From a virus (Duplodnaviria > Caudoviricetes), in the IMG/VR virus record IMGVR_UViG_3300025632_000005, positions 1 to 58,901 of that record: a stretch of DNA of 58,901 nt, one strand, 5' to 3'. This document shows, one piece after another, positions 1 through 58,901 of the stretch (the first letter of the stretch is position 1; each line of letters opens with the position of its first letter). Made by a program: the position numbers and the translations under genes. The notes below the pieces were generated by a model, which saw nothing but the letters and a program-made list of their open reading frames with translations, did no database searches and had not been told where the DNA came from.

Positions 1-127
1 CATACCATTTTCCTGTACTTGGTAATAATATTGATGCACCACTTCCAGTAAATGCTGAGGCAGTTGATTGTAAATTACCATTACTTAAAGTAATACTTGA
101 GTGAGTATTAAGAGGATTCATTACACA
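1..127. repeat. Terminal direct overlap with 58775-58901 (circular assembly)
   Basis: Bases 1-127 are identical to 58775-58901; 127 is a typical assembler k-mer length and the join falls mid-gene. Confidence 0.95.
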
Positions 128-934
128 AAAATTATTAGTAGGTGAGTCAGCCATTTGGTCATGTGCTGCAAGTCCACTTGTCGTAAAATCATTACCATTA
201 CCTGATTCATCGTCTCCAAGGTCAGCACTATCTCTACCATCAATATAAAAACCTTTAGTACCAAATGTTAAGCCACTTACATCTTTGGGAATCCATATCC
301 CTTCACTATTTGTTTCAGCAAAGCTAGAAGGGTCTAGTGCAGTTCCATCTATATGCACCATTTCTGCTATATATCCATCAAAACCATATGTTCCATGTGA
401 TGCAAAATAATCACCTAAATAATAAGTTGACCCATTTTGATTCCAACCTAAATCTGCATTCAAAGCTGGATAGTTAATAGTAGAAAAAGAAGTTTCTCTT
501 TGACCATTTACATACACTCTAAACCTTTCAGATGAAACTGCATTTGATGTATCTGCGACTAATACTAAATTATACCAAGCACTTGGGTCACGAAAAACTC
601 TATTTGTTCTAAAGATAGTTGATGCAGAAGCACCATCATATATGCTTAAAAAATCTCCAGCTACTCCTAAACTACCACTATCAAAACTTAGCTGAAGTCT
701 GTTGCCATCACTTTGATGACACGACCAAAGAAAAGGTGATACACTTCTTTTTGAACCTAAGACACCTATTTTAAACCAACAACTAAATGTCCAAGTTTTA
801 GTGTTACCACCAGACCCAACTGCTCTGGACATATATGCACTATCAGAAAAGTTAAACCTAATTGATTGGTCTATAGAGTATGTGGTTGTGCCAGATCCAC
901 TTGCACCCATAAGAACATTATTTTGAAATACCAT
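1..934 (-). CDS. N-terminal part of a ConA/LamG-like plus SPRY-like tail fibre or receptor-binding protein that spans the origin (934->1 joined to 58774->58257, about 483 aa)
   Basis: Manual translation from ATG 934 (GAGG RBS) gives MVFQNNVLMGASGSG...DQSIRFN...KTWTFSCWFK, in frame with the 58257..58895 ORF across the overlap. Confidence 0.8.
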   Translation of the reverse strand, partial: MVFQNNVLMGASGSGTTTYSIDQSIRFNFSDSAYMSRAVGSGGNTKTWTFSCWFKIGVLGSKRSVSPFLWSCHQSDGNRLQLSFDSGSLGVAGDFLSIYDGASASTIFRTNRVFRDPSAWYNLVLVADTSNAVSSERFRVYVNGQRETSFSTINYPALNADLGWNQNGSTYYLGDYFASHGTYGFDGYIAEMVHIDGTALDPSSFAETNSEGIWIPKDVSGLTFGTKGFYIDGRDSADLGDDESGNGNDFTTSGLAAHDQMADSPTNNFCVMNPLNTHSSITLSNGNLQSTASAFTGSGASILLPSTGKWY

Positions 935-948
935 TTATACCTCTTGTA

Positions 949-1887
949 TTATTTAACATCTAGTGATGCCGCCATATGCACACTAGAACTCGATAACACA
1001 ACGTAGTCAATACGGTCGACGGCAGAAGCTGTCGTTGTTAGTGTAGGAGCCGTACCCCCAACAAACTTGTAAGCACTATTAAATGATAAAGTTCGTGATC
1101 CAGTACCGTCCTGACGAATAAAGAAAGACCCGGTCTGCCCTTTTTGCACATTCGTTGGAGCACCTAAGTTTCTACTACCACCTAATCTAACATCAAAGTT
1201 TTGACCACTGTTGAAGTTTACCGAGATTGTTGATGCATCAGTTAATGAAACAATGTCAGCTACAGCCGACTTTGTAATTCTTAATTGTTTACCTAGTGAA
1301 TCAACAGCACTAACGGATATAGCTGTTGTTGCAAATAATTTGGTAGTATCTGTGATTGAACTTGAAATACTTGTAGCAGTCATACGAGTAGCTACGACTG
1401 CCGTAGCCGATACCGTGCCACCTACTGTAATAGGACCAACGGCACCACCTTCTGTAGATAGTGCACTTACACCTACTGGGTCAACAGCATTATGTACATT
1501 TGTTCCATCACAATAAATAAACTTTGAACCACCACGAGGGGCTATAACATTTGTTGTTGTTGCGGCTGTTTTTAATTTAACGGTATGTGTGCCACCTGTT
1601 GTTTGGTTGTCAACAACGTATAATTTTTCAACACTAGGGATCACTATAGTTGAGTTTGATCCTAATGTTCCTTCAATTCTTAATACGGCATTACGAGATT
1701 GGTCGGCTGCTCCGTTACTAGCTGTTAATGAAGTTGTTGCTCCTGTTGTACTGACAACGACGACACCACCTACGGCTTCGTCCACCATGTCAATTACTTG
1801 TTGGTTAAGACGATCACCCCAGGTATTCGCATTTTCTCCATCAGCTTGTTTTTCTAATCTAAGTCTTGTTGTATAACTACTTGGCAT
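949..1887 (-). CDS. Tail fibre proximal/anchor protein (Ser/Thr-rich)
   Basis: N-terminal LEKQADGENANTWG tail-anchor-like segment; C-terminal QDGTGSRTLSF...GGTAPTLTT...DRI module; tail gene context. Confidence 0.65.
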   Translation of the reverse strand: MPSSYTTRLRLEKQADGENANTWGDRLNQQVIDMVDEAVGGVVVVSTTGATTSLTASNGAADQSRNAVLRIEGTLGSNSTIVIPSVEKLYVVDNQTTGGTHTVKLKTAATTTNVIAPRGGSKFIYCDGTNVHNAVDPVGVSALSTEGGAVGPITVGGTVSATAVVATRMTATSISSSITDTTKLFATTAISVSAVDSLGKQLRITKSAVADIVSLTDASTISVNFNSGQNFDVRLGGSRNLGAPTNVQKGQTGSFFIRQDGTGSRTLSFNSAYKFVGGTAPTLTTTASAVDRIDYVVLSSSSVHMAASLDVK

Positions 1888-1889
1888 AA

Positions 1890-2552
1890 TTAATTACTTC
1901 CCTTTACTAATGTGTTATCACCTCCAGCTGGTGAGGCATTATTTCTCATATCATCCTGTCTTGTTCTTCTGGCTTCATTTAGTAAGTCAGTAAATGCTCG
2001 TTGGTATTCTTGTTCCCAAACTTGAGCAGCTGTATAATTTTTCATAAACATACAGGCTTCCTTCATACTAGCATAAAACAATGCATTAGAACAATATTGT
2101 GTAAAGAAATTCTCTTGATGCACAGAAGTAGCTGCTGTTGGTTGGACAATATAAGACATTTCACAATCATAGGCCGATACTGGTGTAGGTGATACTAACA
2201 GCCTATCAAATCCAAAGTTAGCATAATAACGAGGCACACCCGTACTTGTGCGTTGTGGCCAATAATCATTTAAATATTCATCAGTCTTTTGTAATAAATT
2301 AATTCGTGTGCCATTAGACTTTAAAATATTTAAGTTTTTAATTATTAATGTGTTTAATGGTTTAGTTAAAAATGGATCACCAATAACCATGTTTGATGTT
2401 GCATACTGTACAACACCATATGAATCTATTTCTCTTGTAAGCCTTCCTTCGGCTCTTTCAATAAAAGCTGGTATGTCTCCTACAAACTCTGTGCTTGTGT
2501 CTTCACTTGTCGTCTTAATTCTATTTATCAATTGATTGTATGTTATGCTCAT
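1890..2552 (-). CDS. Head-tail adaptor / tail structural protein
   Basis: FIERAEGRL, GVPRYYA, SPTP and ALFYASMKEA pattern typical of podophage adaptor-like proteins; context. Confidence 0.6.
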   Translation of the reverse strand: MSITYNQLINRIKTTSEDTSTEFVGDIPAFIERAEGRLTREIDSYGVVQYATSNMVIGDPFLTKPLNTLIIKNLNILKSNGTRINLLQKTDEYLNDYWPQRTSTGVPRYYANFGFDRLLVSPTPVSAYDCEMSYIVQPTAATSVHQENFFTQYCSNALFYASMKEACMFMKNYTAAQVWEQEYQRAFTDLLNEARRTRQDDMRNNASPAGGDNTLVKGSN

Positions 2553-3523
2553 ATTCGTTTAGCCTTCCACGTTTCGTTTGTTCCTCCAAAAACTTTAGGT
2601 GTCCAGATACCTCTAACTCTTGTTCTAAATTTAGCACTAACTCCTGTTAGTACCAAGTTACCATCACCATTAATATTTGGAGAAATAACTCTCGTTCTAA
2701 TTAATGGTTGGAAGTTTGTTTTTCCACCCATGCCTGCGTGTATACTACACTGATAGTATAATGTAGTTGGACCATCATTCGCAACAAATATTTGTGTGTA
2801 AGCCCCAGCATTACCCGGAGTTCCTATAGTCTGTACATTTGTTGTAAAAGGTATAGTTCTACCTTCATCTAAATAAAATCGTAAAGGGTGTCCACTATTA
2901 GAACTATCAGATTGATCAAAGGTAAACAGTGCACGATCTTTGACTAAATTTAAACCATACTGTTGTCTGCCATCTATAAAGTATTTATTACTACCACCTA
3001 CACTTACAACTGTTACTTTAAATGTTTTACCACCATTGTATATTACTGGGTTAGCTCCAGCTTGTGAGCTTTCGTTACCTGTGTCAAATTCACTTGTTAC
3101 TCCAGTAACATCAACATCAATACCTGCTTTAATAAAAGGAGTTCCAAGACTAAATGATCCGATGACTTGGGACGGAATAACTTTTGGACTACTTGTAATA
3201 GTTGAACTACGAAGTGTAGTTACTAATGCTACCCCTGTAACATTATGTGTTTTAATAACTTCAACAGTTGCTGATCGTAAACTAAACCCTATACTTAATC
3301 TTGTTAGTGTTAAGTTAGCATTAGCTGCTGTAGTTACATTACGAAGAGATAAATTTATTCCTGCGTTAGTTACAAAAGCCGTGCCTGGAATAGTTACTTC
3401 TACAGAACGAAGAGCAGTAGATAGAGAAACTCCTGTTACAGTAACCGATTGATCTACAACACTACGGTTCCATGCACCTGAGTTCCAAGTATTTCTACTG
3501 TATCCACTAGTAACCACAGACAT
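2549..3523 (-). CDS. Ser/Thr/Val-rich virion protein with an inserted cupredoxin-like domain
   Basis: VTGVS-type repeats flank HPLRF...TLYYQCSIHAGMGG (H, C-x2-H-x2-M type-1 copper ligand pattern). Confidence 0.6.
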   Translation of the reverse strand: MSVVTSGYSRNTWNSGAWNRSVVDQSVTVTGVSLSTALRSVEVTIPGTAFVTNAGINLSLRNVTTAANANLTLTRLSIGFSLRSATVEVIKTHNVTGVALVTTLRSSTITSSPKVIPSQVIGSFSLGTPFIKAGIDVDVTGVTSEFDTGNESSQAGANPVIYNGGKTFKVTVVSVGGSNKYFIDGRQQYGLNLVKDRALFTFDQSDSSNSGHPLRFYLDEGRTIPFTTNVQTIGTPGNAGAYTQIFVANDGPTTLYYQCSIHAGMGGKTNFQPLIRTRVISPNINGDGNLVLTGVSAKFRTRVRGIWTPKVFGGTNETWKAKRI

Positions 3524-3539
3524 AGACGATTAACCTCGA

Positions 3540-3977
3540 CTATGAAAGTGTGATAATAGCAGTGGCAGCAGCAGCAGCTGGGAATGAAATTGTAAAGGTA
3601 CCGTTAGTCGATACTTTATCAGACCCAAAGTCTAAAACAGCAATAGCTTTATTACTATTAGATGAATTATATATTAATGCTCCTCTAGCTGAGAATGTTG
3701 TACTTGTAAAAGATATATCAGCAAAATCAATAATTGCTGTTCCACCTGCAGCAGATGTTGCGCCAAGTGAAATAGTCACACCAGTTAGTGTGCCTCCACC
3801 AGGAGCATATCCACCACTTGATACAACTTCATTAGACGTTGAGTACGTAGCCGTACCCGCAGATAATGAAGCCACACTTGTGAATAAAGCTATCTTTAAG
3901 GTATCAGTTTTAATCTGATGCCCTTCTTGTAAAACTTCTGACTTAAAGGAATTACATACAGCTTGTGTAATGGCCAT
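3540..3977 (-). CDS. Virion structural (tail) protein
   Basis: MAITQAVCNSFK...LKIALFT...GY..GG..L...ARGALIYN, a conserved phage structural pattern. Confidence 0.6.
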   Translation of the reverse strand: MAITQAVCNSFKSEVLQEGHQIKTDTLKIALFTSVASLSAGTATYSTSNEVVSSGGYAPGGGTLTGVTISLGATSAAGGTAIIDFADISFTSTTFSARGALIYNSSNSNKAIAVLDFGSDKVSTNGTFTISFPAAAAATAIITLS

Positions 3978-3979
3978 TT

Positions 3980-4249
3980 TTAGTTACCTCTCTTTGTAAA
4001 TGTTGAATCATCAGGACTCCACCCAGCATCACCAGTTGTAGCTAGTACGACTTCTGGACGTGCATCCCTCAAGTTTTCATTGTCATCAATTCTTGGAGTC
4101 TTGTTCTGCGGATGATCTATAATATTATATCGACCATCTGTTTCCGAAGCTCCAACAATTAATCCTGTCGGCTCTCTGACTCTTTCAGAATATTTAAATC
4201 TAAATCCTGAACGGTCACAGATAAAGTATGCATACTTACCTCTTGCCAT
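3980..4249 (-). CDS. Conserved phage protein (CDRSGFRF motif)
   Basis: ORF coupled to neighbours; GAGG RBS for the next gene lies at its end. Confidence 0.6.
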   Translation of the reverse strand: MARGKYAYFICDRSGFRFKYSERVREPTGLIVGASETDGRYNIIDHPQNKTPRIDDNENLRDARPEVVLATTGDAGWSPDDSTFTKRGN

Positions 4250-4941
4250 TATAACCTAAATGATGGCTTAATCAAAAGACTAGCCCTTTCTTTATCAGCA
4301 TACATTGCTGAGGTTAGTTCTTCTTCATACATCTGTTTTAACATACTAGCTCGTTCTGATGTAATGCCTGGTCTTTTGATAGACATCTTATAGGCAAGAC
4401 CAGTTGATAAGCACGGTAAGAATCTAAATGGTATGTCTGCATCTTGATTAGATTTGGTTATATCTTCTACTTTATTAAAACTAAAGTATGATAATAATGG
4501 TGTGCCACCTGTAGTCGTAGCATCTGGAGTAGGCCACAAATATAATTCTGCTGCATCTCTTAGTCTGTTTATAGCATACTGTGTTGGTCTACCCGTTTGT
4601 GTTTTGTTTGTGATTCTTTGATAAGATTCCATTGTTATTCTTGTTAAAGCTAAATCTGTAGTTGTTGAACCACTAACTGTTCTATGTACTAATTCAGTTA
4701 TATCTATAAGTGAAGTGGGTAATGTATATTCAGCTGTACCGCTTGTAATATCTAATGTAGCAATGTTTTGTTTCCATAGTAATATACCACGGTTCATCCA
4801 ATCGATAAGGAGAAGATTAAGTGTACGTCGTGCCTCTAGTGGTTCAAACCCTAGAGTCTGTTCGCCACCTAACATAGACATAGCTTCTTCAATTACGTCA
4901 GCTATATCTAGATTGAATGTTGTTGTGCCTGAAGTTGTCAT
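4249..4941 (-). CDS. Head-tail connector / tail tubular protein A-like
   Basis: MTTSGTTTFNLDI...ARRTLNLL..DW.NRG...GRPTQY...LWPTPD; position in the structural module. Confidence 0.65.
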   Translation of the reverse strand: MTTSGTTTFNLDIADVIEEAMSMLGGEQTLGFEPLEARRTLNLLLIDWMNRGILLWKQNIATLDITSGTAEYTLPTSLIDITELVHRTVSGSTTTDLALTRITMESYQRITNKTQTGRPTQYAINRLRDAAELYLWPTPDATTTGGTPLLSYFSFNKVEDITKSNQDADIPFRFLPCLSTGLAYKMSIKRPGITSERASMLKQMYEEELTSAMYADKERASLLIKPSFRL

Positions 4942-4943
4942 AA

Positions 4944-5213
4944 TTACCTATCGTCGAAGTCAGTTCCGTATGATGGGTTGACCATACCACCAGCCATGTA
5001 GTTTTTCTTAGCTGGATCTGGTCTACCAGTAATATCTTTTAAACGTATAGGAACTCCAGATGCTCCACTACCTTTTCTTTTTTTAACTTTTTCTTTAGCT
5101 TTTTTAAAATCTTCTTTTGTTATATATGCATCAGTTGGCTTTTCATCATACTTCTTACCTTTAAAGGTTCCAATTCTACCAGTTAGCATTGGTTTTTTGT
5201 TTTTATCTGTCAT
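4944..5213 (-). CDS. Small basic protein with C-terminal GG...FDDR motif (paralog of next gene)
   Basis: Start revised to ATG 5213 (GGAGG RBS); ends YMAGGMVNPSYGTDFDDR. Confidence 0.65.
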   Translation of the reverse strand: MTDKNKKPMLTGRIGTFKGKKYDEKPTDAYITKEDFKKAKEKVKKRKGSGASGVPIRLKDITGRPDPAKKNYMAGGMVNPSYGTDFDDR

Positions 5214-5544
5214 CGAACTCTCCTCCAAATAATGGGTTGACTGTTCCTCCAGTAAAGAATTTACTTTTAACTTTACCACCACTAGCTTTAGAATCTTTCT
5301 TTTTCGTTCTTTCTTTTTCTAATTCTTTTGCTCTTTCCATAAACATATCCCGACCAAAAATTTCATTATATGCCTCGGCTGTTTTGTCAACTAATTCTCC
5401 CTCTTCTAAACCAATAGCTTTAGTAATTTTATTTTCATTACCGATTGCTTTGTGAAATTTTCTAACTAGTTTTTCTTTAATATTTGGTTTTCGTTTATAT
5501 TTAAATTTTTTAGTTTCTTCACTCATTTCTTTTTCTTTCCCCAT
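5203..5544 (-). CDS. Small basic protein with C-terminal GG...FDDR motif
   Basis: Ends FFTGGTVNPLFGGEFDDR; start may be 5526. Confidence 0.65.
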   Translation of the reverse strand: MGKEKEMSEETKKFKYKRKPNIKEKLVRKFHKAIGNENKITKAIGLEEGELVDKTAEAYNEIFGRDMFMERAKELEKERTKKKDSKASGGKVKSKFFTGGTVNPLFGGEFDDR

Positions 5545-6194
5545 TCATATAGGTTATCAAATGTTGTTTCCCAGTCCATATAACTATCGTGTTGTTCTGC
5601 GGAGTGTTCCCACTGTGACGGTACAAAGTCTGGTGGTCCTTCTCCAACTGCCCATAGCGCAGGATTGGTTACACGTACACGATTGTTTGGTAATGCTACT
5701 ATACATCCTTTATAAGGACCTGATGTTAATTCCAACACATGCGATTGTTTATGTTGTGCTGGATCATCCGATATATAACTGTCAGTATAATCAACCGTAA
5801 ACATGTACTTACCATTATAAAACTCACCTGCTAGTTTACACAACCACGGACTAGAACTAATTCGATCCATTCTAATGATAGCATGGTTACGACTAGAACA
5901 GTCCCACGGCTGTGCTAAATGTGTTTGTATATTTGGTGGCCATTCGTCGAAAGGAGTATCACCGACAAGTGCAGTTATAGGCATACGTGCCCACATTGCG
6001 CCACCGTGAGGATTGGGATGGTCTTCACCACATCCTGTAAATACAACTTGAAAACTCAAACATCTGTCTGGAATAGTGCACACGGCAAAAGCTAATGCAT
6101 GAAGAAACTCACCTTGATATTCCTCATGATTATGTGTGAACTCTTTCCTCACCCAACACTTAAAGTGTGGGATATTAGAAATCGTATACGACAC
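5523..6194 (-). CDS. Conserved phage protein of unknown function (Cys/His/Trp-rich, enzyme-like)
   Basis: 223-aa globular-looking ORF with QPWDC, HKQSH and PNNRV segments. Confidence 0.7.
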   Translation of the reverse strand: MSYTISNIPHFKCWVRKEFTHNHEEYQGEFLHALAFAVCTIPDRCLSFQVVFTGCGEDHPNPHGGAMWARMPITALVGDTPFDEWPPNIQTHLAQPWDCSSRNHAIIRMDRISSSPWLCKLAGEFYNGKYMFTVDYTDSYISDDPAQHKQSHVLELTSGPYKGCIVALPNNRVRVTNPALWAVGEGPPDFVPSQWEHSAEQHDSYMDWETTFDNLYEWGKKKK

Positions 6195-6397
6195 TACTTG
6201 GCTCTACCACCTCTTGCCATATACTTGGAAGTTTTACCACCTTTAGCCATGTACTTAGATGTTTTACCTCCACCCTTCATTCTGTATTTGGAAGTCTTAC
6301 CTCCACCAGCCATTTTCTTTGGTCCTTTCATCATAGCTTTTAACTTTTTGTTTTCAGCCATGAGCTTTTTCATTTTAGTTTCCATTGCTTTACTCAT
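6194..6397 (-). CDS. Very basic small protein with tandem GGKTSKY repeats
   Basis: MAGGGKTSKY-RMKGGGKTSKY-MAKGGKTSKY-MARGG; GGAG RBS. Confidence 0.7.
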   Translation of the reverse strand: MSKAMETKMKKLMAENKKLKAMMKGPKKMAGGGKTSKYRMKGGGKTSKYMAKGGKTSKYMARGGRAK

Positions 6398-6412
6398 TTT
6401 ACTTACTCCTTA

Positions 6413-6880
6413 TTATAGATTGGTTAACACATATACTTCGAAAGCTACGGCTGCCAATCCGATCAACCCAGCTCCGATTCCTATTATAATATTCTTTCTT
6501 CGTTTTTGCATCTGTATTTTTTGTTTTAATAGTGTTGCCTGTCTCTTTCTTTCAAATGCAATTTCTTTTTGTAGTCTCTCCCACTGTCCTGGAGAACCAT
6601 ACAATGCAAACATTTCTCTCATTTGATCTCGTATTCTCTTTGCCTCTTCATTTCTAAAGTGTGCATCAATAGCATTCTGTTCTGTTCCAGTTAGTTTACC
6701 AAGAACTTTACCTAATCCACTTGATTTATTACTAGCCACAACTTGTAAACCAGCTTCGGCCTTTGCCCATTTCGACACAGTGCTTGACATATTAGCTAAA
6801 TCCTTACCAGCTTTAATAGCTTTGGTTATAGCATCAGTAGCGCCTTTTAGTGCGGCGAAAGCTGTGAATGGGTCTATCAT
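6413..6880 (-). CDS. Conserved phage protein with C-terminal transmembrane helix
   Basis: MIDPFTAFAA start, coiled coil, basic patch then a hydrophobic C-terminal segment. Confidence 0.65.
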   Translation of the reverse strand: MIDPFTAFAALKGATDAITKAIKAGKDLANMSSTVSKWAKAEAGLQVVASNKSSGLGKVLGKLTGTEQNAIDAHFRNEEAKRIRDQMREMFALYGSPGQWERLQKEIAFERKRQATLLKQKIQMQKRRKNIIIGIGAGLIGLAAVAFEVYVLTNL

Positions 6881-6886
6881 CGTCGT

Positions 6887-7162
6887 CTATGCCTTTCTTT
6901 TTGTTTTAACCTTTTGTTTCTTACCACTAGCGCTAATCGGATATCTTATCGATGTAGGTTTTGGTCCAATATTAGTCTTGGCTCTTTTTCTTTTAACTGC
7001 CGAAGATTTCTGTCCAGCAGACATTTTGTTAGCAACTGCCTTTGGACGACAGACTGGATACTTTCTTTTTGACGACTTAGCTGATTTACGACCACATTTT
7101 TTACCAGTAGATATATCAACCCAATCTTCTTTAAACCAAGTCTTTAAACCTTTCTTAGCCAT
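6887..7162 (-). CDS. Small Lys/Arg-rich protein
   Basis: WFKEDWVDI...KCGR...YPVCRP; very basic. Confidence 0.7.
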   Translation of the reverse strand: MAKKGLKTWFKEDWVDISTGKKCGRKSAKSSKRKYPVCRPKAVANKMSAGQKSSAVKRKRAKTNIGPKPTSIRYPISASGKKQKVKTKRKA

Positions 7163-7253
7163 TCTTTTTCTTTAAGTTATATTTATTAGGAACCTTTCCA
7201 TAACCAACAACTCTGTCCCATTCTCTTTGTGTGTAATAATTTTTTTCAGTCAT
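7155..7253 (-). CDS. Small protein not in the ORF track (32 aa)
   Basis: MTEKNYYTQREWDRVVGYGKVPNKYNLKKKNG; fills the gap and abuts or overlaps its neighbours. Confidence 0.55.
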   Translation of the reverse strand: MTEKNYYTQREWDRVVGYGKVPNKYNLKKKNG

Positions 7254-7254
7254 A

Positions 7255-7512
7255 CTATCTATACTTAGTTACTTTTCGACGGTTGTTCATAACTTTACCA
7301 CAACCACGAGCTATGCCACCATTCTTTAATTTAATCTTACCACCACCAGCTTTACTAGGCTTTGGTCCTTTAAAATCTTTTCTCTTCTTACCACTAGGAT
7401 CTTTTATCTTACCCGCACATATCTTTGACGCATATGCATTTGCATAAGCTGAGGGATATACTGCAAACTTACGTTTAGCAGCAGCTTTACCTCTAGGACA
7501 TAACTTTGTCAT
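7255..7512 (-). CDS. Small Lys/Arg-rich protein
   Basis: LCPRGKAAAKRKF.VYPSAYAN...LKNGGIARGCG. Confidence 0.7.
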   Translation of the reverse strand: MTKLCPRGKAAAKRKFAVYPSAYANAYASKICAGKIKDPSGKKRKDFKGPKPSKAGGGKIKLKNGGIARGCGKVMNNRRKVTKYR

Positions 7513-7618
7513 ACTTGTATCCCCATCTGTTTTCTGATAAATCCCAAACTCTTTTAGTGGCCTTTGGAATCTTAACTAATAATTTATTAAACTTTACGAC
7601 GTTTTTTGTTACTTGCAT
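7493..7618 (-). CDS. Small protein not in the ORF track (41 aa)
   Basis: GGAGG RBS; MQVTKNVVKFNKLLVKIPKATKRVWDLSENRWGYKYDKVMS. Confidence 0.55.
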   Translation of the reverse strand: MQVTKNVVKFNKLLVKIPKATKRVWDLSENRWGYKYDKVMS

Positions 7619-7691
7619 ACTTCCTCCGTTTCTTTGGTTTACTCGGTGGTTTTGTTATTTGTTGTCCTATATTAGCACGACTTATTACCAT
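7587..7691 (-). CDS. Small basic peptide not in the ORF track (34 aa), N-terminus resembles the major capsid protein N-terminus
   Basis: MVISRANIGQQITKPPSKPKKRRKYASNKKRRKV. Confidence 0.55.
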   Translation of the reverse strand: MVISRANIGQQITKPPSKPKKRRKYASNKKRRKV

Positions 7692-7697
7692 AACTCA

Positions 7698-8588
7698 TTA
7701 TATACCACGAGGTTCATAATTACCATAGGGATTTGAAGCTATTATTGATCCACCTTCTTTGTATCCAAAATGGGATGCAATATCTTTAACAAAAGTTCTA
7801 TTAGGTATAAATGTTTTTTGAGTATACATTGGTTTGCCAGTCTTTGGAGAAGTTCCCTCATATTGTCTGACTATGATACGTTCAGCTCTTTGGTATTCAC
7901 TGCCTTTACCTTTACTAGGCACTGACTCATAAACGATAGACTCTTTACCACCTTTACCAAAGGGTTCTAATTTAGGATCAATTAAATCTTTTTTTGATCC
8001 AGGAACTATAGAACCATCCAAATACTCTAAATATTTTTCTAAACTTTTTCCGTCTAATGTTTCATAAGGATGTAAACCACCTGTAATATAATCCTCTGGA
8101 TCAACATAACCATACTTATCATCTAATTGATCAAGCATTTGTTCTTTTTTCATCTGTCTTGTGATAGCTTCTTGTTCTCTTAATTTTTTATCTTCTATTA
8201 ATTTAACTTCTTTAGTTTTATCAGGTAGCTGTAAAGGCACATCCCTATCATCAGTTAAACGTAAAGGAGAGTCCCCAATACCTTGAATTGGTTTTTTTGA
8301 AAAGTTTTTAGCTAAAGATTTTAAAGCTCGTGGTGCAAGACCGACGGCTGGAATAGCCCCTAGTGCTGATAATAAATATAAAGCTGCATTACCAGAGGCA
8401 TCAAGATAATCTCCTGATTCTAAATCTTCTTTTGTTTTTTCATAATACTCAGGTATATCAGCTAATGATTTAGCCTCTCCTGTAATCGGAGATAATTCAT
8501 AAGCTAAACCTAAACCCGATGGTTGTTTTTCTACAAACTCTTTGTAGTCTTTTAATGGTGTAATACCTTTATTTGTTTCTTCAGCCAT
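7698..8588 (-). CDS. Hypothetical protein, possible internal virion protein
   Basis: 296-aa ORF with hydrophobic LSALGAIPAVG segment and C-terminal YKEGGSI..NPYG motif. Confidence 0.65.
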   Translation of the reverse strand: MAEETNKGITPLKDYKEFVEKQPSGLGLAYELSPITGEAKSLADIPEYYEKTKEDLESGDYLDASGNAALYLLSALGAIPAVGLAPRALKSLAKNFSKKPIQGIGDSPLRLTDDRDVPLQLPDKTKEVKLIEDKKLREQEAITRQMKKEQMLDQLDDKYGYVDPEDYITGGLHPYETLDGKSLEKYLEYLDGSIVPGSKKDLIDPKLEPFGKGGKESIVYESVPSKGKGSEYQRAERIIVRQYEGTSPKTGKPMYTQKTFIPNRTFVKDIASHFGYKEGGSIIASNPYGNYEPRGI

Positions 8589-8589
8589 A

Positions 8590-8811
8590 TTAAATACCTA
8601 TAAGTATCTTTGCAATCACAGCCGATGCTCCAGATTGCATGACTATGGTAGCACACACAGCCCCGACAACTAACCACTTAACTTGAAATATAGACCGTTT
8701 TACACAACCCATATCTTCTTTTAACTCAGATACATCTTCACGAAGTTGTGCTTCTCTTTCAATGTGACGAGTTAACTCAAGTTTAATATCAGTTAATTCT
8801 TTGTTAGTCAT
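8590..8811 (-). CDS. Coiled-coil plus C-terminal TM protein (holin/XhlA-like candidate)
   Basis: Start revised to MTNKEL; heptad region followed by WLVVGAVCATIV. Confidence 0.55.
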   Translation of the reverse strand: MTNKELTDIKLELTRHIEREAQLREDVSELKEDMGCVKRSIFQVKWLVVGAVCATIVMQSGASAVIAKILIGI

Positions 8812-8812
8812 T

Positions 8813-8941
8813 CTAGAATACCCAGCACCATACCAGTAAACCTGCAAAAATAGCAATGATAACATCTTTCTTACATTTATGTGGCCAATACTCTATACAC
8901 TTTTCTTTAATCTTCATCCATATCATTTTAATATCTAACAT
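8813..8941 (-). CDS. Small membrane protein not in the ORF track (42 aa)
   Basis: AGGAGG RBS; MLDIKMIWMKIKEKCIEYWPHKCKKDVIIAIFAGLLVWCWVF. Confidence 0.5.
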   Translation of the reverse strand: MLDIKMIWMKIKEKCIEYWPHKCKKDVIIAIFAGLLVWCWVF

Positions 8942-9234
8942 TTCCATCTCCTCCTTGCTTGACAGATTCTTTTATTTGGTGTCTTTTTACAGTTAACATT
9001 ATGCATCTTGGCTTGACCCGCAGACCGTGCACAAAATGACTTTCTTCTTTTCGCAGATTTACTACCCTTTGCGACTTTACCAGTAACAGCAGTTTTTAAT
9101 TTAGAACCCGGATTAGCACGACGATAAGCGGCGACACCTTTAGCCGACATACCTGCGCCTTGTTTCGTAGGTCTAAAGTTACCAGATTTGACACTGGACT
9201 TTATGCCCATGCCTTTCTTTTTACGAGTAGCCAT
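8935..9234 (-). CDS. Small Lys/Arg-rich conserved phage protein
   Basis: Start revised to MATRKKK; YRRANPGSKLKTAV...RRKSFCARS...ARRRWKC. Confidence 0.7.
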   Translation of the reverse strand: MATRKKKGMGIKSSVKSGNFRPTKQGAGMSAKGVAAYRRANPGSKLKTAVTGKVAKGSKSAKRRKSFCARSAGQAKMHNVNCKKTPNKRICQARRRWKC

Positions 9235-9238
9235 AAGT

Positions 9239-9514
9239 CTAGCCAGTAAAGACTGTACCAGCTGCACTTGTAGGTACAGTTATATGTAAATTTGTTTCGT
9301 AACGAATACCAGCATCTTCAATATACTGATCCGTTGCGCCACCACTATTAAGTTGAACTTTTAAAACAATGTCACCAGTAGCGCCACCATCTCTTAATGT
9401 AAGTTCTTTAATAGATGTAGAATTATTTACAAAACTATAGCCTCTTATACGACCAGAACTTGAATCAATCGTACCAGTAGCTGAAACAAAACTTGATTTT
9501 ATATTTGTTGCCAT
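9239..9514 (-). CDS. Small structural protein downstream of the capsid gene
   Basis: AAGGA RBS; beta-rich composition. Confidence 0.6.
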   Translation of the reverse strand: MATNIKSSFVSATGTIDSSSGRIRGYSFVNNSTSIKELTLRDGGATGDIVLKVQLNSGGATDQYIEDAGIRYETNLHITVPTSAAGTVFTG

Positions 9515-9525
9515 ATTTAATTCCT

Positions 9526-9559
9526 TATAAATAAAAGGGGCTTGTTAAGACCCCTTTTA
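9526..9559 (-). terminator. Rho-independent terminator after the major capsid gene
   Basis: AAAAGGGG...CCCCTTTT stem-loop followed by a U-rich tail on the minus strand. Confidence 0.75.
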
Positions 9560-9568
9560 CTAGTTAGA

Positions 9569-10507
9569 TTATGCTCCCGCAGAACCGTAATATGATCTCC
9601 AGTCACTGAAACCAAAGCTATATCTTTCTCTAGCTTTGAATCTCAAGTTACCAGTATCAAAGTCTGGTTCCATTTTTGTAGCTAATGGTGCTCTTACGAA
9701 CATTTTAGCTCCGTTTGGAACATCGGTTTTAATGAAGTACGCATTGGTATCTGTAAACCTATGATTTACAAAGTAGCCTTTAGGAAGCATACTCATTGAA
9801 CGTACTGCATTAACATCGTTCAAGTTTGTAGCTCCATTTGCTGCTGTGGTAGGATTCACACCAATCGAAGTTGACAGTGTACTTGCTAAGATTTTCTCAG
9901 CTGTAAACTGTAGATTCGGTGGAATGTGCAAAGATTCTGCACGTGTACCAGTTAAGATACCTCTGTCGTCTTGTGTATTTTGAATAGCAATCAAGGCAGT
10001 TTCTAGTGTAGCTTCAGATAAGTCTGATGCTGCTAGTAAGTTGTCTTGAGTACCACCCACGACAGGGTGACTGTTAGAGAAGAATGCAACTCCGTCTCCT
10101 CCAGCAAAGTTTGCGTTAAAACCATTGTTAAACACATTTGCGGCTTTTACTTGTTTAGTAGTAGCCATTGCTCTTGCAAGACCTCTTGCACGTACTTTCG
10201 CAAAAGTATCATACAAATTATCTTCCATTGCTTCCTCAGTAACTGCGAAAGCTAAAGCAACTGTTTCGTGTGAGTAACGGCTAGTGAATGACTCTGAAGC
10301 AGAATCATACTGCACCGCTGCACCTTCTGATTTAGTTGGTGCTTCACCGAAACCAGTGAAAAGAACTTCTTCTTCAAAAGCTCTATCCGAGTTTTCAGTC
10401 TCAAACAAAGATGCGTGTTCGTCATCTATTGAGCCATACTCCAATCCAAAGACTGCGTTTAGTCCAGGAAGGAGCTGTTTAGCGATATTACCTCTATTTA
10501 TAGCCAT
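9569..10507 (-). CDS. Major capsid protein (HK97 fold, Mu gpT-like family)
   Basis: MAINR..IAKQLLPGLNAVFG, SDRAFEEEV, K.EG, EEAMEDNLY, KARERYSFG..DWR; GGAGG RBS; followed by terminator. Confidence 0.85.
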   Translation of the reverse strand: MAINRGNIAKQLLPGLNAVFGLEYGSIDDEHASLFETENSDRAFEEEVLFTGFGEAPTKSEGAAVQYDSASESFTSRYSHETVALAFAVTEEAMEDNLYDTFAKVRARGLARAMATTKQVKAANVFNNGFNANFAGGDGVAFFSNSHPVVGGTQDNLLAASDLSEATLETALIAIQNTQDDRGILTGTRAESLHIPPNLQFTAEKILASTLSTSIGVNPTTAANGATNLNDVNAVRSMSMLPKGYFVNHRFTDTNAYFIKTDVPNGAKMFVRAPLATKMEPDFDTGNLRFKARERYSFGFSDWRSYYGSAGA

Positions 10508-10520
10508 AATATATTCCCTC

Positions 10521-11117
10521 CTATGCTAAGTCGGCAATCGAGACCGTGGAACCAAGTCCGTAGTGATCTCTATGCTGGTTAATTTTAACTTCAATATTTG
10601 GGAATGCATCAGTTGCGGCTTCACCCGGTAACGTAGACCTTCTCAAAAGTCTTAAAGTCTTTGCTTGAACAGAGCCTGATCCGCCTTTTAAGCTAAATCC
10701 AGACATACCTGTGATTGTAGATCCAGCACCTAATGATACATCCATGTTCAAGTGAAGCTGAGTGTCTGCCACTGAAGCGCCTGCTTGAATTTCGAATGTA
10801 GCATTTGGATCATCAATGACTAAAGCTTTCGCTTCACCTTGTCCGTGATGAACTTGACCTGCTGGAAAGTAGTTATTAAAGGTTGGTTGCTTTGTGTTTG
10901 GATCAACCCAATTAGCACCCATAAAAACTCCTGCAACTAAATCCGTTGCGGCTGAGACTTTATGCACCTTGCCACTAACAATCTTTACCAAGTCACCTTG
11001 GAAAATTGCAGTCGCATGAGCTGCCTTTACCCCATACTCATTCATACCACTGGTATTATAAGCACCGCCACGCATTCTAGAAGGTTGGAGTCCTCTAAAG
11101 TTTTTCGATGTTGCCAT
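10521..11117 (-). CDS. Capsid decoration / minor capsid protein
   Basis: Start revised to MATSKN (GGAGG RBS); IFQGDLV, GVFMG and DDPNATFEIQ; directly upstream of the capsid gene. Confidence 0.6.
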   Translation of the reverse strand: MATSKNFRGLQPSRMRGGAYNTSGMNEYGVKAAHATAIFQGDLVKIVSGKVHKVSAATDLVAGVFMGANWVDPNTKQPTFNNYFPAGQVHHGQGEAKALVIDDPNATFEIQAGASVADTQLHLNMDVSLGAGSTITGMSGFSLKGGSGSVQAKTLRLLRRSTLPGEAATDAFPNIEVKINQHRDHYGLGSTVSIADLA

Positions 11118-11168
11118 CTCTTCCTCCTTCAAAAGTAAGTGTTTAAGTTAAATTTTAACCGACACCCT

Positions 11169-11669
11169 TTATTTATCAAAGTGTGTTGGTCTACCTGTGG
11201 TAACTTTTGATCGACTGTTGTTAGAGATTGGCATACGAGGATCATTCTTACTCATAAGCTGTCTGTTGATTGCATCAGTTTGGGATTGTGTAAACTCATC
11301 TACATGTTGTTTATATCCCTCTTGATTTTCTATAGTGTTTGTTGCTAAAGCTACATCACCACGGATAACAAGTTTACCGAGACTACCTACAGCTTGGTTT
11401 TGGAAACCAGCACTGAGTTCAGGAACATCTTCAGGTCGAACAAAGTCCCACCCTTCAAATTGTTTTTCCTGTACATTCTGATCATCATACTGACCCTTCA
11501 GAGAAACTCTGATCCATCTAAGGATAAGTCCTTTTTCTTTGAATCTATTAGTTACCTCTTCAGGAACCTTTAACCAATTCTTCTTTTGATATACACCTCT
11601 TTGTTTTCGAGCTGTACTTTGCGCTGAACGAGTCGCTACTTTTACGTCATTTGTTTTTGGTGTAGTCAT
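11169..11669 (-). CDS. Conserved head-module protein
   Basis: LRWIR...EGWDFV..EDVPE...GDVALA; lies between scaffold and decoration genes. Confidence 0.65.
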   Translation of the reverse strand: MTTPKTNDVKVATRSAQSTARKQRGVYQKKNWLKVPEEVTNRFKEKGLILRWIRVSLKGQYDDQNVQEKQFEGWDFVRPEDVPELSAGFQNQAVGSLGKLVIRGDVALATNTIENQEGYKQHVDEFTQSQTDAINRQLMSKNDPRMPISNNSRSKVTTGRPTHFDK

Positions 11670-11696
11670 ATCAATTATTACCTTTCATTATCCACG

Positions 11697-12671
11697 TTAT
11701 ATATTTACTGTAGTGTAGTCATTCCCGGCTTTCTCAACCTTCGCTTTTTCTTTAGCATACACATCAAGCGGTACTCCCATCTTTTTAGCAAGACGGACAT
11801 CTTCTTGAGATAGTCTTATCTTACCTTTGGATGATGCCGAAGTACGTGACTTTCCAGCAACCACTTGAGCAGGTTTGTTTGTTGGTTCTTCCTGCTGACC
11901 AAACTTGTGAGGCATTTCTTTTTTTAGCCTTTTACTTATCTCAGTATAGAACTCTTCACTCTCTGGATCAAAGCCCTCTTGTAATAAATCTTCATTTATA
12001 ATATGTGCGGCTTGTGTAGTAATTCTATCTTTATTATACCACTCACTATTATCAGATATCCACTCCCTAGCTAGCTTGTGTAGCTTTGCTGGTTGTTTAG
12101 CTTCTTGAGTTGGTTTAGCTTCTTCTTCTTTTTTAGGCTCAACCGTTTCAGTTTTCTTTGCCTGATCGTCCATATAGAATCTTTTAGCATCAACCATTCT
12201 AAGTTCAGTCGTTGCATCGGCAATAGCTTTCTGTGCATCAAGAAGTTTATCCTTATCACCTGAGTCATAAGCATTCTTATATCCTTCTTCAGCAAGTTTA
12301 AGCTTATCTTTAAGTTGATTCTCATAACTAACTAAACTAGCCTTCTCAGTTTCTTGAACCTTTTGTGTTGAGTTTTGAAGTTGTGATTGTAAATCAGCTA
12401 TCTTTTGCTCTTGAGCTTCAAGTTGTTCTTCTCTCTCTTTACGTTGTTTAATTAGTTGTCTTATTCTTTTTTCAGCACCAGCCGTATTGATACCATCAAG
12501 TTCTTGAGGTTCAGAATCTTTTGATTCTTCTCTTTCTTCTTTCTTGGCTTCAACCGTATTATCTTCGACAGTCTCTTCGACTTCGTAGTTTTTATCTGGT
12601 TCTTCTTTTTGGGATTTAGTAACGTCTACTTCTTCGTAGCCGTCATCTTGTGTTTTGTTTTCTTCGTTCAT
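11697..12671 (-). CDS. Putative scaffolding protein
   Basis: Acidic N-terminus, long coiled coil, C-terminal LSQEDVRLAKKMGV helix; GGAG RBS; head module position. Confidence 0.7.
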   Translation of the reverse strand: MNEENKTQDDGYEEVDVTKSQKEEPDKNYEVEETVEDNTVEAKKEEREESKDSEPQELDGINTAGAEKRIRQLIKQRKEREEQLEAQEQKIADLQSQLQNSTQKVQETEKASLVSYENQLKDKLKLAEEGYKNAYDSGDKDKLLDAQKAIADATTELRMVDAKRFYMDDQAKKTETVEPKKEEEAKPTQEAKQPAKLHKLAREWISDNSEWYNKDRITTQAAHIINEDLLQEGFDPESEEFYTEISKRLKKEMPHKFGQQEEPTNKPAQVVAGKSRTSASSKGKIRLSQEDVRLAKKMGVPLDVYAKEKAKVEKAGNDYTTVNI

Positions 12672-12724
12672 TTTTTCTCCGTAGTTACGAGTTACGTTTA
12701 CGTCAACAATCTCATTATATAATA

Positions 12725-13147
12725 TTACTTACTGATATCCAAATAGTTAGGGTCAAGGTCTTTCGGGTCTGGTACAACCATTAATACTTGGTCATCAAAC
12801 AATAGAATCATTCTAATACCTTTGTAAGAGAATTTATCACCTTGATACTTACCATACACAACATAGTCGCCGGGTTTACACCATGCTCTTCCTTTAAACT
12901 TATCACGGTCAGCATAGGCAAGTTCGCCTACTTTTAAAACACGACCAATAGTTGTTAAGTATCGAGCATCATCTTTAAATTTATCTGGAAGTAATATACC
13001 TCCTTTAGTTTTTTCTCTAATAGACACTGGTCTAATCAATACATGATAACCAGGAAGATTAGGTAACACCTCTGGATCGGGTGATTCTTTATTAGTAATC
13101 CATTCGTCGTTGCCAGATATGGCTGTTGCTACTCCTGCTGCCTTCAT
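12725..13147 (-). CDS. groES: Co-chaperonin GroES (Cpn10)-like protein
   Basis: PGYHVLIRP...KTKGGILLP...GRVLKVG...KPGDYVVYGKY.G, Cpn10 signature. Confidence 0.85.
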   Translation of the reverse strand: MKAAGVATAISGNDEWITNKESPDPEVLPNLPGYHVLIRPVSIREKTKGGILLPDKFKDDARYLTTIGRVLKVGELAYADRDKFKGRAWCKPGDYVVYGKYQGDKFSYKGIRMILLFDDQVLMVVPDPKDLDPNYLDISK

Positions 13148-13148
13148 A

Positions 13149-13346
13149 CTAGTCTTCTTCTCCTTTTTCGTATAAGTTTTTTTCTGCTAATTTAAGTTCT
13201 TCGATAGCAATAGTCAAGCCTTCTATTATACCAACTTGATACTTATAGTCTGCATAATTTTCAGATGAACCTGTTGCTATTGTTTCACTTAAATTATTTT
13301 TAGTTGTCGTCAATTTCTCTCTAAGATAGTCAGCTACGGCATCCAT
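13149..13346 (-). CDS. Small conserved phage protein
   Basis: G...Y..YKYQVGIIEGL pattern; coupled to groES. Confidence 0.6.
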   Translation of the reverse strand: MDAVADYLREKLTTTKNNLSETIATGSSENYADYKYQVGIIEGLTIAIEELKLAEKNLYEKGEED

Positions 13347-13948
13347 ACTTCATGCCTTTCAAATAATTCTTTTTCTGACTCATACATAGCTTTTAAATAT
13401 TCTTCTTTTATCATAGCCTCTTGAACTGTTATAGACTTAGATGGATCTCTTCCACCTATAATAAGTTTACTATGTGTACGTATTGACGGCTCATCAAACT
13501 TTTCTTCAATACCATCCATAATCATGATCAGATCATCACATAATCTTTCCATATACCCAAACTGAATATAGGGATAATGATTTAAAGTATAGTGGTCATA
13601 ATAATCTTTTACCACATTCTTATTCTCTACTATTTTAGTCAGGAATGTTTCATAATCTTCGGCTTGACACTTTCGTTCAAGTCTAATGTCTTCTTGCCAG
13701 TTCCATTGATTACCATACTTGTTTGCTTTCTTTCTGGCTCTGTGATGAAACAAACTATGTACAAACGTCATAGGATGTCGTAGGAAAGCAAAAGGTTGTT
13801 TATGGGTGAATGGTGTATTATGTGAGTCATATATCGCATCACCGATAGCTTTAGCGCCCTCTACATAACTAAATAACATTTGTTTGATCCAACGTCCACC
13901 AGTCTTCGGTACGTGTATGAATACACTATTTTTAAGTTCTACTGCCAT
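13334..13948 (-). CDS. Sulfotransferase-family protein
   Basis: FIHVPKTGG (5'-PSB loop) and FLRHP...S (3'-PB motif); likely start MAVEL. Confidence 0.65.
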   Translation of the reverse strand: MAVELKNSVFIHVPKTGGRWIKQMLFSYVEGAKAIGDAIYDSHNTPFTHKQPFAFLRHPMTFVHSLFHHRARKKANKYGNQWNWQEDIRLERKCQAEDYETFLTKIVENKNVVKDYYDHYTLNHYPYIQFGYMERLCDDLIMIMDGIEEKFDEPSIRTHSKLIIGGRDPSKSITVQEAMIKEEYLKAMYESEKELFERHEVWMP

Positions 13949-14663
13949 GTATAAATAAAAAGTCGCCATCCGTTATGTCTGGCATTGTTATAGCTACTTT
14001 GACACCGTGTTCAGTATCTTTCACTGGTTGAAGTCCTTTACCCCTATGATTATAAAAACATTCATAGCCATGTTTAAAACAAAATTCAAAGGTTGTTTCT
14101 ACTGGATACTTGTTAAACTTATCATAAACCTCAATCATTAAGTTTGGTTTATCTCTTTCTATAACTTTCTCTCCACCTTCTAATACATCAAGTTCTGTTC
14201 CTTCTGTATCTATTTTTATAAACCCACACTTGTAACCATGTATAAGAGTCTTTGCATACATTGAATCAATGGTTCTTGTTTCTACAGTTATAGGTATACC
14301 ACTGACAAGATTTTGAAATGACGAGTTTGATAATCTTTTATCATCTACATAAAACTTTTGGTTACCTTCCATATTACTCATAGCCACATTGTGTGTTGTA
14401 ACATTATCGTACTCATCTTCTACCTTTTTTAGTTGATTGTAGACTGGAGGTACGGCTTCAAATGCAAATACAATATCGGCATGTTTAGCAAACCATCGTG
14501 TATATTGTCCAACACCTGCACCAATATCTAATACATAACTATTTTTAGGAATGTAGTCTTTGGTTTTACCTATTAAAAATTCTTTAGTATGTAAATCATA
14601 ATAGTATGGATTGAACACTCTTCGTTGTAACACTTCGTCAGAAAGTTTATCAGTTAAGTTCAT
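13932..14663 (-). CDS. FkbM-family SAM methyltransferase
   Basis: VLDIGAGVG, FAFEA and FIKIDTEGTELDVLEGG signature. Confidence 0.85.
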   Translation of the reverse strand: MNLTDKLSDEVLQRRVFNPYYYDLHTKEFLIGKTKDYIPKNSYVLDIGAGVGQYTRWFAKHADIVFAFEAVPPVYNQLKKVEDEYDNVTTHNVAMSNMEGNQKFYVDDKRLSNSSFQNLVSGIPITVETRTIDSMYAKTLIHGYKCGFIKIDTEGTELDVLEGGEKVIERDKPNLMIEVYDKFNKYPVETTFEFCFKHGYECFYNHRGKGLQPVKDTEHGVKVAITMPDITDGDFLFIHGSRT

Positions 14664-15651
14664 TTGGTTTCATTATCACTTGTAGTGCTATACGTTCCCC
14701 ATCTTCAACATGAGTTCCTCTATGCCAACCATGGTTCGGTTCAAATAATATAAAGTTAGTTTCGTCAGTTGTAAAGTGTTTTAATTTAGAATATATAGTT
14801 TCACTTGTATATTCACCATCTAGTAACTGTCTAGAAAAGTATGAATTTTTACGTGCCCATACTGGTAGTGTGGCATTAGACTTTCGTTGACTTGAGTTTG
14901 ATAGTGTATTTACTAACTGATTACTTTTACAGAATAACATTTCAACCTCATCAAAATACCATCTATGACTTTCTGGAACGTAAGCAAAAGGTCCGTTGTT
15001 ACTTTTAACTTCGTTTAAATATATAATAGTTTTTATATAACTGTACTTGGGATCTATGTGTAATGTGTACAGTTTATTCTTTGGTTTATTACGTTGGTCT
15101 CTTTGAAAGTATTCATTGAATGTATCGTTAGAATCACTGATGTGTAAGTTAATATCTGTAATTTCATACGGTTTTTGAATAAGATTAAGTTTAGAATATA
15201 TCGTATTTAGTTTCTCATGTATCTCATGTTGAGGTGGTAGGTTTGTTATTCTGTCTTGTATCCGTGTATCTCGTACTGGATTTCTTTTCTTTAAATCATC
15301 AATATCTTTTTCTAAACATTTAACAAGGGAATCCGTATCTATCGTAGTTGTATAATATCCTAAGTCATCAAATGTTTTAGGACCACTATATTTTATATTC
15401 TTAGATTTATCTTTAAGTGTAAAACCGTTTATTGCTGATGTAAGTTGTTTTTGTACTTGTTCATCTGATTTTATTTCTTTATGTAGTTGACCAACTCCAT
15501 CGATAAATGTTTCAATATTATTATTCTCTAAACCTTTTCTAAGTTTATCATAGACGATGGGATATTCGTGAGTGTTTGGTTCGTATTCAATGTCGCCAAA
15601 ACAAACGGTGGGATCTGGAATGACCACACCGTGTTGAGATATGTTATGCAA
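14650..15651 (-). CDS. PhyH-like Fe(II)/2-oxoglutarate dioxygenase
   Basis: LHID (HxD), IIYLNEV...NGPFAYVP.SH, distal WHRG and RIALQ. Confidence 0.7.
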   Translation of the reverse strand: MHNISQHGVVIPDPTVCFGDIEYEPNTHEYPIVYDKLRKGLENNNIETFIDGVGQLHKEIKSDEQVQKQLTSAINGFTLKDKSKNIKYSGPKTFDDLGYYTTTIDTDSLVKCLEKDIDDLKKRNPVRDTRIQDRITNLPPQHEIHEKLNTIYSKLNLIQKPYEITDINLHISDSNDTFNEYFQRDQRNKPKNKLYTLHIDPKYSYIKTIIYLNEVKSNNGPFAYVPESHRWYFDEVEMLFCKSNQLVNTLSNSSQRKSNATLPVWARKNSYFSRQLLDGEYTSETIYSKLKHFTTDETNFILFEPNHGWHRGTHVEDGERIALQVIMKPNELN

Positions 15652-18600
15652 TTTGATTACTATCTAAATTATATTTTTTAGAAATTTTACCTATACGTTT
15701 TTCAGTTGGTTGATCAACATCTGTATGATGTAATTTACGGTAGTATTCTAACATTGCTTCGTTATCACCTTCTTTTAAAACTTTTTTTAATAAATTATCT
15801 GATCCTTTTTTTTGAAACATATCTGCATAGAAAAGTATTTGCTGTTCTTTTTCACTAAGCTTTCTAGCATCTTTATGTTCTCTAGCTTCAACTGCCCACT
15901 GCGGTAAATTATCTTCACCAATAGTATTAGCCAAACGATTAACGGCTGTTACGACTGAATCCTCAGTAAACTGATATAGTCCTGCTGCCGTTGACTTAGG
16001 ATTCTTTGCTTTAGGATTAAAGTTACTTTCCATTTCTTGATGAAATTTATCAAATTTTTCTAGACGAGCTTTAACTTGTGGATCTGTTAATAGTTCTTCG
16101 CCTAAACGTGGTAAGTTTTTTTGTAGTACAGATTGTATTATTTTGTCATCATCTTGCATTATTTTTGTCCTTTCTTTTTGTAAGTCTGATAAATCAACTG
16201 GGTCTACTTCCTCAACATCAGGAATGTCTTTTCGTTCAACAGGAATGATAGGTGCTGTTACACCTCTTTCAGGTATTTCTGGTTGTGGTATTGGTTCTTC
16301 TTTTTGTAATATACCTTGAGCTTCCATTGCTTGTTCTAAAAAACCTTTAGGTTCAACCATAGGTTGTTTAATAGCAAGGTCTGCTGCCTGCTTAAATTCT
16401 TCTGCTGATGCTTGGGCAACTGAAGATGGCTGCATTCCTCTGGCTTGTTCAACGAATCCTCCCTCTTGAAATTTTTGTTTGTCAACTAATTTTAAAAGAT
16501 CCATTACTACTTTAGCTGTAAGGGTTTCATTTTTTTGTTTTTTACCTTCTTCTATCTTAGCTGCTTCAACCATGGCATCTATATTAATCTTCTTTTCTTC
16601 AAGAGCAAGTTCTTTATTTTCACGTTCTTGTCTATTTATCATAGATTGTTTTTGAATGTCTAAGTTCTGTTGCTCGATACTATCCAGTCCACCTTGCGCT
16701 GCTAACTGGTTCGCTGTTAGAATCTGTTTGGCTGACTCTGCCATAATCATAGTTAGACTAGCGCCTTGGTCTACTTGACCCTCTTGCGCTTTCATTAGTC
16801 CACCCATCTGTTCTTGGAATCTTAGAACCATATGTTCCCTGACGTTAGCCATTAGAATTGGTTCTACTTGTTTCATAATAGGGTTGGCACCATTTAGCGG
16901 GTCTTGTAAGTAAGAGGTCTTCACGGCGATGTGAGCATTGTGGTCTTGTCCTGGAAATGCTTTGATCGGCTGTCCACGTGTAGCCGACATGATATCCGCA
17001 AGTGGATCCTGCTGGACTGCCTGTTGAGGCGCATTCATGAATCGCTCTGGACTATCGACGTTAGCTGCGGCAAGAACCGCTTTGTTTACCTCTGGCATAT
17101 TGAAAGTTCCTGGTGGTGACTGTGAAGCCAACTGTAACATCAGCTGAGCTTGGGCGAGTCTGTGTGAGTTCGATGGGATGTTCGGATCACTAACAGGAAG
17201 TACATCGATACGACCATCAAAATCTTGCTTGAATACTTCGGCAGACTGTCCTATAATATCATAAGGATAAGCAGTCGGTAAAAACTCGTTGTTTATTCTA
17301 GCTAATATTTTAAACTCGTCTCTTTGAGACCTGTGGAGTCGTTTGTGAATTGCTGAAAAGAACTTACCTGATGCTTCTAATAATGCTAATGTCGTGCCAA
17401 CAGGACCGTAGTTCGTTGCATCAGACACTACTTGATCTGTCGTGTCAGCAAATTTCTGACCAGCAGTGGCTACATAGCCTAGCATTTGATAAAGAGTCTG
17501 AGACGGTTCTTTATAGGGAAGAGGAACAATGGATTTGCCCAAATCTAAACCCGTTGACTCAACATCACGAAACTCCCCCGGCATTATCGGAGAATTATCT
17601 CCCACAACTCTAACACCTCTGGCTTTGAAACCACCTGGTAAATTAGAGAATTGACCCGCATCTATTAGTGCTCTCATTGCTGCCGTTGCCGACATAGTAA
17701 GATTACCAAGGAAATGAATTAAACCTAGTCCATAGAATCCGAAACCTGGTACAAACTTGTAACTAACAAAGTGTTCTCTCTTTACAAATCGTGGATCACC
17801 GTCATTCCAGTTACGACGAATACTAAGAACCTTCTTAGAACTTTTATCTATTGTAACGATGTAGGGATAGGCTACACCAGTTGGACTGTTGAATGGTTCT
17901 GGTAAATCTAAATATAAATGTTGTTCAATTAATACATAGCTCGGGTCATACGGATTTTCATCATATGCCGATAGTCCCATAATCTGCTCTGCTTTAGATG
18001 TAATGTTACCTCTATCAGTTTGCTCTGGATCTCCCAAGTCTATTTCACTATACATACCTGCATCCATATCTTTTCTCAAATCATTTTCAGAACGATAGAT
18101 AATATGTGAATAACGATCGGCACGACGAAGGTCGGATACTAAATTAGATACGTGAAACTGATCGATAGGTATGAACTCTGATATAGGTCGTCCTAGTGTT
18201 TCATCGTAATAAACTTTTTTAACTGCTGTACCAATTAATGGTAAGTGAAATAACATTTTTTCAAACTCATCAAAATACTCTGGCATCTCCTCGGTAATTT
18301 GATAGTTCATGAAATCTTTTACACGTTGTGCTTGTTTCTCTTTCTCTGGTGTTGGTGATCCAACCATTTGAGTTTTAATTGGACCTTTACTTGGAAATAA
18401 TTCTTGTGATGCTTTGGATTGAAACTTGACGGCATTCTCTATAATTAATGGATGAGTTGCTGTACATGCACCATCAAATGGTTCTGTAGTTTCTTCTAAT
18501 TTTAAACCAAGTAAATCAAATCCTCTTTCAAATGTCTGCTCCCATTCTTCTCGTGAATCTTTATCAGATGTGAAGTTATCCATAACTGTTTGAGCTATGT

Positions 18601-18859
18601 CTTCTAAATCTTCTTCTTCCATTAAGTCAGCTAGATTCGTGTAGAAGTCTTCACTGATTGAAGCTAGTACCTTACCACTGTCTTCATTTAAATCTATTTC
18701 TACCTCACCAGTATTAGGATCTACATTGACGGCGAGGTCTTCTTCCTGTTCTTCTTTTATATTTACATCTATACCTAAAGCTTGAGATTGGTTTTGAATC
18801 TTTTCTTTTGCTACTTCTATAGGGGTTGATATATCGTCTGGGTTTTTTTCTATTGCCAT
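15644..18859 (-). CDS. Portal protein with C-terminal lytic-transglycosylase-like extension
   Basis: Follows terminase; portal-type HPLI.E..V.FQ, FMNYQIT and GFGFYGLG segments; C-terminal ES.FNP.A.N..S.A.GLYQF SLT-like motif. Confidence 0.85.
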   Translation of the reverse strand: MAIEKNPDDISTPIEVAKEKIQNQSQALGIDVNIKEEQEEDLAVNVDPNTGEVEIDLNEDSGKVLASISEDFYTNLADLMEEEDLEDIAQTVMDNFTSDKDSREEWEQTFERGFDLLGLKLEETTEPFDGACTATHPLIIENAVKFQSKASQELFPSKGPIKTQMVGSPTPEKEKQAQRVKDFMNYQITEEMPEYFDEFEKMLFHLPLIGTAVKKVYYDETLGRPISEFIPIDQFHVSNLVSDLRRADRYSHIIYRSENDLRKDMDAGMYSEIDLGDPEQTDRGNITSKAEQIMGLSAYDENPYDPSYVLIEQHLYLDLPEPFNSPTGVAYPYIVTIDKSSKKVLSIRRNWNDGDPRFVKREHFVSYKFVPGFGFYGLGLIHFLGNLTMSATAAMRALIDAGQFSNLPGGFKARGVRVVGDNSPIMPGEFRDVESTGLDLGKSIVPLPYKEPSQTLYQMLGYVATAGQKFADTTDQVVSDATNYGPVGTTLALLEASGKFFSAIHKRLHRSQRDEFKILARINNEFLPTAYPYDIIGQSAEVFKQDFDGRIDVLPVSDPNIPSNSHRLAQAQLMLQLASQSPPGTFNMPEVNKAVLAAANVDSPERFMNAPQQAVQQDPLADIMSATRGQPIKAFPGQDHNAHIAVKTSYLQDPLNGANPIMKQVEPILMANVREHMVLRFQEQMGGLMKAQEGQVDQGASLTMIMAESAKQILTANQLAAQGGLDSIEQQNLDIQKQSMINRQERENKELALEEKKINIDAMVEAAKIEEGKKQKNETLTAKVVMDLLKLVDKQKFQEGGFVEQARGMQPSSVAQASAEEFKQAADLAIKQPMVEPKGFLEQAMEAQGILQKEEPIPQPEIPERGVTAPIIPVERKDIPDVEEVDPVDLSDLQKERTKIMQDDDKIIQSVLQKNLPRLGEELLTDPQVKARLEKFDKFHQEMESNFNPKAKNPKSTAAGLYQFTEDSVVTAVNRLANTIGEDNLPQWAVEAREHKDARKLSEKEQQILFYADMFQKKGSDNLLKKVLKEGDNEAMLEYYRKLHHTDVDQPTEKRIGKISKKYNLDSNQIA

Positions 18860-18865
18860 AATTAA

Positions 18866-20401
18866 TTAGACCTTCCAATAGGTTGCCTTATTTTTTTTAT
18901 AAGTATTGTCATTATCACTATAATACGGATCATGGGGATGTTGCAAGTGCCAAGAATCTTTCATATAATGTATCGCCATAACCATTGCATCTACTTGGTC
19001 GTCATGCGCTGCATTTGGAAAACTAATTGCTTCGTCAAATAATACTTGCGCCCACAATTTATTCGGTAACCAAACACGACCCGCTTCAATCAAAGGTGAT
19101 GCGGCATAAGCTCTTGCTACTTTATCACGATCTGGAGTATATTCAAGTATTGGTAAACCTGCTCTCCGTAAATCTTGTATTAGCGATTGCCCACTGGCTT
19201 TCTTTTCTATTATTATAATGTCTGGCTTGTGTTCATCAAATGCATCTTGTGCATTACTTCGTAACTCTGGATATTCAAAACGACCTCGAACACTTCCAAG
19301 TAATATTAAATTACCGACATCATGCTCAACACCTTCGCTATCTTTCTCTACAGTAACAAATATACCCCATGTCTGCATAACACTATAATCGGCAGTCGTC
19401 CGTGTAGAGAATGCTGTATCCATTGTTTGTATTACAAAGTCACACTGAGGTGGATCTTTGTCTTCCCATATTTGAAACCACGATTTTTTAAGTATACCAC
19501 CTTCGGCTGGTACAGGATTCTGCATATATAACGATTCCCAATATCGTGAACCGTTGTGTCTGCGAATTTCTGCCTCATCGTTTTCTAATATCTCTCTTGG
19601 TTTCCATTCTGGAAAATATGATTCACCAACTGGTAGATTTAATATTTTACTACTGTTGTCGTCAACCCATGCGGGTATACGAATAACTTCCCAGTTTAAA
19701 GATTTATTATCATCGTCACTTTGATTTGATAATAACCATCCACAGATATCATCTTCATGGTATCGAGTGTTAATAATAACTATAGAACCATTCGGCATAA
19801 GTCTTGTCCGTAAACCTGCTGGATACCATTCTTTAATATATCTTCTGCCTGCTTCACTGAAGGCATCTTCCTCTGACATTACGTCATCAAGTAAAGCAAC
19901 ATGCGCACCACGACCAGCTATCTGTGTTCGTACACCAGCTGCTACATATACACCGTTCTTGTTTGTTTGCCACTTACCCGCAGCCCTAACATCGGATCTA
20001 AGTTTTACATCTTCAAAGATTGATTGATAATCTTGGTCGTTAACTACATCTCTAACACTTCTACCAAAGTCAGATGCGAGTTGGTCACTGTGTGATACCG
20101 ATAGTATCTCGTGATTAGGGTGGCGCCCAAGATACCACGCAGGAAATAGTTTAGAACATATTAATGATTTAGAACTACGTGGTGGTAGAAATACCATTAA
20201 CCTTTTAATATCACCTTGTTCAACTTGTTGTAGCTTTTTACTAATGACATCTATGTGTCTACCCATTTTAAAGTCAGCTACAAGTTTAGGTGCAAAGGCT
20301 TCTATGAAACCAGAGAAGTTATCACGAACATTTTGAAATGCAAGGTGTCTAAGCTTGGCAATATCCTCGTCGCTTATAGATTCATTACTTTTTAGGTTCA
20401 T
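18866..20401 (-). CDS. terL: Terminase large subunit
   Basis: PPRSSKS Walker A variant, LLDD Walker B, TRYHEDD, DTAF and HDDQVDA nuclease motifs. Confidence 0.92.
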   Translation of the reverse strand: MNLKSNESISDEDIAKLRHLAFQNVRDNFSGFIEAFAPKLVADFKMGRHIDVISKKLQQVEQGDIKRLMVFLPPRSSKSLICSKLFPAWYLGRHPNHEILSVSHSDQLASDFGRSVRDVVNDQDYQSIFEDVKLRSDVRAAGKWQTNKNGVYVAAGVRTQIAGRGAHVALLDDVMSEEDAFSEAGRRYIKEWYPAGLRTRLMPNGSIVIINTRYHEDDICGWLLSNQSDDDNKSLNWEVIRIPAWVDDNSSKILNLPVGESYFPEWKPREILENDEAEIRRHNGSRYWESLYMQNPVPAEGGILKKSWFQIWEDKDPPQCDFVIQTMDTAFSTRTTADYSVMQTWGIFVTVEKDSEGVEHDVGNLILLGSVRGRFEYPELRSNAQDAFDEHKPDIIIIEKKASGQSLIQDLRRAGLPILEYTPDRDKVARAYAASPLIEAGRVWLPNKLWAQVLFDEAISFPNAAHDDQVDAMVMAIHYMKDSWHLQHPHDPYYSDNDNTYKKNKATYWKV

Positions 20402-21068
20402 CGTTTGACGATACGACTTTTAGACCTGCAATCTTTACAAGTCTTTCTACGTCTTTCTTCTTATTACCACTTTCAAAGCCAGTTGTTTTTACAGTCTGTT
20501 CTACTTTGTCTACAAACATACCCAGATGTTTGGCAATATGTTCCATTGACTTGTTCGCATTTGTAAAATCACTGTCTTGCATGGCTTCACTGTAAACTTT
20601 AGCTAGTCTTTCTAGAACTTTTTCTTTTGTCCATGTAATTTTAGTTACGGCTTCGTCTTGATATTCTTTGATTCGCTCCATAACCTTGTCATTCTTCATA
20701 ATTACTCTAGCTTTGGCTCTAGTTCGTGCATCATTCTTGTCTGGTTGGTAACCTGCAGCTAAATATGCTTTGACTTCGTCGCCGTGGCCTGCAAATTCCA
20801 TGCAGAATTTCTCTTGCATAGCTGTGAGTCCACGGAATGTAGGAACTTTTACGTTATTGTCTTCTGGTTTTTCTAACATTCTCTTTTTATACTCCTCTGG
20901 GTTCTTTTTTTCTAGCCTTCTTAGTCTACGTCTTTCTAATTCGGCTTGTATTTCTTTTAATTCTGTACCGCCTCCATATATTCTCGCTTCTTTCTTAACT
21001 TTATGCAAGTTAATCAGCTCTTCTTCCGTCATGTTTCCGTAAAGTATGTGTACTTTTTTCTTTGTCAT
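20385..21068 (-). CDS. terS: Terminase small subunit
   Basis: LTAMQEKFCMEF...AYLAAGY...KEKVLERL...IAKHLGMF; directly upstream of terL; likely start MTKKK. Confidence 0.75.
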   Translation of the reverse strand: MTKKKVHILYGNMTEEELINLHKVKKEARIYGGGTELKEIQAELERRRLRRLEKKNPEEYKKRMLEKPEDNNVKVPTFRGLTAMQEKFCMEFAGHGDEVKAYLAAGYQPDKNDARTRAKARVIMKNDKVMERIKEYQDEAVTKITWTKEKVLERLAKVYSEAMQDSDFTNANKSMEHIAKHLGMFVDKVEQTVKTTGFESGNKKKDVERLVKIAGLKVVSSNDEPKK

Positions 21069-21213
21069 AGTTCTAAAGCTTTGAAGGGAGGACAATAACC
21101 CACAACCATCTCTCCCTTCTCTTCAAATACCAGGATTCCAAAGCTGTAGGAGACAAATGTAGCTTTAAACCTAGAATACTAGGACGTTTCTAGGTGGATC
21201 TGCTGGTATAATC

Positions 21214-21242
21214 AATATAAACAAGTAATTGACAGGATGCAA
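21214..21242 (-). promoter_or_regulatory. Sigma70-like promoter for terS/late arm
   Basis: TTGCAT-17 bp-TATATT on the minus strand. Confidence 0.5.
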
Positions 21243-21257
21243 GTATTTGTTTATTAT
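21229..21257 (+). promoter_or_regulatory. Sigma70-like promoter for the 21286-22675 operon
   Basis: TTGACA-17 bp-TATTAT, then AGGAG RBS. Confidence 0.65.
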
Positions 21258-21285
21258 CAAGTTTTATTTAATTAGGAGATTTTAA

Positions 21286-21474
21286 ATGAATAAACCACAG
21301 ATACTAACCGTATGGTTTAGTAATGAACATATCAACTCTAACTTTATAGATAAAGACAAACCAATGTCTAAGGAAGAGTACAGTAAGTTTATTGAATGGG
21401 CCGAACAAAACGATTACTACGATAAGATTTCAAAAGTAACCCAACATTTTGTAAATAAGTTTAGAGAACAATGA
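21286..21474 (+). CDS. Hypothetical protein
   Basis: AGGAG RBS; ATGA overlap with next gene. Confidence 0.6.
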   Translation: MNKPQILTVWFSNEHINSNFIDKDKPMSKEEYSKFIEWAEQNDYYDKISKVTQHFVNKFREQ

Positions 21475-22070
21475 GACCAGAAGAGTTTATATATCAACCC
21501 ATGATACTTTTAGACCATCGAATGATGGAATATAACTTCTGCATGCAAAACATACAACACCCTAACGGACACTACACAGAGTTTGGAGTATATGAAGGTA
21601 AGTCAATAAACTATTTAGCGAACCTTAATAAGAAAGTTACATTTCATGGGTTCGATAGTTTCAAAGGGTTACCTGAGAAATGGTTCATGGGACATAAAGT
21701 TGTAGAAGAAGGACACTTTGCCATAGATGGTTTACCAAAAGTTGTACCGAATGTTGTACTGCATGAAGGTTTGTTCGATGATACGATACCTATCTGGAAG
21801 AAAGACCATAAGAAACATTTATCGTTTATTAATATTGATTGCGATTTGTATAAATCTACTCAGACTGTATTAGAATTATTGAATGACCAGATTGTTAGTG
21901 GGACATTATTACGGTTCGACGACCTACTACCATCACCTATATCTCCATATCCTAATTGGGAACAAGGAGAATGGAAGGCACTTGTCGAATGGTGTCAGAA
22001 ATATAATAGAAAAGTAACCCCACTTGCTCGTTCTTGGAAGCAAGGATGTATTATGAAAGTAGATGAATAA
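21471..22070 (+). CDS. TylF/MycF-like class I SAM O-methyltransferase
   Basis: EFGVYEGKS, GFDSF.GLPE, G.F.DT, NIDCDLY.S and FDD motifs. Confidence 0.8.
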   Translation: MRPEEFIYQPMILLDHRMMEYNFCMQNIQHPNGHYTEFGVYEGKSINYLANLNKKVTFHGFDSFKGLPEKWFMGHKVVEEGHFAIDGLPKVVPNVVLHEGLFDDTIPIWKKDHKKHLSFINIDCDLYKSTQTVLELLNDQIVSGTLLRFDDLLPSPISPYPNWEQGEWKALVEWCQKYNRKVTPLARSWKQGCIMKVDE

Positions 22071-22675
22071 TGGTTGAACGAATTATGGACCCTACCAATA
22101 TTAGGGCAGACCACTTAGAAAGATATAACTTTGCCGTAAAGAAACTAAAAGAACTTAAACCAGAGAATATTTTGGATGTCGGTTGTGGTATCGGCTACGG
22201 TTCTGTGATTATGCATAACTTACTTTGCGCATCTATTGATTGTATCGATAAATCTATAGAGGCTTACGAAGTATTCGAAGAAGCATTCAGTCGTGACGTC
22301 GGTAAGGTGAACTACATTGTCACCGACATTACCAAACTAGAACCACATACGTTAGGACCCGCCTATGATGCTGTCGTATCGTTTGAGTTTATAGAACACA
22401 TACCACCAGAACTAGCGCAAGATGTATTCGACTTGGCCGCAGAGAAGTCAAACATATTCATCGCATCATCGCCGAATGAATGTGTACGTCCCCATAAACA
22501 ACCACCAGTGAATGAGTTTCACTATAAGCATTACACCCCAGTTGAGTTTGAGGCTATGGGTAAGAAAGCTGGATTCACAAACGTGGAGTTCCACTGCCAG
22601 ACCAACGGTAGTCACTACATGGTTAGACCCGGCCTAGAGCAAGGGAAGTTTATGATCGGAGTTTTTACAAAGTAG
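22070..22675 (+). CDS. Class I SAM-dependent methyltransferase
   Basis: HLERYNFA, ILDVGCGIGYG, VSFEFIEH and SPN motifs, typical of glycan-locus methyltransferases. Confidence 0.85.
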   Translation: MVERIMDPTNIRADHLERYNFAVKKLKELKPENILDVGCGIGYGSVIMHNLLCASIDCIDKSIEAYEVFEEAFSRDVGKVNYIVTDITKLEPHTLGPAYDAVVSFEFIEHIPPELAQDVFDLAAEKSNIFIASSPNECVRPHKQPPVNEFHYKHYTPVEFEAMGKKAGFTNVEFHCQTNGSHYMVRPGLEQGKFMIGVFTK

Positions 22676-22986
22676 TATGGGTACCCTAGATTTAAAACAA
22701 GGGGGCCATATTTGAAAATCTGCTCATTTTGTCTATGGTAGATACAATAGATAGAAGAGCTGCAACGGCTAATTTTTCTTGACCCCCAACGCAAAAAGAG
22801 TCCCCCCTATCTCTAGGAACAACTCTTTTTACTTTGTCAATGGCCTTGTAGTTAAGTGTTTATTTGTTTAACCTCACTTTCATATCACGTTGGGCCTTAA
22901 CGATCTCTTCAGTGGTGATCTCAGATCCAACAAATTTATTTTTATTACTAAACAAAAAAACATATTTGCGAATTGCGTTTTTAGTT

Positions 22987-23472
22987 TTACTTTCCACTAG
23001 TGCCGTTCGCTTTCTGTTTTTTAAATTCTAGGTACTCGTTCCATTCTTGATCTGAAGCACTTCTAGATTTACTTTCCATTACTACAGTTTTAGAAATACG
23101 TTCATCAACCTCCTTAAAATTTTTGGCTTGAGTCAATGCCTCAAACAAATTCCAAGTTATCATAAAGGCTTTAGATTGAACCTTATATTCTTTAGCCCAT
23201 ATGTCATTGATAGTTATTGCAAACATATCTTTTTGAGATTTGGATTTAATTTTACCTTTTCCGTAACCCACTGGAAAATAAACCAAATCACCGTTTAATA
23301 GTGTAACGCCTTTTTTAGTTTGGATTGTCCACTTAGGATCACCGTTATAATCTAGCATAGGCGTTCCGTCTTTTTTCATTTTAGGAACGATCTCTTTTAC
23401 TTCATCAAAATCATAAATTTTGACTCCGTCTTTTTTGATTCGTTCCAAATCTAAATTTAAATCTTTTTTCAT
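22987..23472 (-). CDS. Hypothetical protein, lone gene divergent from the early arm
   Basis: AAGGAG RBS; 161 aa. Confidence 0.65.
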   Translation of the reverse strand: MKKDLNLDLERIKKDGVKIYDFDEVKEIVPKMKKDGTPMLDYNGDPKWTIQTKKGVTLLNGDLVYFPVGYGKGKIKSKSQKDMFAITINDIWAKEYKVQSKAFMITWNLFEALTQAKNFKEVDERISKTVVMESKSRSASDQEWNEYLEFKKQKANGTSGK

Positions 23473-24068
23473 TTTTTATCTCCTTTGTTAAAGATTTATA
23501 TTTATGAAAGACTGTCAATTTTTTGACATTCAAAATAGTCAGTCCTTCAATTGTAGACTAATTCAAATCTCGAAAAATGTCAAGTTTTGAATTATCGACC
23601 ACTTGAAACCCACGGAATCCGTGCATTCCTAGGGTGTTCTATTTTTGTTCTTTTGATTCTGAATCGTGCAACTTATTAATTTAATACTTATTATTCTCTT
23701 TTTCCCCTTTTATGATTTAGGTACATAGCTATCATACGCAGAAGAGTAGTAACAATTTAGAATGATTCTAAGTTAGGACACATACCCACCGAGAACACCC
23801 CTAATACATATGTCAAGTTGTATTTATGCAACAAATACATAGCTAATTTGCTAACAAAAAACCATAAAGACCAGGGACTTATGTGATTTACTTGGCGAGA
23901 AAAAAGTTGCAATCGGTCGAATTTTCGAGTATCGTTGAAAAATCTGGGAAATTTCGCAAAATTCTGCATATGTTTCTTAGATATGATAATAACTTATACA
24001 CTATTCTAGGGCATCTAGATTTTCTTCCCAATTCAGTTCTAGGATAGTGTACTAACAAAGGAGACGAC

Positions 24069-24341
24069 ATGACTAATTTAATTATGGTTCGTAAAGACTT
24101 TGAAGCATTAGCATCTAATTGGATTGACGATGAAGAGAGATATTACTCAGAAAGTTGTCACGATATTATGGCTGATGTTAGTTACAAGAACTGTGAGTAT
24201 CATAAGAAACTTGCCAAAGGAGAGATAAAGCCTTTTGAAATTCCCACAAGTAAGCTAGCCGATGGATACGATTATACTCATCTTAGACATCTAGAGGATT
24301 ACTTTAGCCAAGAACAATTCTATAACAAAGGAGATAACTAA
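24069..24341 (+). CDS. Early hypothetical protein
   Basis: AAGGAG RBS. Confidence 0.65.
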   Translation: MTNLIMVRKDFEALASNWIDDEERYYSESCHDIMADVSYKNCEYHKKLAKGEIKPFEIPTSKLADGYDYTHLRHLEDYFSQEQFYNKGDN

Positions 24342-24517
24342 TGGATATTCAAAGAGAAAGACTAATAACTAAAGTACTAGAGCAACCACTTGAAGAGTTG
24401 CTTAGACAGTTAGATACTAATGAAGTTCAAGTATTATTCATATACATCAACAAGGTGGTAGACAAGAAAATGAAAAGCCGATTTGATAGAGATATGGCTA
24501 AACTTAAACAAATATAG
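24341..24517 (+). CDS. Early hypothetical protein not in the ORF track (58 aa)
   Basis: GGAG RBS, TAATG coupling; MDIQRERLIT...KLKQI. Confidence 0.55.
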   Translation: MDIQRERLITKVLEQPLEELLRQLDTNEVQVLFIYINKVVDKKMKSRFDRDMAKLKQI

Positions 24518-24527
24518 GGAGATACTG

Positions 24528-25265
24528 ATGGCGTTAACAACAACAACTAAATCACAAAACAAAAAGATATCAGACTTAAAGAAAAAGATTTGGACTTCTG
24601 CTACATATCGTAGTGGAAGTTCTAATGTCTTTGGGACTTGTCCCTCAAGTTGTAAGCTCAATCCATACCCTAATGAATCTACAACGGAGTTTGATTGGGA
24701 CTATGCAAACACACTAGTCAACTATGGTTGTCCAAAGAATGGTAGTGCTTTTACCTATACACACTTTGAAGACAAATATGTTGAAGAGTTTGCTAAGACC
24801 TGGACTAAGGGTAAAACAGTTATCAATGTGTCTAGAGATACCCTTGACGATGCTATTGAGTCATATCGAAAAGGGATACCCACAACAGTGACTACATCGA
24901 TAGGCTTCATTGATAAAGTCGGCAGTTACAAAGGTGTAACCTTGTCTAGATGTCCAGCTGAATATCAAGACGAGAGAAACTGTTCTAACTGCAAGCTATG
25001 TGCTAACCCAAACAGAACATCGATTGTGGTGTTTACTGCACATGGTTCAACTAAGAACAAGGTTGGTAAGACCGAGCAAGGTGGATGCTATGGTACTGTT
25101 GGTCCAGTAGCTTGGGCTTGGAAAAAGACTATGAGTAAAGCTAATCTTGATGAAAAACAACAACTAATAAACTGGATTGAAAACGATGTACCTACTGATG
25201 GCTTGGTAAGACATCATGTCGTTGGAGATTTGGGAAAGGAGATAACTAATGGAACTATTAAATGA
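24528..25265 (+). CDS. Cys-rich early phage protein (possible metal or Fe-S binding)
   Basis: Start revised to MALTTT (GGGAG RBS); TCPSSC, FTYTH, CPAE, CSNCKLC, AHG, GCYG and RHHVVGD motifs. Confidence 0.7.
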   Translation: MALTTTTKSQNKKISDLKKKIWTSATYRSGSSNVFGTCPSSCKLNPYPNESTTEFDWDYANTLVNYGCPKNGSAFTYTHFEDKYVEEFAKTWTKGKTVINVSRDTLDDAIESYRKGIPTTVTTSIGFIDKVGSYKGVTLSRCPAEYQDERNCSNCKLCANPNRTSIVVFTAHGSTKNKVGKTEQGGCYGTVGPVAWAWKKTMSKANLDEKQQLINWIENDVPTDGLVRHHVVGDLGKEITNGTIK

Positions 25266-25551
25266 AACTTTTAACGAGGTCTATGTAGACTGTGATAACG
25301 ATAACGATAGCTACACTAGAGAATATATCCAACTTGATATGTTTAAGGACTACACAATGGCAATCGTTTTACCTAGAGATGAAGACGATGACTACTGGTT
25401 TAGTGACTACTGTGCTACTGTTTTTATAGGAACTAATCGTTATAGTGTAGAGGACAAGTTTACGGATGTTCTACAAAATCACCCAACCAATGTTGGTAGG
25501 TTTCTATTAATCGATCAACCTTTACATAAACTATATAACAAGGAGTGGTAA
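25249..25551 (+). CDS. Hypothetical acidic protein
   Basis: AGGAG RBS. Confidence 0.6.
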   Translation: MELLNETFNEVYVDCDNDNDSYTREYIQLDMFKDYTMAIVLPRDEDDDYWFSDYCATVFIGTNRYSVEDKFTDVLQNHPTNVGRFLLIDQPLHKLYNKEW

Positions 25552-25766
25552 TGACATATGAAGAATATAAAATACAAAAACTTTCATTTGTATTGAAACA
25601 GTTTTGCACATTGAATGGGTTACCATTTATGTGTGCAGAGGACTTACTCTATGACCATTCAGTAAGTAAAACACCTTATCAAATAGGGTGGTTAAAATTT
25701 TACTGTCAGTTATGGAGTGAGTGTATTATTAACCCACAAATAAAGGAGAAACATCATGGGTTTTAA
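25551..25766 (+). CDS. Hypothetical protein
   Basis: AAGGAG RBS; TAATG coupling. Confidence 0.55.
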   Translation: MTYEEYKIQKLSFVLKQFCTLNGLPFMCAEDLLYDHSVSKTPYQIGWLKFYCQLWSECIINPQIKEKHHGF

Positions 25767-25839
25767 ACGAGAAGAACTAAGAGAAATAAGACGAGAACTT
25801 GAGAGTGCTAAACAAATGTTCAAAAAGGAGGTAGCATAA
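25756..25839 (+). CDS. Small peptide not in the ORF track (27 aa)
   Basis: AAGGAG RBS; MGFKREELREIRRELESAKQMFKKEVA. Confidence 0.45.
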   Translation: MGFKREELREIRRELESAKQMFKKEVA

Positions 25840-26060
25840 TGGAACTAGAAACATTGGGCGATAAGGTATCAGATATATTTGATGCTATTGGTCGAATTGA
25901 AACTAAGCTTGAAGAGTTGGAAGACAAGATGGATGATGTCGAGTCTCAACTAACGGCTAACTTTGAAGGGATGTTAGATAATATTCGCAGTTGTATCGGA
26001 GACGATATTCAATCTGCCGTATCTGATATCAACTCGAACATCGACCGACTGAAAGACTGA
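25839..26060 (+). CDS. Acidic coiled-coil protein
   Basis: AGGAGGT RBS; heptad pattern. Confidence 0.65.
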   Translation: MELETLGDKVSDIFDAIGRIETKLEELEDKMDDVESQLTANFEGMLDNIRSCIGDDIQSAVSDINSNIDRLKD

Positions 26061-26088
26061 TTGACTTTCGCTAGATTAATTATATTAT
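26061..26088 (+). promoter_or_regulatory. Sigma70-like promoter
   Basis: TTGACT-16 bp-TATTAT ahead of a hairpin-rich leader. Confidence 0.45.
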
Positions 26089-26205
26089 AGTTAGTCTAGT
26101 GGGGTAGTGATTTTTAATTTCCTTTGTTACACTATCCCACTAGCCTAACTATTAAGTTGGCATAGTTAGGTGACTTAACCCAAGCCAACACAAGGAGACG
26201 ACAAT

Positions 26206-26418
26206 ATGTCACAAGCACAAAAAGATATGTTCAGAGAACAAGAACTGAACGAGATAGGTTTAGCTATCTCTAAAGCTGATGGTGATTGTCTAAGTGAGAT
26301 CATGAGTAATGTTCTCAAAGACAGAAGACTATCCCTTGTTACTGAGGAAGAAGTCGAAGAGATGGTTAGAGAATATCTAAACGACCAAGCCATGCAATAT
26401 GGATATTGGGGGTCATGA
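26206..26418 (+). CDS. Hypothetical protein
   Basis: AAGGAG RBS. Confidence 0.6.
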   Translation: MSQAQKDMFREQELNEIGLAISKADGDCLSEIMSNVLKDRRLSLVTEEEVEEMVREYLNDQAMQYGYWGS

Positions 26419-26419
26419 G

Positions 26420-26503
26420 ATGATAGAACTATTTAAAACTGGAGTCATAGTAATATCAACAATATTAACTTTATACTGGATACTAGTATTTTTAGTATTC
26501 TAA
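26420..26503 (+). CDS. Small membrane peptide not in the ORF track (27 aa)
   Basis: MIELFKTGVIVISTILTLYWILVFLVF fills the intergenic gap. Confidence 0.45.
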   Translation: MIELFKTGVIVISTILTLYWILVFLVF

Positions 26504-26512
26504 GGAGACACT

Positions 26513-26869
26513 ATGCCAATTAGAAAATGGGATAAACTACACGTTGTAACTCACAATGATATGCATATCATATCGGTGGGTTCTAGTTTCTTAGGTAAAC
26601 TAACAGAACCATACGAGAACTTACTTCGTATGTTAGGTAGACCAAGAGATGACAATACTAAATGGGTCAGTTGGAGTTTACAATTCAACTCTGATCCAAG
26701 GTCTGTAATTGTAATCACATCATTAGACAAAGCCAAGACTGACGACTGTACGTTAGAGAGTCTATGCTCTGTATGGGATATGAAGAATTGGTCAGTCAAT
26801 GGTCACGATAAAACTTACTACGACAAGTTCATTACTAAGCTTAATCAATTTAAAAAGGAGGCAGTATGA
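26513..26869 (+). CDS. Hypothetical protein
   Basis: TAAGGAG RBS. Confidence 0.65.
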   Translation: MPIRKWDKLHVVTHNDMHIISVGSSFLGKLTEPYENLLRMLGRPRDDNTKWVSWSLQFNSDPRSVIVITSLDKAKTDDCTLESLCSVWDMKNWSVNGHDKTYYDKFITKLNQFKKEAV

Positions 26870-27198
26870 CAAAAGCTACAAGCTTTACACTCGAACAACT
26901 AAACCAAAAGCAACAAGAGGTACACAATCTTCAGATGCGATTGAAGAGGTGCATTAAAGAGCGAGATGCTCTTAAAGAAAAAGCACCTACTAGAATGTAT
27001 CGTTATGTTGTAACTGAGACTGTGATAAGTGAACGATGGTTCGAGGCTCACTCTGATGCAGATGCTCAACAAGAGTTACAACGAATGAGAGATGGCGCTA
27101 TCGATTGGGACTTAGAACAACACGATTCTGAGGTAGTAGATGAAACATTATACTACTGTCCAGATAGTGGTGAGGGTCACGAGGAGGTGGAGATATGA
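26866..27198 (+). CDS. Hypothetical protein
   Basis: AGGAGG RBS; ATGA overlaps. Confidence 0.65.
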   Translation: MTKATSFTLEQLNQKQQEVHNLQMRLKRCIKERDALKEKAPTRMYRYVVTETVISERWFEAHSDADAQQELQRMRDGAIDWDLEQHDSEVVDETLYYCPDSGEGHEEVEI

Positions 27199-28025
27199 AA
27201 CACAAACTACTAGATTTATTTTCTGGCATCGGTGGGTTCTCTCTTGGTGCAGAGGCTAACGGCATACCAACTGTAGCCTTTGTAGAGAAAGACCCATTCT
27301 GTCAGAAAGTATTACGTAAACATTGGAGTAACACACCAATCATATCTGATATTAGAACAGTGAAAGGAGAAGATTATGAAACAGATGGAGTTACAATTGT
27401 CAGTGGAGGATTCCCATGCCAACCATTCTCAGTCGCAGGGAAACAAAAAGGAACAGATGACGACAGATACCTCTGGGATGAAACTATTAGAGTCGTTGCC
27501 GAAACAAAACCAGAATGGTTTATTGGAGAAAATGTTGACGGAATTGTTAACATCCAAGACGGCATGGTACTCAGACAAGTGCAAGATGACTTGGAGAAAG
27601 AGGGTTTCCAAGTCCAATGTCTTGTTGTTCCGGCTTCAGGCATCGGTGCTTGGCACCAAAGAAAAAGAGTCTGGATCATTGGACACAATGTATCCAACAC
27701 CATCGGCGAGTTGTCAGATGGATGTAGTGGCACCACCAGACACAGTGAGTCAGAACTCAAAGGGATGGTCAGTGACGAGGCTAAAAACTGGAACAAAGTT
27801 TGGAGCGAAACTAAACGATGTAGTGAACAAACTAAATCCTGGTGGCAAACTGAATCCAAACTTCGTGGAGTTCCTCATGGGATATCCTACGAACTGGACA
27901 AAGATAGAGCCAATCGAATAAAGGCACTTGGTAATTCCATAGTGCCACAGATTGCCTATCAATTATTTAAATCAATAGTAACTGTAACAAAGGAGGACAA
28001 TCATGAGCAAGTCTATTGGTGCTAA
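27195..28025 (+). CDS. DNA (cytosine-5)-methyltransferase, alpha chain
   Basis: Motif I DLFSGIGG, IV GGFPCQPFS, VI ENV, VIII QRKRVW, X ALGNSIV; motif IX absent. Confidence 0.9.
   Translation: MKHKLLDLFSGIGGFSLGAEANGIPTVAFVEKDPFCQKVLRKHWSNTPIISDIRTVKGEDYETDGVTIVSGGFPCQPFSVAGKQKGTDDDRYLWDETIRVVAETKPEWFIGENVDGIVNIQDGMVLRQVQDDLEKEGFQVQCLVVPASGIGAWHQRKRVWIIGHNVSNTIGELSDGCSGTTRHSESELKGMVSDEAKNWNKVWSETKRCSEQTKSWWQTESKLRGVPHGISYELDKDRANRIKALGNSIVPQIAYQLFKSIVTVTKEDNHEQVYWC
27376..27921 (+). CDS. Nested +1-frame ORF, putative C5 methyltransferase beta chain
   Basis: Own AAGGAG RBS; C-terminal LNPNFVEFLMGYP resembles motif IX. Confidence 0.7.
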   Translation: MKQMELQLSVEDSHANHSQSQGNKKEQMTTDTSGMKLLESLPKQNQNGLLEKMLTELLTSKTAWYSDKCKMTWRKRVSKSNVLLFRLQASVLGTKEKESGSLDTMYPTPSASCQMDVVAPPDTVSQNSKGWSVTRLKTGTKFGAKLNDVVNKLNPGGKLNPNFVEFLMGYPTNWTKIEPIE

Positions 28026-28242
28026 AATATATGCAAGAATAGTGGAAGAGAATGGAGGTAAAACCTTTAGACTCGGAACAGAAAAAGATATTCCCAATTG
28101 GGAAGAAGAAAACCGTATGTGGGAGGAAGAAGAAGATTTTTCCACGGATGGTGATAGCATCAACGAGGTAGGCACGACGGATGATGTTGAACAATTACTT
28201 ACTAATATTAACAAACTAATAAAGGAGCACTATGAGGAGTAA
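28003..28242 (+). CDS. Hypothetical acidic protein
   Basis: AAGGAGG RBS. Confidence 0.6.
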   Translation: MSKSIGAKIYARIVEENGGKTFRLGTEKDIPNWEEENRMWEEEEDFSTDGDSINEVGTTDDVEQLLTNINKLIKEHYEE

Positions 28243-28408
28243 TGACCCACGATTCATACATTGCGAACAAGCAATGAATGACTGTCGTCACCAAGCACGA
28301 ATGTCTAGAGTGAAAGGTGAGGACAACAAGGCTATGTGGTATGAGACACAAGCCGACTACTACGAAGAAATGCTACTGCAAGGTAGAGAATACGAACCAT
28401 TATTTTAA
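28232..28408 (+). CDS. Hypothetical protein not in the ORF track (58 aa)
   Basis: AAGGAG RBS; MRSNDPRFIHCEQ...YEPLF. Confidence 0.55.
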   Translation: MRSNDPRFIHCEQAMNDCRHQARMSRVKGEDNKAMWYETQADYYEEMLLQGREYEPLF

Positions 28409-28421
28409 AGGAGACAGACTA

Positions 28422-28628
28422 ATGACAACATATGAAAAATTTGCCAAGAAATATTTTGGTCAACTAAAAGGTTATACCATAATTGATTTTAGATTAGAGG
28501 AGGAGGACGATATAGCTTTCCCTATTTTGATAATGAAGAAAGGAGATAGAACTATTGAGGTAGCCGTTAGCCAAGACGAAGAGGGTAACGGAGGTGGTCA
28601 TCTATTTATAGAGGGGTCAATATGTTAA
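28422..28628 (+). CDS. Conserved small phage protein
   Basis: Start revised to MTTYEK (AAGGAG RBS); SQDEEGNGGGHL motif. Confidence 0.6.
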   Translation: MTTYEKFAKKYFGQLKGYTIIDFRLEEEDDIAFPILIMKKGDRTIEVAVSQDEEGNGGGHLFIEGSIC

Positions 28629-28903
28629 AAGATATTAACGGCTTTGACTACTCAGATGACAAGGACGATGATGATGATGATGACTCACAAGAGCGAGAGT
28701 ATGCTCAAGACGAGACAGTAAAGTTAATCACTAATCTAGAAGCTGAGATTGTTAACAGACAGAATCTGTTTGTTGGTGCTATGACAACCCTCATGGATGC
28801 ATGTTACTTTCATGCTCCAGAGGATTCAAGTGCTACACATTTAATATTAACGGCACATCAGAAAGTGCTAGAAGCGAGAAAGGAAGCGAGTAAAGATGAC
28901 TAA
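28622..28903 (+). CDS. Hypothetical acidic protein
   Basis: GAGG RBS; poly-Asp N-terminal region. Confidence 0.6.
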   Translation: MLKDINGFDYSDDKDDDDDDDSQEREYAQDETVKLITNLEAEIVNRQNLFVGAMTTLMDACYFHAPEDSSATHLILTAHQKVLEARKEASKDD

Positions 28904-29054
28904 ACCAAATAACATAGATATCAATCAGTATATTGAATATGATGAGGGTAAGAATATGAGAATCTATTTTAAAAGAACTCAGTTTATTCAAGATGCTGAA
29001 GAGTACTTACAAAATGATAACCCTGATTATGAGATAGTGGGGATTGATGACTAA
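28896..29054 (+). CDS. Hypothetical protein not in the ORF track (52 aa)
   Basis: MTKPNNIDIN...VGIDD; overlaps both neighbours. Confidence 0.5.
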   Translation: MTKPNNIDINQYIEYDEGKNMRIYFKRTQFIQDAEEYLQNDNPDYEIVGIDD

Positions 29055-29262
29055 AGAACTCTTTGCTTTATATCTAGTTTTCTCTACACCAACTGGTGTG
29101 GAGGAGAGGTTTGTCATGGAACGAAAGAACTGTGACAACCTAGAACCGATCGTTGAACAAGAGTTTAAACGATTGAATATTAACCGAGATGGAATAAACT
29201 CTGGGCATATGTGTATTGGTTGGAAGTTCCATCTTATAAGACAAAGGAATAATCATGATTGA
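29047..29262 (+). CDS. Hypothetical protein
   Basis: Coupled ORF. Confidence 0.55.
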   Translation: MTKELFALYLVFSTPTGVEERFVMERKNCDNLEPIVEQEFKRLNINRDGINSGHMCIGWKFHLIRQRNNHD

Positions 29263-29464
29263 ACCAGTGATCATAACCTTTTGGATTGAAGTTAACTCTC
29301 GGTTATACGAGAAGACTTTACCAAAAGTATACAATGAGTGTGAACCTATCGTCTCTCAAATCTATGAGCAGTACGGTGAGTCTAACGGCAAAGTTGTCGC
29401 AGTAAAATGTGATACATATAAACAATACAAAGATAAGAGGGAGTATTTCCATGGTAAAAAGTAA
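29255..29464 (+). CDS. Hypothetical protein
   Basis: AAGGA RBS. Confidence 0.55.
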   Translation: MIEPVIITFWIEVNSRLYEKTLPKVYNECEPIVSQIYEQYGESNGKVVAVKCDTYKQYKDKREYFHGKK

Positions 29465-29657
29465 CGGATCAGATATAAACGACGACGAGATTCTTTCTGA
29501 TGTAGAGATAGTCTATGCATTAGCTAAGATAAAACACTTCAAAGATATAGTACAAACAGTATCAATTAAAAGATATTCTCAAGAAGAATATGTTGATGTT
29601 GTTGAAGCTATCTTTGAGGATATATTTAACCCACGAACTGACAAGGAGAAACAATAA
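29451..29657 (+). CDS. Hypothetical protein
   Basis: Start revised to MVKSNG (GGGAG RBS). Confidence 0.55.
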   Translation: MVKSNGSDINDDEILSDVEIVYALAKIKHFKDIVQTVSIKRYSQEEYVDVVEAIFEDIFNPRTDKEKQ

Positions 29658-29893
29658 TGAAGTTATCAGTTTTAAAGAGAGAACTTACAAAGGTCATTGA
29701 TCTTGTAAGAAATGGAACGGACATAGAAAACATGAGTGACCAAGAGGTTGAGCATTTAATTAACTATGCTATGTATGAAATACTTTATCTGCCTAAGAAG
29801 AAGTCAACTGCAAGTAAAGTTACTACTTCTACGGATGATAGACCTTGTGACACTGAGGCATCAGATAACGTAGTGAGGGTCAACTTCAAATGA
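29657..29893 (+). CDS. Hypothetical protein
   Basis: AAGGAG RBS; C-terminal DNVVRVNF motif. Confidence 0.6.
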   Translation: MKLSVLKRELTKVIDLVRNGTDIENMSDQEVEHLINYAMYEILYLPKKKSTASKVTTSTDDRPCDTEASDNVVRVNFK

Positions 29894-30384
29894 CGAGTTG
29901 CAAAAGAGTAGGGTGTGATAATGAGGTCACATCCTCACGGAATGTGTATTGTTCCATGACGTGTTCAGCTATTACTAATAACACCAAGTTTCCTAAACGG
30001 ATCAAGAAAGATCCAGGTGTTTTCCGTTGCAACTATTGTAACAAAGAACAACCAAGACGGAACAATACAATGAATAAGTATTGTGATAATGTCTGCCAAC
30101 AAAAGCATCGCAAACATATTCGTAATACTAAAATAGAACGAGATGAACATATGGGTAAGTCTGTTGGTAAGAAGAGACTCATCATATCTTATCTCAAGGA
30201 TACTAACCAATGGCATTGTCACCAATGTAAAGTAGGGGCAGAAGAGGCGCCGATGGAGTTCCATCATATCGATGGGAATCGCTATCACAACCGTCTGTCA
30301 AACTCGATGGTGCTCTGTCGTAATTGTCATGGGAGGACACAGAACTTCGCAGGTAGAAACAAAGGGTGTGGCCACTATATATAG
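29890..30384 (+). CDS. HNH endonuclease with N-terminal Zn-binding repeats
   Basis: YCS..C and YCDNVC repeats; CHQC...HHIDGNR.HN...N...LCRNCH. Confidence 0.85.
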   Translation: MTSCKRVGCDNEVTSSRNVYCSMTCSAITNNTKFPKRIKKDPGVFRCNYCNKEQPRRNNTMNKYCDNVCQQKHRKHIRNTKIERDEHMGKSVGKKRLIISYLKDTNQWHCHQCKVGAEEAPMEFHHIDGNRYHNRLSNSMVLCRNCHGRTQNFAGRNKGCGHYI

Positions 30385-30535
30385 TTATATATAGTTATCT
30401 AGAGATATATATAGTTATAAGAGATATATATAGTTATAAGAGATATATATAGTTATAAGAGATATATATAGTTATACGAGATATATATAGAACTAGCATT
30501 AGACTAACACTAGACTAGTATTAGACTATATATAG
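30376..30535. repeat. AT-rich tandem repeats, putative replication origin
   Basis: Four exact 19-mers AGAGATATATATAGTTATA at 30401-30476 plus partial copies, then about four imperfect 11-mers TAGACTAnnnn; directly upstream of primase-helicase. Confidence 0.8.
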
Positions 30536-30652
30536 TCCCCCTCTGTATATGGGGATAGGCTATCATTGATTTCGAAATCTGACAACCCCTTGACAAAAAT
30601 AATTAGAGGATGTATTTATAGGGCAAGACCCGCAAAAATAAGGAGACGACAT

Positions 30653-32344
30653 ATGACAATAAATTATGACCCAAAAAGGTTTATACGACACACCAGTTGT
30701 GATAAGTGTGGATCATCGGATGCCAATGCTTTATATGCCGACGGCTCTCGCTTCTGTTTCTCGTGCCGAAACTACACTGAACCTCCCAAGGACAAGACCC
30801 GACTTGAGGAACTGCTCGGAGATGACACAAAAATTCAAGGCTCGGCGCCGAAAGTTATACCACTAGGTGTTAGTAAACCTATTACTGAAAGAAAGATAAG
30901 CCAAAAGACTTGTGAGTTCTTTGGTGTGACAACCACTAACGATACTAAACCTAATCTATATAAACACCACTACCCCTACTACGATAGTGAGGGTAACCAC
31001 ATTGCAACCAAGGTCAGAAGAGTTGTCGATAAATCATTCACAGTGGAGGGTAAGACTGGGAAAGCTTTATTGTTTGGCCAACACTTATTTAGTTCTGCTA
31101 ACAATAAGGTGGTAACAATATGTGAGGGAGAGATTGATGCAATGTCTGTCTATGAAATGTTTTCACCTAAAAATTATACAGTCGTTAGTGTTAGGACAGG
31201 CGCAGCTGGAGCTGTTACAGATTGTAAGAAACAATATGAGTATATTAATAGCTACGAAAAAATATATATTTGTTTTGATAATGACGAGCCTGGTCGTGAG
31301 GCGAGCAGAAGAGTCGCTGAACTATTTCCACCAAATAAAGTATTCATTGTAAATCTTACACTCAAAGATCCTAACGACTATTTAGTTCAGAACAAAAAAG
31401 AAGATTTTATTAAACGATATTATTCTGCACAAGCCTATACACCAGAGGGTATCATACTTGGTGAGAATACATGGGATCTTATTGCTAATGAAAAGGTAAT
31501 TGAATCAATACCTTATCCGTGGGAGGGTATGAATACTATGACTTATGGTATGAGACTCGGTGAGTTATGTACGTACACTGCGGGGTCAGGTATAGGTAAG
31601 TCTAGTGTAATGAGAGAACTAGCTTACCACATAATAAAGAACAGTAATCATTCAGTTGGTTGTTTATTTTTAGAAGAATCTATTGAACGAACAACCAAAG
31701 GTATCATGTCTGTACATGCCAACAAACCACTGCACTTACCATTCTGTGAATCAACTATGGAAGAGAAACGTGCAGCATGGGAGGCTACCCTTGGTACAAA
31801 CAAAGTAAGAATGTGGGATCACTTTGGTTCTACTGATATCGATAACATTATATCTAAAGTACAATACCTAGCTAGTGGATTAGATTGTAAGTTTATTATA
31901 CTCGATCACTTAACTATGATTGTATCGGCTATGACTGGTGACAATGAGAGAAGAGCAATCGATAGTATAATGACAAGGCTCAGAACTCTAGTCCAAGAAC
32001 AGAACATACATCTGATGTTGGTATCTCATTTAAGTAGACGAGCTAGTTCAGATAGTGGACACGAAGAAGGTGCGATAGTTAGTCTGTCACAACTCAGAGG
32101 TTCGCATGGTATTGCGCAACTCTCTGACTTTTGTTTCTCATTAGAAAGAAACGGACAAGCAGAAGATATGGAGAAGAGAAACCAAACTATAGTTCGTATA
32201 CTGAAGAACAGATTTAGTGGAGAGACTGGCCCATGTTGTTGGTTACAATGGCATAAAGATAGTGGTCGCTTGACTGAAATATCTAACCCCAAAACCAAAG
32301 ACAACGATGACTTCAAGGAGGTGAATGATGGATTCAAAATTTGA
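30653..32344 (+). CDS. T7 gp4-like primase-helicase
   Basis: Start revised (AAGGAG RBS); CDKCGSSDA...CFSC zinc finger, EGEIDAMS and FDNDEPG TOPRIM, GSGIGKS Walker A, LDHL, LRGS, KNRFSGETG. Confidence 0.95.
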   Translation: MTINYDPKRFIRHTSCDKCGSSDANALYADGSRFCFSCRNYTEPPKDKTRLEELLGDDTKIQGSAPKVIPLGVSKPITERKISQKTCEFFGVTTTNDTKPNLYKHHYPYYDSEGNHIATKVRRVVDKSFTVEGKTGKALLFGQHLFSSANNKVVTICEGEIDAMSVYEMFSPKNYTVVSVRTGAAGAVTDCKKQYEYINSYEKIYICFDNDEPGREASRRVAELFPPNKVFIVNLTLKDPNDYLVQNKKEDFIKRYYSAQAYTPEGIILGENTWDLIANEKVIESIPYPWEGMNTMTYGMRLGELCTYTAGSGIGKSSVMRELAYHIIKNSNHSVGCLFLEESIERTTKGIMSVHANKPLHLPFCESTMEEKRAAWEATLGTNKVRMWDHFGSTDIDNIISKVQYLASGLDCKFIILDHLTMIVSAMTGDNERRAIDSIMTRLRTLVQEQNIHLMLVSHLSRRASSDSGHEEGAIVSLSQLRGSHGIAQLSDFCFSLERNGQAEDMEKRNQTIVRILKNRFSGETGPCCWLQWHKDSGRLTEISNPKTKDNDDFKEVNDGFKI

Positions 32345-34025
32345 CACAGTAGTTCTAGATATAGAGACGGATAGTTTAGATGCTACCAAGGTACATTGTA
32401 TATGTATTCAAGACTATGCAACTGGAGAACAGAGAGACTTTATACAAGAGCAAGGATGTAAAGAGTTCAAAGAGTTTCATAACCACGAACGTAAATACAT
32501 TATGCATAATGGTATAAGCTTCGATGGTCCAGTGCTAGAAAGATTATTAGGTATAACAATTCCTTTGGAAAATATTATTGATACACTTCTTATATCTCAA
32601 ATGATTAATGCACACATAGATGGTGGTCATAGTTTAAAATCTTGGGGTAAGAAACTAACACGAGGTGGTAAGCTAGAGTTTAAAGACTTCGAGGAATATT
32701 CAGAAGAGATGCTGAAGTATTGCCAACAAGATGTATATGTCACACGTAAACTTATGCAACACCTAGCGCCAAAGATAACACGGTTCAGTGTTGAAAGTGT
32801 ACGTATGGAACATCGCATCAGAAGAATCATAGACCAACAAGAGAAGAATGGATTCTATTTAAATATAAACAAGGCACATGATTTGTTAGAAGAGTTGAAG
32901 ACAAAGTCAGAAGATTTAAAGAAAGATTTAAAAACTATATTCCCCACAATATATACACCACGATTTCATAAGACAACCAACAAACCATTAAAGGATCATG
33001 TTGATGAGTTCAACCCTAGTTCTCGTAAACAAATAGCAGAACGATTGCAAAAGAAATATGATTGGGTACCAAGTAAAACTACACCAACTGGTCTACCAGT
33101 TATTGATGAAAAAGTTTTGAAAGAGTTGGAGTATCCAGAGGCTAAGATGATTGCAGAGTATCTGTTGTATGAGAAACGTGTATCACAAATACAATCATGG
33201 TTGAAGAATGTTAAAGATGATAACCGAGTGCACGGTAGAGTTATAACACTGGGTTGTGTGACATCTCGTATGAGTCACTATGGCCCTAATATGGCACAAG
33301 TCCCAGCAAGTTACTCACCTTACGGTAAAGAGTGTCGTTCATTATGGACTATACAAGATCCAAATAAGTATTGTTTAGTTGGTTCGGATGCTAGTGGTTT
33401 AGAACTACGATGCTTTGCCCACTACTTACAGAACCCAAAGTTCACGGAGCAAGTAGTTGATGGTGACATACATACATATAATCAAAAGATTATCGGATTA
33501 AAAGATAGGCCAACGGCCAAGACTTGGGTCTATGCATTTATCTATGGAGCTGGAGATGCAAAGCTAGGTCAGATAGTAGGCGGTGATACGGTTGCTGGAT
33601 TAGGTAGTCGTAAGAGATTTATAAATAAAGTTAAAGGTATGAAAACTTTAACAAGTAACTTAGTTAATTTATTACGACAACGTAAGCGCAAGTATGGTGA
33701 GTACCAATTGGTTGCGCTTGATAAAAGGATTCTACTTGCACGATCCATTCACTCTAGTTTGAACACACTTATTCAAGGAGCGGGTGCAATTATATGTAAG
33801 CAATGGCTACTCAATATAATTGATGAGGTCGACAAGCAGAACTTGGATGCCAAGCCAGTGGCTAACGTCCATGATGAGGTACAGTTTGAAGTCCGTAAGG
33901 AACAAGCTGTAGATTTTGGCAACATTACAAAGGAGGCAATGAAAAATGTAGAGATACAATTTGACTTACGATGTCCACTAGATAGTGAGTATTCAATCGG
34001 CACGACTTGGAAAGAAACCCACTAA
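32328..34025 (+). CDS. polA: Family A DNA polymerase with 3'-5' exonuclease
   Basis: DIET, HNGISFD, YCQQDV exonuclease motifs; DASGLELR (A), RPTAKTWVYAFIYG (B), VHDEVQ (C). Confidence 0.95.
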   Translation: MDSKFDTVVLDIETDSLDATKVHCICIQDYATGEQRDFIQEQGCKEFKEFHNHERKYIMHNGISFDGPVLERLLGITIPLENIIDTLLISQMINAHIDGGHSLKSWGKKLTRGGKLEFKDFEEYSEEMLKYCQQDVYVTRKLMQHLAPKITRFSVESVRMEHRIRRIIDQQEKNGFYLNINKAHDLLEELKTKSEDLKKDLKTIFPTIYTPRFHKTTNKPLKDHVDEFNPSSRKQIAERLQKKYDWVPSKTTPTGLPVIDEKVLKELEYPEAKMIAEYLLYEKRVSQIQSWLKNVKDDNRVHGRVITLGCVTSRMSHYGPNMAQVPASYSPYGKECRSLWTIQDPNKYCLVGSDASGLELRCFAHYLQNPKFTEQVVDGDIHTYNQKIIGLKDRPTAKTWVYAFIYGAGDAKLGQIVGGDTVAGLGSRKRFINKVKGMKTLTSNLVNLLRQRKRKYGEYQLVALDKRILLARSIHSSLNTLIQGAGAIICKQWLLNIIDEVDKQNLDAKPVANVHDEVQFEVRKEQAVDFGNITKEAMKNVEIQFDLRCPLDSEYSIGTTWKETH

Positions 34026-34028
34026 CTG

Positions 34029-34055
34029 TTGACACTATTGATAGTATGGTATACT
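34029..34055 (+). promoter_or_regulatory. Extended -10 promoter upstream of ssb
   Basis: TGgTATACT with TTGACA 15 bp upstream. Confidence 0.55.
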
Positions 34056-34125
34056 GTCGAGGTGTTTCTTTATTGAGACACTAATTTTAATAACTTTTAT
34101 AAACTTTTAATTTAAGGAGATAAAT

Positions 34126-34629
34126 ATGCCAGTAATTTCAGGCACTGCTTATTGGGCGAAAGTCCACCAACCACATTACGATCAATACAATGAACAAGGT
34201 ATCTTTTCTATTGACGTAGCAGTGGATTCAAAGACTAAGAAACAACTACAAGATTTGGGTCTTGGTCCTCGTATTAAAAACAAGGGTGACGAGAGAAATG
34301 ATTTCGTTACTATCAAAAGAAAGTACACTCGTAAGGATGGTACAAAGAACTCTGCACCTCGTGTTGTAGATTCTAAGAAGACACCAATTAGTCCTGATGT
34401 TTTAATCGGCAATGGCTCACAAATTAATGTAGCTTTTGATACATACGATTATAATGTCGGTGGTAACCAAGGTGTTGGCTCATCTTTAAAAGCTGTACAA
34501 GTAACTAAACTAGTTGAGTACAGTCCTTCTGAAAACTTAGATGAGTTCGGTGAAGAGTCTGGATACCAGGCTCCAACTAACGGAGCAACTAAGAAAGATG
34601 GATTGGAAGACGAAACACTTCCATTCTAA
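34126..34629 (+). CDS. ssb: T7 gp2.5-like single-stranded DNA-binding protein
   Basis: G.AYWAKV..P, P.VVD, IGNGS, L.AVQV..LVEY and acidic tail ending LPF. Confidence 0.85.
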   Translation: MPVISGTAYWAKVHQPHYDQYNEQGIFSIDVAVDSKTKKQLQDLGLGPRIKNKGDERNDFVTIKRKYTRKDGTKNSAPRVVDSKKTPISPDVLIGNGSQINVAFDTYDYNVGGNQGVGSSLKAVQVTKLVEYSPSENLDEFGEESGYQAPTNGATKKDGLEDETLPF

Positions 34630-35492
34630 TGTCAGATAAGAAAAGCATAGATACTCTTGTAAAAGATATTTACAAATTGTTTGACGAGGGCAACACTAAT
34701 CAACCCACAACAAATAATTTAAATGAATTTGCAGAGAGTATGAAAGATGCTGTTCTTACTTCTCTAACAGAGAAACAATCCGGTAGCCGAGGTATTCGTA
34801 TGTCGAGCCTCGGCAAACCAGACAGACAATTGTGGTATGAGTTATACAAATCAGAACTAAGAGAGCATATGCCATCTCATGTTCGAATAAAGTTTTTATA
34901 TGGGCATATGTTAGAAGCACTTCTATTATTACTAGCTAAAACGGCAGGACATTCTGTCACAGATGAACAGAGAACATTAGACCTTGATGGAGTTATCGGT
35001 CACCAAGATGCAGTAATAGATGGAGTTGTCGTTGATGTTAAGTCAGCATCACAGTTTGGATTCAGAAAGTTTAGAGAGAATGATCTTACTCCAGAGACAG
35101 ATGCCTTTGGTTATCTTCATCAGATTGCTGCATACTCACAGGCAAATAAGAACGATGAGGTAGGCTTTCTTGCTATTGATAAACAAAGTGGAGCACTTGC
35201 ATTATGCCGTCCACATAAATCAGATATACCTAATGCACGAGAAAGAATTAAACATTTACGAAAAGTATTAAAGGATAAGAACAAACCACCACCAAAATGT
35301 TACGATGAAGAACCAGACGGAGTATCAGGTAACATGAAGTTAAGTATTGGTTGTTCTTACTGCGCATATAAAGTTGACTGTTGGTCTGATGCTAATGATG
35401 GACAAGGATTACGAAAGTTTATCTACAGTAAAGGGCCACGATGGTTAACCAAAGTGGTTAGCGAACCTAATGTTTCAGAAGATATACCATGA
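34629..35492 (+). CDS. PD-(D/E)xK (Cas4-like) exonuclease
   Basis: RMSSLGKPDRQLWY, GHQDAVIDG..VDVKS, Q..AY and CSYCAYK. Confidence 0.85.
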   Translation: MSDKKSIDTLVKDIYKLFDEGNTNQPTTNNLNEFAESMKDAVLTSLTEKQSGSRGIRMSSLGKPDRQLWYELYKSELREHMPSHVRIKFLYGHMLEALLLLLAKTAGHSVTDEQRTLDLDGVIGHQDAVIDGVVVDVKSASQFGFRKFRENDLTPETDAFGYLHQIAAYSQANKNDEVGFLAIDKQSGALALCRPHKSDIPNARERIKHLRKVLKDKNKPPPKCYDEEPDGVSGNMKLSIGCSYCAYKVDCWSDANDGQGLRKFIYSKGPRWLTKVVSEPNVSEDIP

Positions 35493-35971
35493 GTGTATTA
35501 AGAAAAGAAAAAGGATTTTATAGATCCATCTTTGAAGCTACTGTTTGTGCTAGGCTTGATGAAGATAAAGTTAAGTTTGAATATGAAACACTTGTCATAC
35601 CTTATTTAGTTCCAGAGATTAAAAGGACATATACTCCAGACATTATATTAACAAACGGTATTATAATAGAACTTAAAGGACAATTAACAAGAGAAGATAG
35701 AGCCAAGCATTTGTATATTAAAAAGCAAAGACCCGACTTAGATATTAGATTTGTATTACAGAATTCTAGGAATAAACTTTACAAAACTAGCAAAACAACT
35801 TATGGTGATTGGCTAACTAATAATAATTTTATATGGGCAGAACGATTTGTACCAGTGGACTGGATAGATGAACGACCAAAAGAAATTAACACAACAGAAA
35901 TCTTTGTTAAACCAAAGTCAAACCCGAATAGTTTTAGACCCTATACTCGATACGACCACCGAGGGAAATAA
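35489..35971 (+). CDS. T7 endonuclease I-like Holliday junction resolvase
   Basis: YRS.FE, YTPD..L.NG.IIELKG, DRAKHL, DIRFV and TYGDW. Confidence 0.9.
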   Translation: MSVLRKEKGFYRSIFEATVCARLDEDKVKFEYETLVIPYLVPEIKRTYTPDIILTNGIIIELKGQLTREDRAKHLYIKKQRPDLDIRFVLQNSRNKLYKTSKTTYGDWLTNNNFIWAERFVPVDWIDERPKEINTTEIFVKPKSNPNSFRPYTRYDHRGK

Positions 35972-36278
35972 AGAGGGAGAGAATGAAAGAGCATTATTCA
36001 GAGCCGTTATATACCAAGCTTTACTCGATGCTAGTAACGATAATAATAACACCACTAAAGAAGCTGTACATGTTAGGGAAGAAGCTGTTCGTTGGTTTAG
36101 CAAATCTGTTGGGGTTACTGCTTCTTGGTTCGTCGATGTTTGTGATCTTGCTGGTCTGCATTATAGTCAAGTGCGGTCTTTTGCTCGTAAGCTCATTCAT
36201 GAACCTAATAATACAGACTTTCAAAGGAAGAGATTAAATGTACTACTAAACATGACACATGGAGAGGACAAAAAATGA
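35868..36278 (+). CDS. Conserved phage protein
   Basis: ERALFRAVIYQALLDA...A..WF...VCDLAG; start uncertain. Confidence 0.6.
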   Translation: MNDQKKLTQQKSLLNQSQTRIVLDPILDTTTEGNKEGENERALFRAVIYQALLDASNDNNNTTKEAVHVREEAVRWFSKSVGVTASWFVDVCDLAGLHYSQVRSFARKLIHEPNNTDFQRKRLNVLLNMTHGEDKK

Positions 36279-36505
36279 CAGATGATTTAGTAAACAACCC
36301 ACCCCATTACAAATATAATAGTAAAGGTGTCGAGTGTATAGAAGCTATCGAAGCTGCGCTTACACCTGAAGAATACAGAGGATACCTACGTGGACAAGTA
36401 ATGAAGTACTCTTGGAGATGTAATTACAAAGGCAAAAGACTAGAGGATTTACAGAAAGCTCGATGGTATTTAAATAGATATATTGAATTGCTAGAAAAAG
36501 AATGA
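36275..36505 (+). CDS. DUF3310 / SaV-like protein (T7 gp1.7 nucleotide kinase-related)
   Basis: VNNPPHY...ECIEAI...G...KY.WR...K...EDL.KARWYL. Confidence 0.85.
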   Translation: MTDDLVNNPPHYKYNSKGVECIEAIEAALTPEEYRGYLRGQVMKYSWRCNYKGKRLEDLQKARWYLNRYIELLEKE

Positions 36506-36732
36506 TAGTATCAGAACTTCCGATACTTGAAATAATCTGCTCACTCAGTGCATGTGTGTCAGTATACTTGTACGGAAACGGGTCACGAAAGGCACCGTTG
36601 TTTGGTATTTGCTCCCAGTTTTTTTGGTGGTCATGGACTATCCAAGAGGGTCTATACTTTATGATGGTACTGAATGTAGTAATGACATTAATACATATTA
36701 GAAACTTAATTAAAATGAAAGGGAGACCATGA
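36502..36732 (+). CDS. Small membrane protein
   Basis: Two or three hydrophobic segments. Confidence 0.55.
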   Translation: MIVSELPILEIICSLSACVSVYLYGNGSRKAPLFGICSQFFWWSWTIQEGLYFMMVLNVVMTLIHIRNLIKMKGRP

Positions 36733-38657
36733 CGACATTACCAACTGTTTACCAACAATTTATACACAAATCTAGATATGCTAGATGGTTACCAGAAGAA
36801 AAGAGAAGAGAGGAATGGCACGAAACTGTAAGTCGGTACTTTAATTTCTTTAAACAACAACTAAAAAAGAATTGTGACTATGATTTAGATAAAAAAACTA
36901 TGGACTATTTATCTAATAAAGTCATGAAGTTAGATGTCATGCCATCAATGAGGGCACTAATGACTGCGGGCCCAGCCTTGGAAAAAGAAAACATAGCTGG
37001 GTATAATTGTTCTTATGTTCCAGTAGATCACCCAAAAGCTTTTGATGAAATATTATATGTACTTATGTGTGGGACGGGAGTTGGCTTTAGTGTTGAGAAA
37101 AAATATACCAGAAATTTGCCTAGTGTTGCTGATGAGTTTCACAATACAGAGACTGTTATTATGGTCAGAGACTCCAAGCTTGGTTGGGCAAAAGCATTTA
37201 GGGAAATCGTTACACTATTGTATGCCGGGCAAGTCCCAAGGTGGGATGTATCTAATGTGCGACCATCAGGAGCAAGACTTAACACTTTCGGCGGCCGAGC
37301 TTCTGGACCTGCACCTCTTGTCGACCTCTTCAACTTCGCCATTGAAACCTTTACTAAAGCAAAAGGCAGACAACTAACACCACTTGAGTGTCACGATCTT
37401 GTCTGTAAAGTAGGTGAGATTGTTGTTGTTGGAGGAGTAAGACGTTCGGCTATGATTAGTTTATCAGACCTTGATGATAGAGACATGAGAGATGCGAAGT
37501 CTGGTGAATGGTATAGAGTTGAGGCACAACGTGCGCTATCAAATAACTCTGCCGTATATGAAACCAAGCCAGATAACATTGGAACTTTTATGGAAGAATG
37601 GTTAGCGCTATATAAATCTGGTAGTGGTGAACGCGGTATCTTTAACAGACAAGCCTCAAAGAAAGTTGCATCACGTAATAAAAGAAGAGACGCTGACTTT
37701 GAGTTTGGAACTAATCCGTGTTCGGAAATAATTTTACAACCTTTCCAATTTTGTAACTTATCCGAAGTAGTGGTACGTGAGAGCGATAAAGAAGAAGACT
37801 TACTAGATAAGGTTGAGGCGGCTACTATACTTGGTACTATGCAAGCTACCTTAACAAACTTTAAATATCTACGAAGACAATGGAAAGATACAACAGAGAA
37901 AGAAAGATTACTCGGAGTATCTTTAACTGGTATCATGGATCATAAAATATTATCTGGAAATATTTATAACAAAGCTGTACTAACAGAGTTGCTTGTGAAA
38001 TTAAAAGATAAAGCAGTAGCTGTTAATAAGACATGGTCTAAACGATTTGGTATCAACCAAGCTACGGCTATTACTTGTGTTAAACCATCAGGCACAGTAT
38101 CACAATTAGTTAATGCTGCATCTGGTATACATGCAAGGCACAATGATTATTACATTCGTAGAGTTAGAGGAGATAAGAAAGATCCACTAACACAATTCTT
38201 ACAAACTCAGAATATACCAATAGAAGATTGTGTTATGAAACCAGATTCTACATCTGTCTTTTCATTTGTAGAGAAAGCACCAAGTGGGTGCATAACTCGT
38301 AATAAACGTACGGCTATTGAACAATTAGACCATTGGTTAGTTTATGCCAAACATTGGTGCGAGCACAAACCAAGTGTAACTATATCAGTGGATGAAGATG
38401 AGTGGCTTGGTGTAGCTGACTGGTGTTGGAGAAACTTTGATGATCTTAGTGGTATATCTTTCTTACCTAACTTTGGGCATGTGTATCAACAAGCACCGTA
38501 TGAAGATATAGATGAAATAAAATATCACAAGTTAAAAAAGAACCAACCAAATAAAATTAATTGGAATGAACTAGCATTGCATGAGCAAGAGGATCACACC
38601 AAGTCCTCCCAAACTCTTGCATGCAGTGCTGGGTCATGTGAGGTTGTGGATGTATAA
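36729..38657 (+). CDS. nrdJ: Class II (adenosylcobalamin-dependent) ribonucleotide reductase
   Basis: PSMRAL, YNC, GTGVGF, GGVRRSA, TNPCSE, CNLSEV, KPSGT, C-terminal CSAGSC; no small-subunit gene seen. Confidence 0.9.
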   Translation: MTTLPTVYQQFIHKSRYARWLPEEKRREEWHETVSRYFNFFKQQLKKNCDYDLDKKTMDYLSNKVMKLDVMPSMRALMTAGPALEKENIAGYNCSYVPVDHPKAFDEILYVLMCGTGVGFSVEKKYTRNLPSVADEFHNTETVIMVRDSKLGWAKAFREIVTLLYAGQVPRWDVSNVRPSGARLNTFGGRASGPAPLVDLFNFAIETFTKAKGRQLTPLECHDLVCKVGEIVVVGGVRRSAMISLSDLDDRDMRDAKSGEWYRVEAQRALSNNSAVYETKPDNIGTFMEEWLALYKSGSGERGIFNRQASKKVASRNKRRDADFEFGTNPCSEIILQPFQFCNLSEVVVRESDKEEDLLDKVEAATILGTMQATLTNFKYLRRQWKDTTEKERLLGVSLTGIMDHKILSGNIYNKAVLTELLVKLKDKAVAVNKTWSKRFGINQATAITCVKPSGTVSQLVNAASGIHARHNDYYIRRVRGDKKDPLTQFLQTQNIPIEDCVMKPDSTSVFSFVEKAPSGCITRNKRTAIEQLDHWLVYAKHWCEHKPSVTISVDEDEWLGVADWCWRNFDDLSGISFLPNFGHVYQQAPYEDIDEIKYHKLKKNQPNKINWNELALHEQEDHTKSSQTLACSAGSCEVVDV

Positions 38658-39216
38658 AACATTTATAACTATACCGAAAGCTGTTCCGATAAAGTTATGT
38701 GATGAGATGGTAAAAGAGTCACCAGATTATTCGGAACAGTTGGCTGGTGTTATGTGGAAAAAAGAGGCGGACTTAAAGAAAGATAGAAACTCTAAGATTA
38801 AATGGTATCCTCTTGAGCATTGGATTGTTCCTAAGTTGTGTGAAGTTGCATCGCAAATAAATAAACAAGATTATGGTTTTGATGTGACTAACTTACAGTG
38901 CCCTCAGTTTACTGAGTATACAAAAGGACAACATTACCAATGGCACAGAGATATATACCCACCAGAGATGGACGGACCATATCCAGGATTGATACGAAAG
39001 TTATCTATGATTGTACAGTTGTCTAACTTTGAGGATTACAAGGGTGGCATCTTACAAATTAAAAACATGGACGGTAAGATAGAACCGATTGAAGGATTTA
39101 AAGATAAAGGTGATATGATTATCTTCCCATCTTTTTATTTACACAGAATAAAAGCAGTAACAGAAGGAACACGACACAGTTTAGTGTGTTGGTTTATGGG
39201 GCCACCGTTTAGATAA
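38650..39216 (+). CDS. 2OG-Fe(II) oxygenase (prolyl-hydroxylase-like)
   Basis: Start revised to MYKTF; Y.WHRD, RKLS, Y.GG, FPSF..H.I..VT.G.R.SLV.W. Confidence 0.85.
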   Translation: MYKTFITIPKAVPIKLCDEMVKESPDYSEQLAGVMWKKEADLKKDRNSKIKWYPLEHWIVPKLCEVASQINKQDYGFDVTNLQCPQFTEYTKGQHYQWHRDIYPPEMDGPYPGLIRKLSMIVQLSNFEDYKGGILQIKNMDGKIEPIEGFKDKGDMIIFPSFYLHRIKAVTEGTRHSLVCWFMGPPFR

Positions 39217-39305
39217 TGGATAAATTCTTGTGGGGACTTCTTAAATTTTCATTATATGTATTAGCTATACAGCTGATATGTATTTTTATGGCTTCTATTA
39301 CATGA
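39216..39305 (+). CDS. Small membrane peptide not in the ORF track (29 aa)
   Basis: TAATG and ATGA coupling at both ends; MDKFLWGLLKFSLYVLAIQLICIFMASIT. Confidence 0.45.
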   Translation: MDKFLWGLLKFSLYVLAIQLICIFMASIT

Positions 39306-39652
39306 AAAATTTAGTAGTACGACCATGGGGAACATATCGAGTTCTAAAAGCTACACCAAAAATAGTTATAAAGATATTAAATGTCTATCCAAATAGAGCA
39401 ATGTCCGTTCAATACCATAAATATAGAAATGAACACTGGAAAATACTTGAAGGCGAAGTAACGGCCCTCATAGATGAGCACTGGTGGACGTTTCTACCTG
39501 GTCATAGAGTTTATATCCCAAAAAATACTGTTCATTGTGTACGGGCTTCTAATAGGCATACAAGGATATTCGAGGTTTGGGAGGGTGAAAAACTAGATGA
39601 AAACGATATTATAAGGATACATCATGATTATAGTAGTGAGTGGGGGGTTTGA
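39302..39652 (+). CDS. Cupin, mannose-6-phosphate isomerase type II C-terminal-like
   Basis: RPWG.Y.VL, S.QYH..R.EHW, IP....H, EV..G..L.E.DI.R. Confidence 0.8.
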   Translation: MKNLVVRPWGTYRVLKATPKIVIKILNVYPNRAMSVQYHKYRNEHWKILEGEVTALIDEHWWTFLPGHRVYIPKNTVHCVRASNRHTRIFEVWEGEKLDENDIIRIHHDYSSEWGV

Positions 39653-40049
39653 TCCCCTACATTCTGGACATATAAATATGTTCAAACAAGCTTATGAGTT
39701 CGGAACTGTGTGGGCAATTGTTAATACAGACGAATGGTTACAAAAAAAGAAAGGTTATAACTTACTAAGCTATGACGAACGTGAGCTTGTGTTAAGTTCA
39801 AACAAATATATAGACAAAGTTATCAAAGCAAAAGATGATGACGATACTGTAGTAAATAATTTAAAAGAGTTTGTTAAGAACGATATGGATTTTGCTTTTG
39901 CTAATGGTGGTGATCGTATACCTACATCTACACCAGAGATGACATATTGTCTTGAGAATAATATTCCTATGTTGTTTAATATCGGTGGAACTAAGACAGA
40001 ATCATCTTCTAAAATTGTTCGTAATTTACTTGACCAAGCTACTAAATAA
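39624..40049 (+). CDS. Cytidylyltransferase-family nucleotidyltransferase (TagD/RfaE-like)
   Basis: SGGFDPLHSGH (HxGH), KKG, ER, ANGGDR and SSS motifs. Confidence 0.85.
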   Translation: MIIVVSGGFDPLHSGHINMFKQAYEFGTVWAIVNTDEWLQKKKGYNLLSYDERELVLSSNKYIDKVIKAKDDDDTVVNNLKEFVKNDMDFAFANGGDRIPTSTPEMTYCLENNIPMLFNIGGTKTESSSKIVRNLLDQATK

Positions 40050-40083
40050 TATATATTTAGAAGTGAACACCAACGTCGTCAAT

Positions 40084-40126
40084 AATCCCTAGGGGTGGGT
40101 AATGTAAACCTCTAGGGATTTTTTTT
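40084..40126 (+). terminator. Rho-independent terminator ending the replication arm
   Basis: AATCCCTAGGGG / CCTCTAGGGATT stem followed by a T run. Confidence 0.75.
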
Positions 40127-40222
40127 GCCCAAACAAATTATCGGACATCTATACCCTAACAAGTTTCTTTTATTACTATTTGGAAATCTATTACCTCTAA
40201 GAGGTTTGTAAAGAATTGTAAT

Positions 40223-40247
40223 GGGTGGGGCTAATTCGCCCCTTCCC
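40223..40247 (-). terminator. GC-rich hairpin directly after the pqqA stop codon
   Basis: GGGGC-GAATTA-GCCCC stem with an extended GGG/CCC base; weak U tail. Confidence 0.5.
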
Positions 40248-40322
40248 TTATTTTTCGGCACAAGCATAGCTATTGATTTCAAGACCAACAGATACAACCG
40301 TGATTGATGGTTTAGACCACAT
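40248..40322 (-). CDS. pqqA: PqqA-like pyrroloquinoline quinone precursor peptide (24 aa, not in the ORF track)
   Basis: MWSKPSITVVSVGLEINSYACAEK has the W-x2-P leader and G-x-E-x3-Y core; GGAG RBS 6 nt upstream. Confidence 0.85.
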   Translation of the reverse strand: MWSKPSITVVSVGLEINSYACAEK

Positions 40323-40394
40323 AATCAACTCCATTTGTTAAAGGTTAACAAACAGTGCTGGTTGCCTTTACGACCGCAGCCCACTGATTATTAT

Positions 40395-40423
40395 ATTTTA
40401 CTTCTTCATGTTCTCTCTTGCAA
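40395..40423 (-). promoter_or_regulatory. Sigma70-like promoter for pqqA
   Basis: TTGCAA-17 bp-TAAAAT overlapping the end of the holin gene, with a second TATAAT nearby. Confidence 0.55.
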
Positions 40424-40808
40424 CCCCTTTTGATTTTTCAAAAGAACGTAAGCCTCCCATTCCGAGTAAGGCTATCGTTAAAGAAATAAGTTCACCAGTA
40501 TCTATAAAGTTTGGCATACTAATTTCTGGTGCAAACAAGGCTGTGAACCAAGTCATTAGTGGTAGTATAAAGAAGTTTACAAATAAACCTATTGCGCAGA
40601 CCCACATGATTGCTGGTCGTGCTCCTGCTACAAACATGCTTGGATGTTTAGCTGCTTCGGTGTTAGCTTTGGCTTGTTCTTTTGCTAAAGCATTCGCATG
40701 CTTCTGTGACATGGTAGCTATATCGTGAGCTAGGCGTGCTTTTTGGTCTTTGTCTTCTATGAATTTATCAAGTAGCCCAGTAACTGGACCGATGAGTGCT
40801 GTTAACAT
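40398..40808 (-). CDS. Holin of 3 TMs (GTA holin / DUF3154 family)
   Basis: LIGPV.GLLDKFI.DKD, FVAG.RPAI.W and LLGMGGLRSFEK.KGV signature. Confidence 0.85.
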   Translation of the reverse strand: MLTALIGPVTGLLDKFIEDKDQKARLAHDIATMSQKHANALAKEQAKANTEAAKHPSMFVAGARPAIMWVCAIGLFVNFFILPLMTWFTALFAPEISMPNFIDTGELISLTIALLGMGGLRSFEKSKGVARENMKK

Positions 40809-41119
40809 TACTTAGTTCCTTCTTCAATTTTCTCTAGTATAACATCTTTTAGTTGGTCCATCAAAACATAGGCCATATGTAAGTTAATACTACCAGCAAA
40901 GTAATCTACCAAGGGTCCTTTATCATCAAACAAAACAGTCATGACACCAGTGGCTTCGTGCTTACTGGCATCTTCTTTAATAACATCTATTTGATTTATA
41001 ACTAATTTATTAAAATGATCTGGCGGAAACTGTTTAGCCATGTCAGCAGTCATGATATGTTCGTTAGTGTCTTTAAATAAATTAACAACTACGTCTTCAG
41101 GTTTCTTTTTATCTGTCAT
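40808..41119 (-). CDS. Hypothetical protein
   Basis: 103-aa ORF, TAATG-coupled to the holin gene. Confidence 0.6.
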   Translation of the reverse strand: MTDKKKPEDVVVNLFKDTNEHIMTADMAKQFPPDHFNKLVINQIDVIKEDASKHEATGVMTVLFDDKGPLVDYFAGSINLHMAYVLMDQLKDVILEKIEEGTK

Positions 41120-41163
41120 CTAAAACAATAGGAATATTATTACGTTTATAATTATGTATGTTG

Positions 41164-42072
41164 TCATTTTCTTTCCAATAAATGTTTATATGGTAGACCA
41201 TGAGCCATCTCTGTTACAGTCCACTGTGTGTAAGCTAAGTCGTTAAACAGTTGTTGTCTATCTTCCATCTTTGGATTCTCTACACAACTAATATCGTGGG
41301 AGCTGATTGGATAAGCAAAGTTAAGATTGCTAGGTGTAATAACAGGGACACCAGCAAGCAGACTATCCACAGTACCTCCCGACGAGTATCCAACAGTTGC
41401 CCAAGCGCCTTGCAAGTCTTTATAAATTGGGTCTTTATTTCCATAAACCATAGTAACATTTTCTTGTCCATCTACAAACTCCTCAAATTTAGACAGATCG
41501 TAAGACGATATAAGAGGATGCATCCGTACTCTTATAGGTCTCTTCGATACCTTTTTACATTTAATTATTTCTTCTCGTAACCATTGTAATATTTCTACAT
41601 TAGCCGTAGCCGCATCACCTGGTAGCTGCATTAAGAATAGTATATAGTCTCCATCTTTTCTCCAGTCCTTAATCCCAAGGTCAAGGTCTGTTTTAATTAT
41701 ACCCCATCTATCCTTATGAGAATTTTTATTGTTAAAGGTACCTAATGTATTCATGTAGTGTCCTTTACCAACACGATAATACTTATGATCTTCAGTTATT
41801 GTTCTACCTAGTAGTGGTGTCTCAATAACAAGTAGGTCACCTTTGTGTTTATTAACTACACTGTTTTTTAATAGATGATGAGATATTCTTCTATCCTTCC
41901 AAGATCCAAATATGATAGCTACGTCACACTCCATATATTCTGTTGAGTTAGATAAGAATACTAGGTCGTTTGTTGTTTCTCTAATACCATGAGTCATGGC
42001 TGTTAATGTATTTACATGTGGTTGATGTACAGCCGAGTTTAAAAATACACCGACTACTTTACGGGATGTCAT
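41164..42072 (-). CDS. GT-B fold glycosyltransferase (capsule biosynthesis KpsS/KpsC-like)
   Basis: Q.PGDA, RVRMHP, SS...VDSLL.GVP and LAYTQW...E...G motifs. Confidence 0.7.
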   Translation of the reverse strand: MTSRKVVGVFLNSAVHQPHVNTLTAMTHGIRETTNDLVFLSNSTEYMECDVAIIFGSWKDRRISHHLLKNSVVNKHKGDLLVIETPLLGRTITEDHKYYRVGKGHYMNTLGTFNNKNSHKDRWGIIKTDLDLGIKDWRKDGDYILFLMQLPGDAATANVEILQWLREEIIKCKKVSKRPIRVRMHPLISSYDLSKFEEFVDGQENVTMVYGNKDPIYKDLQGAWATVGYSSGGTVDSLLAGVPVITPSNLNFAYPISSHDISCVENPKMEDRQQLFNDLAYTQWTVTEMAHGLPYKHLLERK

Positions 42073-43687
42073 CGAATAACTCCTTGTAACTTAATTGTTT
42101 ATTTTTATCTTTAAGACCATCTTCCCACAGTGCTTTGACAAGACCGTCACCGTGCACGTGGATATCTATATCGACTTCTTCTCTTTGCATAAGTTTTTCA
42201 AAGTCTTGGGCTTGAGCTAGTAACTCACCTGTTGTCCAGTGTGGTTCATTCTCTTCGCCAACAGATACCTTTAGCCATTTCTTTCTCCCATCCTCGGCTA
42301 ACTCATTCTTATTTTTTGGCTCGCCCTCAATTGATGAATCAAATCCAAACAAGTGTACGGATCTAAAACCCAATGTATGTAGCATACCAATAGTTCTCAT
42401 ACCTGCGCAAGTGCCACCAGTAATTAATGTTTTGTTCTTAAAATAATCCCAACCTTCAATTGCATTACAATAGGCATCCCAAGCTACAATTTTACATTTA
42501 TGTTCTAGTAGATGTGTAACTACTTCTGGGTTAGACATGGTTGCTACCCAGTACATAACATCTTTATGCGGTTTAGCTAGTAAATCTTTACGTACATAAC
42601 CGTGTGTAGATTTTTCGTTGAATGGTCTCGGATCAAGTATTGTACAAGACCACGGTATTACACCATTATCTATCAATGTGTTGTGACTATGCTTAACACA
42701 TACAACTTTTGTACCCTTAGCTTGCATCTCTTTTATTTTACCAATGTCTTTCATAAGAGATGGACCAGCTGATGCAATGATAACTTCTTCGTTGTTCCAT
42801 TTACATCGTTCTAGTTTAGAGTCAACTCTTTTAGAATTAGTTATGATATTCATACGGATATCTTCTATCGGCATACAATCTTGTGGTGTAACTACAATTG
42901 GTTTCTTAGTTGAGCCTTCTTCCTTCTGCGCTTGTACTTTAGTATTTGGCGGTTCTTGACTAGCTTGTTGTTGTTTGAACTTCAACATACCTTTGTTGTG
43001 ATACATGTGTCGGACTAACGGTGAGGCCTCAAATGCATTGAGGTCGGCACAGTGTGGTGAAAGGTTATGTACCTTGAGACCATGCGCTTGATGTAAATTA
43101 ATTATACGTGTCAATACAAAAGCATCATGCCACTCACGATAGTTATACACTTCACCCGTGTTCCACACCCCAAACATATCAGCAAACAAAGCCTTGTTGA
43201 GATCAGACATACGTAAAGCTAAGAACCCCGCCTCGATATAGTTGACAGCCGTTCGACCAAGCACAGATATATCGACATCTTCTGGGATCCACTTTTGGAT
43301 ATCATCCATAGTTACCTTTTTGTACGTAACGGTATCAGCATCAAGCCATATACCGACATCACATTTAGGTGCATTCTTAACAAAGAAGTCATACTCAGTG
43401 TACACTTTATAGGCCCACCTCTTTACATCGGTTCGCCAGTTAGGGTCATCTTTTTTATCTTTATGTTTAGAAAAGAACTGACAGAGTTCTTTTGATTGAT
43501 TCATGAGGTTAATGAACTCGACTCTATTAGGGTCATAGTTCTGTAGACCACATTCAGGCCAGTCATTATAATATACATATAATTTAGTTTCTTTAGGCCA
43601 GTATTTTACAAAACTATCTATACATTCTTTTGCATAGACATTCCAATGGTCGCCGCGAAACGACGTTACAAGTGAAAATGTAGGCAT
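42059..43687 (-). CDS. Fusion of an N-terminal GT-A glycosyltransferase and a C-terminal Maf/MptE-like domain
   Basis: WLDADT (DxD), E.GF, EWHDAFV, H.KG; then IIASAGPSL...LDPR...GGT.AG....LGF..VHLFGFD. Confidence 0.7.
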   Translation of the reverse strand: MPTFSLVTSFRGDHWNVYAKECIDSFVKYWPKETKLYVYYNDWPECGLQNYDPNRVEFINLMNQSKELCQFFSKHKDKKDDPNWRTDVKRWAYKVYTEYDFFVKNAPKCDVGIWLDADTVTYKKVTMDDIQKWIPEDVDISVLGRTAVNYIEAGFLALRMSDLNKALFADMFGVWNTGEVYNYREWHDAFVLTRIINLHQAHGLKVHNLSPHCADLNAFEASPLVRHMYHNKGMLKFKQQQASQEPPNTKVQAQKEEGSTKKPIVVTPQDCMPIEDIRMNIITNSKRVDSKLERCKWNNEEVIIASAGPSLMKDIGKIKEMQAKGTKVVCVKHSHNTLIDNGVIPWSCTILDPRPFNEKSTHGYVRKDLLAKPHKDVMYWVATMSNPEVVTHLLEHKCKIVAWDAYCNAIEGWDYFKNKTLITGGTCAGMRTIGMLHTLGFRSVHLFGFDSSIEGEPKNKNELAEDGRKKWLKVSVGEENEPHWTTGELLAQAQDFEKLMQREEVDIDIHVHGDGLVKALWEDGLKDKNKQLSYKELFDDIP

Positions 43688-44451
43688 TTCATATCCTTTA
43701 ATGTTGATCCATGTTGGTAATCCATGTGAGCTTTTTCAGCAAACCATTTGTCTGCATACTCACAGTCGTCATAACCGCTCATCCACGGACCACCTAAAGA
43801 AAAGTGAACAGCTGATGGTGTAAGCGGGGTATGTTCCCCCATTATACCTGGAACATAATTCCATTTTGGGTTGAGTTCTCCTACACTAGCAGGCCCTCGT
43901 GAGAGCCATTTGAATTGATGAAGGTCAAGACCTTTCATATCGTTGACATCATAACAAGATAATTCTTTGTTAGATTTATGATCCATATTAAAAGCCATAA
44001 GCGAAGACCACAACTTACAGTTGTATTTTGTCTGTATCTTATTATCCATCTTAGTATTTTCTTCTGGGTGATAATTAAACTTAACTGTCATTACTGGATA
44101 GCTATCATCTAGTTCATCAAGTAAATTTTTTATATCATCAAGCCATAAGAAATCACAATCACAAAAGATTACCCACCCCTTTACTTTGTTTCTTCTTGCT
44201 AGTTCTGGAATAAGAAACCGAGTATGACTGAACTCCGTAGAAAAAGGTGCGTTGTCTTTAACGTCCCAGTGTTGTCCGTTCTTATCAATGCGCCATTCAC
44301 GATCAAACAATTTAAAGTATCGTAAATTATTATGCATGAGGGGAGTGACAGCCACAGGTATAGACGATCGTCTTACAACGGAATGAGCACACACTTCGTA
44401 TGCATCTATTTCTCTTGAGTCCCAACCGATCGCCACGTGGACGTCTTTCAT
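43666..44451 (-). CDS. GT-A (GT8-like) glycosyltransferase
   Basis: IGWDSRE..AY.VC..S, STEFS..RFL.P, FCDCDF (DxD), WSSLM and HFSLGGPW. Confidence 0.8.
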   Translation of the reverse strand: MKDVHVAIGWDSREIDAYEVCAHSVVRRSSIPVAVTPLMHNNLRYFKLFDREWRIDKNGQHWDVKDNAPFSTEFSHTRFLIPELARRNKVKGWVIFCDCDFLWLDDIKNLLDELDDSYPVMTVKFNYHPEENTKMDNKIQTKYNCKLWSSLMAFNMDHKSNKELSCYDVNDMKGLDLHQFKWLSRGPASVGELNPKWNYVPGIMGEHTPLTPSAVHFSLGGPWMSGYDDCEYADKWFAEKAHMDYQHGSTLKDMKCLHFHL

Positions 44452-44458
44452 ATAGTTA

Positions 44459-44486
44459 AATATATACTTTTAATAATGTTAGTCAA
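44459..44486 (-). promoter_or_regulatory. Promoter for the glycosyltransferase operon, probably leaderless
   Basis: TTGACT-16 bp-TATATT ending 7 nt before the ATG; no SD sequence. Confidence 0.5.
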
Positions 44487-44488
44487 TA

Positions 44489-47400
44489 CTATTGCGGCAT
44501 GTATTTTGTACGTTCCCTTTGTCGTCTTTGTGAATCTAATGGTTGGTTGTTATAAGTGTTCTGCATTCCTCTTCTGTTTTCGTTTATATTTGACCGTGTT
44601 GTTTTAGGATCAAGTCTAATCTGTAAATTATATTCTCCCTGTGATCTAGCTTTTTGATTGTGTTCTCGTAAGTCTTCATATAGTTCTCTTAAATCTCTCT
44701 CAGCACTTCTAACAACGTCAGGTCTATTCTCACGCACACCTCTATCTCTTTTTGCATTAGCCACCTGTTCTCTTCTATAAAACCTTTGTCTTAATAAAGC
44801 AGCGGGATCTTTACCAGATTTCATAAGGTAATTCATTTCCCTTTGTCTGGCTATTTCGGTAGGTGTAAATCCTAGTGCTTGTAAAAAAGCTGAATAATTA
44901 CTTACGTCTTGTGGTGGCACAATAATCTCACCGTTACGTGTTCTATAACCACCTTGTTTTAAAGCTGTTGCCTTTACAAAATTTGCAAATGGTTTAGGTA
45001 ATACAGAAGCCGTTGCCATATGGGCATCGTCAACTTGCATATAACTTAAAGCATCAAACAAACCACGACCTATACTAAGTGCGGGTACACTGGCTTTGTT
45101 AATACCACCGTCCCCCATAAATACATCAATCAACCCACCTGTTACAGGATGTGTTCCTAAACCAACACGTGGACCTATACTTAAACCAGCCATATTAAGT
45201 TGTCCTTTTAATAATGCTTCAGCTACATTAGGACTTACTATGCCTTCAAGCACTTTATAATATTCTTCTTCTATGTTAATTTTTTTACCTGTAAACCATT
45301 GATAAGATAACTCAGCAATCTCGGATGAATCTTCGGCGAATGGTAAACCCATCAGTCCACTGGTTAGTATTAAAGCAACACCATACATAGCCATCGCTTG
45401 TCTACCTTCAGGTCCTCTATTAAAACCTAACTTCCACATTAATTGTAACATCATTGTTGGGTATTCACTGAACTGTAAAAGCAATGCGCCTATACCCCTT
45501 GTAACTCTTGGCTTTGCTTCTCGACCATATAAGAACTGTGTTTCTTCAACAGCTGTCTGCGCAACTTGATCTCGTAAAGCCTCAAGATTATCTTGGTTCT
45601 GTATAAACGTATCAAAGTTATCAAGTATATTTTGAGTATCCACACCTAGTTTAGCTTGTATTGCGGCATTAAAGTTCTGATCATAAGCATTAAATTTTAA
45701 AGCTTTGTGTAACACATTATTGTTTCGTGTTAGTTCATAACTATTAATGTAAGTAGCAAGACGATTTAAAACCTCAGTGGTTGTAAACATCGTGCCCATA
45801 ATTCTAAATACTTTTTCACTTTTTAATTTACCTTCTCTAATTAAAGCTTGAGTATTTAAATCAGAATCTCTCATTATTCCATCAAGTTCTGAGTTTAAAT
45901 ATTCGTTTGTACGATTAGGTGCTATGACTGATCCTAATATATTTTCTATTTTATTTAATCTAGGCATGGTTGATCCATATTTTTCTATAACTTTTTCCAA
46001 ACTAATTGCACTATCGTTTGATAGATTTTTTAATTCTTTAAATGGTTTCAACAGTTTCATTACATCTTTCATTGCTTTTACTTGACCAGCCGCCGACTTT
46101 CTCATACCACCATAAGCACTAATATATGTCATAGCAGGTAAGCCTTGAAAAGTATTCATAGTTGCTGCACTAACATCAGTTAAGAAAAACATAAACCCTA
46201 GTTGTCTTAGGTTTTGAAATTCGTATGGGTCTTCGTTAATGTATTTATCTAGTTTTTCGATGTAATCTCTTTCTCTAGCCGTTGTCGCTTCATCATTTAC
46301 AACAGCATTTTTTGCTTCTATTATTTTTGTTTCAAATTCAAAATGAGATGCCCATGTTGCATATGATGTAATGCTATCACTTAAAGATACTAAAACATTA
46401 TCAAAGTCATATCCAGGTATGAGCCTTGCTGTTCTAAAAAATGTTGGTGTGCCTTTTACATCTCGTAAAGTTTTAGCTTTCTTTAACATCTTATCAACTG
46501 TTTCATTACCAAGGCGCACACTGTTTGGCATCATTGATATAAAAGCTTCCAAAGATTCATAAAAGTTTTTATCAACAGATTTTTCTAATTCTTTTATTGT
46601 ATTTGTTTGAATTCCTGAATGTTCATACTGAGGCTTTACATTACCATCTCTATCCTTAACAGTTAATGTTGGATCGTATTTGATTCGAAGTTGTTCTGCA
46701 ATACGATTCGCCTTACCCATAACAATTTTAGAAGACCCATCTTTAGAATCAAAAGTTTCGAAGTACTTTGTTCTACGAACTATTTCTCCGTTTTTCTTTT
46801 TAAAATTTTCTGTAACAGCCACAAACCTATCACCTCTTCTTGATAGTGGAAAGTATAATGTGTCAGCATTATTAACCATAGTTTTAATTCGTTTAGAAGC
46901 ATTTTTAAGAAGCACAGTTGCCTCTGGCATATTTCTAAGATTTTTTGCAACCTCATTTAAATTTTCAACAAGTTGATCCAGTCCCTCACGAGTTAGTAAA
47001 TCCTCCATACTTACATTCATTTGTTCAAATATAGCTTGATCTGTGTCCGTGCTTAATTTCTTTTTTAAAGAATCCAATGTATTCATAATGGTATCAGCTC
47101 TACGATATTCTTGAACTTTAGCTAACGAGAGATAGGCTTCGGTTTCTTGAGCATCAAGTACAAGGTCTTCATTAATTGTCCCTGCTAAATTTACTACAGT
47201 TAGACCGACATCTTGACCTCTTTTATTCTGACCATCAGTCCTATTAAAATCATTAACACTAATAACAATCTCACCGTTTTCATTTGGTTGTAGTATGGTC
47301 TTGTAAGCAAGAGAATAGACAGCCGCAAGACCTACTTTTCTTTCTCTATCTTTTGTTTTTAAATTTGTCCACGGTTTAAGTATACTAGACTGACGTTCCA

Positions 47401-49828
47401 TCTTTTCTGATCTTGACTGTGTTCTTAAATTTAAAAGTGTATTATATAAGGCTATACCTTTATTATGACGACCAATAAAGTTAGCCGAAGTAAACCAACT
47501 GCCAAACTTTTTAAGTGAGTTAAGTGGTCCTTTAAAAAAATCTAAAGCTTTGTCGACTCGTTTACTTTGATCTCGTCTTATTTGTTGCAATACATTCTGA
47601 TCAATCCTTGGTTCTTCTGATGGAGGTTCTTGATCACTTGGTGGTTGTCCTCCTGGAGGTGTTTCTCCTGTACCACCACTATCGGCACTTTCACTTTCAA
47701 CAGCTTCTATTATTTCGTCAGCTTGTTCTGTAAATTCGTTTGAAAAATTATTACCACCACCAGTAATTTGTTTATCGTCACTAACTGTTTTTTTGTTTGG
47801 TTTATCTTTAGCTTGGCTAAAAGCTTTTGTTGTTTTATTGTTCTGTACTCTTATTAAGTCTGGTATTGAGATGTCAGATTCTTTTTCTTCAACTGAAAAA
47901 TTAGGCATTTCGTTTATATCCTCAACTGTTTCTACATCAACTGTCTGATTACCTATTTTACTATTTAAATATTCAATAGCTTTTGTCTCACCTTTATTTC
48001 CATCTTGGTCAGTCTCTTCAAAAAACTTAGTATCGTCTGGGTTGTTAGGATTAATAGCTGCAACTAAACTTTTTAAATAACCCGGTAATTTAATTTGTAT
48101 ATTTTGTATTTGACCAACAACCTTATTACCTTGATTTGTCGCATGTATATTTTTAACTGTGCCTTTTTTGTCAGCCTCTGTCATAGTTAAAAATTGTTTA
48201 GTTTTTTCTTGAACAGACTCAGGCAAATCTGTTACAGCATTATCAATAATTTTGTCTATGGTATCATTAAATTTATACTCTTGAATATTCTGTTGCATGT
48301 CTGCCTCAGAAGTAAATTGTAATCTTGGTTTACTTAATTTTATCGATGTCTTTTTCTTTGGTTGTTGTTTTCTTTTGTTTGAATTAATCTCAGCTTGTTT
48401 AACTTCTTCTTGTGTTTTCGTATCGTATGGAGATTTAGTGTGATATATAAATCCTTGTTTTTGTCTTGGCACACCTTTAGCTTTATCGCCTCCATATATA
48501 GGTGACTTGTCTATTTTCTTATTTTTAACTAAATCTTCTAAAACATTTTTAACAAATGTTACACCTTTGTCATCTGTTTTACGTCTAAGAAATTCTCTTT
48601 CGGCAGAACCTAAACTTTTTAATATAGCTGTAGGCGATATCTTTCTATAGTTCGTACCGTCTTTAGTTCCTTGAGTAGCAACATCACTAATTAAATTATA
48701 TATCTTAGCCGCTATACCTTGTTCAGCCGTTTGCTCTGATGTTAATCTTTTCTTTCCTGTAAACCCTTCACCAACAATATCTTCTGGTTGAAAGGTTAAT
48801 AACTTTGGACCTTCTTCTTTAATAGTTTGACCTATTTGTTTTTCTTCTGGTTTGTACTCTATCGCTAAAGGTTTAGATGGATTGTCCGTTGTTTCTATAT
48901 CTTTTTTTAAACCTGCTAAACCAACCTCTACTAAACTTAACGGACCTTCGGCAATACCCTCAAGAGCCACAGCCCCTGGAGATTTTATTTCACCAAGACT
49001 TTGTATTTGTGCGACAGCCTCACCAAGAGAACCAAAGCCAGCTGCGGGTACAAACTCCATAGCTGCTGCCGTTTTCTTACCGACGTTTACTTTTGCGCTC
49101 GTCTTCAAAGCTTTGGTTAATAATCCCGCCGACCCAAAAGCCACAGCATCAAAGGCACCAATAGGTACACCACGAGCAAGAGCAAACTCTTTTGCCTCGG
49201 CTAGTTTATCTTCATCTGATAAGGCATCGGCTAATTCACCACCATCATTGATATCTACTCCCGCTTCATTAAAAGCATCGACAATAGATAGTCCGTATTC
49301 AGTAGCACCACTACCCGATCCTGTGGTTAAAGCACCAACAATACGACCGAATAATCCTCGTGTTGCTAAAGCCGCACCACCACCTACTGCCAGTGTTGGT
49401 AGATATGTACCAATCGACTCACCAATTAATGGTCCGATAACACTAAGGTTATCTCCTAGTGCAGACATAGCTCCACCAAGTGTATCAGCCTCGGTAACTT
49501 TTTGTAGTGTTTCGGCATCTTCTCGATCTATAGGTATCTCGGCTTGACGTTGTTGATAACGACGAATGTCATAGACTGCATTTTGTATATCATCAATCCC
49601 AAGTTCTAACTGCAACATATTGAAAGCGATCTGGGCATTACGAAAACCACGTTCAACAGAATTGAACGGTAGCATTTTTGCAAGGGGTCCTACAGGCTCT
49701 GGTGGAATGTTAAGACGATTCGATATCTCTTTATGGTTGTCGTCTATGTATGTTTTGATTTCAGCATCCGTTGCATCGTCATCAAAACTAAGTGAACCAT
49801 ATTGACCAATGTCAACTAGCTTAACCAT
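44489..49828 (-). CDS. Large internal virion / DNA ejection protein (polyvalent-protein-like)
   Basis: 1779 aa; Gly/Ala-rich hydrophobic N-terminal region; YFPLSRRGD resembles the PLxRFG motif; TQF.Y..AKP and C-terminal hydrophobic helix. Confidence 0.7.
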   Translation of the reverse strand: MVKLVDIGQYGSLSFDDDATDAEIKTYIDDNHKEISNRLNIPPEPVGPLAKMLPFNSVERGFRNAQIAFNMLQLELGIDDIQNAVYDIRRYQQRQAEIPIDREDAETLQKVTEADTLGGAMSALGDNLSVIGPLIGESIGTYLPTLAVGGGAALATRGLFGRIVGALTTGSGSGATEYGLSIVDAFNEAGVDINDGGELADALSDEDKLAEAKEFALARGVPIGAFDAVAFGSAGLLTKALKTSAKVNVGKKTAAAMEFVPAAGFGSLGEAVAQIQSLGEIKSPGAVALEGIAEGPLSLVEVGLAGLKKDIETTDNPSKPLAIEYKPEEKQIGQTIKEEGPKLLTFQPEDIVGEGFTGKKRLTSEQTAEQGIAAKIYNLISDVATQGTKDGTNYRKISPTAILKSLGSAEREFLRRKTDDKGVTFVKNVLEDLVKNKKIDKSPIYGGDKAKGVPRQKQGFIYHTKSPYDTKTQEEVKQAEINSNKRKQQPKKKTSIKLSKPRLQFTSEADMQQNIQEYKFNDTIDKIIDNAVTDLPESVQEKTKQFLTMTEADKKGTVKNIHATNQGNKVVGQIQNIQIKLPGYLKSLVAAINPNNPDDTKFFEETDQDGNKGETKAIEYLNSKIGNQTVDVETVEDINEMPNFSVEEKESDISIPDLIRVQNNKTTKAFSQAKDKPNKKTVSDDKQITGGGNNFSNEFTEQADEIIEAVESESADSGGTGETPPGGQPPSDQEPPSEEPRIDQNVLQQIRRDQSKRVDKALDFFKGPLNSLKKFGSWFTSANFIGRHNKGIALYNTLLNLRTQSRSEKMERQSSILKPWTNLKTKDRERKVGLAAVYSLAYKTILQPNENGEIVISVNDFNRTDGQNKRGQDVGLTVVNLAGTINEDLVLDAQETEAYLSLAKVQEYRRADTIMNTLDSLKKKLSTDTDQAIFEQMNVSMEDLLTREGLDQLVENLNEVAKNLRNMPEATVLLKNASKRIKTMVNNADTLYFPLSRRGDRFVAVTENFKKKNGEIVRRTKYFETFDSKDGSSKIVMGKANRIAEQLRIKYDPTLTVKDRDGNVKPQYEHSGIQTNTIKELEKSVDKNFYESLEAFISMMPNSVRLGNETVDKMLKKAKTLRDVKGTPTFFRTARLIPGYDFDNVLVSLSDSITSYATWASHFEFETKIIEAKNAVVNDEATTARERDYIEKLDKYINEDPYEFQNLRQLGFMFFLTDVSAATMNTFQGLPAMTYISAYGGMRKSAAGQVKAMKDVMKLLKPFKELKNLSNDSAISLEKVIEKYGSTMPRLNKIENILGSVIAPNRTNEYLNSELDGIMRDSDLNTQALIREGKLKSEKVFRIMGTMFTTTEVLNRLATYINSYELTRNNNVLHKALKFNAYDQNFNAAIQAKLGVDTQNILDNFDTFIQNQDNLEALRDQVAQTAVEETQFLYGREAKPRVTRGIGALLLQFSEYPTMMLQLMWKLGFNRGPEGRQAMAMYGVALILTSGLMGLPFAEDSSEIAELSYQWFTGKKINIEEEYYKVLEGIVSPNVAEALLKGQLNMAGLSIGPRVGLGTHPVTGGLIDVFMGDGGINKASVPALSIGRGLFDALSYMQVDDAHMATASVLPKPFANFVKATALKQGGYRTRNGEIIVPPQDVSNYSAFLQALGFTPTEIARQREMNYLMKSGKDPAALLRQRFYRREQVANAKRDRGVRENRPDVVRSAERDLRELYEDLREHNQKARSQGEYNLQIRLDPKTTRSNINENRRGMQNTYNNQPLDSQRRQRERTKYMPQ

Positions 49829-49829
49829 T

Positions 49830-52043
49830 TTATTCCGTCCTAGATGGTGACGTTGATTGTCGGATTGTGATTGGTTGATTTAAGTTTTTATCAATATATT
49901 TACTTTGGTCAAAGGGATCGACTGTGCCTGCTACAATGCCTCTATCTTTAATTTTATCAAGAGAATTTTTAGCAACTCTAAAAGCATCTGTTATTCTATC
50001 TGATAATATTTGTTTTTTTGCTGGATTTGTTTCATTAACATAATCTTGAATTAAGTATGGATCAGCAGTCATAACTTGTTTTGCAATTTCTCTTGACTCT
50101 GTACTGTTTAATTTTAATTGTTCCATGGCCATCTTAGTTAGATTGTTTTGAAGGTCAGCACCAATCTTACCTTTTTCTAGTTCAAGAGTTGCACCAGTTG
50201 TTAACAGTGAAGTGTCTTCTTTAAGTCTTTTTCTATCCCCTGTTGATACACTAGAAATATCAGAAAGTCCCTTATCAATTATTGATTGCGCATCTTCACG
50301 ACCAACCTTACCCGTTGCCACATCAAAACCTCTAAGACCCGCAGCCCCCATTGCTAGAGCATCTGTGTATTTTTCAAGGTCTGTTTTTTCTCTACCGACA
50401 ATCCCAAGAATATTTTCCATCAATGCATTATACATATCACCACCAACTTCGGGTTGTTGTTCTTTTTGTTGCGCCGCTAATAATGCTGCTTTTCTTTGTT
50501 CTTCTGCAGCAGCTCGAAGTCGTTCTTTCTCGGCCTCTGCACCTTTTTGTTTATCTTGAACGTCAGTCTCTTCTTGTTTTTTAATTTCTTTTACTTTAGC
50601 TTTATCCTGTTTACTTGTTATTATTGGTCTAGCTTTTTTAATAGGCATTATAAACTCACCTTCATCATCAGTAAATTTCTCAACACCTGGACGGAAGTAG
50701 CTATTAGGCATATTTAAAATTTCAAACGGTGCTGTTTCTTGAAAGTCTTCCATAGATTCTGCAAACTTTTTCTTTTTCCTAGTTCCTGAAAACACACTTG
50801 GCCTTAGTTTTTCTAATTCTCTTTGTCTTTCTAAAACCTCTTCTTCTTCTTCTGGTGTAGCCGTTGCACCAGCACCAGCCGATGTACCATAAACACTCAT
50901 ACCTCCCGGAGCATAGTTAATCTTACCACCCATATAAGCATTGATAACTTCTTGTGGATTAAAGCCCATCTTCTCTACAACTTGTGGAGCTTTGGATGCT
51001 AACTTCTTCAGACCTGGATTATCTGGGACTTCACCACCTTCGGCGAATAGTCCTACACCTTTACCCGCACCATAGATACCTAATGCACCTAGACCAAGAC
51101 CAGCCGCTTGTTGTCCAAATGTTGCTGGAGCTTGTTGTGCTTGTGAGGTTGTGTATGTCGATACTGGTAAATTAAATCCACGAAGTACAGATGACATCTC
51201 TTGTACTTGTTGTGATGGTCTAGTTGTTTCTCGTGCAAAATCTTCGTAACCAATGTCTAATGCTCTTTGTTGTTGTGCTTGTTGCGTACCACCTACAGTT
51301 TCAAGAGCACCTAACCCAGCTAAACCTAACTGTTGTTGCTGCGCACCTAGACCTGCAAACTGTTGACCAGCTGCTAACGATGCGGCTCTATCTGCTGCTA
51401 ACTGATTCATAGCTTGTTGATAGGCTTGTTGTGAACCTACGGCTTGAATGTCGGCTAGTCTTTGACCAGTCTGTCTACCTAATTCTGATTCTTGTAATGC
51501 TTGTCGTGATCCTCCGAATGCACCTGCACCAACGGCCGATGCTCCTATTTGTTGTTGTAGTTTATTAGCATCTCGTAAGGCTTCTCTTTTCTGTATATCA
51601 ATAACAGATTGTTGGTATGGACTCATACGTGAAGCAATAGCTGCTGGGTCTGTTGATTGTTGTGCGGCTTGAGCCGTAAGTAAGTCAGCCGTAGCTATAT
51701 ATGGTTTATATCCACCAACCATTTCTTCGACACCTTGATATGCCTCTTGTTGTTGTGGTGTTATTGTAGCTAGTCTTTGTCCTTCGTATCTTTGAAACGG
51801 TTCGGTTGTAACACCTTCGGCTCTTTCAAATAATCGTTCTAGATACGGTTGAAAATATTCTGGTATGTTACTTGTTTGTTGTGTAACTGTTGACGGAGGA
51901 GGAGGGGGAGGTGAACCACCACCACTACCACCAAAGCATGTATGCATACATTCATCAGGTGATGCATTATGGAATGGATTGTCCTCCATGCCTACACCGT
52001 ATTGTTGTTCAGAAGTTTGTAGTCGTTTTAATAAGTCAGCCAT
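49830..52043 (-). CDS. Internal virion / DNA pilot (ejection) protein
   Basis: CFGGSGGG.PPPP, IPEY, MSPYQQ.VID, GAFGGSRQA, Q/A-rich; start may be 51989. Confidence 0.7.
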   Translation of the reverse strand: MADLLKRLQTSEQQYGVGMEDNPFHNASPDECMHTCFGGSGGGSPPPPPPSTVTQQTSNIPEYFQPYLERLFERAEGVTTEPFQRYEGQRLATITPQQQEAYQGVEEMVGGYKPYIATADLLTAQAAQQSTDPAAIASRMSPYQQSVIDIQKREALRDANKLQQQIGASAVGAGAFGGSRQALQESELGRQTGQRLADIQAVGSQQAYQQAMNQLAADRAASLAAGQQFAGLGAQQQQLGLAGLGALETVGGTQQAQQQRALDIGYEDFARETTRPSQQVQEMSSVLRGFNLPVSTYTTSQAQQAPATFGQQAAGLGLGALGIYGAGKGVGLFAEGGEVPDNPGLKKLASKAPQVVEKMGFNPQEVINAYMGGKINYAPGGMSVYGTSAGAGATATPEEEEEVLERQRELEKLRPSVFSGTRKKKKFAESMEDFQETAPFEILNMPNSYFRPGVEKFTDDEGEFIMPIKKARPIITSKQDKAKVKEIKKQEETDVQDKQKGAEAEKERLRAAAEEQRKAALLAAQQKEQQPEVGGDMYNALMENILGIVGREKTDLEKYTDALAMGAAGLRGFDVATGKVGREDAQSIIDKGLSDISSVSTGDRKRLKEDTSLLTTGATLELEKGKIGADLQNNLTKMAMEQLKLNSTESREIAKQVMTADPYLIQDYVNETNPAKKQILSDRITDAFRVAKNSLDKIKDRGIVAGTVDPFDQSKYIDKNLNQPITIRQSTSPSRTE

Positions 52044-52453
52044 TTAGTTCTCTGTATAAATTGTTGGTTATCGAAACCAAGTTTATCACATACTTTATTC
52101 CATTGCATGCGACCTGTTAATTCAATGCCATCTAACTTTAGCTTCTTTGCCAAGTCTTCTAGCTTTTTAAATATTTGTTTACCAATATTGAAGTTAAGAT
52201 TTCTACCAAAGATAAATAAAATTTCTAGTAGTCTTTTCGCCGTTGGATAAACATTTATTTTTATTACATAACCTGCGACTATTCTACCATTATGTTTAAT
52301 TCTTAACAAACCTAGCACTCCTGTTTCAATATGGTTCCTTAGTATTTCTGGTGTATATTTATTATCAAACGGTATTCGTTCTACCTCCACTGGAAATAAC
52401 ATAAACACTTCATTAATATCGTCATATGATTGTACCTCTTCTACCTCAACCAA
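52028..52453 (-). CDS. GNAT-like protein within the ejection-protein cluster
   Basis: LAKKL..DGIELTGR..W....LGF pattern. Confidence 0.5.
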   Translation of the reverse strand: MVEVEEVQSYDDINEVFMLFPVEVERIPFDNKYTPEILRNHIETGVLGLLRIKHNGRIVAGYVIKINVYPTAKRLLEILFIFGRNLNFNIGKQIFKKLEDLAKKLKLDGIELTGRMQWNKVCDKLGFDNQQFIQRTKWLTY

Positions 52454-54302
52454 TAGCCGTTCTCATCAACTGTCCTAACCCTCGTGTAAGTTCAGCTGGT
52501 TGTTTCGTTGTTCCTGTTTTTGTTTTACGTACGTTTCTCATTAGCGCATATAGTTTATTTGATCCCTTATCATAACTACCTTGTCCTAATTCTGCAACAA
52601 TATCTCGTGGTACTACAAATTCTTGTGGACTGACGGCAGCGGCTCTTTTACCCTCGATGCTAGTTTGGATTAAGTCATCCATACCACCACCTGGTCCTTG
52701 GAGTTCACCCGCCATAATCCCACCCGCTTGATACTGTTGCGGGTTCATACCCAAATAACTTTGTAATCTTTGAGCACCAGCATCAGATGAACCGTCACCT
52801 ATGTGACCCACGACATCTGCTGGTATAACGAATGCATTCTCTTGTAATGTTTTGTCGGAGTTTACTTCTCCACCCTCGGCCATTTCTTTAGTATTTTTAT
52901 ATTGTTGATACATTTGTTTACCAACATTCTCACCAAGGCCTAATTCACGAACAGTGTTACCTACAATATTATTTGGCATAATACTTAAAAACCCTTGTAC
53001 AAATTCTTCTTCATTCATTTTATTTGGACTTGTATTGTAAACACCTAAACCTGATGACGGACCCATAGCCCCAGCTGGAGCTTGCTCAGCCATGCCCGGA
53101 ACTTCACCACCTTCAGCCATTCCAATAAACTGACGAAGTGAATCAATGTTAACACTAATATCTTTTTGTGGTAATTGATCTATAAGTTTTTGCGCATTGT
53201 TTGCTACTTGTGGTAATGGCTCACGTGTTGGTTGTGGAGCAAGACCACCTCCACCTTGTGGTAGCATTGGTCCTTGTGGTGGCATCATCGGAGTTGGACT
53301 AGACATTGGCATATTTGTAGGCACAGTTGGTGCTACTGGTTGAGCTAGTCCTTTAATCTTTTGTGGACTCATTGACATCATTGGTTGAGTTTGGGCGAGT
53401 CTTGAAATGCTTGGACCAGCTGTGAGTGGAACCAAAGATCCTGTTGGACGGAACGTACCTTTCTGTTTTTCAACCTCTAAATTATATGGCCCTTGTTGCA
53501 TCATAACACCACCACCTTGAGCTTTGATTTTACCACCTTCTTTAGCGCCGAGATAACCATATGAATCTGGTGTGGCTCTGCCGTAAGCAATGTCTTCTGG
53601 ATCAGCATATGTATATTCACCACGATCAAGTGGACCCTTGTAGCCATACTTACTGAGGTCAGTAGTTCTACGTTGTGGTTGCATTGGAACAAAAGGGGCT
53701 GGTTCTGGTGGAGGTGTGGCAAGAGTTTTTAAAGCCAGTCCACCTAAAGCTATAGTCCCTGGAGATTGTCTAGTTATAAATTCTGGTAAAATATCTTTAG
53801 TTCCTGGTAACTGTCCACCTAATGTTACACCTTCGGCTGTTAGGTTTTTAACACCTGTTCCGATTCCTGAAAAAGTGTTACCCGCTCCTGCAACAGATTT
53901 ACCCACTTGATCAAGGAAAGATGTTGATCCTTGTCCTACTCTACCAGCAGCTCCTTTGAAAAAACCACCTGAACCTTGTAAAAAATCACCACCTCCACCT
54001 ATGTTACCAATAGCACCCGTTGTTCCTCCTGTTGTTGTTGAACCAAAAGTAGAACCAGCAACTTTACTTGCATCAATACCTGCGGAAGACATTGGAGAAG
54101 AGCCTTGTGTTATACCCTTAAATGCACCAGACAACCCTAAACTTAAACCAGCTGAACCAATACCAGCTAGTGGACTACCAGTTTTAATACCTGTATTAAT
54201 ACCAGAATAAGCGGCAGCTAAATATGGACCGACCGTAGGAATAAATGCTAGACCAATAGGCGCAACTACATCTCTAAAAAAACCACCTATACTTTTAAAC
54301 AT
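52446..54302 (-). CDS. Internal virion / ejection protein with multiple GG motifs and a duplicated C-terminal module
   Basis: Start revised to MFKSIG (GGAGG RBS, TGATG); Gly-rich amphipathic N-terminus; FVIPADVV..IG.GS and FVVPRDIV..LG.GS repeats. Confidence 0.7.
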   Translation of the reverse strand: MFKSIGGFFRDVVAPIGLAFIPTVGPYLAAAYSGINTGIKTGSPLAGIGSAGLSLGLSGAFKGITQGSSPMSSAGIDASKVAGSTFGSTTTGGTTGAIGNIGGGGDFLQGSGGFFKGAAGRVGQGSTSFLDQVGKSVAGAGNTFSGIGTGVKNLTAEGVTLGGQLPGTKDILPEFITRQSPGTIALGGLALKTLATPPPEPAPFVPMQPQRRTTDLSKYGYKGPLDRGEYTYADPEDIAYGRATPDSYGYLGAKEGGKIKAQGGGVMMQQGPYNLEVEKQKGTFRPTGSLVPLTAGPSISRLAQTQPMMSMSPQKIKGLAQPVAPTVPTNMPMSSPTPMMPPQGPMLPQGGGGLAPQPTREPLPQVANNAQKLIDQLPQKDISVNIDSLRQFIGMAEGGEVPGMAEQAPAGAMGPSSGLGVYNTSPNKMNEEEFVQGFLSIMPNNIVGNTVRELGLGENVGKQMYQQYKNTKEMAEGGEVNSDKTLQENAFVIPADVVGHIGDGSSDAGAQRLQSYLGMNPQQYQAGGIMAGELQGPGGGMDDLIQTSIEGKRAAAVSPQEFVVPRDIVAELGQGSYDKGSNKLYALMRNVRKTKTGTTKQPAELTRGLGQLMRTAIG

Positions 54303-54706
54303 CAGTGAAAGTCCCTCCAAGCTGTACCATCATAACCTTGAAACTTATTGGTAGCTGTGTTGAATCTCATCTGTCCAGCTACTGGAGTTGGTTCAGGTGT
54401 GTCTGGGTTTGATAAGTCGTTATTTAATCTTAGTCGACCACGAATACTTATAGATCCAAATTGATCTTGTTGTACACTGTTACGAATCTTTACTTGGTCT
54501 GCTGATAGTTTATCGTTTAATGTATCGGCCCACGTTTCCATTTGGTTAAGGGCATTGTCTGAAAAAGCATTAGCACCACCAGCATCAAGAAACGATATGG
54601 TCTGTGTCTGTGCAGGTGCAAAACTTGTTGCCTGTGACGTTGTAAAAGTCGTTGAGCTGTTTTCCATATTAGGAGTTATTCTTGGGAATCTAGGATAGTC
54701 TGCCAT
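54302..54706 (-). CDS. Tail-associated protein
   Basis: C-terminal GQMRFNT....FQGYDG..W tail-fibre-type repeat. Confidence 0.6.
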   Translation of the reverse strand: MADYPRFPRITPNMENSSTTFTTSQATSFAPAQTQTISFLDAGGANAFSDNALNQMETWADTLNDKLSADQVKIRNSVQQDQFGSISIRGRLRLNNDLSNPDTPEPTPVAGQMRFNTATNKFQGYDGTAWRDFH

Positions 54707-54708
54707 TA

Positions 54709-56553
54709 TTACCTCTTACCATCTTGTGTTACATCCATTCTAAAAGATCCGAGTCGCCAGTTAGTTCCACCCGTAGATGTCGAGATACGGATGATAGCTT
54801 GACGGCTACGAGCACGTGTTCTTATAAATTGTGTGGTAGGTGTTACGGTAAATGGTCCCTTCTCTCTAACTTCGCCATTGGGAAAGTTCTTCAGTTTCAT
54901 TTTTAATGTAACAATACCACCATCATTTATTGTAAAGTCTGGAACGATTCTATCCAAGTACATAATATTATCTCCTGCGCCATAAGATGGAGGAGTTGTA
55001 TCAAACTCTGAAGATTCTAAGAAAGCTTCTTGCTTTTGGCCGTCGGCTGTATATATTCCTTCTGGTTCGTTTGTATATAAATAATTCGTCGTGCTTGTTT
55101 CTTGACCTGTTGTTATCACGTTTTGAAATACTTCTTTATCTTCCCATGTTGTAAATATAGTTGTACCAAATGTCCAATAGTTTTCAACAGGATTATAACT
55201 TACATATCTATCAACCTCTGTAGAATTTCTACTTGGATACAACCATGTCACTTCTCTAAACTCTTGGTTCGTACCCGCATACACTTTTTCTTTTTGGTCA
55301 AAGTTAAAATCATCGTAGACATATCGACGAACTGAACATGGTAAAGCTTTGACAGCACCATCATATACAAAGAAATCTTTTGCACCCATCCAAAATACAC
55401 GACCATCTAATTCAATAGCTGCATGTTGACCAGCAATACCACAGTTAGAACCGAGTTGTCTAAAGTTAAATATAAATGGTGGACCAACAAACTCCATAGC
55501 ATGTACAGCATTGTCTGTCCAGATTAGTGATTGGTTACGAGTGTTCAGTCCAGTGATTAATTCACTACCATCACCCAGTTGATTCTCACCTGATGTACTA
55601 CTAACATTGACATTCCAATTTGTGTAGTCGTTTTGATCTGACCACCTAACAAGCATAGGGTCAAATCCACTAGCTACTCCGTGTGTTCCTAAACAAATAA
55701 CATGTCTGTCTTGTTGTGATACGAACATAAAATTAGAGGCACTTGGAGCTGTCGGTACAACGACGGATCTGTTACCTGTACCACCCGATTGATCCCATAC
55801 ATACAAACGTCCTTCTCGTGGTAGGGCTAATAAATCTTCTCCAAAGTTATCAAGTGACCATTGTCGTAATGGTTCAGTTTGTGCATCACCAGATATACTA
55901 GCAGGACTATTCCATGTACGACGACCAGTAATTGATACACCAGCATTATATATACCAATACCCCAACCCAGTTCTGGTATATTTTGAGAACCACCAGAGT
56001 GTATGTAGAACCGTATGTTAGCTTGGCCTTGGTTGTTAGTTGTGGCTGATGCGGCTACGGTTGTGTTAAATGTAAATTGGTTTTGTGTCGCAGATACAAC
56101 TTCGTGTTGAGCATTATTAAATACAAGATTACCACCAATAGTTGTTGACGATACAGCAATGAAGTAATCACCAACATTAGCTCCATGATTTGTTGTTGAT
56201 ACTTGGATACGTGTTGATCCAGCTTGGGTACTAAATGTTCCTGATGTTGTTATTGACGTACGAATCGGTGTGATGTCTGCATTAGCACCACCAGCATATA
56301 CATATAAATGACTCGGTGTACCAAACGAATGAAACTTGACTCCTGTATTACTTGTGAATGAATGAGCAGATCGACCTGTACCAATGAATGATTGTTGTAC
56401 TCTCTTCTCATAACCACGAATGTTTTCTGGTTTACCTGCACGGAATCGTACCTTATCACCGTTAAACCATCCACCTTTGGAGGCATACTGTGTTGACTCT
56501 CTGTCTATCCCCGGTCTGAAATTTACATCAAATAGAATTGTATCGGTGGACAT
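54709..56553 (-). CDS. Tail nozzle / tubular protein B (P22 gp10-like beta-propeller)
   Basis: PGI.RE.T.Y...GGW...DKVRF, WSLDNFGEDL, VRWSDQ, F.EVTW.YPS and WRLG motifs. Confidence 0.75.
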   Translation of the reverse strand: MSTDTILFDVNFRPGIDRESTQYASKGGWFNGDKVRFRAGKPENIRGYEKRVQQSFIGTGRSAHSFTSNTGVKFHSFGTPSHLYVYAGGANADITPIRTSITTSGTFSTQAGSTRIQVSTTNHGANVGDYFIAVSSTTIGGNLVFNNAQHEVVSATQNQFTFNTTVAASATTNNQGQANIRFYIHSGGSQNIPELGWGIGIYNAGVSITGRRTWNSPASISGDAQTEPLRQWSLDNFGEDLLALPREGRLYVWDQSGGTGNRSVVVPTAPSASNFMFVSQQDRHVICLGTHGVASGFDPMLVRWSDQNDYTNWNVNVSSTSGENQLGDGSELITGLNTRNQSLIWTDNAVHAMEFVGPPFIFNFRQLGSNCGIAGQHAAIELDGRVFWMGAKDFFVYDGAVKALPCSVRRYVYDDFNFDQKEKVYAGTNQEFREVTWLYPSRNSTEVDRYVSYNPVENYWTFGTTIFTTWEDKEVFQNVITTGQETSTTNYLYTNEPEGIYTADGQKQEAFLESSEFDTTPPSYGAGDNIMYLDRIVPDFTINDGGIVTLKMKLKNFPNGEVREKGPFTVTPTTQFIRTRARSRQAIIRISTSTGGTNWRLGSFRMDVTQDGKR

Positions 56554-56572
56554 TTATTCTCTCCACCTTTCT

Positions 56573-57133
56573 CTAAGCCTCATCTGGATTAGCTGGCCAA
56601 TGCCATAGATAACCACTAGATACTGATGTCATTGTTCCGTCACTAGCCGATGCATAGGTTACATATAAACCCGGAACATCGGTGATTGTTGTTACGGCAT
56701 TGATTGCTGTCTTCATAGCTTTAGCTTGTGTTCTTACACTGGCTCTCCATGTTTTCCAATCATCAGCTATAGTTACACCAGCTTCAACTTGTCGAACAGT
56801 CATCCAATCCGTTGGTGATAGAACATTATTAGCATGGTTATCAACTTGACTTAATAGATTTGTTTTTAAACCAGTTAAGTTATGAGTAGTTTTTTCATAA
56901 TGTATAGCTACGTGATCTGTATTAACTGTATAGGTCACACCACCAGTTTCTCTGTGAGTCTTACTATCTATCGTGCTTGTAATCTGTGTAGGATAAATAC
57001 CAATATTTTTAAGATCGGCCTTTGGCCATATACTAAAAATATTACTAGGGTATTGTATACCATTTATGGTTACAGCTTTTGCACCATTTAGTATCTCAAT
57101 TACTTGATCGTTTTTTACTATTGCCCAAGACAT
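56573..57133 (-). CDS. Tail fibre assembly chaperone-like protein
   Basis: QYP.N.F..W...L..IGI, L..TDW.. R..E, WR..VR and C-terminal WP..P; AAGGAG RBS. Confidence 0.65.
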   Translation of the reverse strand: MSWAIVKNDQVIEILNGAKAVTINGIQYPSNIFSIWPKADLKNIGIYPTQITSTIDSKTHRETGGVTYTVNTDHVAIHYEKTTHNLTGLKTNLLSQVDNHANNVLSPTDWMTVRQVEAGVTIADDWKTWRASVRTQAKAMKTAINAVTTITDVPGLYVTYASASDGTMTSVSSGYLWHWPANPDEA

Positions 57134-57187
57134 AATACTCCTTTACGTATGTTTCTATTATTAAATATTTGTTTCATATATACAACC

Positions 57188-58255
57188 CTATCGTGCAGTT
57201 ACAGGACTCGTTCCGTCCCCAACGAATGGATGTTCAGCAAACGCCATATAAATATAAGATGCACCAGATGCATTATTAGAGTTTAAAGTGTTTCTAATTT
57301 TAAAACCATTTGATAGTAAATCCATAGTTATTGATGAAAGACCCGATTCTGGGTCTGTTGTATCAGCAAGTAAAGGTGCACCGATTGGGTTTGCTGGGTA
57401 TCTGGTATTATCAATTATTGACCAATTACCACCAGTGCTAGAATCTGTTCGTTTGATCAGTAACCAAGCTGGTCGGAATCCTGTGTAAATCATAGAACCA
57501 TCTGTACTGCCGTTTCCCTTGTAGGTACCAAATTTACTAAAGCCATCTACTTCGTGCCAGCAGTATGCGACATAATTCTCAGAACTTGTATTAACATCTG
57601 TGTGAGTTCCAATAGAAAAAACTGTACTTGTAGGGGCAGTATCATTCCAAACAGTAGCATCATCTACAACAGCACCAGTAGTATTTAATACTAAATAATC
57701 AGTTTGTGGGTCACTAGAAACCTTATGATGATATACTTTCCAAGCATCACCTTGAGAAAGATTTTTTACCATTATCCAACTTGGTGCTAAAGATAACCCA
57801 TGTCCAATAGTAGCATTGCTACCATTTCCAGTATATTTTACGATTGAAAATCCAGATGTTGTATCAGCTTGGACAGTTGAGGTAATTGAACCATCAGTAT
57901 TACTTGCAGTAGTTCCTCCATTTGCTTTCCAATTCCACCCAACAAAACTTTCATTGTTAGTATTAACTTGGTCTAAACTACCTAATGTAAAACCATCACT
58001 TGTAAAAGAAGTTAATCCCTCTGACTCTGTTGTTTCTGCTGAAGTATTGTCAGACTCTATTTGTTTAGTAACACCTCTTGATGAATCATATAAACCATGA
58101 CTATCTGAGGCATCTCTATTTTTTATCCATGTAAAATCTGGTTTAAACTCTAACCCAGTAATAGTTTTACCTCCAGAACCTATAGCAGTTCCATTACCTT
58201 GGTAAATTGTATTTGTAAAATGTTCTTCGCCATTTGGTATTGTTGGTGTTGCCAT
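57188..58255 (-). CDS. Tail fibre / virion lectin-like repeat protein
   Basis: Repeats of YxGNG...G(L)xF.P.(W)..IK.R; C-terminal YIYMAFAE.PF. Confidence 0.7.
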   Translation of the reverse strand: MATPTIPNGEEHFTNTIYQGNGTAIGSGGKTITGLEFKPDFTWIKNRDASDSHGLYDSSRGVTKQIESDNTSAETTESEGLTSFTSDGFTLGSLDQVNTNNESFVGWNWKANGGTTASNTDGSITSTVQADTTSGFSIVKYTGNGSNATIGHGLSLAPSWIMVKNLSQGDAWKVYHHKVSSDPQTDYLVLNTTGAVVDDATVWNDTAPTSTVFSIGTHTDVNTSSENYVAYCWHEVDGFSKFGTYKGNGSTDGSMIYTGFRPAWLLIKRTDSSTGGNWSIIDNTRYPANPIGAPLLADTTDPESGLSSITMDLLSNGFKIRNTLNSNNASGASYIYMAFAEHPFVGDGTSPVTAR

Positions 58256-58256
58256 G

Positions 58257-58901
58257 TTAACTCCCTATATTCTTTGTACATAATGCTAGATAATTTGTTG
58301 GTGGTGCATAATAGAAGTTACCCAATTCATTAGCATCTGTATTACCTTGTGCTGTTTCTGTTCCACCAAAGGTGCCCTCTTGTCCAAAGTTCCAACATAC
58401 TATTGAACCACTATAATGACTATTTCCAAAAACTACATTATCAGCAAATGCTTTTGTATTAGCCTCATTATTTCCTGCTGATGGGTCTCCACTAGCTTGC
58501 CACACAAAAGAACCACTATTATTATGTCCAAACCAAATCTTTTTATTATCCATATCAATTGCTAAAGCACCTATTTTTCCATCACCAACAGCATTACCCC
58601 AACTACCTGTAGTTGTGCTATCTTCATTTCGTCTACCATCAGCACCAAAACCAATATCTTTATCACCACTTGTGTTGCCAGGATTTAATCCAGAAGTGCT
58701 TAAATTTTTAATAGTATTATAAATCCCTATCATAGGATATTCACCCAAACTTGCATTATTATATCTAATCTCAGCATACCATTTTCCTGTACTTGGTAAT
58801 AATATTGATGCACCACTTCCAGTAAATGCTGAGGCAGTTGATTGTAAATTACCATTACTTAAAGTAATACTTGAGTGAGTATTAAGAGGATTCATTACAC
58901 A
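58257..58901 (-). CDS. C-terminal SPRY-like part of the origin-spanning tail fibre protein
   Basis: SNGNL, TGKWYAE, ALAIDMDNKKIWFG..G.W...GDP, NFGQ and F.Y.PP..YLALCT. Confidence 0.8.
   Translation of the reverse strand, partial: CVMNPLNTHSSITLSNGNLQSTASAFTGSGASILLPSTGKWYAEIRYNNASLGEYPMIGIYNTIKNLSTSGLNPGNTSGDKDIGFGADGRRNEDSTTTGSWGNAVGDGKIGALAIDMDNKKIWFGHNNSGSFVWQASGDPSAGNNEANTKAFADNVVFGNSHYSGSIVCWNFGQEGTFGGTETAQGNTDANELGNFYYAPPTNYLALCTKNIGS
58775..58901. repeat. Terminal direct overlap with 1-127
   Basis: Exact 127-bp identity. Confidence 0.95.

Follow-up and report, generated by a model that had tools for sequence, protein, structure and literature searches.

Why does one short pattern, a pair of glycines between hydrophobic residues, recur in the late proteins of a marine phage, and what might it do there? 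The DNA analysed (58,901 nucleotides; hereafter the window) is the ~59 kb genome of a marine podophage whose relatives include HTVC023P and HTVC027P, both phages of Pelagibacter; its named relatives are HTVC023P-type pelagiphages and roseophages. PHROG scans of the window detected no tail tube or chaperone genes, and the phage is short-tailed. The original prediction listed 14 such heptads as a tag for maturation cleavage or for docking of cargo in the prohead. All 14 are present in the named ORFs, although the rule proposed for them, hydrophobic (alanine allowed)-x-x-G-G-x-[VI], fits nine, and five (AQGGGVM, YQAGGIM, YAPGGMS, KASGGKV, and LKNGGIA) deviate from it. Virion proteomics for this phage group was not found in the available parts of two reports (PMC10149686, PMC9599517). 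All coordinates given below are on the minus strand.

Two rules were used to count the heptad, with expectations from within-protein shuffles: rule A, [FYWMLIVA]xxGGx[VI], and rule B, [FYWM]xxGGx[VIM]. In the late set (45 ORFs, 13,067 aa), rule A was matched 12 times versus 3.63 expected (3 of 2000 shuffles reached 12) and rule B nine times versus 1.27 (0 of 2000 reached nine), whereas the early set (32 ORFs, 5,550 aa) contained no match to either (0.87 and 0.35 expected). Gly-Gly alone is only mildly in excess in late proteins (112 versus 89.8), and the late-only distribution is weak evidence by itself (P = 0.014 for 12 of 12; P = 0.041 for 9 of 9). Reversed and re-spaced patterns are not enriched, occurring once each in the window versus nine forward matches, and 13–15 times versus 100 in the family of the ejection protein E2; the re-spaced FxGGxxV accounts for one and 13 of these, respectively. 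The excess extends to relatives: to the annotated coding sequences of HTVC027P (9 versus 1.46 and 14 versus 4.19 expected; 0 of 500 shuffles), to 150 diverse E2 representatives (100 versus 9.0), and to 315 unique small, basic cassette ORFs from 41 related loci (49 versus 4.3). Two unrelated pelagiphages are at expectation (0 versus 1.0 and 1 versus 0.6). The strict heptad is likewise unenriched in HTVC023P and CRP-902, which have the same core head genes (1 versus 2.2 and 2 versus 1.7); variants such as FNQGGV and FKEGGL can be seen by eye in these two phages.

The heptad [F/Y/M]-x-x-G-G-x-[V/I] is thus a short linear motif under protein-level selection, a genuine tag that relatives conserve and that is restricted to late proteins of virion type. 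It could be argued that it has no common function and is a tight-turn pattern favored in disordered, Gly-rich proteins, its spread being due to paralogy and the shuffling of modules. Among the 12 rule-A matches, three (ITVGGTV in the 949 protein, INDGGIV in 54709, and YSSGGTV in 41164) are about the number expected by chance, and the absence of strict enrichment from two close relatives points the same way. Set against these observations are an eleven-fold excess over composition-matched shuffles in two independent large sets and the specificity of the pattern in orientation and spacing, and we regard this explanation as very unlikely.

The positions of the copies are informative. The portal protein (15644–18859; 1071 aa), which matches phrog_1216 at 1.7e-32, comprises a canonical portal of ~800 aa and a C-terminal extension of ~270 aa, with FQEGGFV (residues 797–803; 16451–16471) at their junction. 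Thirty-eight related portals end near query residues 770–830, and none of them has a heptad in its last 70 residues; by contrast, seven of the eight extended portals in related loci carry one at the junction between unconserved flanks, and such persistence where both flanks have fully diverged argues for a function. The extension (residues 804–1071; 15644–16450) is a fast-evolving, cargo-like domain: it is only 37.5% identical to its counterpart in locus L018, the capsid protein of which is 91% identical, and residues 916–1047 match internal virion proteins of T7-like pelagiphages, while matches to SLT and Phage_lysozyme2 fall below threshold. Such a junction could be a maturation cleavage site, at which a protease of viral or host origin, or one acting autocatalytically, would cleave at or beside Gly-Gly, thereby freeing the portal-fused domain, splitting E1 and E2 into modules, and stripping anchor tails from small basic proteins. 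T4 gp21 and the adenovirus protease are precedents for maturation cleavage, and the reading is attractive because a lytic domain could not escape from the particle while still attached to the portal. No protease family was found in any late ORF with PHROGs and Pfam, however, and the 11169 protein, which is conserved and has no known function, gave no protease-like fold match. The 10521 protein yielded only a weak cement-protein lead, and only nine of 80 related loci contain the 5523 protein (phrog_3704). This branch of the prediction therefore fares poorly, and we consider cleavage unlikely.

The ejection protein E2 (49830–52043; 737 aa) bears on cleavage from both sides. Its conserved helical domain (residues 40–330; phrog_4287) is followed by FAEGGEV (residues 333–339; 51027–51047) and a variable C-terminal part. 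The heptad columns rank with the best conserved in this family of 6752 representatives: counted over the non-gap rows of a 121-sequence alignment (A3), G336 and G337 are invariant (117 of 117 each), F333 is kept in 100 of 115, and V or I in 97 of 113. Invariant glycines across so large a family are difficult to square with an absence of function, and over all 91 instances V or I at +2 is kept about as well as the upstream aromatic residue or Met, which counts against a cleavage site. AYMGGKI (50919–50939; YDNGGSI in the L004 orthologue) and YAPGGMS (50895–50915) occupy residues 369–383, and heptads in this family are often tandem (14 of 30 spacings are 8–10 residues). The AF2 model has pLDDT below 50 at residues 330–338, indicating a flexible context. 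E2 is a single protein here and two proteins in HTVC027P and HTVC023P, and in P0194 an SLT domain lies between heptad copies, both of which would suit cleavage. Yet gp84 of HTVC027P, the split-off C-terminal half of E2, retains a heptad at residues 9–15, where a cut would make little sense; its survival at the start of the downstream protein after gene fission implies that the heptad is more than a separator. The heptad of E2 also directly follows a Gly/Ala-rich, transmembrane-like helix (residues 309–329), and elsewhere heptads adjoin SLT or lysozyme-like domains. These contexts raise the possibility that it acts after ejection in the host envelope, in refolding, membrane insertion, or cell-wall contact of a trans-envelope conduit, and not in packaging.

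The ejection protein E1 (52446–54320; 624 aa), which sits in the ejection-protein block beside phrog_4287, is Gly-rich with a hydrophobic N-terminus, five heptad copies, and a tape-measure-like C-terminal module. AKEGGKI (residues 259–265; 53526–53546) is conserved in four related loci (L001, L003, L006, and L007) and is accompanied by AQGGGVM (53502–53522), recorded as an overlapping copy. The first MAEGGEV (residues 401–407; 53100–53120) reads MNVGGEV or MASGGEV in orthologues, and the second (residues 480–486; 52863–52883) reads YDQGGEV in L006. Although the E1 copies may come from internal duplication, as a functionless pattern might, the two MAEGGEV copies are written in different codons, which speaks against that view. 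The fifth copy, YQAGGIM (residues 530–536; 52713–52733), is the N-terminal flank of the module (approximately residues 537–600; 52521–52712). Modules between the copies have been gained and lost among E1 orthologues, and in L008, L009, and the Caulobacter phage RW, the sequences ...GGVV, ...GGTV, and ...GGRV form the very C-terminus of E1; cleavage two residues from a C-terminus would have little point.

The E1 module links the heptad to long-tailed phages. Tape-measure proteins lie in the long tail tube and set tail length, and their gene follows the tail chaperones. A profile of nine E1 C-terminal sequences (A6; conserved features G-P-G-x-G-x-D ... E-F-V-V-P ... G-x-G-S), run with hmmsearch against PDB sequences, matched 8zdo_S, ‘Tape measure protein (gp16)’, at E=4.7e-10 in two copies; 8ZDO is gp16 of mycobacteriophage Douge, an assignment made through a listing. 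The E1 homologue of phage RW matches the tape-measure families phrog_25241 and phrog_6090 at about 9e-9 (8.5e-9), and tblastn retrieved siphophage tape-measure proteins from Arthrobacter, Rhodococcus, and Nitrincola, while the window’s own E1 fragment alone matched no tape-measure PHROG. The module, of the type G-P-G-T-G-x-S-D-S-I-P-A-x-L-S-N-G-E-F-V, is thus significantly similar to bona fide tape-measure proteins. Of 15 flanks of the module, hand-chosen from E1 homologues and tape-measure proteins and not a census, 14 fit [FYWM]xxGGx[hydrophobic or small], and in the window’s E1 we count YQAGGIM, directly upstream of the module, as a flank of the [FY]-A-x-G-G-x-[VIL] type. On sequence grounds, the heptad of the window is the same element that flanks this conserved module in long-tailed phages. 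That E1 itself functions as a tape-measure protein was considered and rejected, in view of its short-tailed relatives, the lack of tail tube and chaperone genes, and its location in the ejection block.

A homologous module is present in the C-terminal region of siphophage tape-measure proteins (lambda gpHC; JBD30, PDB 8RK3; Douge gp16, PDB 8ZDO; and Rhodococcus phage CoffeeBean), and these proteins, like E1, are expelled through the tail. Unlike siphophages, the phage studied here has no tail tube to measure, and its heptad is not confined to the module but has also reached E2, the portal, and numerous small proteins. The analogy with lambda gpH drawn by the prediction holds, with FATGGFT at residue 733, YATGGYV at 778, and MRDGGLF at 842, even though direct similarity to the E1 side is weak (BLASTP E=0.009; hhalign probability 9%). 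According to two reports, residues 818–849 of gpH are modelled in the tail tip with the gpI plug (PMC10721106, PMC12617516), on which they are anchored (PMC10721106); MRDGGLF (842–848) falls inside this segment and is the sole copy seen in a structure. According to one report, gpH is cleaved in a Gly-rich region just upstream of such heptads, with the site and catalyst unsettled (PMC12617516), and this proximity to FATGGFT and YATGGYV favors cleavage. Action after ejection gains from the sharing of the heptad between podophage ejection proteins and siphophage tape-measure proteins, since the latter pass through no capsid stage. It is harder to reconcile with the lambda copy, which in the intact virion lies within the tail tip (PMC10721106), or with the C-terminal tail of the HTVC027P large terminase, which carries a heptad and is not ejected.

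Small basic proteins whose genes lie between those for the capsid and the adaptor carry the heptad near their ends: in all 44 heptad-bearing cassette ORFs, the last copy starts at most 61 residues from the C-terminus. Most cassette genes of the window recur in only 2–30 of 80 loci, whereas the capsid gene is present in all 80 and the 7698 protein in none. The latter (7698–8588; 296 aa) ends in a tail with YKEGGSI (7743–7763) followed by NP-YG-NYEPRGI, and tails of this type, FKKGGSI..ERNPYNYEPRAI, end other proteins in L052, L057, and L076. The basic 7255 protein (7255–7512; 85 aa) carries KAGGGKI (7333–7353) and LKNGGIA (7309–7329), then RGCGK; its N-terminal 36–56 residues are 80–83% identical in HTVC027P and HTVC023P, and gp49 of HTVC027P has AANGGLI. 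For the Lys-rich 6194 protein (6194–6397; 67 aa), four tandem copies of MxxGG had been predicted; four tandem M-x(-x)-G-G-(G)-K-T-S-K-Y units are indeed present, but two are M-x-G-G(G) and two M-x-x-G-G, and similar units (KY-MSKGGAV-KKS) occur in L031, L058, and L018. The 5203 protein (5203–5544; 113 aa) has KASGGKV (5269–5289) and FFTGGTV (5239–5259) before the ending NPLFGGEFDDR, and the 4944 protein (4944–5282; ORF of 112 aa) has YMAGGMV (4980–5000) before NPSYGTDFDDR. Orthologues of the 4944 protein align only from about ORF residue 24, and the tail is the sole conserved part (G99, V101, N102, P103, F109, D110, D111, and R112 are invariant in 14 sequences); tails of this type are also found on unrelated N-terminal parts. 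The 4944 and 5203 tails are paralogous, as a functionless pattern spread by paralogy would predict, and by eye the 7698 tail has Gly-Gly and NP..YG elements in common with them, such that the claim of unrelated carrier proteins holds only in part. Dozens of small soluble Lys-rich proteins with C-terminal heptads also sit poorly with action after ejection, which we view as possible but doubtful.

The heptad marks flexible junctions and termini of proteins that, judged by position and homology, are probably virion-internal or ejected, and its predicted siting at domain boundaries is confirmed for E2, the portal, and the C-terminal tails. We propose that it may serve, without being cut, as a handle by which ejected proteins are docked or anchored. 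By turning the chain, Gly-Gly would place the hydrophobic residues on its two sides next to each other as a small knob, which could plug into one shared, putative partner in the ejection apparatus (the portal-proximal core, channel lumen, or plug), thereby keeping proteins in the particle and perhaps ordering their exit. The tagged set would include E1, E2, the cargo-like portal extension, and the changing small basic cassette proteins. Docking is favored over cleavage by the failure to find a protease, the copies at extreme termini, and the survival of the heptad after gene fission, and it also suits the lambda copy modelled in the tail tip with the gpI plug; we hold it as a tentative preference, its chance somewhat short of even. 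Several observations weigh against it. Cargo that is already part of the portal chain should have no use for a tag that recruits it, and the junction heptad is at least as compatible with a release site; cleavage of lambda gpH takes place just upstream of such heptads (PMC12617516); and HTVC023P and CRP-902 lack strict enrichment. The small basic proteins also present the heptad in a charge context very unlike that in E1, E2, and the portal, which makes one partner for all an assumption.

Comparison with known systems helps to delimit this docking proposal. The T4 capsid targeting sequence (CTS), found on the internal proteins IPI–III and Alt, is an N-terminal leader of about 10 residues that works through the scaffolding core and that the prohead protease gp21 cuts off. 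In both T4 and the window, a short peptide is the sole feature shared by variable small proteins of a hyperplastic locus, as the cassette counts illustrate, and in each case these proteins are presumed to travel inside the head and enter the host. Unlike the CTS, the heptad is mostly C-terminal or internal, with one copy near an N-terminus in HTVC027P gp84, and is also present in tail tape-measure proteins; neither the late ORFs nor the predicted 11169 fold revealed a prohead protease that might remove it. Encapsulin cargo-loading peptides are short Gly-plus-aliphatic segments with which the ends of cargo proteins attach to the interior surface of an HK97-fold shell. The heptad is of similar terminal type with a different consensus, and finding it in the tape-measure proteins of tails speaks against a receptor on the capsid alone; for the same reason, prohead targeting, the form in which docking was originally predicted, cannot be its general role. 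Adenovirus and ASFV protease sites and double-glycine bacteriocin leaders share a Gly-Gly core with an upstream hydrophobic residue, the former in virion proteins. The adenovirus GG-X consensus, (M/I/L)-x-G-G-x, places this residue at P4, two positions before Gly-Gly, whereas in the heptad it is three positions before (P5) and V/I at +2 is strongly conserved; no cognate adenain/Ulp-type cysteine protease or C39 domain was found in the late ORFs (PHROGs, Pfam). A further parallel to docking is offered by the cargo proteins C1 and C2 of Bacteroides phage crAss001, which, in the passages available, are large and partly unfolded, stay in the particle through short ordered segments that dock on its portal wing and tail barrel, leave it ahead of the DNA, and are described without a Gly-Gly motif (PMC10172136).

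We found no published description of the heptad as a tag. A broader extrapolation, which we consider quite unlikely, is that it is a universal, portable ‘ejectosome handle’, common to long-tailed tape-measure and short-tailed ejection proteins and sufficient for loading and injection, whose processing or release would explain the conversion of gpH to gpH* and gpHC. If this were true, the processing or release of the handle would be the long-missing mechanism of lambda gpH cleavage.

The fourteen double-glycine heptads that the original prediction had listed are all present in the window, although only nine of them obey its hydrophobic-x-x-G-G-x-V/I rule and five are looser; the "four tandem MxxGG" copies reported in the 6194 protein (ORFs are named here by their left coordinate) are indeed four units, two of them M-x-G-G and two M-x-x-G-G. 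Pattern A ([FYWMLIVA]xxGGx[VI]) and pattern B ([FYWM]xxGGx[VIM]) were counted in the late (13,067 aa) and early (5,550 aa) proteins, with expected counts obtained by shuffling residues inside each protein. Among the late proteins, pattern A occurs 12 times versus 3.63 expected (3/2000 shuffles reach 12), and pattern B 9 times versus 1.27 (0/2000 shuffles). Because the GG dipeptide alone is only mildly over-represented in these proteins (112 versus 89.8), a Gly-rich background does not explain the excess, and the enrichment that had been proposed is real. Neither pattern has an early hit (0 versus 0.87 for A and 0 versus 0.35 for B), but this contrast is weak by itself (P = 0.014 and 0.041, respectively). 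A reversed pattern and two re-spaced patterns occur once each in the late proteins, three of the 12 pattern-A hits (in the 949, 41164, and 54709 proteins) match roughly the number that chance would give, and x-E-G-G-x-[VI] (7 versus 0.51) was picked post hoc and is given no weight. Because codons differ between copies, selection on the motif acts on the protein, and its DNA was dropped as a candidate recombination joint; that it has no common function at all appears improbable.

The window (58.9 kb) looks like a genome of podophage type: its late genes occupy the minus strand at 1-21095 and 40112-58901, and its early/replication genes the plus strand at 21286-40049. PHROGs matches place the large terminase (18866-20401), portal (15644-18859), GroES-like protein (12725-13147), and major head protein (9569-10507) on the minus strand, and also identify several fibre and structural proteins and a "DNA ejection protein" domain in the minus-strand 49830 protein (phrog_4287, 6.9e-14). 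By portal tblastn, the nearest named phages (33-43% identity) are Pelagibacter phages HTVC027P and HTVC023P, Roseobacter phages CRP-901/902, DSL-LC04, and RW-type Caulobacter phages. Marine metagenomes are rich in the group, the 11697 protein having 1928 homologues at E<=0.001. At the window's ends, the minus-strand ORFs 2-934 (3' side running off the left end) and 58257-58901 (5' side open at the right end) could be two parts of a single fibre-like gene that spans the ends of a circularly permuted genome. Between the portal and GroES-like genes (13334-15651) lie three enzyme-like genes, each in only 2/80 related loci: a weak PhyH/2OG-oxygenase-like ORF (14650-15651), a methyltransferase (13932-14663; phrog_8156), and an ORF of no assigned identity (13334-13969).

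The pattern was fixed on the window before being applied to other genomes. HTVC027P (87 annotated CDS, 18,326 aa) yielded 14 versus 4.19 expected for pattern A and 9 versus 1.46 for pattern B (0/500 shuffles each); with our own ORF picker the corresponding values were 12 versus 4.3 and 7 versus 1.5, and those for the window 12 versus 4.5 and 9 versus 1.6. Pattern B is marginal in Caulobacter phage RW (4 versus 1.3) and not enriched in HTVC023P (1 versus 2.2), in CRP-902 (2 versus 1.7), or in the unrelated T7-like pelagiphages EXVC032P (0 versus 1.0) and HTVC203P (1 versus 0.6). By eye, HTVC023P carries the variants FNQGGV, FKEGGL, and YNSGGV, in which a hydrophobic residue immediately follows GG. 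The internal proteins of T7 show no motif enrichment, MSVGGVD being found only in the C-tail of the large terminase gp19 (37370-39130 of T7, L098). A motif-like element followed by an acidic stretch is seen both there and in the large-terminase C-tail of HTVC027P (FRQGGLI; L010 20471-21949); the C-tail of the window's own large terminase has no such element.

For the portal, C-termini from related contigs were compared. Canonical short portals account for 38 of these C-termini (complete ORFs, 813-871 aa); they stop near window residue 770-830, and none has the motif in its last 70 residues. Seven of the eight extended portals (1058-1317 aa where complete) carry it at the junction, between flanks that have no similarity to one another, and the eighth has a degenerate LSAGGPA there. 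The window's FQEGGFV (portal 797-803) occupies the same junction position and is followed by an extension of ~270 aa (residues 804-1071, window 15644-16450), of which 916-1047 match internal virion proteins of T7-like pelagiphages; SLT and Phage_lysozyme2 hits on the extension fall below Pfam thresholds. In one contig, where the capsid protein is 91% identical, identity in the extension drops to 37.5%; the extension is therefore a rapidly swapped domain that resembles cargo and is fused to the portal. Neither the portal nor the capsid protein had a match in PDB sequence searches. The position at the portal junction speaks for a cleavage site: a lytic domain joined covalently to the portal has to be released, and cargo that is already fused does not require a tag to recruit it.

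The ejection protein at 49830-52043 (minus strand, 737 aa; hereafter E2) shows how tightly the motif is kept. Among 1.84 billion cluster representatives searched, 6752 are relatives at E<=0.001, and the best 150 of these (105,325 aa) contain pattern B 100 times versus 9.0 ± 3.5 expected, in 69 proteins. Among the 143 more distant of these 150, 50 of 94 copies start at residues 280-320, directly after the conserved domain; successive copies in E2 relatives are spaced 8-10 residues apart in 14 of 30 cases, and the family consensus is [FYM]-[AK]-[ED]-G-G-x-[VI]. In an alignment of 121 sequences, the F333 column is F in 100/115 non-gap rows, G336 and G337 are G in 117/117, and V339 is V or I in 97/113, which places these columns among the best kept of the family. 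Such strong conservation of V/I at +2 counts against a simple cleavage site. An AlphaFold2 model of residues 1-420 (pLDDT 76) is an all-helical domain with a very long helix (179-288) and a Gly/Ala-rich helix (309-329); confidence drops below 50 at residues 330-338, so the motif is flexible and lies outside the monomer fold. Packing of the motif on the helical domain was considered and set aside, as none is present in the monomer model. Foldseek with this model against the PDB gave no match at E<=0.001, and a PDB sequence search with E2 gave only a chance-level row (E=0.23).

E2 is a single gene in the window and in most metagenomic homologues. In HTVC027P (gp83+gp84) and HTVC023P (gp81+gp82), it is split just upstream of the motif, so that the domain protein stops after the Gly/Ala-rich segment; the motif lies at residues 9-15 of the downstream protein in HTVC027P, and the HTVC023P counterpart has a looser FKEGGL slightly further in. 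Retention of the motif after this fission also argues against cleavage. A 141-aa ORF (52028-52453) overlaps both E2 and the neighbouring ejection protein E1 (52446-54320, minus strand, 624 aa), with no PHROG match and no tblastn match in relatives; at the same position relatives have a small gene, annotated as GNAT in CRP-902 and as a hypothetical protein in HTVC023P.

In E1 orthologues from five close contigs, every copy of the motif is kept while the intervening segments are gained, lost, and rewritten, and distant homologues (L008, L009, and Caulobacter RW) finish in ...GGVV, ...GGTV, or ...GGRV. Copies at such extreme termini are a further point against a simple cleavage site. The motif precedes a C-terminal module (G-P-G-x-G-x-D ... 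E-[FY]-V ... G-x-G-S) that links E1 to tape measure proteins (TMPs); the tape-measure module is the nearest sequence relative of the element. A profile of nine E1-type C-termini matches two copies in the PDB tape measure protein 8zdo_S (E=4.7e-10), an RW fragment matches several tape-measure PHROGs (1e-6 to 9e-9), and tblastn identifies tape-measure genes in siphophages of Arthrobacter, Rhodococcus, and Nitrincola. Tblastn of E1 and E2 against the phage collection gave no match, low-complexity filtering being probably responsible, and Pfam placed no family on the E1 modules or on lambda gpH 700-853. The heptad again flanks the module in TMPs, for example YATGGYV and FANGGIV in CoffeeBean, YAGGGFL and YANGGFL in 8zdo_S, and FASGGHI in the JBD30 TMP (8rk3_A); 14/15 module flanks fit the heptad, in a hand-selected set that is not a census.

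The resemblance to lambda gpH cited in the original prediction was confirmed, with FATGGFT at 733, YATGGYV at 778, and MRDGGLF at 842. When compared directly, E1 and gpH are only weakly similar (BLASTP E=0.009; hhalign probability 9%, although E=0.0036), so the link runs via other TMPs. Residues 818-849 are the only part of gpH modelled in tail structures, and the excerpted text of the structural paper describes 818-842 as a three-helix coiled coil with the gpI tripod as support (PMC10721106); the JBD30 TMP is likewise resolved only over its last 33 residues, according to an excerpt (PMC11445458). The cleavage of gpH offers a precedent for reading the motif as a cut site, and the excerpted account gives neither site nor catalyst as known (PMC12617516). 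Given the tape-measure link, prohead targeting as such is excluded as the general role of the motif.

Between the capsid and adaptor genes, the motif marks small basic proteins. Across 80 capsid-anchored IMG/VR loci, the capsid, 10521, 11169, 11697, and GroES-like genes recur in 61-80, and most capsid-to-adaptor genes in only 2-30; the 7698 protein recurs in none, and a pattern search found it no relatives in IMG/VR. In the 41 loci holding the whole interval, this cassette (window 4944-9514; loci L018-L097) is hypervariable, with 315 unique ORFs (median 100 aa, K+R 18.9%) containing 49 motifs versus 4.3 ± 2.0 expected (maximum 12 in 300 shuffles). The motifs are spread over 44 ORFs, in all of which the last copy begins at most 61 residues from the C-terminus. 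Recurrent elements follow the motif (R-G-C-G-x-A-x-R-G-x-G, terminal ...HNRLY, and terminal ...NPYNYEPRAI). In the 4944 family the tail is the only conserved part (G99, V101, N102, P103, F109, D110, D111, and R112 invariant, n=14), and its last 40 residues, used as a query, retrieve the same tail on an unrelated 92-115-aa family and on a 425-aa protein. Nearby, 5523-6194 encodes a Cys/His/Trp-rich 223-aa protein (phrog_3704, labelled "ferredoxin") found in only 9/80 related loci, whose HTVC027P and HTVC023P homologues carry a doubtful-looking PurM annotation.

Family and fold searches found no protease among the late or core genes, which again weighs against cleavage. The 11697 protein was rejected as a protease, its alignment resembling a charged coiled-coil scaffold with no family match. 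Two conserved genes lie between this scaffold-like gene and the capsid gene (10521-11669; 72-76/80 loci): the 11169 protein has an alpha/beta AlphaFold2 model (pLDDT 69), unnamed Atlas clusters, and no Foldseek PDB match at E<=0.001, and the 10521 protein gave only a weak phage-cement lead (score 0.84). A complex prediction combining capsid, 11697, and 11169 proteins with the 4944 tail (60-112) scored 0.01 (mark 0.32), a four-chain design unlike the tool's calibration that counts neither way. GroEL binding by mimicry of the GroES mobile loop was also discarded: the phage GroES-like protein has GG-I-L-L, whereas in the motif GG is followed by a variable position and then by only one hydrophobic residue.

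The motif lies in flexible segments and accompanies modules that move from one protein to another. Most carriers are expected inside the particle and to leave through the tail, by homology for E1, E2, and the portal extension and by gene position for the small basic proteins; the large-terminase C-tail of HTVC027P is an exception. The common denominator of the carriers would be that they are held in, and then expelled through, an exit channel. With regard to the original choice between docking and cleavage, the tag is real and docking is favoured, neither being demonstrated. We tentatively prefer an uncut docking or anchoring handle; action after ejection, in the envelope, is a possible second reading, and a cleavage site is doubtful. 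What probability remains belongs to readings not thought of.

To our knowledge, the selection, holding, and release of injected phage proteins is understood in detail only for T4, through its capsid targeting sequence (CTS); for podophages and tape-measure proteins much less is established. The CTS is one of the nearest functional analogues of the element, together with the segments by which crAss001 cargo proteins dock on portal and barrel, as excerpted from PMC10172136. The element falls outside the T4, adenovirus/ASFV, and bacteriocin-leader classes, because defining features, when tested, were absent. No published description of the motif emerged from a search of literature other than subscription journals and supplements, and excerpts of pelagiphage and roseophage genome papers do not mention it (PMC10149686, PMC9599517). 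Within that literature, the element appears undescribed; it is widespread and directly testable. It offers a concrete handle on the cargo question, with exact residues for mutation, a tag that might be transferred to foreign proteins to load them into particles, and a new angle on gpH cleavage and anchoring in lambda. The heptad also tags a rapidly changing set of small proteins in a phage group that ranks among the most abundant in the sea; these proteins are candidate injected effectors, for example against host defences.

What the first reader, a model, noticed from the sequence alone, without database searches (positions are those of the whole stretch)
40248..40322. Hidden phage-encoded PqqA-like PQQ precursor peptide
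Seen: a 24-codon minus-strand ORF below the track's size cut-off, MWSKPSITVVSVGLEINSYACAEK, with a GGAG RBS, in the gap between the converging gene arms. Known: PqqA is the ribosomal precursor of the redox cofactor PQQ; PqqE/PqqD cross-link the Glu and Tyr of its E-x-x-x-Y motif. The W-x-x-P N-terminus and VG-x-E-x-x-SY-x-x-AE ending match my recollection of alphaproteobacterial PqqA. No pqqB-F genes are visible. Inference: the phage supplies only the consumed peptide substrate to the host maturation machinery, boosting PQQ for periplasmic alcohol, methanol or glucose dehydrogenases during infection, or acts as a decoy for PqqD/E. This would be a minimal RiPP-precursor auxiliary metabolic gene and points to a PQQ-making alphaproteobacterial host.
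Basis: partly seen in the sequence, partly recalled or inferred. Interest (0 to 1): 0.9.

Follow-up and report, generated by a model that had tools for sequence, protein, structure and literature searches.

The report
Phage-borne PQQ precursor gene pqqA
A complete marine phage genome carries only the tiny gene for PqqA, the peptide that bacteria use up to make the cofactor PQQ, probably to keep its methanol-eating host supplied during infection; virus-borne pqqA has been reported before, so this is a well-supported new example, not a new kind of gene.

Summary
The 24-codon ORF at 40248-40322 (-) is real and is a genuine pqqA. It scores 31.2 bits on TIGR02107 (cut-off 20) and 23.5 bits on Pfam PqqA (cut-off 21.1). 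It has GGAG 6 nt before the ATG and a hairpin after the stop.

The window is a complete 58.9-kb virus record with terminal repeats. I found no PqqB, PqqC, PqqD, radical-SAM or PQQ-dehydrogenase gene in it.

The core GLEINSYACAEK equals that of 27 cellular pqqA copies, all in low-GC DNA. One lies in MAG MED657, which a 2025 paper places in the methylotroph order TMED127/Methylaequorales. Five such genomes carry PqqE, and the one read in full has pqqABCDE beside xoxF.

The gene is accessory: 12 of 81 relatives chosen by the neighbouring holin have it. It is under strong purifying selection (pN/pS 0.09-0.25).

Best reading: an auxiliary gene that supplies the consumed precursor to host PqqBCDE. 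Function and expression are not shown.

Viral PqqA was published in 2020 (Lake Baikal), and this scan has noted phage pqqA on other DNA in at least 206 genomes.

New details are the alphaproteobacterial type and a conserved 5' element, one copy of which sits before rpoH in a host-like genome.

The parts
40248..40322 (-). pqqA coding sequence, 24 codons plus TAA; leader residues 1-12, core 13-24 with Glu15 and Tyr19
   Evidence: Purifying selection.
40329..40332 (-). Shine-Dalgarno GGAG, 6 nt before the ATG
   Evidence: A GGAG/AGGAG box is seen at this place throughout the alignment of 60 related cassettes (not counted row by row).
40353..40386 (-). Conserved 5' element able to form a bulged hairpin (CAGTGG-G-CTGCGGTC, loop, GGCAACCAGCACTG). 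It is tied to alphaproteobacterial-type pqqA in phages.
   Evidence: 55 of 65 unique contexts lie directly upstream of pqqA; 92.9% of cells paired against 21-60% when slid, but little covariation; one compensatory G-C to A-U change in L119. No Rfam family.
40334..40352 (-). Second small hairpin (TTTGTTAA-CCT-TTAACAAA) just before the Shine-Dalgarno box; present only in the window-like lineage
   Evidence: MFE and centroid; alignment columns 43-63. It is also present in the host-like rpoH leader.
40223..40247 (-). GC-rich hairpin directly after the stop (GGG..GGGGC-GAATTA-GCCCC.CCC), without a U tract
   Evidence: 55 of 60 unique cassettes have a hairpin of -13 kcal/mol or stronger here, built from several different stem sequences. 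One search found no canonical intrinsic terminator.
40395..40423 (-). Weak sigma-70-like promoter match TTGCAA-17-TAAAAT inside the 3' end of the holin gene
   Evidence: 9 of 12 matches, and 5 sites found against 3.5 expected in shuffles. This is only a lead.
40398..40808 (-). Upstream neighbour: 3-TM holin (GTA_holin_3TM). Holin followed by pqqA is the conserved block in both synteny types.
   Evidence: 56.6 bits.

Best explanation
The ORF is a functional, phage-borne stand-alone pqqA. The radical-SAM enzyme PqqE, with the chaperone PqqD bound to the N-terminal leader, cross-links the Glu and Tyr of E-x3-Y. PqqB and PqqC and a protease finish the cofactor.

The phage has none of these enzymes, so its peptide can only be matured by the host. 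The likely host is a genome-streamlined, low-GC marine alphaproteobacterial methylotroph of the TMED127/Methylaequorales kind. Its energy supply runs through a very highly expressed PQQ-dependent XoxF methanol dehydrogenase.

By adding a strongly translated copy of the consumed precursor, packaged as a small cassette (5' element, SD, 24 codons, 3' hairpin) behind the holin gene, the phage keeps or raises PQQ supply, and so methanol-derived energy, while host transcription declines.

Shown here: the identity of the peptide; the lack of maturation genes in the phage; the presence of all of them plus xoxF in genomes with the same peptide core; purifying selection; the accessory distribution. Inferred: translation during infection, recognition by host PqqD/PqqE, that PqqA is limiting, and the benefit to the phage.
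For: HMM membership above curated cut-offs. The window is a complete viral genome with TerS, TerL, portal, head, tail-fibre, primase-helicase and PolA genes.

No PqqB, PqqC-type, PqqD, radical-SAM or PQQ-dehydrogenase gene was found in it.

The core GLEINSYACAEK is identical to 27 cellular copies, all in DNA of GC 0.26-0.36. One of these, L144, is MAG MED657, which PMC12542740 lists in TMED127 (Results section read).

Of 5 such genomes, 5 have PqqE over the cut-off and 4 have a methanol/ethanol-family PQQ dehydrogenase over the cut-off. Locus L328 reads pqqA-B-C-D-E next to xoxJ, cytochrome c and xoxF; the pqq genes, the xoxJ-like binding protein and the dehydrogenase are over their cut-offs, the cytochrome c match (126.2 against 161.75 bits) is below its own.

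Precursor dosage seems to matter in methylotrophs. These genomes hold 2-3 pqqA copies. Methylophilaceae hold 3-12 pqqA copies but one pqqBCDE set (PMC4109929, passages).

The same logic recurs in another host group. A 23-codon type sits in 9 GenBank records of cultured Methylophilales/Methylophilaceae phages.

Selection: pN/pS is 0.175 for the 24-codon type (n=17) and 0.205 for the 23-codon type (n=97). It is 0.089 without the ascertained codons in a set found through the 5' element. There the unforced core codons have pS 0.62 and pN 0.

Glu and Tyr are kept in 55 of 55 complete copies found through the 5' element and in 12 of 12 found through the holin.
Against: No direct evidence of expression. 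Two metatranscriptome runs hold the whole region as long contigs, which may be carried-over DNA.

The gene is dispensable. It is absent from 69 of 81 holin-defined relatives, including three with 90% identical holins.

It sits at the end of a late (structural and lysis) operon, which would be late for boosting metabolism unless the weak promoter match is real.

The window's leader has Val-Val where almost all cellular and phage copies have Glu-Ile or Glu-Val (positions 9-10). The same TVV variant does recur in a second N-terminal background (L355, L363).

Host assignment rests on the peptide type and one 73-nt match. No TerL relative was found in 21 host-like genomes. The nearest cultured phages by TerL are Pelagibacter phages, at only 37-39% identity.

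That PqqA is rate-limiting in this host is not known.
Confidence: 0.68

Rival explanations
1. Decoy or inhibitor. The phage peptide binds host PqqD/PqqE but is not turned into PQQ. This would shut down host PQQ synthesis, for example to redirect S-adenosylmethionine or reducing power, or to block superinfection-related signalling.
For: The leader differs from the host's (MWSKPSITVVS against MAWTKPMISEIS). The window lineage has lost the conserved acidic residue at position 9. There are no maturation genes in the phage.
Against: A dead-end decoy has no need to keep the cross-linked residues and the whole core. Yet the unforced core codons show pS 0.62 with pN 0, and the core is identical to the host's. 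Lowering PQQ would cut the energy supply of an obligate methylotroph during infection. Phages of Methylophilales keep host-type peptides as well.
Confidence: 0.08
2. A peptide with another role, tied to lysis or the envelope. It always follows a holin and is often followed by a small lipoprotein-like gene, so it might act in the lysis cassette or as a signal, not in cofactor supply.
For: Holin, then pqqA, then (in some) a roughly 105-aa protein with an N-terminal hydrophobic stretch ending in Cys. This order holds in both synteny types. In the 23-codon type, cell-wall hydrolase and M15 peptidase genes are frequent neighbours.
Against: The sequence is a full-length PqqA by two curated models. 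It tracks the PqqA subtype of the presumed host, which a lysis role would not require. Neighbours of the 23-codon type are very diverse (recombinases, HSP20, RegA, terminase). Accessory genes often sit next to lysis cassettes (general phage knowledge, recalled).
Confidence: 0.07
3. A recently captured host fragment carried passively, with no benefit to the phage.
For: Sporadic distribution: 12 of 81. Small size. The cassette appears at two different genome positions.
Against: Synonymous sites are near saturation (pS 0.5-0.7) while the peptide is conserved. The ORF is intact in 120 of 120 pattern hits. The phage copies have their own conserved 5' element, which is absent from the 120 cellular pqqA loci except L135, which is phage-like. 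This means long residence in phages.
Confidence: 0.04

Closest known systems
Virus-encoded PqqA of Lake Baikal viral population VP_266 (Coutinho et al. 2020, Microbiome 8:163, PMC7678222; preprint passages read)
   Same: A PqqA precursor gene in a virus predicted to infect methylotrophs, read there as an auxiliary gene that boosts PQQ for methanol dehydrogenase.
   Different: That virus is a freshwater one assigned to Methylophilaceae hosts, and it also carries a methanol dehydrogenase gene. The window is marine, has the alphaproteobacterial 24-codon type, and has no dehydrogenase.
23-codon pqqA in cultured Methylophilales/Methylophilaceae phages (Venkman, P19250A, MEP301, MEP401, MEP402, Melnitz x4)
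   Same: A stand-alone, host-type pqqA in lytic phages of obligate methylotrophs. It is unannotated in the five non-Melnitz records and called hypothetical in the four Melnitz records.
   Different: A different peptide subtype (about [23 protein letters not shown]). The 5' element of the window type is absent there (0 of 107 loci). The window's own peptide found nothing in that collection.
Chromosomal PqqA of low-GC marine Alphaproteobacteria with a pqqABCDE-xoxF island (for example L328; MED657 = TMED127/Methylaequorales, PMC12542740)
   Same: The core VGLEINSYACAEK is identical and the W-x-K-P leader motif is kept. A hairpin follows the gene.
   Different: The host peptide has 25 residues (MAW...). 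It is followed by pqqB-E or stands as a second orphan copy, and it lacks the phage 5' element.
Extra orphan pqqA copies of methylotroph chromosomes (3-12 in Methylophilaceae; PMC4109929, passages read)
   Same: pqqA is multiplied apart from a single pqqBCDE set, which implies that precursor dosage matters.
   Different: Those copies are cellular, not viral.
Cyanophage psbA (recalled, not tested here)
   Same: The logic is the same: the phage resupplies a host component that is consumed or turns over fast, so that energy production continues during infection.
   Different: psbA encodes a complete working protein. pqqA encodes only a substrate that needs four or five host enzymes.

Membership tests
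PqqA (NCBIfam TIGR02107 / Pfam PF08042) | Score at or above the curated cut-off of the family models | tested here: met
   TIGR02107 31.2 bits against 20. PF08042 23.5 bits against 21.1. Six-frame search of the genome: 28.9 bits, a single candidate.
PqqA (NCBIfam TIGR02107 / Pfam PF08042) | Short ribosomal peptide (about 20-30 residues) with its own start, RBS and stop | tested here: met
   24 codons, with GGAG 6 nt upstream. 120 of 120 viral pattern hits have 23 or 24 codons.
PqqA (NCBIfam TIGR02107 / Pfam PF08042) | Conserved Glu-x3-Tyr pair that PqqE cross-links | tested here: met
   E15 and Y19. Kept in 55 of 55 complete copies found through the 5' element and 12 of 12 found through the holin. 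The chemistry is taken from PMC10906245 (passages).
PqqA (NCBIfam TIGR02107 / Pfam PF08042) | Encoded next to pqqBCDE | tested here: not met
   No PqqB, PqqC-type, PqqD or radical-SAM gene in the complete phage genome. This is usual context and not definition: orphan copies are common in methylotrophs.
PqqA (NCBIfam TIGR02107 / Pfam PF08042) | Binds PqqD and is converted to PQQ | not testable with these tools
   The peptide is below the 30-residue minimum of complex prediction, so no job was sent.
Viral auxiliary metabolic gene | Lies inside a bona fide, complete viral genome and not in host flank | tested here: met
   The record has direct terminal repeats and 100% estimated completeness. Phage hallmark genes lie on both sides.
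Viral auxiliary metabolic gene | Homologue of a host metabolic gene whose pathway partners are in the presumed host | tested here: met
   pqqABCDE and xoxF occur in genomes with the same peptide core. The host identity itself is inferred.
Viral auxiliary metabolic gene | Maintained by selection in viruses | tested here: met
   pN/pS 0.09-0.29, depending on the set and on whether forced codons are excluded.
Viral auxiliary metabolic gene | Expressed during infection | tested here: inconclusive
   Only Logan contigs of RNA libraries were available. Long contigs span the whole region, so DNA carry-over cannot be excluded.

The most novel reading that the evidence does not exclude
The window and its relatives are the first recognisable phages of the uncultured ocean methylotroph order TMED127/Methylaequorales. 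Their pqqA travels as a self-contained expression cassette: a phage-specific, almost invariant 5' RNA element, an SD, 24 codons and a 3' hairpin. This cassette moves between phage genome positions and has exchanged sequence with the host. A copy of its leader, 85% identical over 73 nt, now drives the heat-shock sigma factor gene rpoH in one host-like genome.
Probability: 0.3. Interest if true: 0.6.

Novelty: new member of a known kind. Interest (0 to 1): 0.42.

Why it matters
PQQ-dependent XoxF methanol dehydrogenase is reported as the most abundant transcript of TMED127/Methylaequorales, at 16-57% of that SAG's transcripts (PMC12542740, Results section read). A phage that tops up the consumed PQQ precursor would tie viral infection directly to methanol oxidation in the surface ocean.

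The gene also works as a host marker. The peptide subtype in a phage matches the subtype of its host group: Methylophilales phages in culture, and low-GC Alphaproteobacteria here. That can assign hosts to uncultured viral contigs.

The gene is below ORF-calling cut-offs. It is unannotated or 'hypothetical' in the GenBank phage records seen, so it is under-counted in surveys of viral metabolic genes.

Tried and rejected
1. blastn (distant) of window 39000-42000 and tblastn of the 24-aa peptide against the GenBank phage collection found nothing. For such a short query this shows little.

2. Rfam at E up to 1 on the pqqA region and on the host-like rpoH locus gave no family.

3. RNAalifold on the whole 218-column cassette alignment gave an uninformative consensus. 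I then tested a hand-drawn hairpin instead. It is well paired but nearly invariant, so covariation support is weak: only the outermost pair varies, and 28 of 59 cells there are unpaired, partly because of a one-column misalignment of 4-5 rows.

4. The intrinsic-terminator scan found none in 39900-40900.

5. A search for the window's TerL in 22 genomes that hold the same peptide core found none in 21. This tested whether any single-cell genome was an infected cell. The one positive (G022, titled Maricaulis sp. IN14) has 7 TerL-like genes on 7 contigs, so it is a bin of phage contigs. Its locus L135 was therefore treated as phage-like, not cellular.

6. RNA libraries: two metatranscriptome runs hold the stretch as 6-19-kb contigs. 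One oligo-dT run holds short contigs of a 95-99% relative, one of which overlaps 40197-40233. None of this shows transcription.

7. The MptE-like domain of the 542-aa protein was considered as a possible second methylotrophy gene (tetrahydromethanopterin synthesis). I rejected this: the only NCBIfam match is weak and is to flagellin-modification protein PseD, so a Maf-type glycosyltransferase is more likely.

8. Short matches of window 23464-23521 to host-like genomes lie in an AT-rich, low-complexity RBS region and were dismissed.

9. Kinship of genomes reached through loci is not told by the genome search. Host taxonomy therefore rests on record titles and on PMC12542740.

10. Complex prediction was not used, because the peptide is shorter than the 30 residues it asks for.

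11. Supplementary tables of the papers were closed. Table S3 of PMC12542740 lists the 64 TMED127 genomes and could confirm or refute that the AG- single-cell genomes used here belong to that order.

Searches behind 'not in print': 'pqqA'+'phage' gave 60 papers, of which I read passages in three. 'OM43'+'phage'+'PQQ' gave 3 papers, with PQQ named only as a medium supplement. 'SAR11'+'pqqA'. 'TMED127' gave 10 papers, and the main one has 0 occurrences of 'phage'.
Full report
OBSERVATION. 
The minus strand of the window carries ATG at 40322-40320 and TAA at 40250-40248. GGAG lies at 40332-40329, 6 nt before the ATG. An in-frame ATG at 40334 overlaps that Shine-Dalgarno box. It is not conserved in relatives, so the MW start is taken as real.

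The ORF sits in the 348-nt gap between two converging arms. The rightward arm ends with a class II ribonucleotide reductase, a 2OG-Fe(II) oxygenase, a mannose-6-phosphate-isomerase-like cupin and a cytidylyltransferase that ends at 40049. The leftward late arm ends with a 3-TM holin at 40398-40808.

IS IT PqqA? 
Both curated models say yes. TIGR02107 gives 31.2 bits against a cut-off of 20 (E 1.4e-7). Pfam PF08042 gives 23.5 bits against 21.1 (E 5.7e-5). In a six-frame search of the whole record it is the only candidate.

I scanned IMG/VR with a DNA pattern that fixes only M1, W2, K4, P5, G13, E15 and Y19. All 120 of 120 are ORFs of 23 codons (107) or 24 codons (13). Each is preceded by a purine-rich Shine-Dalgarno-like box, read by eye in the printed upstream sequence, and each ends at the same relative place. 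The pattern did not demand any of these properties. This is far from a chance ORF.

WHAT THE WINDOW IS. 
The genome search reports that the window is a whole virus record of 58,901 bases with direct terminal repeats and 100% estimated completeness. It encodes:
- small and large terminase, portal, GroES-like co-chaperonin, major head protein and tail fibres;
- primase-helicase, DNA polymerase I, a Cas4-like exonuclease and DNA methyltransferases.

The closest cultured phages by large terminase are Pelagibacter phages HTVC027P and HTVC023P, at only 37-39% identity. There are no tRNA genes.

No radical-SAM domain, PqqD, PqqB, PqqC (TIGR02111, whose control rang nowhere, and also the broader PF03070) or PQQ-repeat dehydrogenase was found. 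So the phage has the substrate gene and none of the enzymes. PqqF was not searched.

WHOSE PqqA IS IT? 
Nearly all lie in records titled Alphaproteobacteria or orders within it.

The exact C-terminal core of the window, GLEINSYACAEK, occurs in 27 copies. All are in loci of GC 0.26-0.36. The many high-GC alphaproteobacterial copies end differently, for example AEV, AEI, ADL. Typical cellular forms are 25-mers: MAWTKP[MT]ISEISVGLEINSYACAEK and MAWNTPKI[TSA]EISVGLEINSYACAEK.

One of these loci (L144) is titled 'Rickettsiales bacterium isolate MED657'. Glass et al. 2025 (PMC12542740; abstract and Results section read) name MED657 as a member of 'Clade X'. They place this clade in the order TMED127, which they propose to rename Methylaequorales. 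They describe:
- uncultured surface-ocean obligate methylotrophs with genomes of about 1.5 Mb;
- a 'methylotrophy island' in which methanol oxidation and PQQ biosynthesis genes are adjacent;
- xoxF5 as 16-57% of the transcripts of one SAG.

I checked five genomes with the window's peptide core. Their assemblies are 1.3-1.4 Mb.
- 5 of 5 have a PqqE above the NCBIfam cut-off.
- 4 of 5 have a methanol/ethanol-family PQQ dehydrogenase above the cut-off. The fifth is cut by a contig end.
- Locus L328 reads pqqA, pqqB, pqqC, pqqD, pqqE and then, on the other strand, a xoxJ-like binding protein, a methanol-related cytochrome c and the dehydrogenase. All are over their cut-offs except the cytochrome c, which scores 126.2 bits against 161.75.
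- These genomes hold two or three pqqA copies each.

I tested it only as far as described here.

A SECOND, INDEPENDENT LINK TO THESE GENOMES. 
I searched 20 kb of the window against the five genomes. Besides the pqqA copies themselves (73-82% identity), it found one match of 85% identity over 73 nt (E 1.4e-14). The match joins window 40323-40395, the leader between holin and pqqA, to G004 contig 2.

In G004 this sequence lies directly upstream of a 300-residue sigma factor with the RpoH box QKKLFFNLR. The similarity runs through both leader hairpins and the GGAGTTGATT ribosome-binding region up to the start codon. The rpoH genes of the other four genomes do not have it. This is a single case. 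I read it as evidence of sequence exchange between this phage lineage and that host lineage, and no more.

THE CASSETTE. 
The first leader hairpin (window 40386-40353) is strikingly conserved. I scanned IMG/VR for its two arms, which together have 18 fixed bases, and found 106 stretches. They gave 65 unique contexts:
- 55 lie 20-35 nt upstream of an alphaproteobacterial-type pqqA;
- 1 is the same but cut by a contig end;
- 8 are unrelated high-GC matches;
- 1 is the G004 rpoH leader.

The element is absent from 107 of 107 loci with the 23-codon type. It is also absent from the cellular pqqA loci, except the phage-like L135. Of the 13 type-2 loci found through the coding pattern alone, 8 have it exactly. 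One more (L119) has it with a compensatory G-C to A-U change.

On an alignment of 60 unique cassettes, my proposed bulged hairpin is paired in 92.9% of cells, against 21-60% when the partners are slid. It is nearly invariant, though, so covariation support is weak. No Rfam family matches.

Directly after the stop, 55 of 60 cassettes have a GC-rich hairpin of -13 kcal/mol or stronger. These hairpins are built from several different stem sequences, for example GGGGC/GCCCC in the window, and GGGAGC/GCUCCC, GGGGAC/GUCCCC and GGGAGAC/GUCUCCC elsewhere. So the structure is kept, not the sequence. The host island copy is likewise followed by a hairpin before pqqB.

An earlier agent (e1-3413488) and two first readers (e1-6269461 on this same stretch, e1-6259286) had noted hairpins, a structured leader and a promoter in the holin's 3' end. 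The promoter match here is weak: 9 of 12, with 5 sites found against 3.5 expected.

DISTRIBUTION AND SELECTION. 
To avoid choosing relatives by the gene itself, I fetched 80 viral loci through the neighbouring holin (46-100% identity). I searched them with an HMM built from the viral peptides. With the window, 12 of 81 have pqqA just downstream of the holin:
- all ten with 96% identity or more;
- one of four at 90%;
- one at 60%.
Three loci with 90% identical holins have other small genes there instead.

So the gene is accessory. Two synteny types exist. In the window type, holin-pqqA lies at the end of the tail arm. In a second type, it lies between the portal module and the GroES-head genes. 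In both types pqqA follows a holin. In some loci a roughly 105-residue protein with a hydrophobic N-terminus ending in Cys follows and overlaps the end of pqqA. The window lacks that gene and keeps only a degraded remnant.

Pairwise Nei-Gojobori counts, pooled over all pairs:

| Set | n unique | pS | pN | pN/pS |
|---|---|---|---|---|
| 24-codon type | 17 | 0.60 | 0.105 | 0.175 |
| 23-codon type | 97 | 0.68 | 0.139 | 0.205 |
| 24-codon type, ascertained codons left out | 17 | - | - | 0.247 |
| 23-codon type, ascertained codons left out | 97 | - | - | 0.288 |
| 24-codon genes found through the 5' element, forced codons excluded | 29 | - | - | 0.089 |
| Same set, nine unforced core codons only | 29 | 0.62 | 0 | 0 |

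These pairs are not phylogenetically independent. The ratios are descriptive and are not a test.

A CAVEAT ON THE WINDOW'S OWN PEPTIDE. 
Positions 9-10 are Val-Val (S-I-T-V-V-S). Almost every cellular and phage copy has Glu followed by Ile or Val there. The leader is the part thought to bind PqqD (PMC10906245, passages). The same T-V-V variant also occurs with a host-like MAWNTPK start in two other viral contigs (L355, L363). That argues it is tolerated, but its effect is unknown.

WHAT IS ALREADY KNOWN. 
Coutinho et al. 2020 reported a PqqA gene in a Lake Baikal viral population predicted to infect Methylophilaceae. They read it as boosting PQQ for a virus-encoded methanol dehydrogenase (passages). 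A 2026 reservoir-sediment study lists virus-encoded pqqA, pqqD and pqqE among phosphate-solubilisation genes (passages).

tblastn with a 23-codon viral copy found 12 GenBank phage records. Nine are cultured phages of Methylophilales or Methylophilaceae: Venkman, P19250A, MEP301, MEP401, MEP402 and four Melnitz isolates. The five non-Melnitz records have no feature annotated under the match; the four Melnitz records have only 'hypothetical protein'. The remaining three are one uncultured Caudoviricetes record (100% identity, 'hypothetical protein') and two 'Acinetobacter phage MD-2021a' records with weak matches (78% of the query, E 1e-2, no feature).

This scan has recorded phage pqqA on other DNA many times: 293 notes in at least 206 genomes. 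These include the same 24-codon type (e1-3444941, e1-3413488).

I found no paper that links phages to TMED127. The search 'TMED127' gave 10 papers, and the main one has no occurrence of 'phage'.

MECHANISM AND ODDS. 
Shown:
- a genuine, selected pqqA in a complete phage that lacks the maturation enzymes;
- the full pathway and its main client enzyme in the genomes that share the peptide core.

Established knowledge: one PqqA is consumed per PQQ, and PqqE with PqqD cross-links Glu and Tyr (PMC10906245). Methylotrophs multiply pqqA but not pqqBCDE (PMC4109929).

Inferred: the phage copy is translated in the infected cell, is accepted by host PqqD/E, and raises or maintains PQQ for XoxF. I put this at about 0.68.

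A decoy is less likely (0.08), because the core is under the strongest constraint. A lysis-linked or other role gets 0.07, and passive carriage 0.04. The remainder is left unassigned. That the host is of the TMED127 kind I put at about 0.6.

VERDICT. 
The finding is a new, alphaproteobacterial member of an already reported kind of viral auxiliary gene. The conserved 5' element, its copy before a host-like rpoH, and the probable TMED127 host are the parts that go beyond what I found in print.

Noticed in passing
L329 1417-1490 (G004 contig 2, 10916-10989), matching window 40323-40395: The phage pqqA leader (both hairpins and the GGAGTTGATT ribosome-binding region) is 85% identical over 73 nt to the sequence directly upstream of rpoH (sigma-32, with the QKKLFFNLR box) in one host-like genome. 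The rpoH genes of four sister genomes lack it.
   Followed up: partly
L009 12719-13042(-), L015 3892-4209(-), and L042, L061, L088, L119; absent in window 40112-40247: A protein of about 105 residues follows pqqA in some relatives, and its start overlaps the last codons of pqqA. It has a hydrophobic N-terminus ending in Cys and several conserved Cys residues (lipoprotein-like, perhaps a spanin). The 3' hairpin of pqqA lies inside its signal-peptide codons. The window keeps only a degraded remnant.
   Followed up: partly
window 38581-40049(+) and 41164-44451(-): A likely sugar-nucleotide and glycosylation set flanks pqqA: a 2OG-Fe(II) oxygenase, a mannose-6-phosphate-isomerase-like cupin, a cytidylyltransferase, and a 542-aa protein with an MptE-like/PseD-like (Maf-type glycosyltransferase) domain among the late genes. 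This suggests glycosylated virion proteins.
   Followed up: partly
G022 (record titled Maricaulis sp. isolate IN14; locus L135): This 4.1-Mb 'MAG' holds 7 different TerL-like genes on 7 contigs, and a low-GC contig with a phage-type pqqA cassette. It appears to be, at least in part, a bin of phage contigs and not a Maricaulis genome.
   Followed up: partly
L355 2225-2403(+), L363 1148-1329(+), L339, L349, L337, L344: Phage copies also occur with host-like 25-26-residue starts (MAWNKP..., MAWNTPK..., MSKWTQPK...). The window's unusual T-V-V leader variant recurs in the MAWNTPK background.
   Followed up: no
window 40086-40118: An inverted repeat (TCCCTAG ... CTAGGGA) preceded by an A8 run lies between the converging arms. 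It is a possible two-way terminator. A related A-run followed by TCCCTAGAG follows pqqA in L337, L344, L375 and L385.
   Followed up: no
L217 2135-2870, L155 2975-3760, L140, L172: Some alphaproteobacterial genomes carry two or three tandem pqqA copies within about 1 kb.
   Followed up: no
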